Shown here: in pieces, positions 1 to 64,000 of the stretch
Position numbering within the stretch: position 1 is the stretch's first letter
How the letters are laid out: each line of letters starts with the position of its first letter
Source: Candidatus Latescibacterota bacterium
GTDB lineage: Bacteria; Latescibacterota; UBA2968
Direction of reading: 5' to 3'
Assembly (NCBI GenBank): GCA_965204745.1
Contig: OZ242010.1
Coordinates: 384,001-448,000 of the forward strand
Length of the DNA: 64,000 bases
Translations under genes and position numbers: made by a program
The notes under the pieces: generated by a model
What the model saw: only the letters and a program-made list of their open reading frames with translations
Databases searched by the model: none
What the model was told of the DNA's origin: nothing

Positions 1-1174
1 GGTCGCCGAGTCTGTATTCCTCCAACCATTTCGCCAAATCATTCTTGTCGAGACGCCGCATCTCGGTCTGTCCATCGTGCTTTTCGCAGATCACAACGCT
101 CTCCGGCTTGTCCGTCAGCGCATCTACAAGCACATCGGAATGGGTCGTGATGATCAGTTGCGTGCGCTCTGACGCTTCGCACATCAAGTCAGTCAAGGTG
201 GGTAGCAAATCGGGATGCAACCCCAGTTCCGGTTCTTCAATGCAGATCAAGGGCGGCGGTTCGGGATGCAGCAAGATCGCCAACAGACTCAAGTAACGCA
301 ACGTCCCATCCGAGAGACGAGTAGCGGGAATTGAACGGTCGCCTTCTTCTTCCAAAAATAACGCCACTGTGCCGCCCGTCACGGGACAATGCACATCGAC
401 AATGCCATCGAATAACTTGCCCAACGCGCTTAGGAGTTTTCTCTTGTGCGTTCCGTGTAATTGGGATAACACGAGCGGCAGGTTCTCCGCGCCCTCATCT
501 AAAAAATCACTGCGACCGTGCGCGTTGCAGGGTTGGCGTAAATTCGCGCCAGGCCCGAACGACCAGTTCCGATAAATGTGAATGCGCGTGTATTGCTCCC
601 GCAGGCGCCAAAGTGCCCAATATTCAGGAGTGGCAACATGAGCGAGTAGGGAATCTTCCGGTTCAAACCAGCGCGCGAACTCAACAGCACCTGCACGCTC
701 GTTGACCCGGTGCTTCTCCGCCTCTAACGGTGACCACTCGATATCATAAGCCATCTCTGATGCCACGCGCTTGTCTTGAGGAGGACGATAGTAGGATCGT
801 CCTATCCTCTCATCAGAATGTGCTTCGGTGGGTTCGACGCGTTCGTCAACCACCCTGGGGCGACCAACAGGGCCAGCCGATAGGGTCAACGCATGCCGCA
901 GCATGCCGCCCAATCGGTAGTTGACCATCGCCTCCATTGTGATCGCATTTGGCACATCAGGGCCTTTCCACAGCCACTCGCGGATGCCGCCCATGCGCGA
1001 GATGGGTTCCGAGATGCTACGCGGCGCAGCGTGGAACAGCGAGATCGCCTCGAGCAAATTGGACTTGCCCGAACCATTCGGACCGATCAGGACATTCAGC
1101 GGTTGCATCGGCAAGTCGATTCCCTCTGGCCCAAAGGACAAAAGCCCGGAAAACTTCAGTCTGTGAAATAACAT
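1..1174 (-). CDS. AAA/ABC-type ATPase (AAA_21-like), 3'-partial, runs off the window start
   Basis: Not in the ORF track because there is no stop in the window. Hand translation from ATG at 1174 (RBS GAGG) gives MLFHRLKFSGLLSFGPEGIDLPMQPLNVLIGPNGSGKSNLLEA (Walker A). Later come LSDGTLRYL and ICIEEPELGLHPD (signature/Walker B). It ends in frame ...KWLEEYRLGD at the edge. Confidence 0.85.
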   Translation of the reverse strand, partial: MLFHRLKFSGLLSFGPEGIDLPMQPLNVLIGPNGSGKSNLLEAISLFHAAPRSISEPISRMGGIREWLWKGPDVPNAITMEAMVNYRLGGMLRHALTLSAGPVGRPRVVDERVEPTEAHSDERIGRSYYRPPQDKRVASEMAYDIEWSPLEAEKHRVNERAGAVEFARWFEPEDSLLAHVATPEYWALWRLREQYTRIHIYRNWSFGPGANLRQPCNAHGRSDFLDEGAENLPLVLSQLHGTHKRKLLSALGKLFDGIVDVHCPVTGGTVALFLEEEGDRSIPATRLSDGTLRYLSLLAILLHPEPPPLICIEEPELGLHPDLLPTLTDLMCEASERTQLIITTHSDVLVDALTDKPESVVICEKHDGQTEMRRLDKNDLAKWLEEYRLGD

Positions 1175-1252
1175 ATTTACCTCTCGGTCAACGCCCTCGC
1201 GTCTTCAGCCTGGATTATTTTCATAAACCCACGCCTTTGTGCTTCACACAAT

Positions 1253-1281
1253 ACAATAACAGAATGCCCGCTGAAAAGCAA
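1253..1281 (-). promoter_or_regulatory. Putative sigma70 promoter upstream of the AAA ATPase
   Basis: Minus strand reads TTGCTT-17 nt-TATTGT with an extended -10 TG. The equivalent TTACAT-17-TATGTT is in repeat copy 2. Confidence 0.5.
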
Positions 1282-1347
1282 TCTCATCGCCGATCACTTC
1301 GACCACAAACCAAAAGCCCGATAGACAACCGCTCTACCGGGCATTTT
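1256..1347 (-). repeat. Intergenic direct repeat, copy 1 (terminator hairpin plus promoter-like segment)
   Basis: 66/75 nt identical by hand alignment to 8985..9059. Contains the hairpin AAAAGCCCGATAG...TACCGGGCATTTT. Confidence 0.85.
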
Positions 1348-1374
1348 ATTTTTTTTGAATTGGATCGCTAGTGC

Positions 1375-2241
1375 CTACTGACTCAATGCGTCCTCCAAAT
1401 CCGTTAAAAACTCGTCTCCATTCTGTGGTCGTTTCGCAAAGTCATGATAGAGAGAACGATGTAGCAAATGAAAAAGTTTTTGGGGGCCTGTCCAGTCGTC
1501 TTCTGTCACAATGCCAACAGGTTGGCGGCCGGTCACCACGTACCAAAAAATGGCAGCCATTTGAAACACATCAGATGCCTCATCGATTTCATCATTGCAC
1601 CCCAGCCGTCGATTGTGAGCTTCTGGAGAAAGCCAAAATTTCGGCCCAACATTCTGCGCCTCGGGCGTCAAATCTTCTTCACCCGGATTAACAAAAGTAC
1701 AAAGCCCATAATCGCTTAGGAGCCATCGTTCGCCTGCAACCAAAATATTTTCTGGTTTAATATCCCGATGTACTGCCCGCTCATGCAAGGAAGCCAAAGC
1801 ACCTGCAAGACCGCGAAACTGGCCGGCATATCGCTCGTAACTCAACGCCCCTTCTTCGCGCATCACGTCCTGCAAGTTGCCGTCAGCCAATTCCATTGCG
1901 ACAAAGGGTAGTTGATTGTCTCGGGAAGCCTTGTTATGCCTGACGGTCACGCGCCCAGTTCCATGATATCGCGTCAGGTGATCGCCGTGCATTGCTTTGA
2001 GCAACTTTACCTCTCGCAGAAACCGTTTGGTATTTCTCCATCCGGTATTCATAAGGAATTTAATTGCACATTCTTCACCTGTGTTGCGCTGGCGACCACT
2101 GAATACCGCTGCGTTTCCCCCCCGGCCAATCCAGTTTTCAATCTCGTAGGGATCTCCCTCTTCAGTCCGAATTTCGCTTTTCAGGCTGAAAAAATTACCT
2201 CGACGTAAATGAGCCGGATCAAAATAGAGTTGGCTACTCAT
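1375..2241 (-). CDS. Serine/threonine (Hanks-type) protein kinase, kinase domain only
   Basis: GRGGNAAVF glycine loop, AIKF lysine, HRDIKPENIL catalytic loop, DYG (DFG variant), SPE motif. ATGA overlap with the upstream DUF262 gene. Confidence 0.9.
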   Translation of the reverse strand: MSSQLYFDPAHLRRGNFFSLKSEIRTEEGDPYEIENWIGRGGNAAVFSGRQRNTGEECAIKFLMNTGWRNTKRFLREVKLLKAMHGDHLTRYHGTGRVTVRHNKASRDNQLPFVAMELADGNLQDVMREEGALSYERYAGQFRGLAGALASLHERAVHRDIKPENILVAGERWLLSDYGLCTFVNPGEEDLTPEAQNVGPKFWLSPEAHNRRLGCNDEIDEASDVFQMAAIFWYVVTGRQPVGIVTEDDWTGPQKLFHLLHRSLYHDFAKRPQNGDEFLTDLEDALSQ

Positions 2242-3539
2242 CGACGCTCCAAAATTAGCCAGTCATAACGATTCTCAACGCATGAACGGTGAATCCAATC
2301 TGCATTCGAGATTTGATGCACGGTCACAGACTGGGGCCATGCCAACACGCAGTCGGTAAAATCTCCGGAAATTTCTTTATCGCAAACCGGACATGAAAAC
2401 CAAGGTGCTGGACAATAACCATATTCGTCAGCCCTGTTAAGCCCATCCTGCAATCTATAGACCACTTGAGCGCGTCCTTCGAATATTTTAGGGTCAACGG
2501 GAGCCAGTGATTTACCGACATAAGTTCCTACCAATATCGACTTGAGAAAACGATGGCGCCATCGGCGGCTCGATGCGGAGTTTGCTTGCGATACGCATTT
2601 GATAGCGTACTCACTGCAAATTTCCACATCGGACTCTGGACGGATAGTCTCCTGCAAAATCCCCAAGTCCTCTTGTAAAGGCTTTATGTCCTTGTGGTTC
2701 AAGGTTAGCCCTTGCGATACGAACTCGTCTATCACGAGAAACAAAGTGTAAAAGTCCGCTTTCTGCCGAAACCTGCTTCTCGAAATCTCAATGTCGCCAT
2801 CCGAGAATAGAACCCTCAATTCTTGCAAGACCCCGAGAAATCTCGTCTCAATTTCTTTTTTGTGACCAGCATTCCAGTTTGAATATTTGATATAGAAATC
2901 GTCGAGAGATGTTTTTTTGTTTTGTATGCCATCAATCATAGCTGCCAATAATTCTGATACGTACTCGACATCGCCGTATCTACGTCGCGTAGCTGGCGTG
3001 AAAATACCTATTTTGTCAAAATAGTCGTTCACGGCGAGTTCTTCCGAGACTTTCAGAAAGTCGCCGGGAAAATCGGCTCGTCTCAGTTCTTGTTTTCTGA
3101 GGGGCACAGTGTACTTATTGACGCGAGCATATACTTCACGCACTTCCTCGTCTGTCAGTTTTACTGCCTCATTAAAATCAATTTGGTAGCTCAAAAAACT
3201 GTCCTGTGTGTCGGGGTCTAATTCTGAAAAGGTTTTGCCTTTGTTTTTTCCCGTGAACGGATGATTTAACGCGAAGTTGTCTCGAAGAAAATCGAGAATT
3301 GCTGAAATACGCTGTTGACCGTCAATAACCACGCGATACGTGGAACCGTCACGAACAGTATTCGCCAAAAAAATTTTGGGCATTGGGATACGACGCAGGA
3401 TAGTATCCATCAACATGATGCGGGCAGCGGCAGACCACACTCCTCGCCTTTGAAAATCTGGCCGAAGTTCGAGCCGATTGGCTTCGCTCCAGTCTCGAAT
3501 GTCGGAAATAGGATGCGGGCTGGAATTCCAACGAACCAT
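2238..3539 (-). CDS. DUF262 (ParB-like/GmrSD N-terminal) protein with C-terminal Cys-rich, degenerate HNH-like domain
   Basis: PDFQRRGVW, VIDGQQRI and YARVN motifs of DUF262. C-terminal CPVC...NADWIHRSC. RBS AAGGAGG. Confidence 0.85.
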   Translation of the reverse strand: MVRWNSSPHPISDIRDWSEANRLELRPDFQRRGVWSAAARIMLMDTILRRIPMPKIFLANTVRDGSTYRVVIDGQQRISAILDFLRDNFALNHPFTGKNKGKTFSELDPDTQDSFLSYQIDFNEAVKLTDEEVREVYARVNKYTVPLRKQELRRADFPGDFLKVSEELAVNDYFDKIGIFTPATRRRYGDVEYVSELLAAMIDGIQNKKTSLDDFYIKYSNWNAGHKKEIETRFLGVLQELRVLFSDGDIEISRSRFRQKADFYTLFLVIDEFVSQGLTLNHKDIKPLQEDLGILQETIRPESDVEICSEYAIKCVSQANSASSRRWRHRFLKSILVGTYVGKSLAPVDPKIFEGRAQVVYRLQDGLNRADEYGYCPAPWFSCPVCDKEISGDFTDCVLAWPQSVTVHQISNADWIHRSCVENRYDWLILERR

Positions 3540-3558
3540 ATCTACCTCCTTTAGCGAG

Positions 3559-4014
3559 TTATGTCGCTTTGTGATCCCTCAGAATATCGTCAAGTGCGTC
3601 GGAGAGATTCCAGATTGGATCCAAGTCGCCATCGTGTAGCATATCTACAATATGGGGAACGCCTGCTGCTGCCAAGCCATTGGCAATAGCTATCATGCGG
3701 TGCGGATCAGCTACGATTTCCACATTACCCTCAATCGCGATGGCGACGAGCATGATTGCCTGAATGCGCCAACTGTCGCTGTCGAGAACTGAGCCGTCAT
3801 TAAACTTGCGCGGCTTTCGCTCCGACAGATCAACAGGCTTAAGTTGCATTCGCGCTGCAAGCGACAGCCCAACAAACCAGAGATCAACCTTGCGCGGAAA
3901 CGGACTTTGGTCAATGCTGGCGCGACTCGCTGTCTGGCAATAGCGTTCATAATCCGCATCTTGCTCAATAGGTACAACTAACTCAATGCTATCGAATGGG
4001 TTATGGTCTCGCAC
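3559..4014 (-). CDS. Hypothetical protein, positionally PbeD/DndE-like
   Basis: GTG start with RBS GGAGGT. Directly downstream of the CxC ABC ATPase. The assignment rests on position and size only. Confidence 0.55.
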   Translation of the reverse strand: MRDHNPFDSIELVVPIEQDADYERYCQTASRASIDQSPFPRKVDLWFVGLSLAARMQLKPVDLSERKPRKFNDGSVLDSDSWRIQAIMLVAIAIEGNVEIVADPHRMIAIANGLAAAGVPHIVDMLHDGDLDPIWNLSDALDDILRDHKAT

Positions 4015-4037
4015 TGCACTACCTCCGTTCAAGATAC

Positions 4038-6176
4038 TCAGTACATTTCCGTTTCTGATTCTAAATCCATCCGTCGCTGACACAGCGTACATTCTCTGTG
4101 ATGATCGCACTCACACCGTAGCACGGTCCGCTCTTTCACCTGTGGGTCATTGATCAGCATTCGGGGATAGTGTGCCGGATTTGTCAGCGTGATTACTCGT
4201 CCCGCTTCGGCATCCAAAATTTCTTCGCAGTCTGCGATTTCAGAGCGCGTGAGAAACAGAATCAGTTGTGAACTTTCTCGGATAGCAGTCTTAAGCACCG
4301 ATCTCTTGACATAGCCACTCATCATTCCAAGCGGCGTATCAATCACATTGGGGGCTTCGACCTCACTCACCTTTGTTAAAGCGAGGATGAAAGCGAGGGT
4401 CAGTGCCCGCCGGGAAGCACCATTTAGATCGCGATCAGGATTCAATGCCCGATTATTTGGGCCATAGACCAAAATATCAAAATCCCTGCTGATCTCCGCC
4501 TTTTGAATAATTGCGTTCTGTTCGGGATCAGCACCGATCATTTTCAAAAAAATGGTGTTCATTAACCTACTGACCTTAGCGAGTTCTTCAGTTGTGATTC
4601 GGGTATAGGAATTTTCCAGAACTTGCTTGACATCCTGCGTTACTTCCAGTTGAGCTAATATACGCTCTCCTCTTTTCTGCCTCCGGAGTAGGTTATTGCG
4701 GGTTGCACTCAGAGAACTTCTCTCTTTTTCTAATGCTTCAAGTTGGGTTTCGTATCGCATTCGGTCGCCGTAGAATCGGTCGCGTTGTTCTCTATAATCT
4801 CGTATGGTAGCCCTAAGACCCTGAATGTTCGTATCCGGTATATCGTCAAGTTTTGCTTCAAGTGCCCTGCGTTTCTTTCCCAAAGAATCAAATCGGGCCT
4901 CTTGCTCGTCGCGGAGTTTGAAGACTTTGGCATATTTGGCAAGCCAAGGTTCATCCCCGGTAACTCGGTCAGGTTGGAGTGGCTGAGATAAAAAATAAAG
5001 TTCGGTGATTATTCTTTGGAGTTCATCTGCCTTTTGACTCTCATCAATCAGGCATTGGATATGATCTCTTCTGCGCTTGCCATCATCGGCGCGTGGATCC
5101 AGCGATTCACCACAAATACAAGTGGCCCTCTGGAGCCGTTCTTCGAGAACGGGAATTGTCTGGTTGGGGATCTTGCCTTGGTCACGCAACTTATTCAACT
5201 CTCCGAGACTTTGTTGCAATACGGGGGTGAGGAGATCACGCGAAAGCGAAAGGTTGCGAAACAAGTTTGAATGCTCTTTACTCGCTTCCTCTTGCTGTCC
5301 TTTGATCCGCTTGCGCTGCAACTCGGTTTGTTTGATCTCTTGCTTGAGTTCTTCCCTGTTGCCTTTGACCAAGGCGTCCTCGATCTGCTTTTGAATCTCG
5401 GCGTGCTTTTCATCGAACGCTGAAAATTGTGCCTTCGCATCCTCTATCTTTTTTTCATAGCTTGCCGAATCTTCATCTATTTGCTCCAACCGAGTTGCGA
5501 TTTGGGTAAGTTCCTCATTGGCTCCAACATTCTTTGCTGCCTTATTGATCTCAGAAGCGGCCTTTTTTACATGCCCGAGAGCATCCTCAATCACACCAAG
5601 TCCCAACAGAGATCGGATCGCTTTCTCAACGCGCTTGCGCTTGGTACTGACGGTCACAGCTACTTCAATGAAACTCAATGCACGGTCTCCATCGGTAAAA
5701 AACACTTCACGAAGTGCGGGGGGCAGTTCGTCCTCAATGAACGATTCTGGCCATTTAATAGACTCATGTCCGGTATCTGTTACTGTAAATAGTTTTACTT
5801 TTGATGGGGTATGCTCCCATTTAGTGCCGTTTAAGGCCTCAAATGCGGATCGTATAATGAGATAGCGTTGCTTGGTTTCACGCGAGCCCCTTGGGCCTCC
5901 TAACTTCGTTATCTCAAATTCGACCTGTACAGAGATCGGAATCCGGTTGCCATCTGATTCATCCCAGTCAATTGGGTGGAGACGATAATCTTGACGTTTG
6001 CCGGGCAAGGCATTGTCACCGTAGAGTGCCCATTGCAAACCATTCAAAATAGTGGTCTTCCCGGTTTCGTTCTCCGCCCGAATGACTGTCAATTTCTTTG
6101 CCGTATCTGTTGAGAAATCGAGCTTCAAATTCCGCAACAGACGAAAATTTTCAAATTCGGCGCGTATGATCTTCAC
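4038..6176 (-). CDS. SMC/DndD-like ABC ATPase with coiled coil and CxC hook (PbeC-like)
   Basis: FENFR N-terminus, Walker A AENETGKT, FFTDGD, long coiled coil with TCICG, LNGASRR signature, VIDTPLG Walker B/D-loop. Confidence 0.85.
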   Translation of the reverse strand: MKIIRAEFENFRLLRNLKLDFSTDTAKKLTVIRAENETGKTTILNGLQWALYGDNALPGKRQDYRLHPIDWDESDGNRIPISVQVEFEITKLGGPRGSRETKQRYLIIRSAFEALNGTKWEHTPSKVKLFTVTDTGHESIKWPESFIEDELPPALREVFFTDGDRALSFIEVAVTVSTKRKRVEKAIRSLLGLGVIEDALGHVKKAASEINKAAKNVGANEELTQIATRLEQIDEDSASYEKKIEDAKAQFSAFDEKHAEIQKQIEDALVKGNREELKQEIKQTELQRKRIKGQQEEASKEHSNLFRNLSLSRDLLTPVLQQSLGELNKLRDQGKIPNQTIPVLEERLQRATCICGESLDPRADDGKRRRDHIQCLIDESQKADELQRIITELYFLSQPLQPDRVTGDEPWLAKYAKVFKLRDEQEARFDSLGKKRRALEAKLDDIPDTNIQGLRATIRDYREQRDRFYGDRMRYETQLEALEKERSSLSATRNNLLRRQKRGERILAQLEVTQDVKQVLENSYTRITTEELAKVSRLMNTIFLKMIGADPEQNAIIQKAEISRDFDILVYGPNNRALNPDRDLNGASRRALTLAFILALTKVSEVEAPNVIDTPLGMMSGYVKRSVLKTAIRESSQLILFLTRSEIADCEEILDAEAGRVITLTNPAHYPRMLINDPQVKERTVLRCECDHHRECTLCQRRMDLESETEMY

Positions 6177-6187
6177 TTGATACCCTC

Positions 6188-6412
6188 CTATTTGGTTTGG
6201 TTTCGCTTTTCTGCGAGAAAATGACCAGCCGCGTTGAACTTGTCATTTATCTTCTTCTGAATATACGTCCCCGCGATGATGTGCTCTCTTTCATATTGAA
6301 TGATGTCGGAGATCACTTCGATCATCTCTTCCTTATATCCGTCGCATCTCTCCTCAATATCTTTACACTCCTCAATAATGATCTTGATGATTTTCCGTTG
6401 GTTGAGCGGCAT
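6188..6412 (-). CDS. Small helical protein, positionally PbeB-like
   Basis: 74 aa with RBS AAGGAG. Lies between the PLD-helicase and the CxC ATPase. Confidence 0.65.
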   Translation of the reverse strand: MPLNQRKIIKIIIEECKDIEERCDGYKEEMIEVISDIIQYEREHIIAGTYIQKKINDKFNAAGHFLAEKRNQTK

Positions 6413-6424
6413 TGTCTCCCTTCC

Positions 6425-8689
6425 TTATGTGAAAACTGCGTTGACGAGTTCATGAATGAGGTTTAAGGGGCCGTCAGCCCGACCAGCATTTCGCGCAAGG
6501 CGGGCAAATTCCCGTATCCGTAAGAGTTCCGAGCGAATCAGAATGCGGCCCTCATCGTCGATATCATCCATATCCGGCGGCAATGCGACAAAGTCGTGAA
6601 TTTCGCTATGCGTCTTGCCAATTTCTCGGCATGTGCGGAGAAGTCGCCCGCGACGTTGCACCCATTGTCGTTCCACTGTGGTGCTTGCGAGGATAAAAGC
6701 CTTTTCAATTTGCGGAATATTCACTCCTTCGTCAAGTACTCGCTTTGCGGTAAGGACGCGGTGTGTGCCTTCCTGAAAGGATTGGATAATGTGCGTTGTC
6801 TCATCGCGGTTCGCTGTCTCTACATGGGTAAGTTGGTGAGAAATTACGCCGTGTTTCTTTAATAGCGCGTTGACAGCGTCGAGTTGTTGCGGTGCCTTAT
6901 CCGAGGCATAAATCAAGGTGTGGCGGAGCGTCCGAAGGTCTTCGCGCATCAAGGCTTTTTCCAAAACGGCAATTTTATTTTTTGCATTTTCCAAGAGTGC
7001 CCGTCGATCCCTCAATAACTTGGTGAGATACTCATCGGGTCCCCCGTCCTCCTGACGCCAAGCATTTGCCTTAATTTTTGCGGTCAAAGCATACCACTCA
7101 TCCATCTCATCCCGCGTGAGTTCTACCGGATGGACATAGTAGTCGTATTCAACGAGACAGCGTCCAATGGCCTCGTTGAGCGTGAACTGAAAAACAACCG
7201 GACCGAAAAACGAAAACAGGGCTTCTGTGCCTTCGACGTCATATTGGCGAATGGGCGTTGCCGAAAGTCCGAGTCTGTAATCAAAGAAAGAGGGTGGATC
7301 GGCAATAAATCCTTCGCTTCCCAAATTGTGTACCTCGTCCGCGATGAGCAAAGTCGCGCAATCAAACTTTTTGACTTCAGTCTTAAACGCGCTATTGCAC
7401 AGCGTGCGGTGAGAAACGACGACAACTTCAACCTCGCTCATTCCATTTCGGAACCGCCGTTTGAGTTTACTGAGTTCCCAGGCCCGTCCGCGTACGCCAT
7501 TCGCCTCGGTCAGATTAATTGCCTTGAGTCCAAAGGGCGCGATCTCATCACACCATTGTTGAATGAGCGGGACATAGGGAGCCGCCACAACAATCAGCAG
7601 TGGTTTGCGTGCTTCATAGAGCCTGTGGGCGCAAATCATGGCTGTGATCGTCTTGCCCGATCCAGTCGCCATTTCCAAGACCCCTTGATGGCCGGCCTCG
7701 CACCAAGCATTTACTGCTTTGCCTTGGTGTTCAAATGGCCCGTCCTCGAATTGGAGATATGAGGGTATCGCAAATGAGCCGTAGGATTTAGAAGATTCCT
7801 CCATGACCGAAAATCTATTTGCTCGGGTATAAAGTGCTCGCAGGTCGGCCTCCGTTGGCGGGATGTTTGAGCGATAGGTTTGCAACAAACGGTCCCGGAT
7901 AGCTCGAGGCATCGCAACGACGATACAATTATCGTCCTTATTTTTCCAAAGCCGCTCGAAATGCTCACAAAACTTTTCTGTGATATAGTGCTGATTGCGA
8001 TCTTCCCACGATTTGGAAATGGAAATTTGCTCAATATTCTTTGCAACACCCGCATAAGTCAGGTTGCTCGATCTGTGTGCTGCAATTACATCATCACTTC
8101 CACGAAAAAGCCAAACCTTTGGATGGAAAAGCGCGTCTTTCATCAGAGCAATTTTGATTTTTACGCGCCCGCTACGCAACAACCACGAAAGACATTTTAG
8201 CGTGTGTTTCTGAATGAGGTCTTCTGTAACAACGATATCTTCTAAAGCGGCACTAGCGATATTTTCAGGAGTGATCACTCCTTTTTCGATAGCGACCTTG
8301 TCTTCGGCCCGGAGAAGGGGACTGATGATCAGGCGAAAACTTTCTTGTGAGCCGTTGACAAAGGTAGCCAACCCTGGAGCTAGCGATGCCAAAACCTCAC
8401 TGGAAAAGAAGCCCACCATACAATCGACTTGGGCAGCCGTTTGAAAACACGGAATAAGCACCTCTTCTGTCACAGGATCATCAGGTAGCATATAGAGCGG
8501 CCTGCTATTGGACACAGCGCGAAGATGCACGCCATCAATCCCTGCCACCTTCAACCCCCTATCAGGTGCCGCTTGGACAACTGATCCGCCAAAGTGCTTG
8601 CGTCCGGGTCCAACTTTTCTCACTTGCAAGGTTCGCAAGTCATACTCTGGCCTCAGTTCATCCTGCAATGTTGTCTCATCCTTCCTCAT
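6425..8689 (-). CDS. PLD(HKD)-nuclease plus SF2 DEAD/DEAH helicase (PbeA-like), with N-terminal BrnA-like antitoxin segment
   Basis: GFFSS, FHPKVWLF...SSNLT (PLD), MATGSGKT, DEVH, SATP, LDEGVNIP, QRRGR. The N-terminus DELRPEYDL resembles BrnA-type antitoxins. Start uncertain. Confidence 0.85.
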   Translation of the reverse strand: MRKDETTLQDELRPEYDLRTLQVRKVGPGRKHFGGSVVQAAPDRGLKVAGIDGVHLRAVSNSRPLYMLPDDPVTEEVLIPCFQTAAQVDCMVGFFSSEVLASLAPGLATFVNGSQESFRLIISPLLRAEDKVAIEKGVITPENIASAALEDIVVTEDLIQKHTLKCLSWLLRSGRVKIKIALMKDALFHPKVWLFRGSDDVIAAHRSSNLTYAGVAKNIEQISISKSWEDRNQHYITEKFCEHFERLWKNKDDNCIVVAMPRAIRDRLLQTYRSNIPPTEADLRALYTRANRFSVMEESSKSYGSFAIPSYLQFEDGPFEHQGKAVNAWCEAGHQGVLEMATGSGKTITAMICAHRLYEARKPLLIVVAAPYVPLIQQWCDEIAPFGLKAINLTEANGVRGRAWELSKLKRRFRNGMSEVEVVVVSHRTLCNSAFKTEVKKFDCATLLIADEVHNLGSEGFIADPPSFFDYRLGLSATPIRQYDVEGTEALFSFFGPVVFQFTLNEAIGRCLVEYDYYVHPVELTRDEMDEWYALTAKIKANAWRQEDGGPDEYLTKLLRDRRALLENAKNKIAVLEKALMREDLRTLRHTLIYASDKAPQQLDAVNALLKKHGVISHQLTHVETANRDETTHIIQSFQEGTHRVLTAKRVLDEGVNIPQIEKAFILASTTVERQWVQRRGRLLRTCREIGKTHSEIHDFVALPPDMDDIDDEGRILIRSELLRIREFARLARNAGRADGPLNLIHELVNAVFT

Positions 8690-8795
8690 AGTCTTGTCTC
8701 TCTCTGCGGGTTGTTTCTCTTGCACTGATCAAACGAATCGCATCCCCTCGTTCGGTGTATGATACGATTAACAAACGACCGCGATTTGATGACGC
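8676..8795 (-). pseudogene. BrnT-family toxin, C-terminal remnant
   Basis: SNRGRLLIVSYTERGDAIRLISARETTRRERQDYEEG matches the RxISAR C-terminal motif of BrnT. The N-terminal half is absent. Its stop overlaps the antitoxin-like start. Confidence 0.7.
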
Positions 8796-8984
8796 TATCG
8801 ACATCATCTGCGGTTTTGGCGACGTACAGCTCTTTGAAAAGCTCAGGCAGTTGTATAAAGTCAAACCTCCTGTGATGTTGAGTATTAAGACGAAATTTCA
8901 CATGCGTTACATTGTTTGCAAAGCAAAGTAACAGATGTATGATGAATCGACAAGCACGCTTGGCAAAACGCAGTGAATTTTAAC

Positions 8985-9073
8985 ATAACAGAATGCCCAC
9001 TGAAATGTAATCTCATCGCCGAGCACCGCTACCACAAACTAAAAGCCCGATGGACAACCCCACCGAGCTTTTT
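8985..9073 (-). repeat. Intergenic direct repeat, copy 2 (terminator plus promoter-like segment)
   Basis: Homologous to 1256..1347. Located ~50 bp downstream of the DGQHR gene stop. Confidence 0.85.
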
Positions 9074-9125
9074 GTATTGTCAATGTTTCAATCTTTCGAG
9101 ACGAGTCCATCCTGATCATTCCGAT

Positions 9126-10559
9126 CTAAGATATAGCAGATTTCTGGTCTTTAATCTCCTGCCATATTTCGTCAGCACTTTTGTGAAGTTTTAGCTGAAT
9201 TTCCGGACGTATAAGTAAATTTTTCCAAAGGTCTCGCAGTTCTACAACCTCATTTTCGTCTAATTCATCAAGACCAATTACCCACTGTTGTATCCTTTTA
9301 CCGCAACGGATGACCTGCGTCCTGTCCTCACTTCTCATAGTCCAGCGATTCTTCCAGCGCGTAGTGCGGAGAATTAAAACAAAGTCTCTCCATGGCGGGT
9401 GATGGAGCCGCCATTCCAACTGATTAAGTCCCTTTAATGCCTCTTTTACAGTATCAAGGGTCGGGTTTTCTAGATCGGGAAGACGTTTGTCAAGTAACTT
9501 GCGTACGATTTCTGCTAGCATCTGTTGTCCGATAGGCCAAAATAGGAGATGATCGCTTTCACTTTTATCTTCCTCATCCTCTTTGAGCTCATGAGTTCGC
9601 ATATAGATTGGCTCTTCGGAGAGATCAGGTATCTCATCAATTAAAGCCTTCCAATACATTGTCAATTCGTTAGAAAGTTCATCAATGTATTTTTCAGATG
9701 GACGGAACCGTTTGAACGTTTTCAGATCTGTACCTTCTTCTTCGATTGGGCCCCAACCATTGTTCTCTCTCTGTCGAGAACAGAGCAATTTAACGTTCAT
9801 CTCGTACAAGGTTTCAAGGCTTGTAAAGTATGGATCTCCTGTTTTGAGGTTTTTGCCCTTCTGTGTCTTAATGCGCCTTGATTTACTCTGTATGCCGGCC
9901 GATTTGAAGAAATCGTTGTCAGTAATCAAACGCCGCGTGAGAATGGCAAATGTATCATCCTCATCCATGATAATGTTAGTTGCCTGATCCGTGGGTTTGG
10001 CATAGCGATTGAGATTTGAGAATAGCCGGCGATACTTTGGCATGAAATTTTTATTTGCATCTTCTCGTCGCTCTGGCACAATTACAATGACGGAGAACTC
10101 ATCATTCTCGAAGCCCTCTGGAGCACCATCGGACAACGGATTATTTCGATCAAGAAGGGTCTTGATAGCTGATAGGCGATGTTGACCATCTAAGGCATAG
10201 TATTTCTGCGTTCCATCAAACTTCAATACACCAAACGCTTCATTAAGCCGTCGATCATCACGAAAAATTGCAAATTGAGGATCGTCTGTGATTTCAACGG
10301 GATAAAACATTGGATCTCCCTCAAGAGCCGCGACAACAATAGAGGAAAAGAAGCGATCCTGTTGGCGTTTCAAATACTCCACAATTTCTTTCTTAACTCT
10401 GCCTTCATTCAATGTACGCTGGATTGCCTCATCAAGGGTGCGATCCTCATAGACTTCAGAAGCATACTTCACATTTTCACTTAGCTCACGTGCGCTCATT
10501 TTGACGACATAGTAGTTCCAAGAGCCCATTTGAGAACGTAAAGCAGGATAAATATTCAT
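9126..10559 (-). CDS. DGQHR-domain / DndB-like protein
   Basis: QRTLNEGRVKKEIVEYL, FFSSIVV, ALDGQHRL and FSNLNRYAKP motifs. RBS GGAGG. Confidence 0.9.
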   Translation of the reverse strand: MNIYPALRSQMGSWNYYVVKMSARELSENVKYASEVYEDRTLDEAIQRTLNEGRVKKEIVEYLKRQQDRFFSSIVVAALEGDPMFYPVEITDDPQFAIFRDDRRLNEAFGVLKFDGTQKYYALDGQHRLSAIKTLLDRNNPLSDGAPEGFENDEFSVIVIVPERREDANKNFMPKYRRLFSNLNRYAKPTDQATNIIMDEDDTFAILTRRLITDNDFFKSAGIQSKSRRIKTQKGKNLKTGDPYFTSLETLYEMNVKLLCSRQRENNGWGPIEEEGTDLKTFKRFRPSEKYIDELSNELTMYWKALIDEIPDLSEEPIYMRTHELKEDEEDKSESDHLLFWPIGQQMLAEIVRKLLDKRLPDLENPTLDTVKEALKGLNQLEWRLHHPPWRDFVLILRTTRWKNRWTMRSEDRTQVIRCGKRIQQWVIGLDELDENEVVELRDLWKNLLIRPEIQLKLHKSADEIWQEIKDQKSAIS

Positions 10560-10596
10560 GAGTTAATCCTCCAAAAAATTTAAGGGTTTATCACTA

Positions 10597-11028
10597 CTAA
10601 GCAGGTCGAGGAGTGCCTAGCTTCGCAGGGATAGTTCCAGATATGCGATTTGCCGGTGGGCCAAAACATTCGATTAGACGCGCCTCAAGTTCGTCAATCC
10701 GGTCAGGATTCACTTCAGTGTACCAATATTCAAGATTATCACCAAAGCATTGTTTTGCTTGCTTAACCCCTCGCTCTGGTCTGCGACAGTGCTCAAGAAA
10801 TCGGCGATTAAGAGAGCGAGACTTGCCAACATAAATAATCTCATATAAAGCCTTAAACAAGCTTTGTTTGAAATCAGTTAGTTTAGCACAGATAGCATAT
10901 ACTCCTGACTTCTTGGGAACACTGTCACGACAACTTTGATCCAATTGTGTCTTTGACCAACGTGTTTTACTGACAACTCGCCTCAAGTGATCCCACTCTT
11001 GCTTTTCAAGTGTCCAACCGTGTCGCAT
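10597..11028 (-). CDS. GIY-YIG nuclease family protein
   Basis: VPKKSGVYAI...IIYVGKSRSLNRRFLEH, conserved LEARLI...PPAN. Confidence 0.8.
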   Translation of the reverse strand: MRHGWTLEKQEWDHLRRVVSKTRWSKTQLDQSCRDSVPKKSGVYAICAKLTDFKQSLFKALYEIIYVGKSRSLNRRFLEHCRRPERGVKQAKQCFGDNLEYWYTEVNPDRIDELEARLIECFGPPANRISGTIPAKLGTPRPA

Positions 11029-11067
11029 AATTATATCACACTTTGGATAAGATACTGAAGAAAGAAC

Positions 11068-11091
11068 TTTTACACAACCCTTTGTGTAAAA
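11068..11091. promoter_or_regulatory. Perfect 10-bp inverted repeat (operator or hairpin) between sspD and the GIY-YIG gene
   Basis: TTTTACACAA-CCCT-TTGTGTAAAA. Confidence 0.4.
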
Positions 11092-11115
11092 ATTTGTGCA
11101 GGGTACTTAGATATG

Positions 11116-11922
11116 TCACAAATGGCAAATCGCGCACCCTTCGGTCTCTTCGATCATCGGCAAGTCTTTGAGGGGTTGGTTTGCGATGTCGTCTAAGGTC
11201 TTCCCATCCACCCATGTGAATTTCTTCCCGTTCTTCACCTGCTCGTATTCCTTTGCCTTTTCAAACAAATCGGGATGTTCTCGTTTTAATCTTTGCCATT
11301 CCCCAACTTGCTGGTAGAAGCAAAAGTAGCACCCCGACCGCGACCGCCAGTTGTAATACTCGGGCAGTCCAAGCCCCGATTCCTCTAAAATCCGCTTAAT
11401 ATCTGCCAAGCCAAGGCCGTCGTCCTTAAATGGATAAACGGGAATGATGTTGGGCTGTTGAGAAATTGAGGGCGGTTTTTTGGCGATGTACCCATCGCGG
11501 TCTTCGTCGTCGCGGATGCCGATATAGCTATACGCCCGGCTGTCGCCAACATAATCTTCAAACGGTTCAATTTTCAACACGCGCGTACACCACCGCGATC
11601 TCGGGCTGGGCAAATAGCCGCCGTATATCTCGTTCAAATACATATCGAACGGATTGCGCCCGGGCTTTTTCTCCACCCGCAAACCGTCGAGTGCGTTCAG
11701 GCGGCGAACACTAACGCCGAGCAGTGCCTCCAAGCACTCCAGATATTCATACGTTTCATCCAACTCACATCCGGTATCGCAGAACACGTACTCCGCAGGG
11801 ATTTGCGGATAATTCTGCCGCATATAGACAGCGAGAGCCGCGGAGTCTTTGCCCCCCGAAACACTGACGATATGCCGAATGTCATCGGACAGATTGTTCA
11901 ATGCGTCTCGTATGGTTGCCAT
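11116..11922 (-). CDS. sspD: PAPS-reductase family protein, SspD-like (DNA phosphorothioation)
   Basis: SGGKDS PP-loop, FCDTGCEL, RWCTRVLKI, RSRSGCYFCFYQ, C-terminal CAICHL. Fourth gene of a desulfurase-DUF4007-ATPase-PAPS reductase series. Confidence 0.8.
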   Translation of the reverse strand: MATIRDALNNLSDDIRHIVSVSGGKDSAALAVYMRQNYPQIPAEYVFCDTGCELDETYEYLECLEALLGVSVRRLNALDGLRVEKKPGRNPFDMYLNEIYGGYLPSPRSRWCTRVLKIEPFEDYVGDSRAYSYIGIRDDEDRDGYIAKKPPSISQQPNIIPVYPFKDDGLGLADIKRILEESGLGLPEYYNWRSRSGCYFCFYQQVGEWQRLKREHPDLFEKAKEYEQVKNGKKFTWVDGKTLDDIANQPLKDLPMIEETEGCAICHL

Positions 11923-14900
11923 GCGAATCCTTTCCGTTATGGTCTTTGAGAATATGTGCAAATAAGGCCCGCGCTTCTTCCGGGCCGACGATAAGGGCTA
12001 AACGCCCATACAATTCCCGCACGCGCTCCTGCACCAAATTCGCCAATCCGTCTTTGACCGCGCCGTTCGCCTGAAATTCAAACGACAGTGCTCTTTCCTC
12101 GATGCGCCGCACTGCGCTGTGAATTTCGCTGTCAAAAATCGCGCTGTTGCTGTCATCCCACCGGTTGAGCGTCTTGCGAAACAGCAAGCCGGACAATGAG
12201 TCGATGAGTTTGGCATCGGACGGATACGGCATACGCAGGCGAGAGAGAAGCCCTTTTGCCGTGCTGTCAGTCAGCGCGTTGGATAGCTCATCGGGAAAAC
12301 ACAATGCCCACTGGCGAGCGACCGCGTGTACGCATCCATTTTGGGTTTCTCGGTTCGCAGGCAGTGCCCTACGCAAAGAAGCAATCGCTTCTTTCCGATA
12401 ACCGTCAATGACCGCAGAGAGTTCACATTTACAGGTTTCGAGGGATTCCAACAAGGAGTGTTGCTCGTCAATTGCGTGTTTTAATGCAGTTGGAATGCGC
12501 TCAAATAGCAGGTGTACCGGATTGGACTGCTGGCGAATTGCCTTTTGAAAGCGACGGGTCAATGGGGTTAAATGCACGGTTGACAGCGCGCCGGTCGGAA
12601 GCGTCGTCTTCCAGCTTTCAAGCGCGTCATAGCAGGCCCGAATGAGATCATTACCGGTTGTTGAACTTGCGCTCGCAACAAAGAGATCATAAACCGCGTT
12701 GAGATACGCTCGTTTTGGCTGATCGATGTCTAAGACGACAAATTCAAACCTTTCCGGTTCGCGGCATAACTGTTCGATGACAGAGGGCAAAATATCGGAT
12801 ACGTAGGTCCCTTCACGGTGGAGAGAATACGCACTCGGAAAGGCTTTGAGACCTGCGGCAAAGAAAATGGGCAGCACCCCGGCGCGAACCCCGAAAGGCG
12901 GATCCATCAGTTCATCAAAGAATCCTCGAATATCCTTTGGGGCTTTTGCGGGGGTTGTCAAAAATGCGCGAACTTTGTCCCAAACCTCTTTTATCCCCTC
13001 GTCCTCCACTTCATCGGGCATCGCATAACGCCAGCGTCCGTCGTCTTTTTTGTATAACCCGGTATGCAACAGCACTGTGCGGAACATGGACGAATCCGGA
13101 AAATTGCCTTCGAGGCCCAAATTCTCCTGACCTGATCGCTCCAATACACCGAGCAGGAGTTTCTTGCGCGCATTGACCACAATGGGGGACGGTTTGTGCC
13201 GCACGATCATCTCATTGTTGATGATGGGCGTTTGGTGGAAAATTTTTGACATGAGATTGGACAGTTCATCCCGCAAGTCATACGCGCTTTTGACGGGCAA
13301 TGCGTTCCCCCTGTAAAAATAGCGCGGCCCATCGCTGCTCGGCTGGATCAACCGGTCGAGGAGCGTTTGAAGATGGGCATGGGCATCGTCGGTCATAAGT
13401 TGAATTTCGGACGACACATGCGGGTCTGAGTCTATCAGCTTATCATCGCCTTGCATCTGCATCAAACACCACACTTCCAAAGCCATCTCAAATAGGGGGA
13501 TGGGCGCGCGGGGTATCGCAAGAACAACCCTTTCGTTGCGTAGGCGTTTTGCCGCGCGCTCTGCTTTTCGCAATTCCTCTGCTGTCTCGGCAATGACATA
13601 CACACAAATGCCATCGCAACCAACGGGCATCTTACGCAAAGAAATCTCGGCCTCCAAGTATTCGGATAATTGTTTCAAACAGCAATACGCGCCTTGCGAG
13701 AAACGCCTGATGCAAAACTCGCTGTTATACCTCACGGGGCGCCATACGGGCGGGGGGGCTTCTTCGGTCAAAAACGCAATGAACTCAAAAGTAGCCCGCT
13801 GTCGCAATTTCTCGTCTTCAAGCCTGCCCCGAAGATCGGCATCTGTCCCATGCCAAACGGAAACCTCATCGCTGTGTTTTCTGTGTAACAGGTGTTTCCC
13901 GTCTATGAGTTGGTCAATAACCGTTTCTGCCCGCTGTGATCCCGTGGTGCCATAGCCGCACAGGGCAAAGTGCAACAAAGCGCGAGTCGCGTGTGACCGC
14001 TCGCCATGGACACCAAAACCCAAGAGGCTTGCTGTTTTCAGTGTTGTTGCCGCCAAGTCATCCGCGTCGTCCAACTTTGAGAGGGCATTTTGCGTTTCGA
14101 GCCACTGCCTGTAGGTGCCTCCGACGGCTGTATCTGCACGCATATCCGATGAAAAGTATTCGTAGAGATGGTCGGGCCTAATGAGATTTTGCAAATCCAT
14201 AGCATTGAGAAAACTGAACAGGGTCCTCTCGTTTTGCGCCACGCGCCCGGACATGCGGGGCAGCAAATATAGGGTCGTCGGCTCTAGGGGATATGCCCGG
14301 CGCAAAAGCGACTGAAGTTCCGACGGGTCAAAATCGGCAAACAGGCCGAGTTGTTTGCACGCTTCTGCCACCAAGGTTGCTCGTTTGGCTGTCAAGGCAC
14401 AAGGGCTATTCTGTCTGTCGGCAAACATGCCGAGTTGGGGAGAATCATTATTCGCCCCTACTTTTGCACAAGGGCTATTCTGGTTGAAAACCACTCCTGA
14501 TATGAGGCGGTAGATCTCCTTGCTGTCGTCTATGTACTGAATCGTCTGAAAACGACCCTCAATTTTTCGCCACTCTGCGCGCACTGTTTGTGGGGAGTTG
14601 CTCGCGTACTGAAACAATTCTTGGTGGAGCAACAGGCCGAGCGTCATCGGAATGCCATGAGACCGATTGACAAACTCCGCCAACAATTGGATTTCACTCA
14701 AAGCGACGGAACGCCCCTCAGAAATCAACGACTCGATGTGGCGTCCGAACTCATCCCACAAAATCGAGACCCGATCACAGCCGGTCGCACGCGCTTTGTC
14801 CCGAACCACGCCGAGCAATTCAATGGCCTGTTCAATCGTCTCAGAGGGCATTGACGCAATGGCACGCGCTTGCCGGCCCAACTTCATACGCCGCATCCCC

Positions 14901-15307
14901 TCGAGCGCGGCGTCTTTTAGGCTTTCGCTCAAATTTCGACAATGGTCCTGCAAGACCAGCACGATCCCTTTGTCTTTGCCCTTGCGGCGTTCTTGGGAAA
15001 ATTTGCCCAAACCCGGACTGACGACGTGAAGCCTGTCTTCAATCGCCGTGAGCGTATCATCGGCCTCGGCGCGGTTCTCGATCAAGTGCAACAAATAGGT
15101 CGCTGTAATTGATTTGCCCGTGCCATAAGGCGCGACCACAAAAAACGCCCTGTCTCGTTCAAGACCGAGCAGGGATTTGATGAGCGGGACACTTTTGGCC
15201 GTGGGTTGGTAATGCGCGATCCGATGCGGATATGCTGCGTCGTACGATATGTTGATGGAACGAAGAAATGCTTCGGTGGCGAACGCGACTGGTTTTTCAT
15301 GCGGCAT
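11882..15307 (-). CDS. sspC: Large P-loop ATPase, SspC-like
   Basis: FLRSINI N-terminus, APYGTGKS Walker A, WDEFGR Walker B, EWRKIEGRF, YPLEP, QNERTLFSFL. 1141 aa, overlapping both neighbours. Confidence 0.8.
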   Translation of the reverse strand: MPHEKPVAFATEAFLRSINISYDAAYPHRIAHYQPTAKSVPLIKSLLGLERDRAFFVVAPYGTGKSITATYLLHLIENRAEADDTLTAIEDRLHVVSPGLGKFSQERRKGKDKGIVLVLQDHCRNLSESLKDAALEGMRRMKLGRQARAIASMPSETIEQAIELLGVVRDKARATGCDRVSILWDEFGRHIESLISEGRSVALSEIQLLAEFVNRSHGIPMTLGLLLHQELFQYASNSPQTVRAEWRKIEGRFQTIQYIDDSKEIYRLISGVVFNQNSPCAKVGANNDSPQLGMFADRQNSPCALTAKRATLVAEACKQLGLFADFDPSELQSLLRRAYPLEPTTLYLLPRMSGRVAQNERTLFSFLNAMDLQNLIRPDHLYEYFSSDMRADTAVGGTYRQWLETQNALSKLDDADDLAATTLKTASLLGFGVHGERSHATRALLHFALCGYGTTGSQRAETVIDQLIDGKHLLHRKHSDEVSVWHGTDADLRGRLEDEKLRQRATFEFIAFLTEEAPPPVWRPVRYNSEFCIRRFSQGAYCCLKQLSEYLEAEISLRKMPVGCDGICVYVIAETAEELRKAERAAKRLRNERVVLAIPRAPIPLFEMALEVWCLMQMQGDDKLIDSDPHVSSEIQLMTDDAHAHLQTLLDRLIQPSSDGPRYFYRGNALPVKSAYDLRDELSNLMSKIFHQTPIINNEMIVRHKPSPIVVNARKKLLLGVLERSGQENLGLEGNFPDSSMFRTVLLHTGLYKKDDGRWRYAMPDEVEDEGIKEVWDKVRAFLTTPAKAPKDIRGFFDELMDPPFGVRAGVLPIFFAAGLKAFPSAYSLHREGTYVSDILPSVIEQLCREPERFEFVVLDIDQPKRAYLNAVYDLFVASASSTTGNDLIRACYDALESWKTTLPTGALSTVHLTPLTRRFQKAIRQQSNPVHLLFERIPTALKHAIDEQHSLLESLETCKCELSAVIDGYRKEAIASLRRALPANRETQNGCVHAVARQWALCFPDELSNALTDSTAKGLLSRLRMPYPSDAKLIDSLSGLLFRKTLNRWDDSNSAIFDSEIHSAVRRIEERALSFEFQANGAVKDGLANLVQERVRELYGRLALIVGPEEARALFAHILKDHNGKDSHGNHTRRIEQSVR

Positions 15308-16187
15308 GGCGATTTCTCCGTTGGATGGCTCGGTAGTGATTTTTCAGCCAAGCGATGGGTTGCATTTTTGGAATGCGTATCCTCCGATCTCCGGCGAGAT
15401 CGACCACGCGGATATCGGCGTTTGGATCCGTTTCTTCAGCATTGAGCGCGAGCGCGAGTAGCGCATCAACGGTCAGGACAAATGCTTTGCCGGGGCCACC
15501 GGGGATCGTTGTCGCCTCTCTCGCGGATATATCGACTGTATCCCGTCCTTCCCTGGCTTCCTCCAATGCGCTGGCGAGGGCATATCCGAGTAAATGCGGG
15601 GGAATCGCCTTTTCGCCTCGATGCACTTGGTAATCTCCCGATGCGTGAAAATGGCTCAACAAACCGAGTTCGACAAATGGACATTCGAGCGCGTCTTCCG
15701 GGTCGTCGCAGGTCGTTGGAATGGATCGGGCATAACTCTGCAAAAGACAAGCCACATCTCGCTCGAGCGTCCTCGGCCTAGGCGGGCGATATTGTTGCAG
15801 ATAGCGCGACAACTTGTCGATGCACACGGCCCGCTTAAATCGGGCTTGATTAAATTCGTTGAAAAACCATTGCCATGTAAAGGCGCGATTTTCGGGATGC
15901 ACCAGGTTGACGTGCAAAGCCCACCATGTTCCGATTTCGACAAAATAGGGATCGCGCTCGTAAATCAGCCGGGCGAGGTCGGTTGCATCCAACGCAGACC
16001 GCATTCGCACGGCCAGCCCCGTGACCTCCAACCAGTGGCGGATAGAGCGGGACATATTTTTGCCAACGCCGAGCCGATCCGCAACGTATTTGTCAAACAT
16101 CTGATCGGGGTCTTCGATGAGCAGCTTAAGCCCTTTGTGAAGCCAGCCTTCCCGAATCGCAAATGTTTCGTGGCCGCTAAATTTCAT
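15297..16187 (-). CDS. sspB: DUF4007 family protein, SspB-like
   Basis: FSGHETFAIREGWLHKG, LGVGKNMSRSIRHWL, DPYF, CPFVELGLL. RBS GGGAG before ATG at 16187. Confidence 0.85.
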   Translation of the reverse strand: MKFSGHETFAIREGWLHKGLKLLIEDPDQMFDKYVADRLGVGKNMSRSIRHWLEVTGLAVRMRSALDATDLARLIYERDPYFVEIGTWWALHVNLVHPENRAFTWQWFFNEFNQARFKRAVCIDKLSRYLQQYRPPRPRTLERDVACLLQSYARSIPTTCDDPEDALECPFVELGLLSHFHASGDYQVHRGEKAIPPHLLGYALASALEEAREGRDTVDISAREATTIPGGPGKAFVLTVDALLALALNAEETDPNADIRVVDLAGDRRIRIPKMQPIAWLKNHYRAIQRRNRHAA

Positions 16188-16195
16188 GATCTCCC

Positions 16196-17368
16196 CTATT
16201 CGTCCGAGAATCGTTTGAACCTGAAAAACCGACGCAACTGGTCGCACAATCGCGCGAGATGTGCAACCGCCTCGTCAACCTCTTCCATTGTGTTGAACTC
16301 CGAAAAGCTAAACCGGATACTCGAGTATGCCTCGGGTTCGGAAAGGCCCATTGCACGCAACACGTACGAGGGTTCGGGCCGCTGATTGGTGCATGCAGAA
16401 CTCTGTGAACACCGGACCCCTTCTCGATCCAACCGCGCCACGAGTGCCTGACCATCCACACCGCGAAACAGCAAATTGGTCGTATTGCCAACCCGCGCAC
16501 TGGGATCGCCGTTAATCGCCACATCGGGCACGCGCTCCATGACGGACTGCTCAAAACGGTCCCGAAGTGAAGCCGTAAATTCTCGCACGGCCGCGAACCG
16601 ATCCAATCGCACTTTGGCTGCGGTTCCCATGCCAATAATGCCTGGTACATTTTCTGTTCCCGGGCGCAACCCACCTTCTTGAGTCCCGCCCCAGAGCAAC
16701 GGGAATAACGCTTTGGTCGCTTTTACATACATTGCCCCAATCCCCTGTGGGCCGTGGAATTTATGCGCGGTAAAAGTCAAAAAATCAATGGGCAGTTCCG
16801 CTATTGAGATGGGCAACTTGCCAACGGCCTGCGCCGCATCCGTGTGAAATAAGACCCCTCGGGATCGACAAAGCCGCGCAATTTGTTCAATGGGCGAAAT
16901 CGCGCCCGTCTCATTATTGACCCATTGCACGGAGACCAAATCGGTATTTGGCGAGATGGCGTTGTCCAGCATTGCCCAATCCAACTGCCCACAGCGATCC
17001 ACGGGTATAGCTACGACCTCAACGCCTGTTGTGCCGAGATAGTCACACATTTTCACAATAGACGAGTGTTCCACAGTCGTCGTCACAATGCGAACCGGTT
17101 GTTGTGCGCGTTGCACAACCGAATTAAAGACCGTGTTGTTGGCCTCGGTGCCACTTCCCGTAAAGACGAGTTGATCGGCCGCGGCACCGATCAACTTTGC
17201 CACGGCCTCACGCGCTACAACCATGGCTTCGCGCACGCGGTCGCCTGCTGAATGCGCGCTCGACGGATTGCCAAAATCCGCGCCCAAAACGCGCATCATC
17301 GCCTCGCGGACTTCGGGCAATGGTTGCGTCGTGGCGTTGTTGTCCAAATATATTTCGCGTCTCATCAT
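16196..17368 (-). CDS. sspA: Cysteine desulfurase (IscS/DndA/SspA-type)
   Basis: IYLDNNATT, GNPSS, HTDAAQAVGK, AHKFHGP (PLP lysine), SQSSAC catalytic Cys. First gene of the ssp series. Confidence 0.85.
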   Translation of the reverse strand: MMRREIYLDNNATTQPLPEVREAMMRVLGADFGNPSSAHSAGDRVREAMVVAREAVAKLIGAAADQLVFTGSGTEANNTVFNSVVQRAQQPVRIVTTTVEHSSIVKMCDYLGTTGVEVVAIPVDRCGQLDWAMLDNAISPNTDLVSVQWVNNETGAISPIEQIARLCRSRGVLFHTDAAQAVGKLPISIAELPIDFLTFTAHKFHGPQGIGAMYVKATKALFPLLWGGTQEGGLRPGTENVPGIIGMGTAAKVRLDRFAAVREFTASLRDRFEQSVMERVPDVAINGDPSARVGNTTNLLFRGVDGQALVARLDREGVRCSQSSACTNQRPEPSYVLRAMGLSEPEAYSSIRFSFSEFNTMEEVDEAVAHLARLCDQLRRFFRFKRFSDE

Positions 17369-17530
17369 GTTAAAATATCGTTACGAGAGGCGAGATTCGT
17401 CAACAAAAAAAACGGACGCAACCCATCCGCGACATTTAATCCCGCGTCTCATGCTCGGAAATTGCGGCTGAAAATTTTTCGATCACATCGGGGGCGAATT
17501 GGACGGATCGACCAGTAGAAAAAATAATTA

Positions 17531-18610
17531 TAGGACTTACGCAAAAAAGAACGAGATCGCCCCCCCATCCTCACATTGGAGGTCTGTATGGCGAAACCAA
17601 CGCGCCTGGATTACTGCCAGTATTTGCTTAGTAGTCCGCACAACTATACCCTGACTCATTTCGCAGATCACAGCGACCGGTTCACGCATGATATGCTCAA
17701 CCGCACGCTGGGTGGGGATCGCGTCTCGCCGCGTGAGATCTGGAAAAACGTCAAACCCCACCTCACGTTGACCGCAAAGGGCGTGGTTCTCTTTGATGAT
17801 ACGGTCCAAGACAAGCGCTATGCGAAAAAGATGGCCCTCGTGCGTCGGCAATACAGTGGCAATGCGAAGGGGGTCATCAATGGGATCGGTGTGGTGACGT
17901 GTGTGTATGTCAATCCGGTTACCGATCCGTTTTGGTTGATTGACTATCGCATTGACGACCCAGAAGGGGACGGAAAAACCAAGTTAGACCACGTCAAAGA
18001 GATGTTGTCACTCTTGGTCTCTCACAAAAAGCTGCCTTTTGATCGGGTGGTGATGGATACTTGGTATGCCACCAAAGCGGTCATGCTTCACATTGAGCAC
18101 TTGCAAAAGACCTATTACTGTCCTATTAAAAAGAATCGCCTCGTGGACGATTCGGGAGGTGAAAACCCCTATCAACGGGTCGATGCCTTAACTTGGACAA
18201 AACGCGAACAGGCCACAGGGAAACGCATTAAACTCAGAGGGTTCCCCAAAAACCATAAGGTGAACGTATTCCGGGTTGCATCTCCTACGGGACGCACGGC
18301 GTATATCGTAACCAACGACTTGACGCAAACCGACCCGTCGGTGGCACAAGCGGTGTGCCACTTGCGTTGGAAGATTGAGCAAGTTCACCGGGAAGCAAAA
18401 CAGGTAACGGGGCTTGAAAAGTGTCAATGCCGATTGGCACGCATTGTGCGAAACCATATTGCGTGTGCCTTTCTCGTTTGGGGACGACTGACTCAAGTCG
18501 CCCATCAGACCGGACAAACCATCTATCAAGTCAAACATGGCTTATGGGAGGACTATTTGAGACAACAACTCAAAACACCGGCGATACCAATGACCCTGGC
18601 GTAAGTCCTA
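17531..18610 (+). mobile_element. IS701-family insertion sequence, apparently complete
   Basis: Perfect 12-bp terminal inverted repeats TAGGACTTACGC (17531) and GCGTAAGTCCTA (18599-18610). 5-bp target duplication AATTA at 17526-17530 and 18611-18615. Confidence 0.9.
17588..18604 (+). CDS. IS701-family DDE transposase
   Basis: RLDYCQYLLSS N-terminus, LFDDTVQDK, RRQYSGN, MDTWY, RWKIEQVHREAKQ. RBS GGAGG. The stop lies inside the right IR. Confidence 0.9.
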   Translation: MAKPTRLDYCQYLLSSPHNYTLTHFADHSDRFTHDMLNRTLGGDRVSPREIWKNVKPHLTLTAKGVVLFDDTVQDKRYAKKMALVRRQYSGNAKGVINGIGVVTCVYVNPVTDPFWLIDYRIDDPEGDGKTKLDHVKEMLSLLVSHKKLPFDRVVMDTWYATKAVMLHIEHLQKTYYCPIKKNRLVDDSGGENPYQRVDALTWTKREQATGKRIKLRGFPKNHKVNVFRVASPTGRTAYIVTNDLTQTDPSVAQAVCHLRWKIEQVHREAKQVTGLEKCQCRLARIVRNHIACAFLVWGRLTQVAHQTGQTIYQVKHGLWEDYLRQQLKTPAIPMTLA

Positions 18611-18642
18611 AATTATTTGCCCCTACTCATTTTTTTTGGTGA

Positions 18643-21237
18643 TCAAAACTGGTATTCGCGTTTGGTTTTGGGTTGGTCGGTCGGGGGGAGGGTTTGGGGG
18701 TTGGTGGCGTGGATTGGGCAGGGGCGTTTGGGTTCGGTGCCGGGCTTAAATACTTCGAGGTAGCGTTTGGCGCAATAGATGGACGCGACTTGGTACGTGT
18801 CCCCGCAGATTTCCACCTGTGGAATGTTGGGGGGCAAGGCGAAATCTTCGACCGGTAGATCGAGGATGTCGTGGGCGCGTTTCATGAACTCGGCCCAAAT
18901 CGGCAGGGCCACGCTTGCGCCGGACATGCGGCTGCCCATCGACACCTTGGAATCGAATCCCACCCACACGCCGCACGCGATTTGCGGGGTAAAGCCGATG
19001 AACCACGCGTCGGCGTAATTCTGCGTGGTGCCGGTCTTGCCGGCCGCGGGACGGCGAAACCCGTAGGCCGTGCGCGCGCTGCGTCCCGTGCCATTCAAAA
19101 TCGCGTCATTGTGGCCTTGGCGCATGTCCAGCACAGAGCGCAACAAATTCACGGTGACCGCGGCGGTTTCCTCGGTCAACACGGCGCGTTCGCGGCCTTG
19201 AAAATTCTCTTCCAGCACATTGCCGTTCTTGTCCTCAATTTTCAGCACGGTGACCGGGGCCACGCGAATGCCCTTGTTGCTCAACGTGCCGTACGCGGAC
19301 ACCAGTTCCAGCAACTTGACCTCGCTCGTGCCCATGCCCAAGGACAACACCGGGAAAATGCGCGAATCGATGCCCATTTTTTGCGCGTATTGCACCGCGG
19401 TTTTCGGCCCCACCTTTTGCAACACCTTTGTCGTTATCACATTGCGCGACCCGGCCAACCCCTCGCGCATGGTCATCCAGCCCAAAAATTTGTGGTCGTA
19501 ATTCTCCGGTTGCCAATACGTGCCGTCGAACATTTTGATGGAGACCGCCGTATCCGGCAACTTCCAGGTGGGCGCGTAGCCCTCGTCGATTGCCGCGGCG
19601 TAAATGAACGGCTTAAAAGAAGACCCCGGCTGCCGCAGGGCTTGTGTCGCACGGTTGAACTTGCTCTCCTCAAAATCCTGGCCTCCCACCATCGCCAAGA
19701 TATGCCCGGTGCGCGGATCGAGCGCGACCAACGCGCCTTGCAACACCAAATTGGCGAGGGTATCCCGCCGCGTCTTGATGTTGTCGAAAAACGCCTGGTC
19801 GGGCGGATTGTATTTCCAGTTGGCCGCCACGCGGTCTTTGAGTTGCCCGGTCACCTTGCGCGACACCACCTCTTCGGCGATGCGCTGCAACCGACTGTCC
19901 AACGCGGTCTGCACAGTCGCGCCGTCGTAAAGCACATTTACCCCGTAAGTGCGTTCCAAGTACTTGCGGATGTACTCGGTAAAATACGGGGCTTGACCGA
20001 TCTCTTCGGGGTGCGGTGCCAAAACGATGGGGCGTTGCAGGGCATCCCGATACTCCGCCTCGGCGATCTTGCCCGCCTGATACATGTTGTACAGCACCAC
20101 ATTGTCGCGCCTGTCCCGTGCGCGTTGCGGCCGATAAAGGGGCGAATAGGTGGTCGGCCCTTTCAAAAGCCCGACCAACAACGCGCTTTCCTCCAGCGTC
20201 AAATTTTCGGTATTTTTGCCAAAGAATCGGCGTGTAGCCGTCTGGATGCCGTACGCGCTATTGCCAAAATAGACTTGATTAAAATACATCGTGATGAGTT
20301 CGCGCTTGGTATAGGTGCGCTCCAAAAGCACGGCGGTCAGTTGCTCTTGGATTTTGCGTTTCCACGTTGGATCCAACGTCAAAAAAATGTTGCGCGCCAG
20401 TTGTTGCGTGACGGTACTCGCGCCGTGCCCCATCAATGTGCCGGACACCGTGACATTGCGAAACACCACGCGCATAATATCGGGAATGCTCACGCCCCAG
20501 TGTTGCCAGAACCGGCGGTCTTCTGTGGCAATCAGGGCGTCAATCGCGGTTTGGGGCAGTTGGTCAAATGCGATGGGATCGCGCCGTTGCACCCAAAACT
20601 TTTTCAACTCGACCCCATCTTGGGAAAAAATGTGGGTCGTCTGCGCGGGATCCACATCCTCGAGTTTTTCAAACGACGGCAGACCATCTTTGTGCGTGTA
20701 AATGACCACGGCCGCAATGACCGGGTACATCACCACGCAAATCGCACAGTAGCGCGCAACGCGCTTGAGATAGGGGTGCAACCATGGGGGAATGGAGAGG
20801 GTTTTCAAGGATCGCAACCATGAGCGGATCGCACAGTAGCGTACAACGCGCTTGAGATAGGGTTGCAACCATGCGGGGATGGAGAGGGTTTTCAAGGATC
20901 GCAACCATGAGCGGATCGCACAGTAGCGCGCAACGCGCTTGAGATAGGGGTGCAACCATGCGGAGATGGAGAGGGTTTTCAAGGATCGCAACCATGTGGA
21001 GATCGCACAGTAGCGCGCAACGCGCTTGAGATAGGGGTGCAACCATGCGGAGATGGAGAGGGTTTTCAAGGATCGCAACCATGTGGAGATCGCACAGTAG
21101 CGCGCAACGCGCTTGAGATAGGGGTGTAGCCATGGGAGGATGGAGAGGGTTTTCAAGGATCGCAACCATGAGCGGATCGCACAGTAGCGCGCAACGCGCT
21201 TGAGATAGGGGTGCAACCATGCGGGGATATTTTTCAT
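18643..21237 (-). CDS. Class A penicillin-binding protein (PBP1A family) with repetitive N-terminal extension
   Basis: Transglycosylase motifs ATEDRRF, GASTVTQQLARN, RKIQE. Transpeptidase motifs GSSFKP, SRN, KTGTT. Confidence 0.93.
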   Translation of the reverse strand: MKNIPAWLHPYLKRVARYCAIRSWLRSLKTLSILPWLHPYLKRVARYCAISTWLRSLKTLSISAWLHPYLKRVARYCAISTWLRSLKTLSISAWLHPYLKRVARYCAIRSWLRSLKTLSIPAWLQPYLKRVVRYCAIRSWLRSLKTLSIPPWLHPYLKRVARYCAICVVMYPVIAAVVIYTHKDGLPSFEKLEDVDPAQTTHIFSQDGVELKKFWVQRRDPIAFDQLPQTAIDALIATEDRRFWQHWGVSIPDIMRVVFRNVTVSGTLMGHGASTVTQQLARNIFLTLDPTWKRKIQEQLTAVLLERTYTKRELITMYFNQVYFGNSAYGIQTATRRFFGKNTENLTLEESALLVGLLKGPTTYSPLYRPQRARDRRDNVVLYNMYQAGKIAEAEYRDALQRPIVLAPHPEEIGQAPYFTEYIRKYLERTYGVNVLYDGATVQTALDSRLQRIAEEVVSRKVTGQLKDRVAANWKYNPPDQAFFDNIKTRRDTLANLVLQGALVALDPRTGHILAMVGGQDFEESKFNRATQALRQPGSSFKPFIYAAAIDEGYAPTWKLPDTAVSIKMFDGTYWQPENYDHKFLGWMTMREGLAGSRNVITTKVLQKVGPKTAVQYAQKMGIDSRIFPVLSLGMGTSEVKLLELVSAYGTLSNKGIRVAPVTVLKIEDKNGNVLEENFQGRERAVLTEETAAVTVNLLRSVLDMRQGHNDAILNGTGRSARTAYGFRRPAAGKTGTTQNYADAWFIGFTPQIACGVWVGFDSKVSMGSRMSGASVALPIWAEFMKRAHDILDLPVEDFALPPNIPQVEICGDTYQVASIYCAKRYLEVFKPGTEPKRPCPIHATNPQTLPPTDQPKTKREYQF
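20741..21230 (-). repeat. 87-bp in-frame tandem repeat (about 5.6 copies, 29 aa unit)
   Basis: ATCGCACAGTAGC recurs at 20741, 20828, 20915, 21002, 21089 and 21176. The unit encodes xxWLHPYLKRVARYCAIxxWLRSLKTLSI. Confidence 0.95.
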
Positions 21238-21306
21238 GGATATTTATCCGTTTCAGGCTTCGCCTGTGATGGCTTATAGCTATAGTTGCTCGGATGGCAT
21301 TGGGCG

Positions 21307-21700
21307 AGGGGACCTATCCCCCGGCCCCTTTCCTACAAGGAAAGGGGAGTAAAATTCCTTTGAGGGCTTCTAGCTCTAGCTGCTCTGATGGCGTTGGGGG
21401 ACCTATCCCCCGGCCCCTTTCCTACGAGGAAAGGGGAGTAAAGCTCCTTTGAGGGCTTATCGCTCCGGTTGCTCTGATGGCGTTGCGTTGCGCGAGGGCA
21501 TAAAGCGATCAGAAATCCCTCATCAATCCTCTCGCAAAACCGCTCACTGTTCCCCCCTTCCTCGCAGGAAGGGGGGTTAGGGGGGTAGGTCCCGATAGGG
21601 CATAAAGCGATTAAAAACCCCTCATCAATCCCCTCGCAAAACCGCTCACTGTTCCCCCCTTGTATCTTCGGGCGAGCACGGGGGCCTATCCCTACGGGAC
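21307..21700. repeat. Cluster of REP-like hairpin repeats (CCCCTTTCCT-N3-AGGAAAGGGG type)
   Basis: Copies near 21325, 21415 and 21552. Related copies near 31935-32010, 39213-39250, 39368-39437 and 47645-47720. Confidence 0.75.
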
Positions 21701-21719
21701 TTAGGGTTGGGTGGTGACG

Positions 21720-21886
21720 GGGTTGTCTCACCTCTCACCTATCCCGTCTCACCTCTCACCGAAGGGCGTTGGGCGGTGGCGGGGTTGTCTCACCTCTCCC
21801 GTCTCACCTCTCACCGAAGGGCGTTGGGCGGTGGCGGGGTTGCCTCACCTATCCCGTCTCACCTCTCACCGAAGGGCGTTGGGCGG
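21720..21886. repeat. 55-bp tandem repeat, 3 copies, built on TCTCACC units
   Basis: CCCGTCTCACCTCTCACCGAAGGGCGTTGGGCGG at 21743, 21798 and 21853. Confidence 0.9.
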
Positions 21887-21906
21887 GGCGGGAACTAACC
21901 ACTGCC

Positions 21907-23499
21907 TCAATCCGGATACAGCCACGGCACGCGGCGAATAATGTGATCGCGTTGTTCCTGCATCATGACCTCGATCACGGTGGGGCCTTCGAGCCCGAGG
22001 GTATCGGCGAACACGGACGCGAATCGGTCGGGATTATCCACGCGAATGCCCCGCGCGCCCAGAGACCGCGCTAGGTCCGCGAGTTGGGGCGTTTGCATGT
22101 CCGTGTCGATCACGCGGCCGTCAAAGGCTTTGGCTTGCGCGCCGCGAATCGCCGAGAGGCTGCCATCATTGGAAACCACGCACACGGTCTCAATGCCGTG
22201 TTCGGCGGCGGTGGCGAGTTCGCTCGCGGTCATCTGAAAGCCGCCATCCCCGCAAAACGCAATGACCTGTTGGCGCGGGCACGCGAGTTTGGCACCGATG
22301 GCAGCGGGCACGGCAAAGCCCAGCGTGACCGAGTGGCTCGGGTAGAGAAACGTGCGCGGATGGGCGATGGGATATTCGTCAAAGGCGCGATAGCCAATGG
22401 ACGTGACATCCACCACGATGATCGCATCATCGGGCAGCGCGTTGCGGGTCGCGCTCATGATGGGGATGGGCGGGCGGTTGGCCGCGACCTCAATGCGGTC
22501 GCCCCAAGCCGCCGCATAATCGCCCGTGGCTTCGGCCAGTTGGGGAATGGATTGCGCGAGATCCCCAGCGGCGCCGACTTCGATGGGATATTCGCGGCCG
22601 AGTTCCTTCGGATCCGGGTCGAGTTGGATTTTCCTCTCCGGCAGGCGGAGCGTCCAACTGCGCGTGTCGATCTGCGTGAACCTACACCCTATCGCCAAGA
22701 GCAAATCCGCATTGCCCAACACGTCTTGCCCGGCTTTGGCAGAACAGTGCCCCACGGCGAGGAGATGGCTGTCCGGGATGACCCCCTTACCCAAGCGGGT
22801 ATAGACCACCGGCAGATGGCATTGCTCCGCGAGTGAACAAAGCGCGGCTGTGGCATCGGCGTGGATGACCGCGCCGCCCGCGAGGATGACCGGGCGGTTG
22901 GCCGAGCGAAGGGCGTGGGCCGCCTGCGCGATGTCCGCGCTGTGCGAGCATGGGCGTTCTCCTTCGACCAGCGGGGGAATGTCCGCTGTGCCCTCGGCCG
23001 CGGCGATATCGGTCGGCAATTCGATCACCGCAGGGCCAGGGCGCGGGGCGCGCAATGCTCGGAACGCGCCGACGACCGCGTCGGGGATTTCCGCGATGGA
23101 CTTGGGCCGCGCAAAAAAGCGCGTGATGGGTTCAAAAAAGGATTCTTGGTCCAAGCCGTGAAAACACTTGGCGCGATCCCGTGCGTCAAATGCCACTTCA
23201 GTGCCGCCGGTGATCAGCAACACCGGGACGCAATCGGTGTGGGCATCCACAAGGCCCGTGGAGGCATTGGTCGATCCAGGGCCCGGAACCGTGAGCGCGG
23301 CCCCCACGCGCCCGGATGCGCGGGCATAGCCATTCGCGATCAGGGTCGCGCCCTGCTCGTGCCGGATGAGCAGATGGCGAATCCCTCCCGCGCGCAACAC
23401 CGCGTCGTAGAGGTGAATATTCTGGTTGCCGGGCATGCCGGTCAGGGTATCAATGCCCTGCACTTTCAGGCTTTGGATGAGAACATCGGCTCCGGTCAT
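21907..23499 (-). CDS. Thiamine pyrophosphate-dependent enzyme (acetolactate synthase-like)
   Basis: GMPG, RHEQGA, GPGSTN, GDGGFQM...N ThDP motif. Confidence 0.9.
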   Translation of the reverse strand: MTGADVLIQSLKVQGIDTLTGMPGNQNIHLYDAVLRAGGIRHLLIRHEQGATLIANGYARASGRVGAALTVPGPGSTNASTGLVDAHTDCVPVLLITGGTEVAFDARDRAKCFHGLDQESFFEPITRFFARPKSIAEIPDAVVGAFRALRAPRPGPAVIELPTDIAAAEGTADIPPLVEGERPCSHSADIAQAAHALRSANRPVILAGGAVIHADATAALCSLAEQCHLPVVYTRLGKGVIPDSHLLAVGHCSAKAGQDVLGNADLLLAIGCRFTQIDTRSWTLRLPERKIQLDPDPKELGREYPIEVGAAGDLAQSIPQLAEATGDYAAAWGDRIEVAANRPPIPIMSATRNALPDDAIIVVDVTSIGYRAFDEYPIAHPRTFLYPSHSVTLGFAVPAAIGAKLACPRQQVIAFCGDGGFQMTASELATAAEHGIETVCVVSNDGSLSAIRGAQAKAFDGRVIDTDMQTPQLADLARSLGARGIRVDNPDRFASVFADTLGLEGPTVIEVMMQEQRDHIIRRVPWLYPD

Positions 23500-23584
23500 G
23501 AGTTATCCTTTAAGGGTAAGATGTGAGAAGTCATGGCGCAACATGCCCCAGATTGAATGGCGTAGGGGGCTATAATTATAGCCC

Positions 23585-24670
23585 CTACTTTGCAAAAAGA
23601 GCGACGTATTCCGCTGCGGTTTTGTCCCAGGTAAATTCCGTACGGACGTACTCGCGGGCCTCGCGCTCGATTTGGGCGCGTTCTTTGGGGGAAAGGCGAA
23701 AGAAAGCGTGGATTTGATCGGCGAATGCCGCGTAGTCGTTGGGGGGAATGAGGTACCCGCCTTTGCGGACGCTTTCGGGCAGTGCGTCAACCGCGAAGAC
23801 CACCGCGGGGGTGCCGTCGTACATGCATTCGAGTTGCGCGATGCCACAGCCCTCGATGTCATTGGGATAGGGCACGTTGGGCATGATGAACAGGTCCGCT
23901 TCTCTGCGGATCATGCCGAGTTCTTCATCGCTGAGGTAGAGGAGGAACACGCGGTCTTGCAGATCGTTTTCTTCCCAAATTCTGCGAATGCGCGCCGCGT
24001 CCGGTCCCGTGCCGCTGATGATGAGTTTGATGTGCGGGTCGAGCAAGGGCAGGCCGCGTTCCAAGAATTGGGCCATGCCTTTGCGGGGGACTTGTCTGCC
24101 GAAGTTGAGGAGGATTTTGTCGCGCCCGAATCGAATGCCATGCTCGGCTTCAAACCGCGCTTTGAGGTCCCCGCGTTGCGATTCGGGAATGCTCGGCGGG
24201 TCGATGCCGAGGTAGATGATGGCGATTTTCTCATCGGGCACGCCAGCGCGCAGGGCGACTTCTCGGGTCTTTTGACTGATGACCGCCACCTTGTCGCACG
24301 CCGAGACCCCATAGCGCATCAGCCGGCTCAATATGGGATGGGCGTAGGTCATTTCCAAGCCGTAAATGGTCACGACAAATCGTGCGCGCGTCAAGGGCCG
24401 CAGAAATGGCGCGATAGAACAGATCACGCCGTCCGAAAAATAAATGACCTCCACGCGCCTGAAGATCACTTGAAAAAACGCGAGGAGAAAGGCGTAGGGC
24501 ACGAACCAACCGAGGTGCCACAGCGCGTTTTTGCCCAGCGCGACCAGTTTGACCGGGTGCGATTCCGCGAGGCGGCGATAGAGGTTGTAACAGTGCGTTT
24601 CTATCCCCCCCACACTCGGCGGATACCGCCGCGCGAGAAAGAGGATGCGAGGAGTGTTTTGAGGAGACAT
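23585..24670 (-). CDS. Glycosyltransferase family 4
   Basis: YPPSVGGIE, GRQVPRKG, EGCGIAQLE motifs. Start trimmed to MSPQ at 24670. Confidence 0.88.
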   Translation of the reverse strand: MSPQNTPRILFLARRYPPSVGGIETHCYNLYRRLAESHPVKLVALGKNALWHLGWFVPYAFLLAFFQVIFRRVEVIYFSDGVICSIAPFLRPLTRARFVVTIYGLEMTYAHPILSRLMRYGVSACDKVAVISQKTREVALRAGVPDEKIAIIYLGIDPPSIPESQRGDLKARFEAEHGIRFGRDKILLNFGRQVPRKGMAQFLERGLPLLDPHIKLIISGTGPDAARIRRIWEENDLQDRVFLLYLSDEELGMIRREADLFIMPNVPYPNDIEGCGIAQLECMYDGTPAVVFAVDALPESVRKGGYLIPPNDYAAFADQIHAFFRLSPKERAQIEREAREYVRTEFTWDKTAAEYVALFAK

Positions 24671-24779
24671 AGAAAATGAATTAGGTCGTGTTGACATTTT
24701 ATTTTTTGACGTTACACACAGAGTAGCAGATGTGTTGTGTTGCTTGCCCATTAATGCGTTTGGTCCTACAGCCTCGTTG

Positions 24780-25150
24780 GTTGCCTTTGATGCCTTCGGC
24801 GACTTACTTTTTTTCAACAGCAAAAAAAAGTAAGCAAAAAATGCCGCTCTCAAACGCCGAGAGGCTTGCACAGCGCAAAACGCTTTTGTAACAGAACGAT
24901 ATGCGCCAGCCTGCAAAGTGGGTTGCAAGATGGACGTTGGTTGCGAGACGGACTTGCGCGCTGTGCGTGATGGCTTTAGCTGATGGTCTTTTGCGATGGC
25001 ACTTATTGGGATGCCTTCTTTGAACTGCGGAACGTCAGTGAATACGATGAGCGTGGTAGCAAAAGGCGAGAAATCTGAAGGAGCGACTGTCCGAGTTTCT
25101 CAAACCGAGAGCATATCCTGCGATAGTCCGTTCAAAGGCGAGCAGTGAGT
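24780..25150. repeat. Structured intergenic element (candidate MITE or ncRNA-like repeat)
   Basis: 12-bp stem CTTACTTTTTTT/AAAAAAAGTAAG (24803-24834) and TTTGAAC/GTTCAAA pairing. Its 3' end GATAGTCCGTTCAAAGGCGAGCAGTG recurs at ~41234 and ~52691. Confidence 0.5.
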
Positions 25151-25189
25151 GTAGGTCTTCTCCCGTCTTGCCTCTCACCTCTCACCTTT

Positions 25190-26254
25190 TTAGGGGATAG
25201 GGTGAATATCCGCTCGTTTTTCGCGGCGGGCGAGTTCGCGGTTGGCTTTTTCTCGGTCCGCTTGGGTTTTCAGCGGGATGGTGGTCGCGCCCGGGCACGG
25301 TTTGGGATAGAGGATGCGGCTGGCGCCTGCGCGTTTGACGGCTTTGACCACGGGGATTATGTCCGGCGCGAGCGCGATGATCGTGCCCCCGCCGCCCGCG
25401 CCCGCGAGTTTCGCGCCGAGCGCGCCCGCGTCGCGTGCGGCTCGAATGAGGCACTCATTTTCCGGGCCCGATCCGCCCAGGTCGCGTTGGATGTCGTGGT
25501 TTTCGGTCATGAGCGCGCCTAGGCGGTGCCAGTCCTTGGCGAGGAGGGCGCGTTTGCCCATGCGCGCGAGGTGGGCGATGCGGAGATAGCACCGCCGAAC
25601 TTCTCGGTCGCCTTCCCACCAGCGTTCTCGAATGGGCAGATGCACGGTGCCGGATGAGCGTTGCACGCCCGTGTGCGCCAACACAAAGGGGTGCTCCGAG
25701 ACGTAGGCGTGCAGCGGTTCGACGGTCGCATAGGGTTCGTCGCCAAATGCGCGGTAGAATTGCTTGCCGTTGAAATCCATGTAATTCAACCCCCCGAACA
25801 TGCACATATAGGCGTCTTGGTACCCGCACAATGCCATGTAGTTGAGTTCGATGTGGCGCGCCATTTCCGCGCGAAAAAAGGGGTGTTCATCCCGGTTGAG
25901 AAAGGCGAAAATGGCGTTGAGAATGGAGACGCTCATCGCCGACGAACTGGAAAGCCCGGCCGCAAAGGGCACGTCGCACGCCCAACGCAAGGAGAATTTC
26001 GCACGGCCCAAGTCGAGAAAATCGATGATGGCTTTGGCGACGTCAAAATAGCCCCCGTCTGGATAGAGGTCTTCGGGACGATGCACTTCAAAGCATTGCC
26101 CGGCCACTTCAAAACGGAGGATGTCGGCCGGTTCGATGAGCACGGCTGCGCGTTCTTGCGTGGAACAAGAGATGACGCTGCCGCCGTACATGTCCGTGGG
26201 ATTGCCGATGATGCCACACCGCCCTGGCGCGGTGGAGAGAAACGCATGGGTCAT
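25190..26254 (-). CDS. GHMP-family sugar kinase (glucuronokinase/galactokinase-like)
   Basis: APGRCGIIGNPTDMYGG, PFAAGLSSSSA, CGYQD, GAKLAGAGGGG. Confidence 0.85.
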   Translation of the reverse strand: MTHAFLSTAPGRCGIIGNPTDMYGGSVISCSTQERAAVLIEPADILRFEVAGQCFEVHRPEDLYPDGGYFDVAKAIIDFLDLGRAKFSLRWACDVPFAAGLSSSSAMSVSILNAIFAFLNRDEHPFFRAEMARHIELNYMALCGYQDAYMCMFGGLNYMDFNGKQFYRAFGDEPYATVEPLHAYVSEHPFVLAHTGVQRSSGTVHLPIRERWWEGDREVRRCYLRIAHLARMGKRALLAKDWHRLGALMTENHDIQRDLGGSGPENECLIRAARDAGALGAKLAGAGGGGTIIALAPDIIPVVKAVKRAGASRILYPKPCPGATTIPLKTQADREKANRELARREKRADIHPIP

Positions 26255-27162
26255 TAGAATTGCCTCAGACGCTTTTGCAAGTACTGGCGGATGCGGTAGC
26301 CATAGCGTTGATCGAACAGGGCAAAGTCGATGAAGGACTTAAAATACGATTCAAAATTGCCGATGTCGTAGCGCGATTCTTCCGGGTACAATCTGATGCA
26401 GCGCACGGCGTGTCCCATTTTGAGGAGCGTGGCAATGGCGTCTGTGAGCTCGAGTTTGCCCCGGTAACCGGGGGATGTGCGCTTGAGCGCGGCGAAAATT
26501 TCCGGATTGAAAATGTAGCGCGCGGCCACGCCCAAGTTACTCGGCGCGTTTTCCGGCGCGGGCTTTTCTACGATGTGGTCGATTTCAAAATCGCCTTGCG
26601 CTGCGCCGGGTTTGGGCGCGACAATGCCATACTGGTTTTCCTCGCCCTCGGGCACTTCGATGACCGCGATGGTGCAACTCGCCCGGTTTTCGACGTGCGA
26701 TTTGATCATGCGCCGCACCAAGCCCGCGTGGTTGCCCGATTTGATGATGGTGTCTCCAAACGCGACCACAAATGCCTCCCCGCCGACAAAGTCCTCGGCC
26801 CTGCCGACGGCATCGCCAATCCCCGCCGGACTGATGTGCCCGGCGGGAATGATCTGCCGGGTGTAAAAAAATTTGACGCCCTCTTTTTCGTAATCGAGTT
26901 CGTCGAGCAACTTGTTGTGGTCGCTTTCCGAGAGGTAGGATTGCAGTTCGGGGTCGCGGTCAAAGTGGTCTTCAATGGTGCGTTTGTCCTTGCCGGTGAC
27001 AAACAGGATTTTCTTCAACCCTTGCTCAATGACTTCCTCAACCACGTATTGAACGATGGGCTTCCTGCCCACGGGCAACATTTCCTTGGGCTGCGACTTG
27101 GTGGCTGGCAACAAACTGGTCCCCAACCCCGCAACCGGAATCACGACTTTTTCAATGTTCAT
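26254..27162 (-). CDS. galU: UTP--glucose-1-phosphate uridylyltransferase family
   Basis: KVVIPVAGLGT, PATKSQPKEMLP, VEKP, ELTDAI, RYDIGN. Confidence 0.85.
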   Translation of the reverse strand: MNIEKVVIPVAGLGTSLLPATKSQPKEMLPVGRKPIVQYVVEEVIEQGLKKILFVTGKDKRTIEDHFDRDPELQSYLSESDHNKLLDELDYEKEGVKFFYTRQIIPAGHISPAGIGDAVGRAEDFVGGEAFVVAFGDTIIKSGNHAGLVRRMIKSHVENRASCTIAVIEVPEGEENQYGIVAPKPGAAQGDFEIDHIVEKPAPENAPSNLGVAARYIFNPEIFAALKRTSPGYRGKLELTDAIATLLKMGHAVRCIRLYPEESRYDIGNFESYFKSFIDFALFDQRYGYRIRQYLQKRLRQF

Positions 27163-27277
27163 GGTATGTCTCCGCTAAATGCCAACCGCTTGACAGGGCT
27201 TGCGTTGTCGTTTAGAATACCCCAAAAAAATAACAAGACCACCATGCAAAACGCAAGGCAAAAAGGCCATCGGCGAT

Positions 27278-28249
27278 ATGAAAAACAAAACCCCAACCGA
27301 TCCCCGCGCGTGGACTTCGCAGACCATTGACCCGTCCTCCGAGTGGTATTATCCCCTTTCCGATTTGTCCGCATTGGAGCGCGGGGCGCGGGCGGGCGCG
27401 GTGGATGACCTCCGCGTCTCCGATGCCATCCGGTCCGCCTGCGCGCCATGTCTGACGCCGGTATTGGACGCCTTGCAAACCGGGCGCGGATTTGCGATTG
27501 TCGAGCGGTTGCCTTTGGAAAATTATACGCTTGACGAGGCGCGGGGGTTGTATTGGCTGATCGGCCAGTGTTTGGGCGTGCCTTTTGAGCAGAATATCGA
27601 AGGGACTTTGCTCTACGACGTGCGCGATACCGGGCGCGATGTGAAAACCGGGGCGCGATTTTCCGTGACCAATGCCGAGAGTTCGTTCCACACAGACGGC
27701 GCGTTTGGGGTGCAAGTGCCCGATGTGGTGGGCTTGCTGTGCGTCAAGACCGCACGCTCGGGTGGACGCAGTCAGTTGATCAGCGCGTACGCCCTGCACG
27801 ACAAATTGCTCGCAGACGCGCCCGAGGTGATGAACGCGCTCTACGCGCCTTTTTGCTTTGACAGACGCGGGCAATTTTTGCCGGGGGAAGCATCTGTCAC
27901 CCGCGCGCCCATTTTTGCGTGGGATGACGAAATCCTGCAAACGCGCTATTTGCATTATTACATCCGCGTGGGCCATCGAGAGGCGGGCATGCCCTTGACG
28001 CACGACCAGATCCGCGCCCTCGACGCGGTGGAAGCAACGCTGAAGCAACCGGAGATGTGCATAGAATTTGACCTCGCGCCCGGGCAGATGCTGTTCACCA
28101 ATAACCGCTGGATTTTGCACAACCGCACGGCGTTTGAAGATCACCCCCATCCCGAGCAAAGACGGCATTATGTGCGGTTATGGTTGATGGAAAAGCAACC
28201 AAATAAGAAAGCGGATGAACCGAAGGGAGTTGGGCGGGGTAGGGCCTGA
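27278..28249 (+). CDS. TauD/TfdA-family Fe(II)/2-oxoglutarate dioxygenase
   Basis: FHTD iron-binding motif, NNRWILHNRTAF, RHYVRLW. Confidence 0.88.
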   Translation: MKNKTPTDPRAWTSQTIDPSSEWYYPLSDLSALERGARAGAVDDLRVSDAIRSACAPCLTPVLDALQTGRGFAIVERLPLENYTLDEARGLYWLIGQCLGVPFEQNIEGTLLYDVRDTGRDVKTGARFSVTNAESSFHTDGAFGVQVPDVVGLLCVKTARSGGRSQLISAYALHDKLLADAPEVMNALYAPFCFDRRGQFLPGEASVTRAPIFAWDDEILQTRYLHYYIRVGHREAGMPLTHDQIRALDAVEATLKQPEMCIEFDLAPGQMLFTNNRWILHNRTAFEDHPHPEQRRHYVRLWLMEKQPNKKADEPKGVGRGRA

Positions 28250-28328
28250 CTACTGACTGAGGACAGGCTGTCCCTACGGATGATGGACACGCACACGGCG
28301 GGGCAGGGGAGCGGCGGGGATCGCACAG

Positions 28329-30011
28329 GTGGCGGAGGTGTTCATGCGATTTGCGATGCGATTTGCGGTTTTGCTTTGGCTGGCACCAGGGGTCGGTTTT
28401 GCCCAGGGGGTTTTGTCTGCGGATGCGTTCGGGCGCGATCTCACCCTACTGCAATTATTGGCTGGCGTGCCCCTGGCGTTTGCGATGGTTCACTTCTTGA
28501 TGTATTTGTTTCGCGCCAACTTGCCCGGCAATCTCCCTTATGTGGCGTTTGCCGTGTGTATTTCCCTCCTCATTTTTCTGTCCAGTGAAGTGACTTTATG
28601 GCCCACCGATCAGGTCGTTTTTTTGATCGCGATTAAGACCCTCCTCATTCTCACCGCGTCGTTTGGGCTACAATTTTCCTACACGGCTTTTTTTGGCGCC
28701 TTGCCCCGCAACTGGCGTGCGCTTTGCATTGCGAGCGGGGTTTTGTGTTTGGTGGCTTGGGCCATGCCCATGCCAGTTGTGTATTTGATCGGCCTGATCG
28801 GGTTTTGCGAATTGCTACGTATTTGCGCGATAGCGATTTGGCAAAAAAGACCGGGCGCGCGAATCATCGGCGCGGGTATCGGAGTGTTTATGCTGGTGTC
28901 GGTTTATGAGTTGTTGATCGAACTGGACGTTTTGTCGCGCGATATCTCTTTGGTGTACCTCTATGGCTTTCTCGGCATGGTGGTGAGTATGTCGGCATTT
29001 TTGGCGCACATGTTTGACCGCACAAACCGAGAGGTGGAAAAACAGACGCTGGAGATTCAAACTTTGACGAGACGCGCAGTGGCGCAACAACAGCACACTG
29101 CGGAACAGAAACGCCGCTTGCAGGAGGCGGAACGAGAACGAGAACGCGCGGAGGAAGAGCGGAAGACCTTGGAGCGGGAATTGGAACGCGCCGACGAACG
29201 ACAACGCCTAGCGGAGGAACTCAAGGCGGCCAACCAAAAATTGGAGGAGGGGCAGACGCAGTTGGTTCAAGCCGAGAAGATGGCGGCACTCGGGAATTTG
29301 GTCGCGGGCATCGCGCACGAGATCAACACGCCGATGGGGGCGATCAACAGCATGCACGATACCCTCAAACGGGGGATGGAAAAACTCGCAGAAGAAGTGG
29401 CACCCCAACTTCCGGGGGATGAACATAGCCAACGGATTCGGGCGTCCCTGCAAGAGATAGACCGAGCCAATCGCGTGATGACGGCCAGCACTGCCCGCGT
29501 GCGCGAACTCGTTGCGAGTCTCCGAAATTTTGCGCGTTTGGATGAAGCGGAATGGAATCAGGTGGATATCCACGAGGGGATCGAGAGCACGCTCGCGCTT
29601 GTGCGCCACAAATTAGAGGACCGCATCGCATTGGTGCGGGATTACGGACGCCTTCCGCAGGTGACGTGTTTCCCGGGGCGGATCAATCAGATTTTCCTCA
29701 CTTTGCTGGTCAATGCCGCGCAGGCCATCGAGGGCCCCGGGCGCATTGCCATTCAAACGCGCACTGCGGATGGCGAGGTGTCGGTTGCGATTTCGGACAC
29801 GGGAAAGGGGATTGCCCAAGCGATGTTGCCCAAAATTTTCGATTTGGAATTTACAAGCGATGGACCAGGCGCGGTGGGCCTGCCGATGTGCCGCCAGATC
29901 GCCGAAGAACACAATGGCCGCGTTCTGGTGGAGAGCGAGGTCGGAAAGGGCACGGCGTTCACGCTCGTGTTGCCGATAGATCAACGGGAGAGGCAAAAAG
30001 CAACCCCATAA
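28329..30011 (+). CDS. Membrane sensor histidine kinase (multi-TM, HisKA, HATPase with degenerate F/G2 box)
   Basis: About 7 hydrophobic segments, coiled coil, AGIAHEINTP, NQIFLTLLVNA, DTGKGI. Confidence 0.88.
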   Translation: MAEVFMRFAMRFAVLLWLAPGVGFAQGVLSADAFGRDLTLLQLLAGVPLAFAMVHFLMYLFRANLPGNLPYVAFAVCISLLIFLSSEVTLWPTDQVVFLIAIKTLLILTASFGLQFSYTAFFGALPRNWRALCIASGVLCLVAWAMPMPVVYLIGLIGFCELLRICAIAIWQKRPGARIIGAGIGVFMLVSVYELLIELDVLSRDISLVYLYGFLGMVVSMSAFLAHMFDRTNREVEKQTLEIQTLTRRAVAQQQHTAEQKRRLQEAERERERAEEERKTLERELERADERQRLAEELKAANQKLEEGQTQLVQAEKMAALGNLVAGIAHEINTPMGAINSMHDTLKRGMEKLAEEVAPQLPGDEHSQRIRASLQEIDRANRVMTASTARVRELVASLRNFARLDEAEWNQVDIHEGIESTLALVRHKLEDRIALVRDYGRLPQVTCFPGRINQIFLTLLVNAAQAIEGPGRIAIQTRTADGEVSVAISDTGKGIAQAMLPKIFDLEFTSDGPGAVGLPMCRQIAEEHNGRVLVESEVGKGTAFTLVLPIDQRERQKATP

Positions 30012-30087
30012 GACCACGGATGATGTAGGGGCGATGCCCTGTGCCCATCTATGACCAACCCACACGAGCACGAATTGGAGGTAGCAA

Positions 30088-31644
30088 GTGATTTTAGCGA
30101 TCCCATTGGGCATTGCCCTCGCGCATTTCATGCTCTTTTTGTTCGCGCCGCGCAACCGCGAGTACCTCTATTGTGCCCTGTTGACGACGAGTGTGGCGGG
30201 CCTGATTTTACTGCCGATATGGGGATCGTTGACGGGGGATGCGGACGCAACTTTTTATGTCGATGCGCTGTTCAAGCTGGCACTGGTTTGCACGGGGGTG
30301 TTTCAACTCTGGTTTGTCTGCCACTTTTTTCAAGGCGCGTTCAACCGATCATTTAAGGTGTTTGCCGGCATTGGCTGCGCGCTCGGGCTTTTTGTGTGGA
30401 CCTTGGATGTCGATGTGTATTACGCATTTTTGCTGATGACCTATCCCGAAGCCCTGACCCATATTTTTCGCGCACTTCTCCAAAAGCGGCCCGGCGCGAG
30501 CATCGTGGGCGTCGGGGTGTTGATTTTCGTCATGGGCAATATGTACCAAGGGCTGGTGGCATTGGGCATTATCGACAGCGCGATGCTCGTTTTCCCATAC
30601 ATTTACAGCGCGCTCGCACTGATGGTGGCGATGTCGATTTACCTCGCGCAGATTTTTGCACGCACGCATCAAAATTTGCGGGAACAACTCGCGCAGGCCC
30701 AGGCATTGGCAGAACAGGAACGCGCACGGGAACGCGAGGCGCAGAGCCTTGAAGAACGCGCAGAGGCGGGCCGCAAAACACAGCGACAACTCGAGAGAGA
30801 CAACGCGCTGAAGGAATTGGCATTGGCAGAGGCGCGAGAACAGCAGGCGATTTACGAGTCGCTCCAGCAGAAAAACCGGGAACTCCGCGAGATACAGGTC
30901 AAATTGGTGCAGGCCGATAAGATGGCCTCGTTGGGCAATTTGGTCACCGGGATCGCCCATGAGATCGACCAACCGGTGCGCGACATCAACCGCATGCACG
31001 CGACCCTGATGCGGGCCATTGATCGGATCACGGGCACTTTGGAGGCGGAGCACCGGGATCTGTTAAAAACGAATCGCGCGATACGGGCGACCTTGCAGGT
31101 GATTCATGACGCGAATCGCGTGATCGCAACCGGCACAGAGCGCGTGACAGAGATCGTTCATAGCTTGCGGAGTTTTGCGCGTTTGGACGAGGCAGAGATG
31201 AAAGAGGCCAATCTCCACGAGGGCATTGAGACGACCCTGACGCTGATTCACCACGATTTCAAAAATCGCATCGAGGTGGTGCGCGACTACGGCGATATTC
31301 CCACGATCACCTGTTTCCCGAGCCGATTAAATCAGGTGTTTCTCAATGTGTTGGTCAATGCAGAGCAGGCGATTGAGGGCAAGGGCAAAATTCGGATTTC
31401 GACCCGCCTGATAGACGATGAGATCGAGATTGCGATTTCAGACACGGGCAAAGGCATTTCCCAAGACGACCTGGCGCGCGTGTTCGATCCCGGGTTTACG
31501 ACCAAAGGCGTGGGCATAGGAACGGGTTTGGGCCTGTCGATCTGCTACCAGATCATCCAAGACCACGAGGGCAGCATCCGCGCCGAGAGCGAGATCGGCA
31601 AGGGGACGACTTTTGCGATGCGTTTGCCTGTCAGTGGTCGGTAG
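30088..31644 (+). CDS. Membrane sensor histidine kinase, paralogue of the upstream kinase
   Basis: TM region, GIAHEIDQP, NQVFLNVLVNA, DTGKGI, FDPGFTTKGVGIGTGLGL. Confidence 0.9.
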   Translation: MILAIPLGIALAHFMLFLFAPRNREYLYCALLTTSVAGLILLPIWGSLTGDADATFYVDALFKLALVCTGVFQLWFVCHFFQGAFNRSFKVFAGIGCALGLFVWTLDVDVYYAFLLMTYPEALTHIFRALLQKRPGASIVGVGVLIFVMGNMYQGLVALGIIDSAMLVFPYIYSALALMVAMSIYLAQIFARTHQNLREQLAQAQALAEQERAREREAQSLEERAEAGRKTQRQLERDNALKELALAEAREQQAIYESLQQKNRELREIQVKLVQADKMASLGNLVTGIAHEIDQPVRDINRMHATLMRAIDRITGTLEAEHRDLLKTNRAIRATLQVIHDANRVIATGTERVTEIVHSLRSFARLDEAEMKEANLHEGIETTLTLIHHDFKNRIEVVRDYGDIPTITCFPSRLNQVFLNVLVNAEQAIEGKGKIRISTRLIDDEIEIAISDTGKGISQDDLARVFDPGFTTKGVGIGTGLGLSICYQIIQDHEGSIRAESEIGKGTTFAMRLPVSGR

Positions 31645-32021
31645 TCAGTCCCCGCCCGGCCCTACCGCCCAAGTGGTCAGTGGTCAGTCCCCGCCCCGCC
31701 TTACCGCCCAAGTAGCCAGTGGTCAGTCCCCACCCCGCCCCTACCGCTATGTTCGTTAGAATGAGTCAACTGACAATGCGAATTAAGAGTAGAAAGCGAG
31801 TAAGAAGCAAGCCGCGGTCAATCATCCAAAGACCTGAACGAGTCATCCATTATAGAATCGCCCTTGAACTTGTCTTAAAACGAACGATGGATGCCCCTCC
31901 TCCGGCTCTTTCCCGCAACGGAGAGATGTTATTCCCCCCTTGTATCTTCCTCGTAGGCACAGGCGTAGCCTACAACGAAGCGTAGCGAGTAACGGGGCTA
32001 GGGGGTAGGTTCCAATTTCAA

Positions 32022-32062
32022 AAAGTAAAGCCCGAGTTCCCTGTGAACCCGGGCTTTACTTT
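32022..32062. terminator. Intrinsic (likely bidirectional) terminator
   Basis: AAAGTAAAGCCCGAGTTC / GAACCCGGGCTTTACTTT stem downstream of the dockerin ORF. Confidence 0.8.
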
Positions 32063-32083
32063 GTTTTTTGCGTCTTTCGTCGT

Positions 32084-32284
32084 TCAGCCTGTCGAGCCAA
32101 AGTCGGCGACGAAGATGAGGAAATCGGAGAATCCAATCTCGCCATCGCCATTGAGATCGCACCGGGGGTCATATCGCTCCTGACCGAGCCGCGATCCGAA
32201 CTTATCCGCAAAGGTCAAGAAGTCGGCGAAATTCACATTGCCATCGCCATTGCCATCTGTGGCGGTCAAGGAATAGGCTTTCAT
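32084..32284 (-). CDS. Stand-alone EF-hand/dockerin-like module (possible remnant C-terminus)
   Basis: DGNGDGNVNFADFL...DLNGDGEIGFSDFLIF, clearly homologous to the C-terminus of 58016..60352. ATGA overlap with the upstream giant gene. Confidence 0.7.
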   Translation of the reverse strand: MKAYSLTATDGNGDGNVNFADFLTFADKFGSRLGQERYDPRCDLNGDGEIGFSDFLIFVADFGSTG

Positions 32285-35200
32285 TGGAAGTGGGAGTCGG
32301 GATAGAGGCTTCGGATGTAGGGTTCAATGGCTTGAGCGGTCGTGCGCGTAGCAGTTGGCTCGATGACGTTCCCTCTGATGAGGGCCTCGTTCCGGAAGAA
32401 GAGGACATATCGAATGATCAGGATTATATCCGAGAACAGCCTCACATCGCCATCGCCATCCACATCGAGAATGTTCTGACCGACCAACGTGTCGAGGTAG
32501 GGTTCAATTTCTTGAGCGGTCTTGCGCGTGGCAGTTGGCTCGATGACGTTCCCTCTGAGGAGGGCCTCTTCCCGGAAGAAGAGGACGTATCGAATGACCA
32601 GGATTATATCCGAGAACAATCTCACCCGGCCATCGCCATCCACATCCAAGTTGGCACTCGGTGTTTCGTCATCGGTCAGGGTCAGGGTCACGGGTGCGGG
32701 TGCGGTGATGCCTTGGGCGTTGTTTGCGGTTGCAGACACGCTGACCGTCTTCTCGTCTGCCCGGTCGTCGTTGTCCGCTGCGGTGATCGTCACGGTGCCC
32801 GTGCTCGTTGTGGTCGTCGCCGCGATGATCAGGGTGTCTGCACTTGATAGCGTGAAGTCGCTCGCAGTCGCAGGGGACACAGGCGTAGCAGAGACCGTGA
32901 TCGTCGTGATCGCGCTCGATGGATGCGATAGGGTCGCCGTGATCGTGGAAACCTCGGCGTTTTCCGAGATGGACGAGGGCATCAGCACCAACGTCACGGT
33001 CGGCGCATCTTCATCGTCGGTCGTCGTCACTGGAACATCCTCGTCCATAAGGGCGTCGTAGTTGGCATCGCCGCTTGATAGGGCGAGTCGCACCGCCCAG
33101 GTGACGTCCCCGTCGTCGATGGTGTCGTCCTGCCCGGTCACGGTCACGGTTTGTGCCGTGTTATAGCTCGCCGGCGCGAAGGTCAGCATCGCAGGCTCAA
33201 CCCGCCCTTCGCTCGGGTCTTGGCTCGTCACAGAAATCGTCACCGCCGCCGAGGGTTGCGTCAGCAGGGCCACCGTGAAGGTCGCCGAGCCGCCGGCCTC
33301 TGTGGCCTGCCCGGTTATCGTGCTGATGTCCAAGCCGAAATCGTTATCGCGGTTGATCATGTACACGCTGACAGGGGAGAGCGCGTCATAGTTGGTGTCC
33401 TGCGTATCCGTCTGGTTCACCGAAAGGGTGACCGTATAGTTCTGGTTGCCATCGACGTTGTTGGCGGGGGCATCGTCCTGTCCGGTCACGGTCACGGTTT
33501 GTGCCGTGTTCCATGTTGTCGATGAGAAGGTCAGCACCGAGGGCGATACAGTACCTTCCGTCGTGTCTGAACTGACCACCGAGAGTGCCACGTTCCCCGT
33601 CGGCTCGGAGGCGAGCGTGACCGTGAAGGTCTCTGCCCTGCCCGACTCTGTCGTGTGGAGCCTGACCGTCGTCGTGGTCATCGCCGACACCTCAATCGCC
33701 GCCTCGTCGTCATCGGTGATCGTCAGCGACGCAGCCTGCACGGTGCCAGCGCCGTGGTCGTTCTCCACAGCGGCGGTCTGCACCATCACCGCGTTGTCTG
33801 ATGCGTCTATGTCGTTGTCCACGGCGGTGAGTGCCACCGTGTCCGTCGCGTTCGCCATTTGCCCGGCCGCGATGGTGATCGTCGAATCCGAACCCACCGT
33901 GTAGGCATTCGCCACCGGGCGCACCGTGATCGTCGTCGCCGCGCTCGATGGGTGTGTCAGCGTCGCGCTCACCGTGCTCACGCCGCCGGCCTCCGAGATG
34001 GACGCGGGCGACAGCATTAGTGTCACGTCCGGCGCGGCGTCATCGTCTGTGATTGTCAAAGCCGTGCCGGTCACACTGCCTGCGCCTTGGTCGTTGTTCG
34101 CCACAACGGACACGGTCACGTCGCGATTAGGCGCATCGGTCGCGTTGTCCACGGCCGTGATCTCTACTGTGTCCGTCGCGTTCGCCGTGCTCCCGGCCGC
34201 GATGGTGATCGTCGAATCCGACCCCACCGTGTAAGCACCCGCCACCGGGCGCACCGTGATTGTCGTGATCGCGCTCGACCGATGCGACAGCGTCGCCGTG
34301 ATCGTCGAAACACCGCCGGTCTCTGCAATCGACGCGGGCGACAGCGTCAGTGCCACATCCGGCGCGGCCTCATCGTCTGTGATCGTCAGGGTCACGGCAG
34401 ACGATAGCGACGCCCCATTGCCACCTGCCACCGTTGCAGACACGGTCACGCGCTTGTCCGGCGCATCGGTCGTGTCGTTCACCGAGGTGATCGTCACGGC
34501 GCCTGTGCTCGTCGTCACATTCGCCGCGAAGGTCAGCGTGGTCGCGGTCGATAGCGTAAAATCGCCCGCAACCGCAGGGGCCACCTCGGTCGCTGAAACC
34601 GTGACCGTCGTCGCCACGGTTGCAACGCGATCTAGCGTCGCCGTGATCGTGGAAATCTGGGCATTCTCCGTAATTGACGCCGGAGTCAAAACCAATGTCA
34701 CCTGCGCCACTTCGTCATCGATAATCGTCAGCGTCGCATCAGTGACCGATCCCGTGCCTATGCTGTTGCCCACCGTGCTCGACACGGTCACCGTCTTGTT
34801 CCCCGAAGATATGCTGTTGTCCACCGTCGTGATCGTCACGGTGCCCGTGCTCGTCGTTGCGCCCGCCGCGACGGTCAGCGTGGCCGGCGTACTCAGCGTG
34901 TAGTCGCCCAGAACCGCAGGCGACACAGCCGACGCTGAAACCGTGATCGTCGTCGCCGCGCTCGACGTGTGAGACAGGGTCGCGGTCACCGTCGAAATCG
35001 CGCCGTTCTCTGAAATCGACGCAGGAGACAAAACCATCGTCACGTCCGGCGCAGCGTCGTCGTCCGTCAGCGTCAAAGCCGCACCGGTCACACTGCCCGC
35101 GCCTTGGGTGTTGCTCATCACACCTGGCACGGTCACGTCGCGATTAGGCGCGTCTTGGGTATTGTTCACCGCTGTGATGACCACCGTGTCCGACGCGTTA

Positions 35201-38200
35201 ATCGTGTCCCCGGCTGCGATGGTGATCGTCGTATCCGAACCCACCGTGTAAGCACCCGTCAATGGGCGCACCGTGATCGTCGTCGCCGCGCTCGATGGAC
35301 GCGATAGCGACGCCGTGACCGTCGAAACCGCGCCGTTCTCCGAAATCGACGCCGGTGACGCCGCCAACGTCGCTGTCGGTGCAGGGTCGTCGTCCTCCAG
35401 CGTCAAAGTCGCACCAGTTACACTGCCCGCGCCTTGGGCGTTGCCCGCCACAACGGACACGGTCACATCGCGATTAGGCTCGTCTTGGGTGTTGTTCACC
35501 GCTGTGATGACCACCGTGTCCGTCGCGTTCGCAGTGCTCCCGGCCGCGATGGTGATCGTCGTATCCGCCCCCACCGTGTAAGCACCCGCCACCGGGCGCA
35601 CCGTGATCGTCGTCGCCGCGCTCAACGGGTGTGCCAGCGTCGCGGTCACGGTGCTCATCCCGCCGCTTTCCGAGATCGACGAGGGCGTCAGTGCCAACGT
35701 CACTCTCGCGGGTTGGAACTGAAATTGCACGGTGGTGTCCATGCCGGCATACTTCAAGGCCGGATACTGATCCATCGCGCCAAAGGTCCACGGATCGTCG
35801 TTGCCGGCTTGTCCGTCGAGGTTGGCGTTCCAGTTGTAGTAGGTGTCGTTGGCGGTGGCACCGTAGGTAGTAGGGCTTAGGAGATCGCTAGTCGTCTTGC
35901 CGACAACGCCGCTACCGCCTGCGCTGCTGGTCTGACCGCTGGTTGAGGTGTCCCAGTGGCTATCGGTCACTGTACCAGCCGAACTGCCCACCAAACCGCC
36001 TTTCGTGCCGGCACCCGTGACCCGTCCTATCGCGTAGCTGGCGGTCACGCTACCGCCGCTCGCGATTTGACCCACCAACCCGCCGCCCACCGCGCTGCTG
36101 TGTCCCGCGAACACAGAGCCCAGCGCGTAAGACGCCACCACCTCGGTCTGATCGGTCAGCCAACCCACCAAACCGCCGGCCAATCCGTCACTCGTCACAG
36201 ATGCAGGAACGCGCACAGAGACGAGCGCGTAGCTGCTCACAATGCGGTTGGTGCCCGAAGTGCGATAAGACCGACCAACCAAACCACCCACACCCCACCG
36301 CGACCCCGAAACGCGACCCGTCACATAACACGACGAGATGGTGCCCCCACCACCTTGATTACCGGCCAGACCACCCACGCGGTCAGCACCGGTCACATTC
36401 ACATTCAACAACCCCAATCCCGAAACATCGCCATCAACCGCATGGAACAATCCTGTATTATGCCGAGACCCCCGGTTGATGAACAGGTGGGAGATCGTCT
36501 TGTTGTTGCCTTTGAACGTGCCGCCGTAAGGCCCCACAGGGTTCCAGCCCGCGCCGCCATTCCAGTAGGTGGCGTCTGCTTGGGTGATCGCGCCGTCGTT
36601 GTTCTCGTCAAAGTCCAAGTTGTTGAGCAGTTCGTAGCCGATGCAACCTGTGGAAGGGCAACCCTTGCTCGCTGACAAGTTCCCGTTGGGAAAGGCGGCG
36701 TTGTAGGTCATGGCATCACTATCGGCGACGACCCCATCGCCATTGAGATCCCAGCGCATGGCATGCAGTTGGGCCAAGGTCGAGACCTCGAGGAGGCCAT
36801 CGCTATCCGTGTCGTAATGCACGGGTTGGGTAGCGAACTGCGCCGTGGTGTCCAGGCCGGCAAACTTCAAGGCCGGATACTGATTCGTCGTGCCAAAGGT
36901 CCAGGGATCATCATTGTTGGCCCCCGAAGCATCTATGGTCAGATCGTCCCAGTTGGCATAGATGCCACTCGCAGACGTGACCGATTGTAAGTCGGCAGTC
37001 AGTTTGCCCTCCGGCGCAACAGTATCGCTATCATCGGCAATGTCGCTTGTTTGCGTGTCCCAGTAGCTATCGGTCACTGTACCTGAGTTTTCCGCCAGCC
37101 CATGCTTGTGCAGGCAGGCCCCCGTTACTGAGCCTGTTGAGTAGCTCGACGCTATCGTCGCACCCGGACCATTGGCACCTACCAACCCGCCGCCAGTGGA
37201 CCACGGCCCCGACTGATTGCACACCACAGACGCCGTGGCGTAACTCGCCACGATGTACGACCCCCTCTGAGCGGCGCCCACCAACCCGCCGACATTGGTG
37301 TTCGCCGTGACCGACCCCGTGACGTAACTCGCCGCGATCCGACCCTTGTTCAGACCCACCAGCGCGCCCACCGTGCCCTGACCCGTATTGATCACCGCGT
37401 TGACTAACCCCAAAGAGCGGATGTGGGTAGTGGTGTCCGTGCTTGCGAAAAATCCCGAAAAGTTGACGTAGCGGTTGATGTACAGGTGGGAGATCGTCTT
37501 GCCGTTGCCCTCAAATGTGGCGGTGTATGGGGAGGTGTTGCTACTGCCGATGGGTGCCCAGCCCGCGCCGCCATTCCAGTAGGTGGTGTCTGCTTGGGTG
37601 ATCGCGCCGTCGTTGTTCTCGTCAAAGTCCAAGTTGTTGAGCAGTTCGTAGCCAGTGCAGGTGCCGGAAGGGCAACCCATCCGGCCGCTACTGCTGGTGT
37701 CGCGGCCGGGAAAGGCGGCGCCATAATCGGCGTGGGTAGCGTCGCCATTGCCGTTGAGGTCGTGGCGAATGGCGTTGAGTTGCGCCAAAGTCGTGATGTC
37801 AATCAGGCCGTCGTTGTCGTCGTCGTAGTCAATCTCAACCACGGAAGGACTGACGTACTTCAGTACCGGGTACTGGCTACTGGTGCCGAAGTTCCACGGA
37901 TCGTCTCTGCCTTGGCTATCGCCGGTGTTGGCATTGCCATCCAAGTCCAGGTTCCAGTTGGCGTAGATGCCGGTATAGCCAGTGGGATTTTGGAGATTAC
38001 TGGTGCTCTGGCCGCTACCTTTGCCGATTGACCCTGTAGCTTTTGAGGAGTCCCAGTAGCTGTCGGACACGCTACCTCCATCTTCGTCCCCGAGTAATCC
38101 GCCGGGATTACCGCTGGTGTTGAGGGTACCTGCGAAGTACGAATTTTTTATAGTGGCATCGCCCCATATCTCGCCTGCCAAACCGCCGATTTCGCTAGCG

Positions 38201-38886
38201 GTGGTGGTGGATGTAACGGATGCATGGGAGTAGCTAGTTGAGATACTTCCTGTGCCAAACTGGCCGACTAATCCAGACAGGTACGATTTGCCCGTTATTG
38301 TGCCGGTGGTGTAGCAGGCGACGATTGTGCCGGAATTCCCGCCTACTAGAATGCCGGATCTTCTTGATCCCGTAACATTGGCGTTGATGATGCCGAGGGT
38401 TTCGACGCGGGAGCCGGATCCAAATCGTTTGAACAGTCCGATATGGTTGGCGGAGCTACGGGCGATGAACAGGTTGTCGATAGTGTGGCTATTGCCCTTG
38501 AAATTGCCCGTGTAGGTACCACCTATGGGTAGCCATCCGGCGCCGCTGTTGTAGTAGGCGTCGCCGGAGTCTGTGCCGATGGTGCCGTCGCCGTCGGTGT
38601 CTAGGTCAATGTTGGCGGTGAGTTCGTAGCCGACGCAGGTAGTGAGGCAACCCATGCCTGTGGCGGCGTTGGGGAATACGGCGTTGTAGTTCGCAGTATC
38701 CGTAGCGGCTACGACCCCATCGCCGTTGAGGTCCCAGCGAATGGCGTTGAGTTGGGCGTGGCCGGACACCTCAATGTAGTCGTCGTTGTCCGTGTCGTAG
38801 TCGACGGTGGTTTGGGCAAAAGCAGACCCCGATGCCACCAGCATGCCCAGCGCGACCAGGGCCAACAAGTGAGCGTAGCGGGACAT
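32281..38886 (-). CDS. Giant secreted/surface protein (~2200 aa): 3 GLUG-like beta-helical repeats, ~10 Calx-beta/Ig-like repeats, duplicated Ca-binding C-terminal module
   Basis: RBS GAGAGGAG and signal peptide MSRYAHLLALVALGMLVASGSAFA. Three YDxDxDxxIEV...QLxAIRWDLNGDG domains rich in GGLVG. Repeated SISExGxxSTVTATL...LTITDDD units. 180-bp duplicated LDVDGDG module. Alternative in-frame start at 39072. Confidence 0.88.
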   Translation of the reverse strand: MSRYAHLLALVALGMLVASGSAFAQTTVDYDTDNDDYIEVSGHAQLNAIRWDLNGDGVVAATDTANYNAVFPNAATGMGCLTTCVGYELTANIDLDTDGDGTIGTDSGDAYYNSGAGWLPIGGTYTGNFKGNSHTIDNLFIARSSANHIGLFKRFGSGSRVETLGIINANVTGSRRSGILVGGNSGTIVACYTTGTITGKSYLSGLVGQFGTGSISTSYSHASVTSTTTASEIGGLAGEIWGDATIKNSYFAGTLNTSGNPGGLLGDEDGGSVSDSYWDSSKATGSIGKGSGQSTSNLQNPTGYTGIYANWNLDLDGNANTGDSQGRDDPWNFGTSSQYPVLKYVSPSVVEIDYDDDNDGLIDITTLAQLNAIRHDLNGNGDATHADYGAAFPGRDTSSSGRMGCPSGTCTGYELLNNLDFDENNDGAITQADTTYWNGGAGWAPIGSSNTSPYTATFEGNGKTISHLYINRYVNFSGFFASTDTTTHIRSLGLVNAVINTGQGTVGALVGLNKGRIAASYVTGSVTANTNVGGLVGAAQRGSYIVASYATASVVCNQSGPWSTGGGLVGANGPGATIASSYSTGSVTGACLHKHGLAENSGTVTDSYWDTQTSDIADDSDTVAPEGKLTADLQSVTSASGIYANWDDLTIDASGANNDDPWTFGTTNQYPALKFAGLDTTAQFATQPVHYDTDSDGLLEVSTLAQLHAMRWDLNGDGVVADSDAMTYNAAFPNGNLSASKGCPSTGCIGYELLNNLDFDENNDGAITQADATYWNGGAGWNPVGPYGGTFKGNNKTISHLFINRGSRHNTGLFHAVDGDVSGLGLLNVNVTGADRVGGLAGNQGGGGTISSCYVTGRVSGSRWGVGGLVGRSYRTSGTNRIVSSYALVSVRVPASVTSDGLAGGLVGWLTDQTEVVASYALGSVFAGHSSAVGGGLVGQIASGGSVTASYAIGRVTGAGTKGGLVGSSAGTVTDSHWDTSTSGQTSSAGGSGVVGKTTSDLLSPTTYGATANDTYYNWNANLDGQAGNDDPWTFGAMDQYPALKYAGMDTTVQFQFQPARVTLALTPSSISESGGMSTVTATLAHPLSAATTITVRPVAGAYTVGADTTITIAAGSTANATDTVVITAVNNTQDEPNRDVTVSVVAGNAQGAGSVTGATLTLEDDDPAPTATLAASPASISENGAVSTVTASLSRPSSAATTITVRPLTGAYTVGSDTTITIAAGDTINASDTVVITAVNNTQDAPNRDVTVPGVMSNTQGAGSVTGAALTLTDDDAAPDVTMVLSPASISENGAISTVTATLSHTSSAATTITVSASAVSPAVLGDYTLSTPATLTVAAGATTSTGTVTITTVDNSISSGNKTVTVSSTVGNSIGTGSVTDATLTIIDDEVAQVTLVLTPASITENAQISTITATLDRVATVATTVTVSATEVAPAVAGDFTLSTATTLTFAANVTTSTGAVTITSVNDTTDAPDKRVTVSATVAGGNGASLSSAVTLTITDDEAAPDVALTLSPASIAETGGVSTITATLSHRSSAITTITVRPVAGAYTVGSDSTITIAAGSTANATDTVEITAVDNATDAPNRDVTVSVVANNDQGAGSVTGTALTITDDDAAPDVTLMLSPASISEAGGVSTVSATLTHPSSAATTITVRPVANAYTVGSDSTITIAAGQMANATDTVALTAVDNDIDASDNAVMVQTAAVENDHGAGTVQAASLTITDDDEAAIEVSAMTTTTVRLHTTESGRAETFTVTLASEPTGNVALSVVSSDTTEGTVSPSVLTFSSTTWNTAQTVTVTGQDDAPANNVDGNQNYTVTLSVNQTDTQDTNYDALSPVSVYMINRDNDFGLDISTITGQATEAGGSATFTVALLTQPSAAVTISVTSQDPSEGRVEPAMLTFAPASYNTAQTVTVTGQDDTIDDGDVTWAVRLALSSGDANYDALMDEDVPVTTTDDEDAPTVTLVLMPSSISENAEVSTITATLSHPSSAITTITVSATPVSPATASDFTLSSADTLIIAATTTTSTGTVTITAADNDDRADEKTVSVSATANNAQGITAPAPVTLTLTDDETPSANLDVDGDGRVRLFSDIILVIRYVLFFREEALLRGNVIEPTATRKTAQEIEPYLDTLVGQNILDVDGDGDVRLFSDIILIIRYVLFFRNEALIRGNVIEPTATRTTAQAIEPYIRSLYPDSHFQ

Positions 38887-38903
38887 CGTATCAGACTCCT
38901 CTC

Positions 38904-38923
38904 GGGGGGGGGGGGGGGGGGGG
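38904..38923 (-). repeat. C20 homopolymer tract on the coding strand, just upstream of the giant gene RBS
   Basis: 20 consecutive G on the + strand. Confidence 0.9.
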
Positions 38924-39157
38924 TACACTGTACTGATCATCCTAACAGACTGTTTTGCAATGAAATAGAAGCACACGCCAAGACGAGAATGGGCGATATG
39001 AACCCCTCTTTTCGCGGTGGGAACATAGCACCAAATGAGGTTCAAACAGCGGCTGAAAATGGCGGTGATCATTCTGAATCCTCCTTTGCAAAAGCTGTCG
39101 CACAAATTAGGCGCGGCTTTTCCTCCGCGCTCAAAATCGCAATGGTGAATGGGTAAA

Positions 39158-39186
39158 AAATTAAAAATTATGTTATTATTTGTCAA
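39158..39186 (-). promoter_or_regulatory. Putative sigma70 promoter of the giant surface-protein gene
   Basis: TTGACA-17 nt-TAATTT on the minus strand in an AT-rich patch. Confidence 0.6.
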
Positions 39187-39463
39187 GTGGTAAAATGACG
39201 ATGGGAATTGGGACCTACCCCCTGGCCCCCTTCCTGCGAGGAAGGGGGAACTGTGAGCGGTTTTGCGAGGGGAATGGCGTAGAGGTTTTTTGGGGTTCAT
39301 AGCGTGATCTATTCGCTCAAAGCCATCAAAACAGCCAGGGATACAAACCTTCAAGAAAGCCATGCGCTCCCCCTTTCCTCGTAGGCACAGGCGTAGCCTA
39401 CAATGAGCGAAGCGAATAACGGGGGCCGGGGGGATAGGGCTATGGCGGTAGGGCGGTGGGTGG

Positions 39464-39508
39464 TAATCCGCGCAATCCGCGTAATCCGTTTAATCCGCGA
39501 TTCAGACA
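39464..39508. repeat. 9-bp AATCCGCG(T/C) tandem repeat family ending in GATTCAGAC
   Basis: Related copies at ~49808-49850, 63703-63740, 63828-63860 and 63915-63930. Confidence 0.75.
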
Positions 39509-39547
39509 CGGTGGGGTGGGGACGGGGACGCACGGGTGGAGAGGCGG

Positions 39548-39620
39548 CGCGGCGAGGATCGAGGCTTTCTCTGTTTTGCGGCCACGCGCATCGCTCTAAA
39601 ACAAAATGTCAACAGAACCC
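39548..39620 (+). mobile_element. IS5-family right-end remnant
   Basis: Degenerate transposase C-terminus (GFLCFAATRIALK) followed by AAAATGTCAACAGAACC. The same end motif occurs at 47401 and 24681 on the minus strand. Confidence 0.5.
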
Positions 39621-39714
39621 CGTTCATGTCTTTGGATGATGGGTTGCGGCTTGCTTCTTACTCGCTTTCAACTCTTAATTCGCATTGACAACTGACAACT
39701 GACTCAAGAAAAAA

Positions 39715-39743
39715 TTGACAACACGCCTTGAAACGGCTATTTT
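39715..39743 (+). promoter_or_regulatory. Putative sigma70 promoter
   Basis: TTGACA-17 nt-TATTTT, ~50 bp upstream of the beta-propeller gene. Confidence 0.6.
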
Positions 39744-39791
39744 GCATCCGAGTTTCGTCACATCCCACCCACCACGCGAAAGGAGTTCGAG

Positions 39792-41108
39792 ATGAAGAAA
39801 TGGCTTTGGGTTTTGTTGGGGTTCTGTTTGATCCCCCTTTGGGTTCAGGCAAAACATCACAAGGCAGGAGAGGCGCACAACTGGCCGCATTGGCGAGGGC
39901 CAAATGCGAATGGCCTTGTCGAAGGTAGCAACCCTCCGTTGGAATGGAGCGAGAGCGAGAACATCCGTTGGAAAGTCAAATTGCCGGGCCTGCTCGGGCA
40001 CGCCACGCCCATTGTTTGGGGCGATAAAATTTTTGTGCAAACCGCGGTGAAAACCGACAAAACCGTAGATGCACCCCAAACCGGCAACCGACGACCTCCG
40101 ATGCCAAACGTCCTTCAGTTTAAGGTATTGGCACTCAATCGCAAAACGGGAAATACCGTGTGGGAGAAAACAGTACAGGAAGCCGCGCCACACGAGGGCA
40201 TTCACCAAACCGCTTCGTACGCCTCCACATCGGGCATCACAGACGGCGAACACCTCTACGCCTTTTTCGGCTCATGGGGCATCTACTGCTTCGACTTTGA
40301 TGGCAACCTGAAATGGGGCAAGGACCTGGGCGATCAGAAAATTGCAGGCAGTTTTGGCGAAGGCTCAGCACCCGCGCTGCACGGCAACACCCTGATCATC
40401 AAATGGGATCACCAAGGCGATTCGTTCATCGTCGCCATGGACAAACGCACTGGCGAGGAACTCTGGCGCAAGGATCGGCCCGAAAGAACGACTTGGACCA
40501 CGCCCTTCATCGTGGAGCACGATGGCACGACGCAGGTGATCGTCAGCGCGACCCAAAAAACCCGCAGTTACGACCTCAAAACCGGCGACATCTTGTGGGA
40601 ATGCGGGGGCTTGGGGGCAAACGTCATTCCCATGCCGGTCTATGCCAACGGCATCGTTTACGTCACCAGCGGGCATCGCAATCCGGCGATGCAGGCCATC
40701 TCCCTGGACAAAGCCAAAGGCGACATCACGGGCACAGATGCCGTGTTGTGGTCTATCGCTGACAACACGCCCTACGTGTCTTCGCCCCTGTTGTATGGCG
40801 ACAAAATTTACGCGCTGAAAAAGAGCAACGCCATCTTGTCCTGTTTCAACGCCAAAACCGGCGAGGCATTTTACGGCCCCACGCGACTCGCGGGCATGCG
40901 CCGCGTCTATGCGTCATTGGTCGGCGTGAGTGACCGCGTGTACATCTCTGACGTGGATGGCACGACGCTGGTGATCAAAAACGGCCCGGAATTTGAGGTT
41001 TTGGCAACGAACAAACTGGACGAAGGCACGGGCGCGTCCCCGATTATCGTGGGCGACGAGTTGTACGTGCGCGGTAGCGAACATCTCTATTGCATTGCGG
41101 AGAATTAG
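39792..41108 (+). CDS. PQQ-binding-like beta-propeller repeat protein (secreted)
   Basis: Signal peptide, NWPHWRGP, WSESENIRWK, repeated D/NxxTGxxxW blades, ASPII, LYCI end. Confidence 0.88.
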   Translation: MKKWLWVLLGFCLIPLWVQAKHHKAGEAHNWPHWRGPNANGLVEGSNPPLEWSESENIRWKVKLPGLLGHATPIVWGDKIFVQTAVKTDKTVDAPQTGNRRPPMPNVLQFKVLALNRKTGNTVWEKTVQEAAPHEGIHQTASYASTSGITDGEHLYAFFGSWGIYCFDFDGNLKWGKDLGDQKIAGSFGEGSAPALHGNTLIIKWDHQGDSFIVAMDKRTGEELWRKDRPERTTWTTPFIVEHDGTTQVIVSATQKTRSYDLKTGDILWECGGLGANVIPMPVYANGIVYVTSGHRNPAMQAISLDKAKGDITGTDAVLWSIADNTPYVSSPLLYGDKIYALKKSNAILSCFNAKTGEAFYGPTRLAGMRRVYASLVGVSDRVYISDVDGTTLVIKNGPEFEVLATNKLDEGTGASPIIVGDELYVRGSEHLYCIAEN

Positions 41109-41139
41109 TCCGTCCGCCCCGCACAACCCCCTTCGGTAA

Positions 41140-41276
41140 GACGTGAGACGGGAGAGGCGAGAAGGAAGTTTAGCCACGAGCGGGGTACAACTGGCGATAG
41201 CCAGTTCAAAGGCACGAGCGGGGTACAACTAGCGATAGTCCGTTCAAAGGCGAGCAGTGTGTAGGGGCCTCGCCCA
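41140..41276 (+). repeat. Composite intergenic repeat (CACGAGCGGGGTACAACT-GCGATAG-GTTCAAAGG plus REP-like end)
   Basis: Internally duplicated core. Near-identical copy at 52650-52745. Confidence 0.8.
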
Positions 41277-41391
41277 AAGATATGAGAATGAGAAGCGGTC
41301 AGCAATCAGCCCGTCCCTCTAACTCCCTACGAGAAAGATGGGAACATTTCCCCTCCCCGAGACGGGGAGGGGGCCATCGAAAGGTCATATC

Positions 41392-42339
41392 ATGCAACCC
41401 GTCAAACTCCTGTTCATCTTCGCAATCGCCTTGTGCATCGGATGCGCCGCGCCGCAGACGGATAAATTTCTCAGCGTGGGCACCGCGCCGCCCGGGGGGG
41501 CGTTTTTTGTGGTGGGGGGCGCGATAGCGCAGGTGGTCAATGATCACGCGGCGTGGGAGGTCTCTGCCGAAGCCACCAAAGGCACGCAGGAAAATATCCG
41601 CCGCCTCTCGAGTGGGGAACTGGATTTTGCCTTGGCCAATGCCGCCATCTCCTATTTTGCCATGCGCGGAGAAGGCGCGTGGGAGCAGAAACAGGACATC
41701 GACGCGGTCATGACCTTGGCGCCCAATGTAGCTCTGTTCATCGCGCCGCAAAGCGCGGGCGTCAAAACATTGCGCGACCTCAAAGGCAAGCGCGTGGTGG
41801 TGGGGCCGGCCGGCGCGGGATTTGAATACTTTCTCAAACCCATCCTCAACGCGCACGACGTCACGTACGACGACTTTACCCCGCTCTACAACACGCAGGC
41901 CGGTAGCGTTGACATGCTCGCGGATGGCGCCGCGGCCGCGGCATTCTTAGGCGGTGCAGTGCCCACCGCGTCCATCACCCAAGCCTGTGCGTCTCAAGAC
42001 ATCTATTTCATCCCCTACGACGAACAGGCCAAACAACGCCTCTTTGAAACCTATCCCTTCTTCTTTGCCGCCACGATCCCTGCGGACACGTACCGCGGGC
42101 AAACCCGAACTTATGCGGGCATGAACGTCGGCTCCATGCACCTCATCACGCGCAAAAGCCTGAGCGAAGACACGGTGTACGCGTTCACCAAAACCCTGTA
42201 CGAACACCGCGCAGAAGTCGCAAAAAAACACCCGGCCGGCAAAGCCATCAATCCCAAAAACATCATTCGAGACACGGGCACGCCCTTTCATCCGGGTGCA
42301 ATCAAATACTTCAAAGAAATTGGCATCTGGCCGAATTAG
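41392..42339 (+). CDS. TAXI-family TRAP transporter solute-binding lipoprotein
   Basis: Lipobox-like CIGC, GTAPPGGAFF, EATKGTQEN, PFHPGA. Confidence 0.9.
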   Translation: MQPVKLLFIFAIALCIGCAAPQTDKFLSVGTAPPGGAFFVVGGAIAQVVNDHAAWEVSAEATKGTQENIRRLSSGELDFALANAAISYFAMRGEGAWEQKQDIDAVMTLAPNVALFIAPQSAGVKTLRDLKGKRVVVGPAGAGFEYFLKPILNAHDVTYDDFTPLYNTQAGSVDMLADGAAAAAFLGGAVPTASITQACASQDIYFIPYDEQAKQRLFETYPFFFAATIPADTYRGQTRTYAGMNVGSMHLITRKSLSEDTVYAFTKTLYEHRAEVAKKHPAGKAINPKNIIRDTGTPFHPGAIKYFKEIGIWPN

Positions 42340-42938
42340 TGGCAAGGAGAAATGCTATGGAAACCAAGCAGGTCGTTCTTAGCGTGAATAACATTTCTTT
42401 TCGTGTATGGTGTTGTCTCTTGCTGGTATTTGTTTTTTCAAATGCAACTGGGGCCGAGCAACACGCGGTTCAGAAGCAGGCTGAAGAAACCGATAAACGA
42501 ATTTTAGAGCAACTGGCCTTAATCCGCCAAGATATAACCAATATGGACAAACGGCTCGATCAGATGGACAAACGGCTTGACCAAATGGACAGCCGGCTCA
42601 ACCAGATGGACAAACGGCTCGACCAAATGGATAGTCGGCTCAACCAAATGGACAGCCGGATCGACCAAATGGATAGTCGGATCGAGCAATTGGACAAGCA
42701 GTTCTGGGAATTGAAATCGGATATCAGACAGCAACATTCGGACATAAACAATTGGCTTATTGCGGTATGTGGTGGCTTTATCACCCTTTTGCTCGGCATA
42801 CTTGGCTTGGCAGGCATTTTTATCACGCATGCTTTGGGCTATTGGGGGCCGAACAAATTGGCGAATAAAACGGGCATTCGCGGTCATGGGTTTGTCGAAC
42901 AACAACGCCGAGAAGTGGAGACGGCCCAAGAGGTTTGA
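42339..42938 (+). CDS. Membrane-anchored coiled-coil protein with MDxRLDQ heptad repeats
   Basis: N-terminal hydrophobic segment, 7 x 21-bp tandem repeat at 42543-42689, C-terminal TM helix. Confidence 0.75.
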   Translation: MARRNAMETKQVVLSVNNISFRVWCCLLLVFVFSNATGAEQHAVQKQAEETDKRILEQLALIRQDITNMDKRLDQMDKRLDQMDSRLNQMDKRLDQMDSRLNQMDSRIDQMDSRIEQLDKQFWELKSDIRQQHSDINNWLIAVCGGFITLLLGILGLAGIFITHALGYWGPNKLANKTGIRGHGFVEQQRREVETAQEV

Positions 42939-43234
42939 CGCGCAGGAGATGAATAGATGAATCCTAAAATCAGTGGTCGGTCCCCGCGCCCTGTCCATAA
43001 GCCCCGAGCAATCAGCGGTCAGCTAGCCGCAAAACATACGGCTAATTAAAATCTGTGATCAGCCTCCCATCGGTTTCCCTTTCGCGCATTTCGTCGTTGT
43101 CACCTCGTCCAGCCAGCCATTCGCAATTCGTCTGTACCCCATTCCATCGATTCGCCGATTCGGACAGGCACGGGGTCTGTCTCTGCGATGAACTATCGCA
43201 GTTGTACCCCGCTCCGTCGATTCGCCCATTCACC

Positions 43235-45139
43235 ATGACGCGCCTCCACGCCCTCCTCTTTCGCATCCTCGCCATTCTGCTCGGGCTGTTCATTCTGATA
43301 GAAGTCAACCATCCCCAACTCGCGCCGCAAGCGCAACTCGCGGTCTTCGCGTTGCTCGGTCTGAGCCTCGTGTTTCTCAAATATCCCATCCATCCAAAAA
43401 AATCCCTTCCCAGCCTCGATCTCATTTTCGCGCTCGCAGTCGTCTTTTGCTTTGGGTACGTCCTCACGCAGACCGATGCGCGGTTTCAATTTTTCTGGCT
43501 CAACGGGCAATCATTGGGCAATCGCGCGGGCCTCGAACACGCGCTCGACCACATCGTCGGCCTCATCGGCCTGATCCTGGTCCTCGAAGCCACGCGCCGC
43601 GCCATCGGCCTCATCCTGCCCTTGCTCGCGCTCGCCTTCTCGCTCTACGCCATGTTTGGCTATGCCCTGCCCGACTGGCTCTTTCCGCATCGCGGGTACG
43701 ACTGGGAGCGCGTTGTCTCGCAGACCTATTTGCACGTGCAAGGTGTCTTTGGCATCGCCCTCAAGGTCATGTTCACGTACGTCTTTCTCTTCGTGCTCTT
43801 TGGCACAGTGCTCGAACAAACCGGCGCCACGGGCTACATCTTAAACGCGGCCCGCCGCATGTTTCGCAACAGCACGGGGGGGCCTGCCAAAGTCGCGGTC
43901 ATCTCGTCCGGCATGATGGGATCCCTCTCGGGTAGCGCGGTCGCCAACACCGCCACCACCGGCACCTTTACCATCCCGCTGATGCGCGCCATTGGATTTC
44001 GGCCCGCAGTTGCCGGCGGCATCGAAGCCGCAGCGAGTTCGGGCGGCGCGCTCGTTCCTCCGATCATGGGCGCGGGCGCGTACATGATGCTCGAAATCGT
44101 CACCCCCGCGGTCACCTATTTGGAAATCATCAAAGCCGCCCTAGTGCCCGCCATCCTCTATTACACGGCCTTGCTGCTCATCGTCCACTTCCACGCTAAG
44201 CAAGTGCTGACAGGGGGGCAGTCAGAGCGCGCAACCGAACAACCCCCTGCGGAACGCCCGCCCAAAATGCAGGGCATCGTCTTCCTCGTCGCGTTCCTCA
44301 CCCTCATCGCATTCCTCATTTTGGGGTACACGCCCTTTCGCGCGGTCAGCATCGCCTTGCTCTTCGCGCTCATCGCCAGTGCGGTTCACCCCACGACGCG
44401 CGTTGGCCCGCACGCCTTGATCCGCGCATTAGAAGGCGCGGCGCACAGCGGCGTTTCGCTCATCGCAGCGGCGTCTTGCGTGGGCATCATCATCGGCGTG
44501 GTCACGCTCACCGGCGTCGGCGCGAAATTGCCGAGCACCTTATTGCCCTTGGCGGAAAACAACATCATCCTCGCCCTCCTCCTCCTCATGGTCTCCACCA
44601 TCATCTTGGGCATGGGCCTGCCCTCGGCGGTCTGCTATTTGCTGATGGCAACGCTGGTCGGCCCGGTCTTGAGCGACCTCGGCATCGCGCCCTTGGGCGC
44701 GCATTTCTTCATCTTTTACTTCGGGATGATGTCGATGGTCACGCCCCCTATCGCGCTCGCCGCGTACACCGCCGCGGCCATTGCCAACGCGGGCATTATG
44801 CAAACCGGGGTCACGGCCTTCCGCTTTGCCCTAGTGGGCTTTGCCCTGCCCTACGCCTTTGTGCTACATCCCGAACTCTTGTTGCTCTCGGCTGACCTCT
44901 TTGCCACGGTTGGGAACATCCTCATCGTCCTGATCGGCATCGTTCCCTTGGCCGCGGCCGCGGCCGGGCATGGATTCGCGCCTCTGCCCACCCATCAGCG
45001 CGTCCTCTTGCTCGTTGCGGCCCTGCTCCTCTTCCTCGTCCCCTCCGGCAATGCCCGTCTCTATTTGCAAGGCGCCGCGCTTCTCGTCGCCGGAATCGTC
45101 GCGGTTGCAAACTATGGGGCCGCCCGTTCTCACGCCTGA
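43235..45139 (+). CDS. TRAP transporter 4TM/12TM fused permease
   Basis: LEATRR, GGPAKVAV, SGSAVAN, EAAASSGG, PPIMGAGA, GMGLP, VTPP. Confidence 0.92.
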   Translation: MTRLHALLFRILAILLGLFILIEVNHPQLAPQAQLAVFALLGLSLVFLKYPIHPKKSLPSLDLIFALAVVFCFGYVLTQTDARFQFFWLNGQSLGNRAGLEHALDHIVGLIGLILVLEATRRAIGLILPLLALAFSLYAMFGYALPDWLFPHRGYDWERVVSQTYLHVQGVFGIALKVMFTYVFLFVLFGTVLEQTGATGYILNAARRMFRNSTGGPAKVAVISSGMMGSLSGSAVANTATTGTFTIPLMRAIGFRPAVAGGIEAAASSGGALVPPIMGAGAYMMLEIVTPAVTYLEIIKAALVPAILYYTALLLIVHFHAKQVLTGGQSERATEQPPAERPPKMQGIVFLVAFLTLIAFLILGYTPFRAVSIALLFALIASAVHPTTRVGPHALIRALEGAAHSGVSLIAAASCVGIIIGVVTLTGVGAKLPSTLLPLAENNIILALLLLMVSTIILGMGLPSAVCYLLMATLVGPVLSDLGIAPLGAHFFIFYFGMMSMVTPPIALAAYTAAAIANAGIMQTGVTAFRFALVGFALPYAFVLHPELLLLSADLFATVGNILIVLIGIVPLAAAAAGHGFAPLPTHQRVLLLVAALLLFLVPSGNARLYLQGAALLVAGIVAVANYGAARSHA

Positions 45140-45381
45140 ATGGTCAGCGCGTCTGACCCGGCCGACAGCGCGAGCACCGCACGTTCATCCGCGGACAAAT
45201 CGATCTCCGCAGTCGCATCCCCCACCGAAAGCGCGATTCGCCCATCCGATACGGCCAGCGAAAAATCGGGCGCGCGCTCATTCGGCCCTTGCACGGCACA
45301 CACCGCGGCAATGCGACACCGCGCGACCTTCTCGGTCTCGAGGTGCCGTTCATTCAATGCGATGGGATCGAGGTTTGGCAT
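45130..45381 (-). CDS. Hypothetical small protein or gene fragment
   Basis: 83-aa ORF preceded by GAGGTG, protein-like composition, no motif recognised. Confidence 0.35.
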   Translation of the reverse strand: MPNLDPIALNERHLETEKVARCRIAAVCAVQGPNERAPDFSLAVSDGRIALSVGDATAEIDLSADERAVLALSAGSDALTIQA

Positions 45382-45414
45382 GGGATGAACACCTCTTGAT
45401 ACACAACTCCTGCC

Positions 45415-46068
45415 TTACGAGGCGAGTTCTCGAATCTTTTTCCGAAAGTAGCGAAAACTGGGCGATGCGTTGTTATTGACATTCATCTGTGGCGCGATTT
45501 TCTCTGCCCACGCTGATTTTTCTTTGCCTATGGCCTGCCATCCCTGGTTTTTAAGCGCGGTTGATCCCCCGACAAATACCGCGTCAGCCAGCAGTTCCCA
45601 TGTGTTGCAAATCGAGTCGTTTTGGTAATGGTTCAATACACCGTTCTTGGCTTGGGGATACGCTTTCTTAATCGCGGGGATGTCGCCGAGCAACCATGCC
45701 TCGCCTTCTTCTATGGCAATGCAAAATCGGGTTTCTGGCTTGGGGTTGCACGCATTCAAGATGGCGAAGAGTTCGTTGCGAAATGTTTTCAAACACTTGT
45801 CGTCCAAGTCGCAAACCAAAATCACCGCTACCGGGTAACTGGCGGGGTAGTTGGCAAATGTTCTCCCATATCCTCTCAATAACTTGAGGAGTTGATCAAG
45901 CAAAAGACGCTTGCTCGCATCCGTTCTACTTTTGAGATTTTTTGGAATGCGACCAATGCCTCGGTAAGGGATACTCCGAAATGTATGTTGATTGCAGATG
46001 ATCTTCGGCACCAAGATGTCGAGGGCCTTTTTGCCTGACTGATCTTCGACGAGTATCTCAAAGTGCAT
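45415..46068 (-). CDS. DUF4276-like (TOPRIM-like) protein
   Basis: MHFEILVED, CDLD, AIEEGEAWLLGD, NASPSF. Directly downstream of an AAA ATPase. Confidence 0.8.
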   Translation of the reverse strand: MHFEILVEDQSGKKALDILVPKIICNQHTFRSIPYRGIGRIPKNLKSRTDASKRLLLDQLLKLLRGYGRTFANYPASYPVAVILVCDLDDKCLKTFRNELFAILNACNPKPETRFCIAIEEGEAWLLGDIPAIKKAYPQAKNGVLNHYQNDSICNTWELLADAVFVGGSTALKNQGWQAIGKEKSAWAEKIAPQMNVNNNASPSFRYFRKKIRELAS

Positions 46069-46072
46069 CTCA

Positions 46073-47344
46073 TCACCTCGCGTCGAGATAATCACTGTAC
46101 CAGAGACCGCCCAACGGCAACCCTTCCTCAACCATGTTGTTCACAATGGGGTCTTCGCTCGCCCGCCGGACGGTCGAAAAGCCATCCGCGCCCTTTTCCA
46201 AAATCCAGACTTCTTTTGGTTCTAAGGCATCGACGAGGTAAGGCTGGTGTGTGGTCATAAAAATTTGCGAGCCGCCCCGGCGGTTGGCGTGTTCTCGAAA
46301 TTCGTCAGCGAGGATTTCCAAGAGTTTGTGATACAGGCCATTTTCCGGTTCCTCAATGCAGAGAAACGCGGGCGGTGTCGGGTCTTCGAGCAACAAGAGA
46401 TAGGCGAATACCTTGAGCGTCCCGTCTGATACCTGCTGTGCGTAAAAGGGTGCCTGAAAGCCTTTGTCATTGAATCTGAGCAACAGCCGCCCATCGCTGG
46501 TTTTTTCCGTGTCGATTTGGTCTATGCCCGGAATTTTATCGGCGATCTGTTTTAGAATCCCTTGGAAACGCCGGGGATGTTCGCGCTCCATGAATTGCAC
46601 GACATTGCCGATGTTGTCGCCGTGGACATTGAGGCGTTGCTGGGGGCCGGCCAACGGCAGGCTACGCGCCGCGTCCGGGGTGAAGTAGCTGAGATACCAT
46701 CCCTCGATGAAGCGGCGAAAAGCAGCAATGCGCGGGTGTTGTTTCAAGGCGCCAAGCGTGGCAATGCCGAACTTGCGGCGATCTTCCAACTCAATACTCT
46801 CCGTCTCGTTGGGTTCCTCTGCTGTGATTTTTTTCCAGAGAAGGTCAAAGTCTAGGGTTTCTTCATCAATCTGACGCCCTTCTCGTTCTCCCTTCCATAC
46901 CACGCCGCTACCATTATTGAGCATTAAAAACGAAAATGGCTGACCATATTTCTGGCCTTTTCGCCTTTGTCTGAGGCGTTCTCGTAGCACGTAAGGACGT
47001 CCGAATTTATCCGCATCAATGGCGACCTCGTAGGTCATGGGCCTGGCGTTTCCGTGCTCTCTATAATACACCGCAAACTCGATAGGGCCCGTTTGTCCTT
47101 GGGTCCGTATTTTTTCAAAGCCGCCGCGGCCTCGTGTGTCGCAGGCCTCCTCCACGCCGGATTTGAGGGCGTCTGCGAGAAACCCGAACGCATCGAACAG
47201 GGCACTTTTTCCGGTGCCGTTTTTGCCGATGATCGCTGTCATGGGAGTGAGTGATTTGTCTTTGTGTTGGTTCCAAAGACGGCCCAATATCACATCCTCG
47301 AGCGACTTGAAATTTTTGACTTTGAAGCCTTCTATTTTCGCCAT
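46073..47344 (-). CDS. AAA/ABC-type ATPase (AAA_21-like)
   Basis: VKNFKSL, GKNGTGKS, VSDGTLK, IEEPENGL, TTHQP. Start trimmed to MAKIEG. Confidence 0.9.
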   Translation of the reverse strand: MAKIEGFKVKNFKSLEDVILGRLWNQHKDKSLTPMTAIIGKNGTGKSALFDAFGFLADALKSGVEEACDTRGRGGFEKIRTQGQTGPIEFAVYYREHGNARPMTYEVAIDADKFGRPYVLRERLRQRRKGQKYGQPFSFLMLNNGSGVVWKGEREGRQIDEETLDFDLLWKKITAEEPNETESIELEDRRKFGIATLGALKQHPRIAAFRRFIEGWYLSYFTPDAARSLPLAGPQQRLNVHGDNIGNVVQFMEREHPRRFQGILKQIADKIPGIDQIDTEKTSDGRLLLRFNDKGFQAPFYAQQVSDGTLKVFAYLLLLEDPTPPAFLCIEEPENGLYHKLLEILADEFREHANRRGGSQIFMTTHQPYLVDALEPKEVWILEKGADGFSTVRRASEDPIVNNMVEEGLPLGGLWYSDYLDAR

Positions 47345-47400
47345 CTTATGCTTCCTTGCTGGATGGGAGGTAGGATACGGACAACCTAAAATCAAATTGG

Positions 47401-47512
47401 TTAGATTCTGTTGACATTTTGTTTTTGCATAAGCACGCACGACAGTGCTGTCAATGATCAGACATGCCAAGTCTGGATCAGACGTAAAATGCTGGTGCAT
47501 GCGTTCCCCGGA
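47401..47512 (-). mobile_element. Internally deleted IS5-family remnant
   Basis: Translates ERMHQHFTSDPDLACLIIDSTVVRA (IDST first catalytic Asp region of IS5 transposases), joined directly to the end motif AAAATGTCAACAGAATCTAA. Confidence 0.6.
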
Positions 47513-47846
47513 TTTGGGATGCCCGCCCGGGCCATAGCCTGCGGTGGATTGCGATTCGCGGGCGAGCAGGATAAATATATCGGCTATGATATCGGTTATG
47601 CCAGCGTCTGTCAAGTCAAAATGATAGAAGCCATCAAAGGAACTTTTCCCCCTTCCTCGCAGGCACAGGCGTAGCCTACAACGAAGCGTAGCGAGTAACG
47701 GGGGTTAGGGGGGTAGGTTAGAATAAAAAGACAAGTACGTAATGGATTCAACGCTTAATTCGCATTATCGAATGAGATTCATCGCCTGTACTGCCGGATT
47801 AGTGAAGTTGTTCATGATGGTTCCTCGCTTTCAGGTTTAGCCATGT

Positions 47847-48494
47847 TCATCCGCTTCCCTCCGCCAAATTCAACGCCAGCAATTCGCGGAGTGCGGCATC
47901 GTCAGATATGTCGGCGGGCCAACCGTAGGCGGCGGCGACAGCAGTATCGAGCGCGGCGTGGGCGTTGGCGAGCCATTGGGGGCGTTCATTGTAGAGGTTG
48001 GTCAAGGTGCGCGCTTTGAGTTCGTCGGCTACCGCTTCATTGCTTGGAACCGGGCGTTTGGGATAGCCAGCGACCGGTTCATCTACCCACGCCACCCGTT
48101 CGGGCGGGTTGAGCCAGTGATCGCGGAATTCGACGAGCCGCCGTGCGGCCTCGGCAATGGCGATGGCATGCGGATTGTCCGCGTAATCAGCGGCGGGAAT
48201 GTCGGGCGTCAATCCTTCCGGAAATGGGAATGTCGCAAAGGTCGTGGTCGGCGTGTAGCGCGGCGTCACGCCGAGACTCGTTCCAAGCCGCAATGACCAC
48301 ATCTCGTGAAACCTGCTGTGCAAAATGCCGAAGGTCGTGTCGTCGTCGCGGGCAATAGCGATTAGGGCACTATCGGGACAAACGCGGGCGTCGAGCCAGA
48401 CGAACAGCCGATGCTTGGCGACACGAGTCGTGGCGATGTAGCGCGGCAGAACGCTCCTTGAGTTCAGAAGCCCGCCACTTGGCGATAAACGCAT
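47847..48494 (-). pseudogene. C-terminal (target-recognition) fragment of an MmeI-like type IIG/IIL DNA methyltransferase
   Basis: RYIATTRVAKHRLFVWL, FGILHSRFHEMW, PRYTPTTTFATFPFP, RTLTNLYN, AHAALDTAVAAAYGW. No MTase motifs upstream. Confidence 0.8.
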
Positions 48495-48616
48495 CTGGAG
48501 TCATGGTTTGATTCATGGTTATACCAATCTGAAGGCGATTACTTTTTTTTATCGCTGACCGCGGATTGCGAGGACAGGCACGGGGGCCTATCCCTACGAT
48601 GCCTTTCGCAGGTTGC

Positions 48617-49777
48617 CTACAACCACAACGCGTTGCCCTCGGGCAGATGTCTCAAAATCTCTGCCTCGTCCAAGTCAATGCCCAGGCCAGGCCCTTCTGG
48701 CACCGCGATGTACCCGTCTTGAATGGGATTTTTGATCGTCAGCATAGACGACCACAGCGGGATATTGGCCGAGTGGTATTCCAGCGCCAGAAAATTGGGA
48801 ACCGTGGAACAAATATGAACCGCGGCCATCCCTGCGACCGCGCTCGCCATGTAGTGCGGCGCGATAGACATGTGATACATGTCGGCCAACTCGGCGATGC
48901 GCCGCATCTCAATGGCCCCGCCACTGCGCGGAATATCCGGTTCGAGCAAATCGCACGCGCCCTTTTCCATCAGTTCCCGAAACAATTTCGCGCCGTGAAA
49001 AATCTCGCCCGTGCAAATCGGCGTCTCGGTCTGCATGCAAATTTTTGCCAGCGCATCCACATTGCCCCACTCCCACCGGATCGGGTCTTCCAACCACAGC
49101 AAGTCCAGATGCTCCACATCCTTGCAAATCCGCAGGCCATCGACCATGTTAAACGACCCGTGTAGATCGATTGCCAACTCAATGTACGGCCCAACCGCAT
49201 CGCGCAACGCTTCTATCGTAGTGACGATATGCTCGTGTTGCCGGCGGCTCATGGTGGGGTCGTACACGTCCATCTTCCAGGGATTGGGCACATCCAAATC
49301 GAACTTCAACGCCGTGAACCCGGCCGCGACCCGCTCCTTTGCCCGCGCCACGTACGCCGACGTCTCGTACACCGGATCTAATTCCCCAGACGCGCGCACC
49401 TCGGCCCAGCGCCGGTCGTAATCCGCTTTGGTCCAATACGCGCCGGAATGGCAATCGCAATACATCCGCACTTTATCGCGCAACTTCCCGCCGAGCAAAT
49501 CGCACATCGGCACGCCCAATGCCTTGCCCTTGATATCCCACAACGCGATCTCCACACCCGCGCCCGCGCCGTGCATGCGCCACAGGTGATCGCGGTGCAA
49601 TTTGTTCACATTGGTCGGATCCTCCCCGATCAACACGCGCTTTAACCCGTCAATCGACAGCCCACCCATGCACTCGCCCAAGCCCTCAATCCCCTCATCC
49701 GTGCTGATTTTCAACAACGCCCAATGCCGACACGCGGCGCCGAGGGACGGGGTTTTTTGTATGTCTGTGATTTTCAT
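48617..49777 (-). CDS. Mandelate racemase/muconate lactonizing enzyme family (acid-sugar dehydratase-like)
   Basis: MKITDI, TDEGIEGLGE, EIALWDIKGK, KFD, DLH, WLEDP, TGE, PGLG. Confidence 0.9.
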   Translation of the reverse strand: MKITDIQKTPSLGAACRHWALLKISTDEGIEGLGECMGGLSIDGLKRVLIGEDPTNVNKLHRDHLWRMHGAGAGVEIALWDIKGKALGVPMCDLLGGKLRDKVRMYCDCHSGAYWTKADYDRRWAEVRASGELDPVYETSAYVARAKERVAAGFTALKFDLDVPNPWKMDVYDPTMSRRQHEHIVTTIEALRDAVGPYIELAIDLHGSFNMVDGLRICKDVEHLDLLWLEDPIRWEWGNVDALAKICMQTETPICTGEIFHGAKLFRELMEKGACDLLEPDIPRSGGAIEMRRIAELADMYHMSIAPHYMASAVAGMAAVHICSTVPNFLALEYHSANIPLWSSMLTIKNPIQDGYIAVPEGPGLGIDLDEAEILRHLPEGNALWL

Positions 49778-50034
49778 GCGTTCTCCTGTTGAAATGGTGG
49801 TCAGTTGTCTGGATCGCGGATTAAATGGATTACGCGGATTGCGCGGATTACCCCCCGCGCCGCCGCCCAAGTGCGTCCCAACCGCGCCCCCAACCGCCCG
49901 TGCGTGCCCTACCTCGCCCTGCCGTGTGCGTTTTGCCTGTCATCTGTGTTCTTAGGCGAAGCGGACGTTTTCCCGTCTCACCTCTCCCGTCTTCCCTCTT
50001 ACCAAAGGGGATGGGGCGGACTGACCACATTCTT

Positions 50035-50808
50035 CTACGTCCGCCACCTGCGCGATTCGAGCACGGTGTGCGTCACAAAAAGAAAAAACGCTACGGCGCT
50101 GACAAAAAACACCACGTCGTGCGTATCCACCACGCCGCGGATCATGTCGCGGGTGTGTTCTAGCAGGGAAAGAAATTTCAAAATCACAAAAAACAAATCG
50201 TCCGAAAAACGCGCGGCCCAGTCGATAATCCACAACAAAATGAGCAGAAAAAACGACAGCACCGCGGCGATGATCTGATTCTCGGTCAAAGACGACGCCA
50301 AAATGCCCACGCTGATAAAGGTCGCGCCGAGCAACACCACGGCCAGCGCGCCGGAGAAAATCGGCCCCCAATCCAATTGCGCGTGGGTCGCCAACACGCC
50401 GATATAGCCGAACGCCATCAATTCGATCAGCAAGTACAAAGCATAGCACGCGAGGAACTTGCCCATGAGAATTTGCCCGGACGTAATCGGCGAGGTCATC
50501 AACAACTCGTAAGTACCCCCGCGTTTTTCCTCGGCGTAGAGACGCATCGTCAGCATCGGGATCACGATCATCCAGATAAAGGTCTGAAATTCAAAAAACG
50601 GCTCGACGACATCGGTATTGACATTCAGTTGAATTTTCTCCTCGCGCTCGGCCAATTGCAAAAAAACGCTCATATCGTGAAATTCGAGCACCTGATTGCG
50701 GAACACAAACCCGCTAAACAGCAAGAACACGCCGGCCATCACATAAGCGATGGGCGAGCCGAAATACGACCGCATCTCTTTGCCAAAAATCGCCATCACC
50801 TGGCCCAT
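50035..50808 (-). CDS. ABC-2 transporter permease (GldF-like)
   Basis: KEMRSYFGSPIAY, LTMRLYAEEKRGGTYELLMTSP, SSLTENQI. Confidence 0.88.
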   Translation of the reverse strand: MGQVMAIFGKEMRSYFGSPIAYVMAGVFLLFSGFVFRNQVLEFHDMSVFLQLAEREEKIQLNVNTDVVEPFFEFQTFIWMIVIPMLTMRLYAEEKRGGTYELLMTSPITSGQILMGKFLACYALYLLIELMAFGYIGVLATHAQLDWGPIFSGALAVVLLGATFISVGILASSLTENQIIAAVLSFFLLILLWIIDWAARFSDDLFFVILKFLSLLEHTRDMIRGVVDTHDVVFFVSAVAFFLFVTHTVLESRRWRT

Positions 50809-51734
50809 CACATCTCCTCCTCTCGCGTGGTCAGCGCGTGAAAAATTTCTTCCAACGACATGGCTTCTCGCCGCATTTCCACCAATCCCATGCCCAAGGC
50901 GACAATGCAAGCCGAGACCTCGGTGCTCAAATTCGCCTCTGCCGGCCAAGTGACCGCCAGGCCATCGCTTGCCCGCGTCACCTCGCCGATTCCCGCAATC
51001 CCGGCAATCGCTTGGGCCGCGACATCCACATCGCCCGATACGCGAACGAAAAACCGCGCTGTGCCGCGCATCTCTGCCGTGAGATTTTCCGGGGTATCCA
51101 CCGCGACAATTTTGCCCTCGTGAATGATGATCACGCGATTGCAGGTCATTTCGACTTCGGGCAAGATATGCGTGCTCAAAATCACCGTGCGCTCATGCGC
51201 GAGTTCGCGGATCAACTGCCGCACCTCGATGATCTGATTGGGATCGAGGCCCGAGGTCGGCTCGTCCATAATAATCACCTCGGGATCGTGCAAAATCGCC
51301 TGTGCGAGCCCCACGCGCTGCCGGTATCCCTTGGACAACTGGCCGATGAGTTGATGCGCGCGATCCACGAGGCCGCACTGCGCGATCACCGCATCGATCC
51401 GCTGCTCGGCGTCTCTCGGCGCGACCCCCTTGATCTTGGCGATGAATTTGAGATAGGCATGCACGCGCATATCCCGATACAGGGGTGGCAACTCGGGCAA
51501 ATAGCCAATGCGCCGCTTGACCTCGAGTGGATTTTCAAAAATATCGTACCCGCCAATGCGGGCCGTGCCCTCTGTTGCGGGCAAAAAACAGGTCAGCACG
51601 CGCATGGTCGTGGTTTTGCCCGCGCCATTTGGCCCCAAAAAACCGACAATTTCGCCCTTGCCCACCTCAAACGAAATGTCATCCACGGCCGTAATCGCGC
51701 CGTATCGCTTGGTCAAATGATCGACTTCTATCAT
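50808..51734 (-). CDS. ABC transporter ATP-binding protein (GldA-like)
   Basis: GPNGAGKT, LSKGYRQR, MDEPTSGLDP, STH. Confidence 0.93.
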   Translation of the reverse strand: MIEVDHLTKRYGAITAVDDISFEVGKGEIVGFLGPNGAGKTTTMRVLTCFLPATEGTARIGGYDIFENPLEVKRRIGYLPELPPLYRDMRVHAYLKFIAKIKGVAPRDAEQRIDAVIAQCGLVDRAHQLIGQLSKGYRQRVGLAQAILHDPEVIIMDEPTSGLDPNQIIEVRQLIRELAHERTVILSTHILPEVEMTCNRVIIIHEGKIVAVDTPENLTAEMRGTARFFVRVSGDVDVAAQAIAGIAGIGEVTRASDGLAVTWPAEANLSTEVSACIVALGMGLVEMRREAMSLEEIFHALTTREEEM

Positions 51735-51736
51735 GG

Positions 51737-52618
51737 TTATACCCTAATTTTTCGCGCCCGCATCCGAAAAAATCGCATCAGCGGCTCGTGATACGCGCCC
51801 TCGGTCGAGATAGTCACAGCGTCCAACCCCACGCGCCGAAACAGTGCTTCGCGCTCCTCGCGCGCTTGCCGCGCCCAGTGTTGAAAATCGTAGCGCACGG
51901 CCGCGTTGCCAAAATCCACCATGACGCCCTCGCCGGTCTCGGCGTCTTCCAACTCCACAATGCCAATCGCGGGCAGGTCGAACTCCCGCGGATCCTCGAG
52001 CACTATCGCCACCAAGTCGTGCCGCCGGTTGGCAACGCGCAATGCCCGCTCGTAGTTGGACGCCAAGAAATCCGACACCAAAAACACCACGCTGCGCCGA
52101 TAGGTCACGCGGTTCAAATACTCCAACGCCGCGTCGATATTCGTGCCGCGCCCGGCGGGCTGAAAATACAACAACTCCCGAATCACGCGCAACACATGCT
52201 TCTTGCCCTTTTTGGGCGGGATGAACAACTCGACCTCGTCGGTAAAAATGATCAGCCCCACGCGGTCGTTGTTTTGAATCGCGGAAAACGCGAGCAACGC
52301 GCAAATCTCCGCGCCGATCTCGCCTTTCATTTGCGCCACCGTGCCAAAGTCGCCCGAGGCACTCGCATCGACCATCAGCATCACCGTCAGTTCGCGCTCT
52401 TCGTCGAAAACCTTGACGTAGGGATCGCCCATGCGCGCGGTCACATTCCAATCTATCGCCCGCACATCATCCCCGTGCTGATACTCCCGCACTTCGGCAA
52501 ATGCCATGCCCCTGCCCTTAAATACCGAATGGTATTCCCCGGCAAACACCGTATTCACCAAATTGCGCGTCCGCAGCTCGATGCGCTTCACTTTTTTTAG
52601 AATTTCGATTGGAATCAT
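51737..52618 (-). CDS. DUF58 domain protein (MoxR-associated, VWA-like)
   Basis: GEYHSVFKGRGMAFAEVREY, GDDVRAIDWNVTAR, EERE, VSDF. Confidence 0.92.
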   Translation of the reverse strand: MIPIEILKKVKRIELRTRNLVNTVFAGEYHSVFKGRGMAFAEVREYQHGDDVRAIDWNVTARMGDPYVKVFDEERELTVMLMVDASASGDFGTVAQMKGEIGAEICALLAFSAIQNNDRVGLIIFTDEVELFIPPKKGKKHVLRVIRELLYFQPAGRGTNIDAALEYLNRVTYRRSVVFLVSDFLASNYERALRVANRRHDLVAIVLEDPREFDLPAIGIVELEDAETGEGVMVDFGNAAVRYDFQHWARQAREEREALFRRVGLDAVTISTEGAYHEPLMRFFRMRARKIRV

Positions 52619-52620
52619 AA

Positions 52621-52746
52621 GGCGTAAGACGTGAGACGTAAGACGTAAGACGTGAGAAGGAAGTTTAGCCACGAGCGGGGTACAACTGGCGATAGCCCGT
52701 TCAAAGGCGAGCAGTGTGTAGGGGCGATGCCCCGTGCTCGCCCGAA
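52621..52746 (+). repeat. Composite intergenic repeat, second copy (7-bp ACGT(A/G)AG tandem plus core plus GTAGGGGCG REP-like hairpin)
   Basis: Matches 41140-41276. Confidence 0.8.
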
Positions 52747-52850
52747 GATACAAGAAGTTGTCAGTTGTCAGTCCCCACCCTTCCACCCCAAGGCAATCGC
52801 TAAGATACGAGATGTAGCGGCCCCCATGTCGCCCGTTTTCCACGGGATAT

Positions 52851-53726
52851 TCATCGTGTATTGAGTAGGGTTTTCAGCAATTCTGTCGCAGCGGTCATGG
52901 GCGCGTCATGGCAGATTACCATGTCGTAAACGCGCAGGTATTCCGCCCTATTTTCTGCGACCGATTCATTCAAAAATCCCACGCGGATGATGCAGTCTAA
53001 ATCCGCAGTGTTCACCATTTGCGCGTCTTCTAGGGTATCGCCCAAAAGCAGGACACAGCCCTGCGCGTCTATGGCATGACGCGCTTTGTTCAAGCTGTGG
53101 ATGACCGGCTCGCAAAATCCCGCCACTGTGCCGTGGGCGTCGAACAGCAACTGATTTGCCATCACGGTCACATTTTGGGTGAGCAATGCTCTGACCTTTA
53201 GGAACTGTGAAATCACGTTGCCAAGGCCCGCGGACAAAATGAACAGGGATATGCCACTACGCGATAGCATTGCAAAAAAATTGATCGCGCCATCGCGCAG
53301 GTGGATCAGGTCTCGGGCGGCCAGGTCTGCGATCATGGCGGCGGTGAGGCCGTGTCGTTGCATCATCGCAACTGCCGCCAGCCACCAAGCGCGCATGGCG
53401 TTCTGTTTTTCGCGGTCAGAAATCGTCCGCGAGACTTCGATGGGGCGATACCGCGCGTACAGCCGATCCATCTCTCGGCGATACACCGCGCCCAAATACG
53501 CGCCGTGTACAATCGCCGAATAGGATGTTGCATCTCGCCCATCGCTAGTTCGCGCTATGGTCAAGGTGCGATCCCAATCGCTGACCACACATAGCCGCTC
53601 GATGCCCGCGGTTTGAAATTGCGCGATTTTGTCGCGCAAGGCCAGGTGATCGGCGATCAGTAGCGATTCCGACGCGCTACAAGTCCAAGTCCGAAACATA
53701 GTCCGCGATTTCCTTCGGCTGTCCAT
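52851..53726 (-). CDS. HAD hydrolase resembling pyrimidine 5'-nucleotidase (cN-III/UMPH-1)
   Basis: VVSDWDRTLT, ILSAGLG, IHSLNK, LLLGDTLED, VGFLN, YDMVI. Start uncertain. Confidence 0.75.
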   Translation of the reverse strand: MDSRRKSRTMFRTWTCSASESLLIADHLALRDKIAQFQTAGIERLCVVSDWDRTLTIARTSDGRDATSYSAIVHGAYLGAVYRREMDRLYARYRPIEVSRTISDREKQNAMRAWWLAAVAMMQRHGLTAAMIADLAARDLIHLRDGAINFFAMLSRSGISLFILSAGLGNVISQFLKVRALLTQNVTVMANQLLFDAHGTVAGFCEPVIHSLNKARHAIDAQGCVLLLGDTLEDAQMVNTADLDCIIRVGFLNESVAENRAEYLRVYDMVICHDAPMTAATELLKTLLNTR

Positions 53727-54717
53727 CTAAGGTGGTTTCCATTGCGGCGATGACCATCGCGTACGAAATGATGTTTTTTTCAATGCGCGTGTCAGAAGGC
53801 GGGCCGCCGTCGAGCCAGTTGAGAAATTCATCGAAGAGATGATCGTGGCCTTCTCGTTCAATTTCGGGCGCGTCATAGACTTCGGGGGACTGTCCAACGC
53901 GGTGGATGGTCATTGTCGCGCCTTCGGCGATTTCGACCGTGCCCGCTTCAAATTCTGCGCGGTAGTGTTCCCGGTGCCAGCAGTTGGTGATGCCAGCCGC
54001 CGAACTGTTGCCCTCGTAAAAGGCGTGCGTGCCGTTGTCCATGTTGACGAGGTACATGCCGCTTGAATGGTGGTCAAAGCTGGACCATTCGGGGTTCCAG
54101 CCAAATCCCATCAGGGTGTCGGGATCGCCGCCTGCGAGGAAGCGGAGCATGTCAAAGTGATGCACCGAGCCTTCAAAGAGGAGGCCAAATTCCATGGTGT
54201 GCCGCCAGTCTTTGCCCCACGCGCCAAATTCTCGGTAGTCGCAGGCATAGCGTCCAACGATGTGCTGAAGGCGACCCAAGCGACCCTCATTGCGGAGCCG
54301 CACGAGTTCCCGCTTGTTGCGGGCATAGCGATAATTTTGAATGATGGCGCAGGGCAGGCCCGTTTTTTGTGCTGCGCGAACCATGGCTTTGGCCGCATTG
54401 AGCGCGTCTGCAATGGGTTTTTCAGAGATGACGGGCATCCCGGCTTCCAGCGCGGCTATGGTCGCTGGCGCGTGAAATTGCGGCGGCGTTGCCACGCCAC
54501 AAAAGTCGGCTTTGACAGAGGATATGGCGTCCTCGTGTGAGGTGAAAAGTCGGTTTTTGGACAGGCCAAGCGCCTGCGCCTGCCGATCTAGCACGCCTTG
54601 ATCCACATCGACGAGACCGATGATTTTGATGCGGTCTCCAAAGTTTTGCGTCATGCGATTGATCCAGCCGCCGGCCATCCCGCCGCCGCCGACCATGAGA
54701 CACGTCTTGACTGCCAT
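53677..54717 (-). CDS. Gfo/Idh/MocA family oxidoreductase
   Basis: VGGGGMA, ATPPQFH, EKP, QNYRY, SVHHFD. Confidence 0.9.
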   Translation of the reverse strand: MAVKTCLMVGGGGMAGGWINRMTQNFGDRIKIIGLVDVDQGVLDRQAQALGLSKNRLFTSHEDAISSVKADFCGVATPPQFHAPATIAALEAGMPVISEKPIADALNAAKAMVRAAQKTGLPCAIIQNYRYARNKRELVRLRNEGRLGRLQHIVGRYACDYREFGAWGKDWRHTMEFGLLFEGSVHHFDMLRFLAGGDPDTLMGFGWNPEWSSFDHHSSGMYLVNMDNGTHAFYEGNSSAAGITNCWHREHYRAEFEAGTVEIAEGATMTIHRVGQSPEVYDAPEIEREGHDHLFDEFLNWLDGGPPSDTRIEKNIISYAMVIAAMETTLDGQPKEIADYVSDLDL

Positions 54718-54730
54718 AGCGCACTCCTAT

Positions 54731-54776
54731 AAAAAAAGAAACCGGCGCATCGCCCCACATGATACGCCGGTTTTTT
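54731..54776 (-). terminator. Intrinsic terminator
   Basis: Minus strand AAACCGGCGTATC...GATGCGCCGGTTTCTTTTTTT after the stop at 54798. Confidence 0.7.
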
Positions 54777-54797
54777 GCAACTGCGAAGAAAATGCGA

Positions 54798-55817
54798 TTA
54801 TTCCACTTCGAGGTCTTCGGCATCCAGTTGAAACCAGAACACATCCCCGGATTCGATGGTGTTCTGTATGCGATTGTCTTTGTACATGCCGGCGACGACC
54901 GCATAAGCGCGTTTGCCCGTGAACCGGGTTAAAAACGCAGCATTGCGAATGGCCCGCCGCGTATCCCGGCCATTGGCTGTGAAGGAGATTTCCACGGCGA
55001 TATAGCAGGTTTCACCGTCCTGACCCGCGGCTTCCATGATCAAGTCTGCCGAGTAGAAACTCCGCCGCTCGTTTCTGGGGATGTCCGCCGCATCGTGGGG
55101 GTGAATGAGAGAGATGATTTTTTGTTGGGACACAATGCCGACCAGGTCAAATCCCATGTCATGGGCGATCAAGGCGGCATTTCTGATCGCTGAGGTTCTG
55201 GCATGCCCCCCTTTGAGCACACCTACACTGGTTTCGAGCCTATCCAGTCTGCTTTCGATCTTGTCCAGTCTGCTTTCGATCTTGTCCAGTCTGCTTTCGA
55301 TCTTGTCCAGTCTGTCTTCGACCTTGTCCAGTCTGCTTTCGATCTTGTCCAGCCGGTGTTCGATCTTGTCCAGCCGGTGTTCAACCTTGTCCAGTCTGCT
55401 TTCGACTTTGTCCAGTCGGTGTTCAACTTTCTCCAGTCTGCTTTCGACCTTGTCCAGTCTGTCTTCGACCTTGTCCAGTCTGCCTCCGCCTTTGTCCAGC
55501 CTACCTTCAACTTTGTCCATCCGCTTGTTCATAGCCTCAAATTGCTTGTTCATAGCCTCAAATTGCTTGTTCGTGGCTTCGATAAACTTGTCCACTTTAG
55601 CGACAAAGGCGTTCATCTTAGCGACGAACTTATTCATTTCGGCGACGAACTTATTCATTTCGGCGACAAAGGTGTTCATCTCGGCGACGAACTCGGTGAA
55701 CTTTTCGGGCAGATCGAGCAACTCGGGCGTGAGCAACCGGGCACGCAAGGCGTCAATCCACTCGGGTTTTTCGTCCAGTACGTGGATCAGGTCTTCTATG
55801 GTATTGATAGTGTACAT
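54798..55817 (-). CDS. Heptad-repeat coiled-coil protein with C-terminal restriction-endonuclease-like domain
   Basis: About 8 FVAEMNK/FEAMNK heptads and 13 DKxExRL heptads (21-bp repeats), then ADLIMEA...YIAVEISFT. Confidence 0.75.
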   Translation of the reverse strand: MYTINTIEDLIHVLDEKPEWIDALRARLLTPELLDLPEKFTEFVAEMNTFVAEMNKFVAEMNKFVAKMNAFVAKVDKFIEATNKQFEAMNKQFEAMNKRMDKVEGRLDKGGGRLDKVEDRLDKVESRLEKVEHRLDKVESRLDKVEHRLDKIEHRLDKIESRLDKVEDRLDKIESRLDKIESRLDKIESRLDRLETSVGVLKGGHARTSAIRNAALIAHDMGFDLVGIVSQQKIISLIHPHDAADIPRNERRSFYSADLIMEAAGQDGETCYIAVEISFTANGRDTRRAIRNAAFLTRFTGKRAYAVVAGMYKDNRIQNTIESGDVFWFQLDAEDLEVE

Positions 55818-56108
55818 AGCAGTTCCTTTCTCGTGCGACAAAACGATGATCAATGACAAAAAATATACCCTATTTCACTCGGTTTTGCAACCGCTTATTG
55901 TTCATCTTTCCGCTTGCCTCCAAAGGCGAAATCCGATATATAAAGTTTATGCCGTTGGGCAACAAAAAGGAAAGACGATGAAATGTTGCGACAGGCGGGA
56001 ATTGACGAAGAAAAATTTCGAGACTTGTCGTCGCTCCTGAAGCGATCACAGGATGCGCTCTGAAGACGGATCGCAGTTTGCCGTTGCTTTTTTTATTTTG
56101 GTTTGAGT

Positions 56109-56927
56109 ATGGATGCAAATGCCTCGCTGCTGTTGTCGGGATATTCCGTTGCCATCGTTGCCGCGTCTTTGCTCGGCGGGTGGTTGCCGGGTGTTGTGAC
56201 CATGACGCATACGCGCACGCAGATGGTGATGAGCTTTGTGGCGGGGATGATTCTCGGCATTGCCCTGTACCATCTCTTGCCCCACGGCTTGGCGCAGATC
56301 CCCGGGCCAAAGGCAGTTGAGACAGCCGTGTGGTGGATGATGTTGGGCCTCATTCTGATGGTGTTGCTGTTGCGTTTTTTCCACTTTCACCAACACGACT
56401 TCAGCCATGAGGAGCGCGATCACAGCCAGGATGTGCATTCGCTGAGTTGGGTCGGCATTGCCCTTGGCATGGCCCTGCACACGGTGACAGAGGGCATCGC
56501 GTTGGGCGTGAGCATTCGAGTGGAATGGTCGTTTGAAGACGGAGTGGGTTTGGCGGGACTCGGCGTGTTTTTGGCGATCTTTTTGCACAAGCCGCTCGAC
56601 GCGCTCTCCATTACGAGCGTCATGCAAGCCGCCGGGTTGCGCCCTTGGGCTTGCACAGCGGTCAATATTGGGTTTGCCTTGCTCTGCCCGATAGGCGCCT
56701 TCTTGACGTTTTGGGGCGTGGGGCTGTTCGGCGCGTGGACAGGGCAGGTGATCGGTTGCACGCTGACGTTCGCGGCCGGCGCGTTTTTGTGCATTTCCCT
56801 GAGCGATTTGTTGCCGGAGATCCATTTCCACAGCCACGACCGCGGCAAGCTCACCGGGGCTTTTCTCATCGGAATTGGCTTGGCTTACGCGCTGCGCTTT
56901 GTCGAATCCGGTGCAGTGCATCCTTAA
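56109..56927 (+). CDS. ZIP-family metal transporter
   Basis: FVAGMILG, His-rich loop FHFHQHD, LHTVTEG, HKPLD, DLLPE. Confidence 0.9.
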   Translation: MDANASLLLSGYSVAIVAASLLGGWLPGVVTMTHTRTQMVMSFVAGMILGIALYHLLPHGLAQIPGPKAVETAVWWMMLGLILMVLLLRFFHFHQHDFSHEERDHSQDVHSLSWVGIALGMALHTVTEGIALGVSIRVEWSFEDGVGLAGLGVFLAIFLHKPLDALSITSVMQAAGLRPWACTAVNIGFALLCPIGAFLTFWGVGLFGAWTGQVIGCTLTFAAGAFLCISLSDLLPEIHFHSHDRGKLTGAFLIGIGLAYALRFVESGAVHP

Positions 56928-57110
56928 AAAAACGCCTCGGCAGTTCACAATCGTCGGGGTGCTATCGTATTTGTCGTAAAAAATACAAAAGCAGATAATT
57001 TTTTTCTTGCAATGGCTTCTAAATTTGTTATCTTTTGCCCACACTTCGTTACGCTCGTTTTGGCTGACTTCATAAGCCAGAAACCCCCATCCTACCCAAG
57101 GAGGAGAATC

Positions 57111-60100
57111 ATGAAGATGCTGAACAGATTTTTGACCTGCTCGACCATGTGTTGGGCTTTTGTATTGGTGTGCCTCTGCTTCTCAGGAGCTAAGGCACAG
57201 ACGACGAAATATCAGACTATCACAACGACTGCTTCAACTACGGCTCCCGGCCCAAGTACTCAGATCGATTTCGACTTCGCCTACGCAACCACTCCGGCAG
57301 AGACAACTGCCGGTGTATCCCTCGCGATGTGTTACGACACGACCAAAGTGGTCGCGAAAGGATCAGTCGTGGCGGATGCATACTCCAACCTTATTACTGT
57401 ACTTGAGGTTGTACCTGATCTTCTTACCGGAGGCGCAGGCCAGATATCAGGGCCATCTTTTTCCTTTGAAGATATAGATAGCGACCCTGCTACTAACAAG
57501 TGTATATCGGTAGCATTTATTAACCAGCAAACTGGCAGCTTCCCTACTTCTTTCACGCGCTTATTAACTATTCACTTGGTCACAAGGGCTACTTTTGGAG
57601 TGAGTGATAACGGTTTAACAACAGTAAATATGGCGATCACTGAGTCAGCAGCTGGCTTTACAGAGCGACTAACCCCTGCGTCGATTGTACTTTCAAACCC
57701 GAATACCAACAATCCACCTGTCTTCACCAGTCCGGATACCTTTAGGGTGGCGGAAAATACCATAACCACGCCAGTTGGCACGGTCACGGCTCCAGACCCC
57801 AATACCGAAGACAACGTTACCTATGCGTTTGTCGGCAGTTCTGCGGACACTACCGATTTTAGTCTCGATTCAACAACGGGCGTGTTGGTCTTTAAGACGG
57901 CACCAGACTTCGAAACCCCAACGGATCGCCTCATTGCGGCCCCGGCCAATGCGGCGATGACAACAACCATTATATCCTCATTGTACAGGCGACGGGAGGA
58001 GCCGCTAGTCGGGCCATGACGACCAATGATACCATCGTAGTTATAGTCACCGATGTAGTAGTACCGGTTGCGCCCACCGGTCTGACGCCGACCGCCGGTG
58101 ACGCGCAGATATCTCTGACCTGGACTGATCCTGAAAACCCCACCATTACGAGCTACGATTATAGCTCCGATGGTGGTACCACTTGGAACGCAATAGCGAA
58201 CAGCGGCGCGACCACAACCAGTTATACAGTGACATCATTGACGAATGGCACGGCGTACGAGATCCAACTGCGGGCCGTAAATGCGGAGGGCGATGGTGCT
58301 GCTGCCACTGCGGCTTCGGCGACCCCGCAATCCTCAGACGCGACGCTGAGCGCACTGACCATTTCGCAGGGGACGCTGACTCCTACCTTTGCTTCAACTA
58401 TCACGGCGTACCGGGCGACGGTTCCAAACGCCACGGCTAGCCTAACGGTAACGCCGACAGTTAATGAATCTAACGCCACCGTCGAGGTCAATGGAACAGC
58501 CGTGACGAGCGGCACTGCCAGCGGTTCTATCACCTTGACCGTTGGAGAAACCACGATCTCCATTGTAGGAACCGCCCAAAACACAACCACGACCCTGACC
58601 TATACAGCGACCGTGCTACGGCAGATTGAAGTTATAGGTGGTACAAATACCATGGAAAGCGAGGAAGGCCAGATCAGCACGCAGGTCAGCGGGACAACGG
58701 TCGAGCTCATCCTGCCTAAAAATTCCGGCACAGATACCCTGACGTTTAGTAAGCCCACTGCCCAAGCTATAACAGTTGCTCGGCCCACCACTGCTCGCTT
58801 TGCGGCAGCGGAAACCTTCATAGACATCGCAAATGTCGTAATTCCTGCAGATTCTACTGCTACTGTGTGTCTGCCCGTGCCCTCGGATTTTAGTGATCTG
58901 CCCATTGCTCAGCAGTTGGTGTACCACCTACCCACAGGTGCAACTGCGTGGGTGACCTTGCCACGAGTCGAGTCGTCTCAGGAAGGTTTTGTATGCGGGA
59001 CAGTGACCACCTTCTCGCCCTTTACTGTCGGAACCGTCGAAAGACCGGATACAGCCCCTCCCGGACTAGAAGCAGAGGGTAGCGACAGAACAGTAACCCT
59101 AAATTGGAACAACCCCCAAGATCTCACCATCACGGGTTACCAAAGGCGCTACAAGACCGTAGATGGGGACTACAACGAGTGGGCAACGATAGAAAATAGC
59201 GACGCGAGCACGGTCCGGTTTATCTTGACAGATCTGGAAAATGGTTTGGAATATGTCTTTCAACTGAGGGCGATCAACTCAGGTGGAAACGGACCTGCGT
59301 CTGAGGTGACAGCACTCACGCAGTCTATACCGCCCCCGGAATTTACGGATGCGTTGGAACCGCAATATTATCAGCAAGGCACGCCCATCACACTGATATT
59401 CCCACAAGTGATAGGTGGCGAAGGGCAACTGACTTACGAACTGACGTTGCCTGTTGACGGGCTGACCTACACCCCGCCAAGCGATGAAGACAAGCACAGT
59501 GGTGTCTTGTCTGGCACACCGACCACCGCGCAGGATAGAGCGACTTACACCCTGACAGTAACGGATGAAGGTGGCACCGTGCAGAGCCTGTCCTTTATCT
59601 TGATCGTGAAGGCAGATCTGATACCGACCTTCGGCGATAAACAGGTCCCCGCGCAAAATTATGTGCAGAACCGGGCAATTGAGGCATTGACCCTGCCGCA
59701 GGCAACTGGTGGCGATGGAACGCTGTCCCACACGCTGACGCCCGATCTGCCTGATGGCTTGACCTTCGATGAGAAGACGCATGTGCTGTCTGGCACGCCG
59801 CTCGAGGCACTAGACACGACGACTTACAAGCTGACCGCATTGGACGCCGATGGCGACGCGATAATTTTGTCATTCAGCTTAGTCGTGGCGGCAGATCTGA
59901 TGCCGATCTTTGGCGATTCGACGTTGACCGCACAAAAATACACAATGGGAATAGCGGTCAACCTAGAACTGCCCGTAGCGACCGGTGGTGATGGGACGTT
60001 GCGCTACATCTTATTCCCCTCTCCACCCGATGGGCTGACATTTGACAATGAGACGCGAGTGCTATCCGGCACGCCGATCAAGACAATGGCTGAAACCGAG

Positions 60101-60352
60101 TACACGCTGACCGCATTGGACGCCGATGGCGACACGGCCACGCTGACCTTCATGCTTGACGTGCAATTGCCCTCGCCCGACTTTAATGGCGATGGGCAGG
60201 TGAATTTTGCTGACTTCGTGATCTTTGCGGGCAAGTTCGGATCGCAACGCGGTCAGGACAGGTATGACGCTCGGTGCGATCTCAACGGCGATGGTCAAAT
60301 TGGATTTGACGATTTTTTGATATTTAGTCAGCGTTTCGGCTCTGAAGTCTGA
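57111..60352 (+). pseudogene. Secreted multidomain protein (cohesin-like, cadherin, FN3, cadherin-like beta-sandwich, Ig-like repeats, dockerin/EF-hand), split by one frameshift near 57955
   Basis: RBS AAGGAGGAG and signal peptide. The cadherin motif APDFETP continues in the other frame as DDNNHYILIVQATGG...TIVVIVTDV, joining ORFs 57012..58019 and 58016..60352. Confidence 0.8.
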
Positions 60353-60377
60353 CGTAGAATCGGCACTCGCCACACAA

Positions 60378-60416
60378 AAAGCCCGGGTTCATCGCGAACC
60401 CGGGCTTTATTTTTTT
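60378..60416 (+). terminator. Intrinsic terminator
   Basis: AAAGCCCGGGTTC-ATCGC-GAACCCGGGCTTT followed by a T tract. Confidence 0.88.
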
Positions 60417-60594
60417 CAATACCCATGGTGGGTTACTCGCTACATTTCCATTGCACGAACGCAATGGCCTCTGAATGGGCGGGCGCGAGCAACGAGAAGG
60501 ACGCCCAGAGAAATACTATCGGTCAGCATGTCCATGAAGTTGAATATCATCGATGCCTCCCGTGATCGCGGGCTTAGGAGTGAGGAATAAAGCG

Positions 60595-61974
60595 ATGGAT
60601 TACGACGTCATCGTCATTGGCGGCGGCAGCGCGGGGTATGCGGCAGCGCGCACGGCCCAAGAGCGCGGCGCGAAAGTTGCCATCATCGACCAAGGGCCGT
60701 TGGGCGGCCTGTGCATTTTGCGCGGGTGTATGCCCACCAAAGCCATTTTGCGCTCGTCCGAGATCATGTCGTTGATGCGCCGCGCCGAGGAATTTGGCCT
60801 GCGTGCGTCCAAGTTGCGCGCCGACCTCGGGGAGATCAATGACCGAAAACGCGCGCTCGTCAAGGAATTTGCAGACTATCGCATCGCGCAACTTTGCAGT
60901 CCGCGATTCGCGCTCATCTCTGGCAGGGCGCGGTTTGTCAATCGCACCGCCATTGCCGTGGGGCGACGAACTTTGACTGCGCGGAGTTTCATCATCAGCA
61001 CGGGGTCAGCGGTTGCCGACATCGCCATTGCCGGGCTGAAAGAGGTGGGGTATCTCACCAGCGATGACGCGCTCGAATTGCGGGCATTGCCCGAGTCCAT
61101 GATCGTGTTGGGCGGCGGGCCAGTCGCCGTGGAGTTTGCCCAGTTTTTCTGCCGCTTGGGCACACGCACCACCCTGATTCAGCGCAGCGACCACATCTTC
61201 AGCAACACGGATGAAGACCTCGCCCGCCCGGTGGAGGCCCGATTCAGGCAAGAGGGGATGCGGGTTTTTACCGGGACGCAGTTGCAAAAATTCACGCAAA
61301 AGGACGATGCCAAAATCGCGCATTTTCTCCACCAGGGCAAACCGCACACGGCTTCGGCAAAGGTGATCCTCCAGGCGTTGGGGCGCGTGCCCGCCATCCA
61401 ATCGCTCGCGCTTAAAAATGCGGGCGTGCAGGTTGCGAACGGCCGCATTGTCGTGGATGAGCAGATGCGGACGAGCGCGCCCAATATTTTTGCGGCGGGC
61501 GATTGCACGGGGCTTTACGAAATCGTCCACATCGCGGTGCAACAAGGCGAGGTGGCCGGGCACAACGCGGTTGAGCACACCCAAAAGCAGCGCATCGACT
61601 ACAGGCTCAAAGCCGAAGTGGTTTTCACGGATCCGCAACTCGCATCGGTGGGGCTTACCGAAAAAGAATGCCGCGCCCAAAATATCCCCTATCGCGTCGC
61701 GTCCTATCCCTTTGACGATCACGGCAAGTCCATGGTCATGGGCGAAACCCATGGCTTTGTCAAACTCCTCTGCCAGCCCGAGACCGGCGAACTCATCGGC
61801 GGGCACATCGTCGGGCCGGAGGCGTGTGAACTCATCCACGAACTCATCGCCATCATGCACTTTCGCGGGACGGTGTATGACCTGATGAGCATGCCGCATT
61901 ACCACCCCACCCTCGCGGAAATTCTCACCTATCCGGCCGAAGACCTCGCCGAGGCAATTCAATCTTCGGCGTGA
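60595..61974 (+). CDS. Pyridine nucleotide-disulfide oxidoreductase (dihydrolipoyl dehydrogenase-like)
   Basis: IGGGSAG, GGLCILRGCMPTK redox disulfide, GGGPVAVE, AAGD, HPTLAE. Confidence 0.9.
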   Translation: MDYDVIVIGGGSAGYAAARTAQERGAKVAIIDQGPLGGLCILRGCMPTKAILRSSEIMSLMRRAEEFGLRASKLRADLGEINDRKRALVKEFADYRIAQLCSPRFALISGRARFVNRTAIAVGRRTLTARSFIISTGSAVADIAIAGLKEVGYLTSDDALELRALPESMIVLGGGPVAVEFAQFFCRLGTRTTLIQRSDHIFSNTDEDLARPVEARFRQEGMRVFTGTQLQKFTQKDDAKIAHFLHQGKPHTASAKVILQALGRVPAIQSLALKNAGVQVANGRIVVDEQMRTSAPNIFAAGDCTGLYEIVHIAVQQGEVAGHNAVEHTQKQRIDYRLKAEVVFTDPQLASVGLTEKECRAQNIPYRVASYPFDDHGKSMVMGETHGFVKLLCQPETGELIGGHIVGPEACELIHELIAIMHFRGTVYDLMSMPHYHPTLAEILTYPAEDLAEAIQSSA

Positions 61975-63299
61975 ATCACGGGTTTTAATTGGCGGGCGAG
62001 CAGCGCGGCAAAGGGGATGAACAGCAGGGAAATGCAAAACAACTTTTGGTAGGAAATCCACGCCACGAGCACCCCGGCCAGCATGGGCAACAAGCCCTGC
62101 GGAAACATGAACATGTTCATAAAGCTGGTGTACGTGGGCCGCCGGTCCGCGGGCGCGATGTCGAGGATGTAGGTCATGCGCCCGGAGTACATGCCGCTTT
62201 GGGCCGCGCCGGAAAAGACAAAGGTGAGCCCGTACACCACGACCCACAACTCGACCTCGGTGCCCCAGAACCAGATTGTGCGGTGGGGTACGTACTCGAT
62301 GCAGATCGGAACCAAAATGGACAGGGCGAGCAAGAACGTGCCGTACAAAAACAAGGTCTGATTGCCCTTGTAACGCCCTATCCACGCCCACGCCACATTG
62401 GAAAACACCGCGCTAAACTGCATCACCGTCACGTAAAGCCCGATATAGGCCGCGCTGATGCCCAAGCCCGCAATCGCGTAGGGCACGTAAAACGGCCCGC
62501 CCATCATGCTGAAGCCCCACAAAAATTGCACCATGCAAAGACGCCTAAAATTCACGTCCTCTTTCATCAGGCTCACGCCGCTGAGCAAATAGTTTTTTAG
62601 GGAGCGTTGCGCGCGCGTGCGCCGTTCAACCGGTTCGCGGATCATGCCAAACGTGAACACGGCCAGCGCAGTGCCCAAGCCGGACAGCATAAACAACACC
62701 GCGTAATTACTCGGAAACACCAACCCGCTTTGCGCGCTCAAGATATAGGTAATCAGTGCCCCGGCGGCCATGGACATCGCGCCTCCGGAAAATCGGCGCA
62801 GGGCGAATATTTTCGACCGATGAGACGCGGGAATCGCCTTGCCCATCAGATCCATCCACGGCACGCTCATCACGCCCATCAAGGATGTGCCCAGCGCGTA
62901 GAGCACCATAAACAAAAATAAAAAAATGGCGGGCGTCATGCCCCCCAAGAACATGGTCATGACGCCCACCAAAATCCACATCGCGCTTCGGGCCAACCCC
63001 GCGCCGATCAACAAGGGCATCTTTCGGGGTTTGGGTTCGATAATCCGGGAGATGAACACCTGCGGCCACGCCCAGCCCATTCTCATCAGCGCGCCCGCCA
63101 TGCCCACCAAAATGCTGGATGTGGTCAGGGTTTGTACAAAGGCCGGCATCACCAGGTCCGCGCTGATGAACGTGTAGGACATGATCACCAACCCCCCGTT
63201 GATCACCAGCAACCAACTGTTTCGACGCACTTCTTTGCGCGTGCGCCGCGCCGCCACCACGTCTCGCAGCGGCGGCCCCTCATTGCGCGCCATTTCCAT
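61959..63299 (-). CDS. MFS transporter
   Basis: About 12 hydrophobic segments, WMDLMGKAIP, IAPADRRPTY. Confidence 0.85.
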   Translation of the reverse strand: MEMARNEGPPLRDVVAARRTRKEVRRNSWLLVINGGLVIMSYTFISADLVMPAFVQTLTTSSILVGMAGALMRMGWAWPQVFISRIIEPKPRKMPLLIGAGLARSAMWILVGVMTMFLGGMTPAIFLFLFMVLYALGTSLMGVMSVPWMDLMGKAIPASHRSKIFALRRFSGGAMSMAAGALITYILSAQSGLVFPSNYAVLFMLSGLGTALAVFTFGMIREPVERRTRAQRSLKNYLLSGVSLMKEDVNFRRLCMVQFLWGFSMMGGPFYVPYAIAGLGISAAYIGLYVTVMQFSAVFSNVAWAWIGRYKGNQTLFLYGTFLLALSILVPICIEYVPHRTIWFWGTEVELWVVVYGLTFVFSGAAQSGMYSGRMTYILDIAPADRRPTYTSFMNMFMFPQGLLPMLAGVLVAWISYQKLFCISLLFIPFAALLARQLKPVIHAED

Positions 63300-63317
63300 A
63301 ATTGTACTCGCCCCAAC

Positions 63318-63446
63318 TCATCCGACCTCGTCTGCATCGGCGATGATTGTCTGAATATCCACGACGCCGCACCCCGGCCCTTGTGGATTGAAGTTAATCC
63401 ATACCACATCGCCGCGCTGTGGTATGTACTCGGTTGACTTCACCAT
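63318..63446 (-). pseudogene. mazF: Truncated MazF/PemK toxin
   Basis: Hand translation MVKSTEYIPQRGDVVWINFNPQG matches the MazF N-terminus, then diverges and stops after 42 codons. The start overlaps the mazE stop. Confidence 0.75.
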
Positions 63447-63682
63447 ACTTCACCACCTACCGCAGGCCCAGTATCTACTTCGCCGTGCAAGTTGTCCTCA
63501 GTCACTTGATCTAACAGATCCTCCAACTTCAAACCGGACTGCATCACAGGGGCGATGACCAACTCTGCATCGCGGAGCGACAATTTGACCGGTGAATTGG
63601 ATTCAATCCCAATTTGAACAGCGAGCGATTGGGGAATACGCAAGACCAAACCATCGCCCCATTGCTGCACGCGGGTTTCCAT
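63440..63682 (-). CDS. mazE: AbrB/MazE family antitoxin
   Basis: VQQWGDGLVLRIP, LEDLLDQVTEDNLHGEVDTGPAVGGEVW. Confidence 0.88.
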   Translation of the reverse strand: METRVQQWGDGLVLRIPQSLAVQIGIESNSPVKLSLRDAELVIAPVMQSGLKLEDLLDQVTEDNLHGEVDTGPAVGGEVW

Positions 63683-63924
63683 ATCTTCCTCCTTCCCTTG
63701 TTGTCTGAATCGCGGATTACACGGATTACGCGGATTACGCTGCTACCCCCTCCCGTTCCCAACCCCCGCTACGCCTTCTGTACACTTCGCACTGCTTAAG
63801 CCTTACCTTCGTTTGACGCTTCATGCTACGGATTACGCGGATTGCGCGGATTACGCGGATGCCCCCTCCCGTTCCCAACCCCCGCTATGTCCTCTGCCCT
63901 ACCTGCGCTGTTCTAATCCGCGAT

Positions 63925-64000
63925 TCAGACCGTTTTGGGCGTAAATGCCTCCTTCAAAACCGCCTGAAGAAGATTCTCGGCCTGTGCGCGGGCATGCCCA
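63925..64000 (-). CDS. C-terminal end of a probable type I R-M specificity subunit (HsdS-like), 5'-partial
   Basis: Hand translation GHARAQAENLLQAVLKEAFTPKTV-stop. The LxQAVLKEAF ending is typical of HsdS. Only 24 codons are visible. Confidence 0.45.
   Translation of the reverse strand, partial: GHARAQAENLLQAVLKEAFTPKTV

Follow-up and report, generated by a model that had tools for sequence, protein, structure and literature searches.

The locus that we analysed lies in a window of 64,000 nucleotides (the whole stretch of DNA studied) from a host bacterium of the sponge type. Its features are given here from high to low coordinates.

17514..18627, plus strand: IS701-family element, upstream island edge (NCBIfam transpos_IS701_2 3e-115)
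16196..17368, minus strand: sspA, cysteine desulfurase, 390 aa (PADLOC SspA 4e-130, DndA 5e-129; Pfam Aminotran_5 6e-76)
15297..16247, minus strand: sspB, DUF4007 DNA-recognition subunit, 316 aa (PADLOC SspB 1e-110; Pfam DUF4007 2e-62, full profile)
11882..15307, minus strand: sspC, large ATPase, 1141 aa (PADLOC SspC 1e-162, profile positions 4-1050 of 1054)
11116..11961, minus strand: sspD, PAPS-reductase-type sulfurtransferase, 281 aa (PADLOC SspD 4e-93; Pfam PAPS_reduct 2e-10)
10597..11028, minus strand: small GIY-YIG nuclease, 143 aa, first gene of an accessory pair (Pfam GIY_YIG_2, GIY-YIG)
9126..10559, minus strand: DGQHR / DndB-like ParB-superfamily protein, 477 aa, second gene of that pair (Pfam DndB 9e-37; TIGR03187)
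8980..9072, minus strand: direct repeat copy 1, about 90 nt, opening with a 14-bp terminator-like hairpin, just 3' of the DGQHR gene
6425..8725, minus strand: pbeA, HKD (PLD) nuclease-SF2 helicase fusion, 766 aa (PADLOC PbeA 2e-195; Pfam ResIII, Helicase_C, PLDc_2)
6188..6412, minus strand: small protein in the pbeB position, 74 aa, placed between pbeA (12-nt gap) and pbeC (11-nt gap)
4038..6176, minus strand: pbeC, CxC-type ABC ATPase with coiled coil, 712 aa (PADLOC PbeC 2e-49, whole length; DndD 2e-34)
3559..4014 (ORF open to 4110), minus strand: protein in the pbeD position, predicted DndE-like fold, 151 aa (fold comparison)
2238..3539, minus strand: nuclease-less DUF262 (ParB-like NTPase) protein, NsnA-like, 433 aa (Pfam GmrSD_N 1e-19; PADLOC NsnA 1e-39)
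1375..2241, minus strand: stand-alone Ser/Thr protein kinase, 288 aa (Pfam Pkinase 9e-28; PADLOC PD-T4-6 2e-38, mad6 2e-38)
1250..1342, minus strand: direct repeat copy 2, about 90 nt, with a 10-bp terminator-like hairpin, just 3' of the kinase gene (84-88% identity to copy 1)
2..1174, minus strand: HEC-01A ATPase, 403 aa, running past the window end (PADLOC HEC-01A 1e-138; Pfam AAA_21)

The ORF list confirms that the 12 co-oriented genes from sspA to the kinase gene are real, and the domain labels assigned to them in a preliminary description of this DNA were upheld gene by gene in PADLOC, Pfam and NCBIfam family scans. That description had also called the genes tightly packed, which holds for most junctions but not for two gaps, one of 87 nt directly 3' of sspD and one of 400 nt between the DGQHR gene and the pbeA ORF, the latter containing the 14-bp terminator-like hairpin. 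Beyond the 12 genes, HEC-01A is preceded by a 200-nt gap and a hairpin, and HEC-01B/DUF4276 lies downstream of it (PADLOC HEC-01B 2e-66, Pfam DUF4276; locus L037). On the other side, the IS701 element carries 29-nt inverted repeats at 17514-17542 and 18599-18627, and a contig of one run (X3) joins 17514 to 18611, presenting the empty site.

The four Ssp proteins retain the motifs expected of their families. SspA has the PLP-lysine motif T-A-H-K at 200 and S-S-A-C at 323, SspC has a Walker A motif (G-T-G-K-S at 62) and W-D-E-F at 183, and SspD has a PP-loop (S-G-G-K-D-S at 35). Family scans of SspC gave no Pfam or NCBIfam match, and its second-ranking PADLOC kind is BrxC (3e-65). The sspABCD genes are the only phosphorothioation (PT) writer that we found in the genome. 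Genome-wide searches found neither DndC nor DndE, bearing out the reported lack of dndC and dndE from the window; likewise, pglZ is indeed missing there, a single PglZ match lying about 3 Mb away. Genome-wide searches for SspF and dnd_assoc_2 gave no match, with control queries that likewise matched nothing, and the SspE model gave only weak matches of at most 48 bits, at other GmrSD-type genes.

As had been proposed, the helicase/ATPase block matches the PADLOC profiles for PbeA and PbeC. PbeA contains H-P-K at 201, G-S-G-K-T at 355, D-E-V-H at 463 and Q-R-R-G-R at 690, and it scores 368.7 bits, under the cut-off of 600, against TIGR04095, 'DNA phosphorothioation system restriction enzyme'. 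PbeC has a C-I-C hook mid-protein at residue 353, G-K-T near its N-terminus and I-D-T-P-L-G near its C-terminus. The small protein between them gave no match to the PADLOC PbeB model, and tblastn found homologues of it (38-80% identity) at the equivalent place in all 28 PbeA-anchored loci described below; the archetypal PbeB has a length of 66 aa according to the available part of PMC6459918. Judging from 25 homologues, the 183-aa ORF in the pbeD position most likely starts at 4014, giving 151 aa. Searches of this protein against PADLOC PbeD, Pfam DndE and PDB gave no sequence match, and a profile comparison with NCBI 'PT-associated protein 4' was weak (E 0.006, probability 6%). Its AlphaFold2 model (pLDDT 88, pTM 0.85) has DndE structures as its top matches, 7x4e_A (Z 9.0, rmsd 3.4, 111/114 residues) and 5wtu_A (Z 7.3), followed by relaxosome chain 9f0x_E (Z 6.8), the next rows being at Z 3.9 or less. 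The protein is thus predicted to fold like DndE, and the Pbe module is complete.

The four remaining genes make more sense as two accessory pairs that can be separated from the core. The GIY-YIG protein scores 27.0 bits for GIY_YIG_2 and 24.5 bits for GIY-YIG, above the respective Pfam cut-offs of 22.4 and 22.6, and it can be aligned with proteins of 173 and 161 aa that precede DGQHR genes in loci L028 and L021, with G-I/V-Y, Y-I/V-G, R, E and P-P as common columns. Its partner scores 107.9 bits against TIGR03187 DGQHR (cut-off 58.85) and only 56.7 bits against TIGR03233 DndB (cut-off 328); D-G-Q-H-R at 124 is invariant among five aligned relatives. This pair is a recurring companion of Ssp writers. 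Among 12 further loci anchored on DGQHR, a GIY-like ORF stands immediately 5' of DGQHR in seven, and eight have Ssp genes no more than 10 kb away, four of these eight having no Pbe gene; 20-kb stretches of at least four genomes hold Ssp with GIY-YIG/DGQHR and without Pbe. In the second pair, the DUF262 protein has D-G-Q-Q-R at 73 and no match to the SspE model at E<=0.01. Its gene begins 19 nt past pbeD and ends in a 4-nt overlap with the start of the kinase gene. The kinase has A-I-K at 59-61, H-R-D-I-K at 158, D-Y-G at 177 and S-P-E at 205, and is partnered with the same DUF262 gene in genomes G060, G122 and G082. After pbeD, the pair occurs again in one distant relative, making two genomes in all. 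All enzymes of the locus have intact catalytic motifs and family matches.

We took a census of linkage in 28 genome loci anchored on PbeA alone. Together, sspB, sspC and sspD lie within 10 kb of pbeA in 21 of them, a count that overstates independent events since most loci come from related sponge-type MAGs (Poribacteria, Latescibacterota), among which a single mobile element may be shared. Two of the seven loci without the full set have no upstream room. In 15 loci, pbeA is immediately preceded by a co-oriented sspD, 1-242 nt away. Rearranged loci keep the linkage as well, ssp being convergent with or downstream of pbe in L028, L030, L035 and L036, and so do two SspC lineages: PbeA proteins are 66-73% identical where SspC is only 22-25% identical, yet this divergent SspC reaches 1126 bits with the PADLOC profile for SspC. 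A second Pbe clade, with PbeA 31% identical and the order B-C-D-A, is convergent with sspABCD on a Rhizobium indigoferae plasmid, and a Sphingomonadaceae plasmid carries a bare 8-gene Ssp-Pbe operon with overlapping genes. Both plasmids are from cultured strains. The Ssp-Pbe core is therefore conserved across genomes, and the supposition that homologues of the Pbe block go together with ssp genes in other genomes stands.

This adjacency, the two SspC lineages, the second Pbe clade and the overlapping reading frames of the plasmid operon all argue against an explanation that we consider unlikely, in which Ssp and Pbe are only neighbours in a hotspot. Pbe would then be stand-alone and PT-independent, for example a suicide nuclease released by phage cues, and the Ssp mark would be meant for another reader or for none. 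The site is indeed a hotspot, since in sister genome G082 it is occupied by other genes, namely CBASS genes, Cas6, a DndB-like gene and a STAND NTPase, while sspA and pbeA survive there as remnants only. A Leuconostoc plasmid carries Pbe with no writer nearby, and Rakesh et al., in the accessible part of their report, describe stand-alone CxC systems and argue that CxC systems can act independently, perhaps by suicide (PMC10853773). The hairpin between the ssp and pbe units and the presence or absence of the Pbe block as a single unit, described below, also favour this explanation. On the other hand, the sole characterised Pbe member requires PT, as stated in the part of PMC6459918 available.

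The preliminary description had treated the 12 genes as one system, a claim that was not borne out: the locus is a mosaic of cassettes. Of the neighbourhood that it envisaged, sspBCD with pbe recurs as above, but close homologues of DUF262 and the kinase are found in none of the 28 PbeA-anchored loci, and GIY-YIG is found in none by direct similarity, although divergent GIY-YIG+DGQHR copies occur in two (L021 and L028). The ssp-GIY-DGQHR genes are set apart from pbe by a strong terminator-like hairpin, past which comes a promoter-like site; such sites are overall no more frequent than in shuffles (19 versus 17.7). Within the genome of 5.48 Mb, the approximately 90-nt repeat occurs just twice, once on each side of the pbe-DUF262-kinase block; its RNA fold has z = -4.9, and it gave no Rfam match. 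In three of four metagenome runs the block is missing from contigs, which join 1347 to 9086 and retain the DGQHR end, so that near relatives can have Ssp and no Pbe. The absences from PbeA loci, the hairpin and the loss of the block in related strains are the reasons for not regarding the 12 genes as one system. One cassette is sspABCD with GIY-YIG/DGQHR, the other is pbeABCD with DUF262 and the Ser/Thr kinase, and each closes with a terminator-like hairpin; HEC-01AB is a separate neighbour outside both.

The same arrangement could mean that GIY-YIG+DGQHR, as a split SspE analogue, is the cognate reader of the Ssp mark and that pbe-DUF262-kinase is a later, functionally separate insertion, which we find quite unlikely. 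The pair does sit directly 3' of sspD, ahead of the hairpin, and its recurrence near Ssp, its presence in L021 and L028 and the repeat-flanked pbe block, missing from some strains, all fit. However, the pair occurs in only two PbeA-anchored loci versus 21 with sspBCD, which shows Pbe linked to Ssp in its absence; moreover, in L082 it follows pbeBCD rather than sspD. A single mark could also serve both modules, just as SspE and SspFGH act additively according to the available part of PMC8092258, and this explanation is thus compatible with the one that we prefer.

We consider it probable that the locus is a horizontally acquired defence island, assembled from separable cassettes, in which Pbe is the PT-dependent effector of an Ssp mark and two accessory pairs are layered on this core. 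We infer that sspABCD would place sulfur marks on the host's own DNA. DNA would be scanned by PbeC, a zinc-hook CxC ABC ATPase, together with PbeD, its putative DndE-fold DNA-binding partner; where the Ssp mark is missing, PbeA would serve as both motor and nuclease and so block phage replication. GIY-YIG+DGQHR would be co-transcribed with ssp and DUF262+kinase with pbe, each pair joining a ParB-like NTPase to an effector; by analogy with SspE, they may be extra or back-up sensor-effector units. It is very improbable that ssp is instead an orphan epigenetic or redox system, or inactive, with a mark read by no neighbour. The accessible part of PMC8092258 lists an orphan function as one possibility for partnerless sets and gives sspE/sspFGH as missing from 2,211 of 2,678 sspBCD sets, its authors expecting further partners. 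Against such a reading, the four ssp genes of this locus are each intact and keep their catalytic motifs, they sit among defence-type genes only, and their linkage to Pbe is conserved.

To our knowledge, PbeABCD has so far been described only with a sulfur-marking system different from SspABCD, and we found no paper naming the Ssp-Pbe pairing in the searchable literature. In characterised Ssp systems the slot after sspD is held by SspE or SspFGH, whereas here it is held by pbeABCD. In the nearest SspABCD sets found on plasmids, that slot holds SspFGH-like genes, and in L022 a true SspE (8e-284) lies between sspD and pbeA. SspE joins a DUF262 NTPase to an HNH nuclease; the DUF262 protein of this locus is nuclease-less and is paired with a kinase.

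All twelve minus-strand open reading frames that the preliminary description had placed between positions 1375 and 17368 are present there, and Pfam, PADLOC and NCBIfam scans bore out each of its gene labels. In the coding direction they are sspA, sspB, sspC and sspD; genes for a GIY-YIG protein and a DGQHR protein; pbeA, a gene for a 74-residue protein at the pbeB position, pbeC and a gene for a 151-residue protein at the pbeD position; and genes for a DUF262 protein and a protein kinase. PADLOC models matched SspA, SspB, SspC and SspD with E-values of 4e-130, 1e-110, 1e-162 and 4e-93, respectively, and motif inspection found the catalytic motifs of the desulfurase SspA and the PP-loop enzyme SspD intact, along with those of both ATPases, of the helicase and HKD domains of PbeA, and of the kinase. 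The G+C content of the island is 0.43-0.55, against 0.55-0.65 in the flanks, with the minimum of 0.43 over the GIY-YIG and DGQHR genes. The island is bordered by the following features:

Upstream of the island: class A penicillin-binding protein gene
17514-18627: IS701-family element at the upstream edge of the island, with 29-nt inverted repeats
2-1174: HEC-01A, an AAA_21 ATPase (PADLOC, 1e-138), separated from the kinase gene upstream of it by a 200-nt gap
Outside the window, to its left: HEC-01B, a DUF4276 protein (PADLOC, 2e-66); a separately examined genome stretch, L037, covers this continuation of HEC-01 at its positions 11373-13174
After HEC-01B: CbiX gene

Both components of the PADLOC candidate system HEC-01 are thus present, at the left edge of the window or outside it, and since each has a model match of its own, HEC-01 is a separate neighbour that closes the other end of the island. 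The insertion of the IS701-family element is polymorphic, with an empty site in one metagenome contig, and depth over the element exceeds that of the adjoining sequence 100-1000-fold, indicating that it is multicopy in the community.

The SspABCD module has all four of its components in one cluster with intact motifs, as judged by PADLOC and motif inspection. Characterised Ssp members write a single-strand phosphorothioate (PT) mark, C-ps-C-A, and the described systems, SspABCD-SspE and SspABCD-SspFGH, reportedly come from work by Xiong in 2020 and by Wang in 2021. The host genome is a single 5.48-Mb contig that is 97.65% complete, and profile searches of it detected neither DndC (TIGR03183) nor DndE (PF08870). 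Its one PglZ match lies about 3 Mb away from the island, so that the earlier statement that dndC, dndE and pglZ are absent from the window is upheld. SspF and dnd_assoc_2 were not found in the genome, but for each of them the positive control likewise matched nothing. No bona fide SspE was found, as SspE-model scores across the genome do not exceed 48 bits and fall at other GmrSD-type genes; the restriction partner of the described Ssp systems, SspE or SspFGH, was not found in this genome. We also considered a BREX type 4 reading of sspC and sspD and set it aside, because the BrxC and BrxP matches are much weaker than those to Ssp and the sole PglZ is so distant. As far as we could find, SspABCD is probably the sole PT writer encoded in the genome. 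According to passages of PMC8092258, about 84% of sspBCD clusters are without a known restriction partner.

Within the Pbe module, PbeA is an HKD/PLD nuclease fused to an SF2 helicase (PADLOC, 2e-195; Pfam PLDc_2, ResIII and Helicase_C) with intact H-x-K, G-S-G-K-T and D-E-V-H motifs. PbeC is a DndD-like ABC ATPase that matched its PADLOC model over the whole length (2e-49) and carries a C-I-C hook at residue 353 of 712. The helicase/ATPase block therefore matches the Pbe profiles, as the preliminary description had proposed. At its C-terminus (window 4038-4120), PbeC has an extra Cys/His cluster, C-E-C, H-H and C-x-x-C, beyond the ABC ATPase core. The 74-residue protein has the position and size of PbeB and gave no match to the PADLOC PbeB model; the small-protein family at this position is described as rapidly evolving in passages of PMC10853773. 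Neither the 74-residue nor the 151-residue protein matched anything in Pfam, PADLOC or NCBIfam, or in the PDB by sequence. Using tblastn on the 28 loci of a PbeA-anchored set, we observed that the 74-residue protein and PbeC follow PbeA in all 28, and that the 151-residue protein follows PbeA-PbeC in 27, the remaining contig ending inside pbeC.

The protein at the PbeD position was pursued by structure. The PADLOC PbeD and Pfam DndE sequence models gave no match to it, PDB sequence searches with the PbeD-like family returned nothing relevant (best E-value 0.94), and its profile aligned weakly by hhalign to the NCBI family 'PT-associated protein 4' (E-value 0.006, probability 6%). A structural model was obtained with a pLDDT of 88 and a pTM of 0.85, with 26 homologues aligned. 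Foldseek found no PDB structure that resembles this model at E<=0.001. A wide search with VIA-align ranked DndE first (7x4e_A; Z 9.0, rmsd 3.4, 111/114 residues), followed by a second DndE structure (5wtu_A; Z 7.3) and a relaxosome chain (9f0x_E; Z 6.8), after which the list drops to Z 3.9. By structure, the two DndE matches confirm the DndE fold expected at the PbeD position, and in passages of their 2024 paper Rakesh, Aravind and Krishnan describe PbeD as a DndE cognate (PMC10853773). The PbeD-like family is large and unnamed: of the 8000 proteins that were scored, 1548 reached E<=0.001. One homologue carries PF27807.

The search for linkage between Ssp and Pbe in other genomes was anchored on PbeA alone, with one genome per species, and yielded the 28 loci, in which PbeA identity is 58-85%; those closest to the window are titled as Latescibacterota and Poribacteria MAGs. 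Gene calls place sspB, sspC and sspD all within 10 kb in 21 of the 28, although most of the loci are from MAGs, from similar habitats and from kin, and these counts are not independent events. An SspD-like gene stands alone in four loci and no ssp gene is present in three, two of which have no room upstream. In 15 of the 28, a co-oriented sspD immediately precedes pbeA at a distance of 1-242 nt, and in three loci a single gene is wedged between the two, encoding BrnT (L009), a true SspE (8e-284; L022) or a DUF262-HNH fusion (L034). The ssp genes are downstream of or convergent with pbe in four loci (L028, L030, L035 and L036). SspC from the Latescibacterota loci is 71-73% identical to that of the window, while SspC from the Poribacteria loci is only 22-25% identical and yet reaches 1126 bits against the PADLOC model for SspC; PbeA identity is 66-73% across both. 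Ssp-Pbe linkage therefore holds across two very different Ssp lineages.

Plasmids extend this pattern. On a conjugative plasmid of Rhizobium indigoferae (NZ_CP140639.1), pbeB-C-D-A, whose PbeA is 31% identical to that of the window, is convergent with sspA-B-C-D, and it appears to represent a second Pbe clade linked to ssp, where the split into two clades is drawn from sequence identities. Plasmid CP099618.1 of the cultured Sphingomonadaceae OTU29MARTA1 carries a bare eight-gene ssp-pbe set with overlapping frames. Pbe adjoins Dnd genes on a Ruegeria plasmid and a Chlorohelix plasmid, and is present on a Leuconostoc plasmid with no writer nearby. The linkage of Pbe homologues to ssp genes in other genomes, on which the preliminary description let its proposal depend, is seen in the 21 loci and on the Rhizobium and Sphingomonadaceae plasmids. 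The plasmid-borne SspABCD sets nearest to that of the window are followed by two unnamed genes and a giant FtsK/SpoIIIE-domain gene, which is the SspFGH pattern. Since the position after sspD is taken by Pbe, by SspFGH-like genes or by SspE, it is an effector slot of which Pbe is one occupant.

Two further arrangements were seen among these loci. In 11 loci of the Poribacteria type (L010, L013, L014, L017, L018, L024-L027, L033 and L034), an HNH_2 endonuclease about 300 residues long is encoded directly upstream of sspB, at about 3-4 kb in each, and in eight of the 11 pbeD is followed by genes for a 96-98-residue protein, with or without a 455-residue protein, and a DndB-like protein of about 360 residues. 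In L011 (5056-9891), L020 (15073-21699) and L036 (15243-17237), SspD-like genes adjoin those of GHKL/HATPase proteins, one of them MzaB-like, which replace or accompany sspB/sspC. The latter arrangement may be another writer or effector variant.

The preliminary description had further regarded all twelve genes as one system. Its genes, labels and Ssp-Pbe linkage stand, but we reject a single twelve-gene system, because the accessory genes are not conserved along with the Ssp-Pbe core. The GIY-YIG protein is above both Pfam cut-offs, with G-V-Y at residue 42, Y-V-G at residue 66, and R and E columns common to three aligned homologues. Its DGQHR/DndB-like partner exceeded the TIGR03187 cut-off of 58.85 bits, with a score of 107.9, and fell short of the DndB equivalog TIGR03233 (56.7 bits against 328) and of DGQHR_dnd_1 (27.6 bits against 450). 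By direct similarity, the pair is absent from the 28 PbeA loci. Divergent copies are present in L028 and L021, in which a 173- or 161-residue protein with matching motif columns is encoded directly before a DGQHR protein, one pair after sspD and the other after pbeD. A 180-residue protein upstream of 'DGQHR protein 1' in Ruegeria was considered as a GIY-YIG candidate and rejected, as it gave no GIY-YIG alignment.

DGQHR matches occur in 22 of 168 genomes of the phylum, and we examined 20 kb around 12 of them. A GIY-like open reading frame lies directly upstream of the DGQHR gene in seven of the 12. Ssp genes are present in eight, six of which have sspC or sspD, and Pbe genes in six, and four stretches contain Ssp genes and the pair with no Pbe gene within 20 kb. 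These counts indicate that the GIY-YIG and DGQHR pair is a recurrent companion of PT writers and not a fixed part of Pbe. One of the stretches examined (L082; G133:C1:6405000-6424999) has the order sspABCD-pbeB-pbeC-pbeD-GIY-DGQHR with no pbeA, and this helicase-less Pbe might use the GIY-YIG nuclease in place of PbeA. Passages of PMC10853773 place GIY-YIG (URI) nucleases at the borders of Dnd systems as possible suicide back-ups. No literature dedicated to the pair was found in a full-text search for 'DGQHR', as judged by title and abstract.

The second accessory pair begins 19 nt after pbeD, and its DUF262 and kinase genes overlap by 4 nt. The DUF262 protein matched the Menshen NsnA model (1e-39) and gave no SspE match at E<=0.01. 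Membership in Menshen was rejected, since the ATPase 200 nt further on matches HEC-01A at 1e-138, accompanied by HEC-01B, and NsnB only at 1e-16. The kinase domain matched the PD-T4-6 and mad6 models at 2e-38 but, at 76.6 bits, falls well short of the cut-off of 460 set for the NCBIfam MAD6 model. Any DUF262 match occurs in 32 of the 168 genomes of the phylum, and close ones in four. One of these four, from a different family (G060), has sspC..sspD-pbeA-B-C-D followed by DUF262 (72% identical) and the kinase (82%), and its PbeD and SspD are only 50% and 47% identical despite the closeness of the pair. Another (G122) has an intact DUF262-kinase pair at a contig start, no PbeC that we could find, and a broken PbeA fragment on another contig. 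The sister genome G082, which belongs to the same genus, retains the kinase (91%) and HEC-01, but a transposase interrupts its DUF262 gene, and its sspA and pbeA are reduced to stubs; the fourth (G129) has only a fragment. In the locus L012 (15134-17024), an NsnA-like DUF262 gene and then a SIR2 (ThsA-like) gene come directly after pbeD, in the place taken in the window by the DUF262-kinase pair but with another output domain. Its recurrence behind pbeD makes the DUF262-kinase pair look like a mobile sensor-effector unit with a tendency to insert there.

The layout of the island is consistent with a division into cassettes. On the coding strand, the strongest two terminator-like hairpins closely follow the DGQHR gene and the kinase gene, the same places at which a direct repeat of about 90 nt, led by a hairpin, is found:

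8980-9072, minus strand: first copy of the repeat
1250-1342, minus strand: second copy, 84-88% identical to the first and 7,729 nt apart from it

These are the only two copies in the 5.48-Mb genome, and they bracket pbeABCD-DUF262-kinase. The repeat has a stable predicted fold (z -4.9), and Rfam gave no match at E<=0.1 anywhere in 1-19000, the repeat included. In L065, the stretch of the sister genome at the same chromosomal site (G082:C1:5118000-5137999), the repeat occurs at 11489-11573 and 18519-18592, after a different DndB-like gene and after the kinase gene. In three of four public metagenome runs, contigs link position 1347 to position 9086, with 12-13 other nucleotides at the junction, indicating that a form without the 7.7-kb pbe-DUF262-kinase block exists; such contigs show that forms exist, not how common they are. 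Weak contig joints (8790->11118, side 28; 10946->17531; 8667->18635) were left out of the evidence. The repeat may be a cassette boundary or a recombination site. A promoter scan of the island was not above chance, and the transcription units are likely sspABCD-GIY-DGQHR, pbeABCD-DUF262-kinase and HEC-01AB. L065 contains a STAND-like NTPase, an HNH gene, CBASS (DncV-like and SAVED-HNH), the DndB-like gene and Cas6, contents that show rapid turnover at a defence hotspot.

Judging from sequence, SspABCD would mark self DNA. PbeC and a DndE-fold PbeD would scan DNA, as proposed for CxC-DndE pairs in passages of PMC10853773, PbeA would act on unmarked DNA as translocase and HKD nuclease, and the 74-residue protein would regulate the module. 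By analogy, both ParB-like NTPase pairs would resemble SspE, a DUF262 NTPase with HNH, with other outputs, namely a GIY-YIG nuclease and a protein kinase. Pbe is conserved while the Ssp proteins diverge or give way to Dnd; what it reads is therefore more likely the mark on the DNA than the proteins that write it. We regard as doubtful, when all of its parts are taken jointly, a fuller scheme in which one Ssp writer serves three layered mark readers, two of them undescribed. In that scheme, GIY-YIG and DGQHR would form a split analogue of SspE with GIY-YIG in place of HNH, DUF262-kinase would turn mark sensing into protein phosphorylation and growth arrest instead of DNA cutting, and Pbe would be a writer-independent mark reader, swapped between Dnd and Ssp as a cassette bounded by the repeat. 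More broadly, the two accessory pairs suggest that, around PT writers, sensors of the ParB-like NTPase type are joined to exchangeable outputs, of which HNH, GIY-YIG, SIR2 and a kinase were seen here.

A conserved Ssp-Pbe architecture, if true, would explain some of the Ssp systems regarded as 'orphan'. One effector family would then work with both double-strand Dnd marks and single-strand Ssp marks, which are related in chemistry but differ in placement, and this would narrow the ways in which Pbe reads DNA. Since compact versions are carried on two plasmids of cultured strains that are not pathogens, the pairing is directly testable. We did not find it in the literature searched in full text, as judged from the matches listed, and a listing in supplementary data is possible. 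It is unmentioned in the examined passages of PMC10853773, PMC8092258, PMC6459918, PMC12707154 and bioRxiv 10.1101/2024.06.03.597175. Likewise, 'pbe' does not occur in the BREX-4 preprint, which surveyed sspD neighbourhoods, and none of the 14 mentions of 'ssp' in the PMC10853773 main text ties Ssp to CxC systems. Passages of PMC6459918 indicate that Xiong 2019 looked for pbeAC around dndCD only. Pbe is characterised only with Dnd, as a PT-dependent block to virus replication.

The Ssp writer and Pbe effector of the window are built from known kinds, and GIY-YIG+DGQHR and DUF262+kinase are undescribed accessory pairs. DndB is a regulator of dnd operons. The DGQHR protein of the window resembles DndB, and 'DNA phosphorothioation-associated DGQHR protein 1', in its DGQHR-motif ParB-superfamily domain and in its location beside PT genes, but its partner is a small GIY-YIG nuclease, whereas DndB has no such partner; on the Ruegeria Dnd-Pbe plasmid, a DGQHR protein follows PbeD. 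PD-T4-6, mad6 of MADS and PglW of BREX/Pgl are defence kinases. The kinase of the window is, like them, tied to a system based on DNA modification, but in contrast to them it has 288 residues and no extra domain, and is translationally coupled to a DUF262 gene. In Menshen NsnABC, as described in passages of PMC12065111, NsnA (DUF262 and ParBDB) is followed by the NsnB ATPase with DUF3696 and the NsnC effector; the window DUF262 protein is, like NsnA, a candidate nuclease-less ParB-like sensor, but it is followed by a kinase, with no NsnC, and the word 'kinase' occurs nowhere in that paper.

The CxC ABC ATPase-DndE systems treated in passages of PMC10853773 share with the window a CxC ATPase, a DndE cognate, an HKD-SF2 helicase and a small protein; they are described with Dnd, with cytosine methylases or alone, whereas the window has Ssp. 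DndCDEA-PbeABCD of Haloterrigena/Natrinema jeotgali A29, as described in passages of Xiong et al. 2019 (PMC6459918), has the matching four-gene order adjoining a PT writer, and PbeB and PbeD of 66 and 152 residues, close in size to the proteins at those positions in the window (74 and 151 residues). The A29 writer is Dnd, which makes double-strand PT, whereas the writer adjacent to Pbe in the window is SspABCD and not the DndCDEA with which PbeABCD was characterised; the window PbeA is about 31% identical to Dnd-linked plasmid examples. Finally, SspABCD-SspE and SspABCD-SspFGH (Xiong 2020; passages of Wang 2021, PMC8092258) have the writer genes in the same order as the window, with the effector directly after sspD, whereas in the window this slot is occupied by GIY-YIG and DGQHR, followed by PbeABCD.
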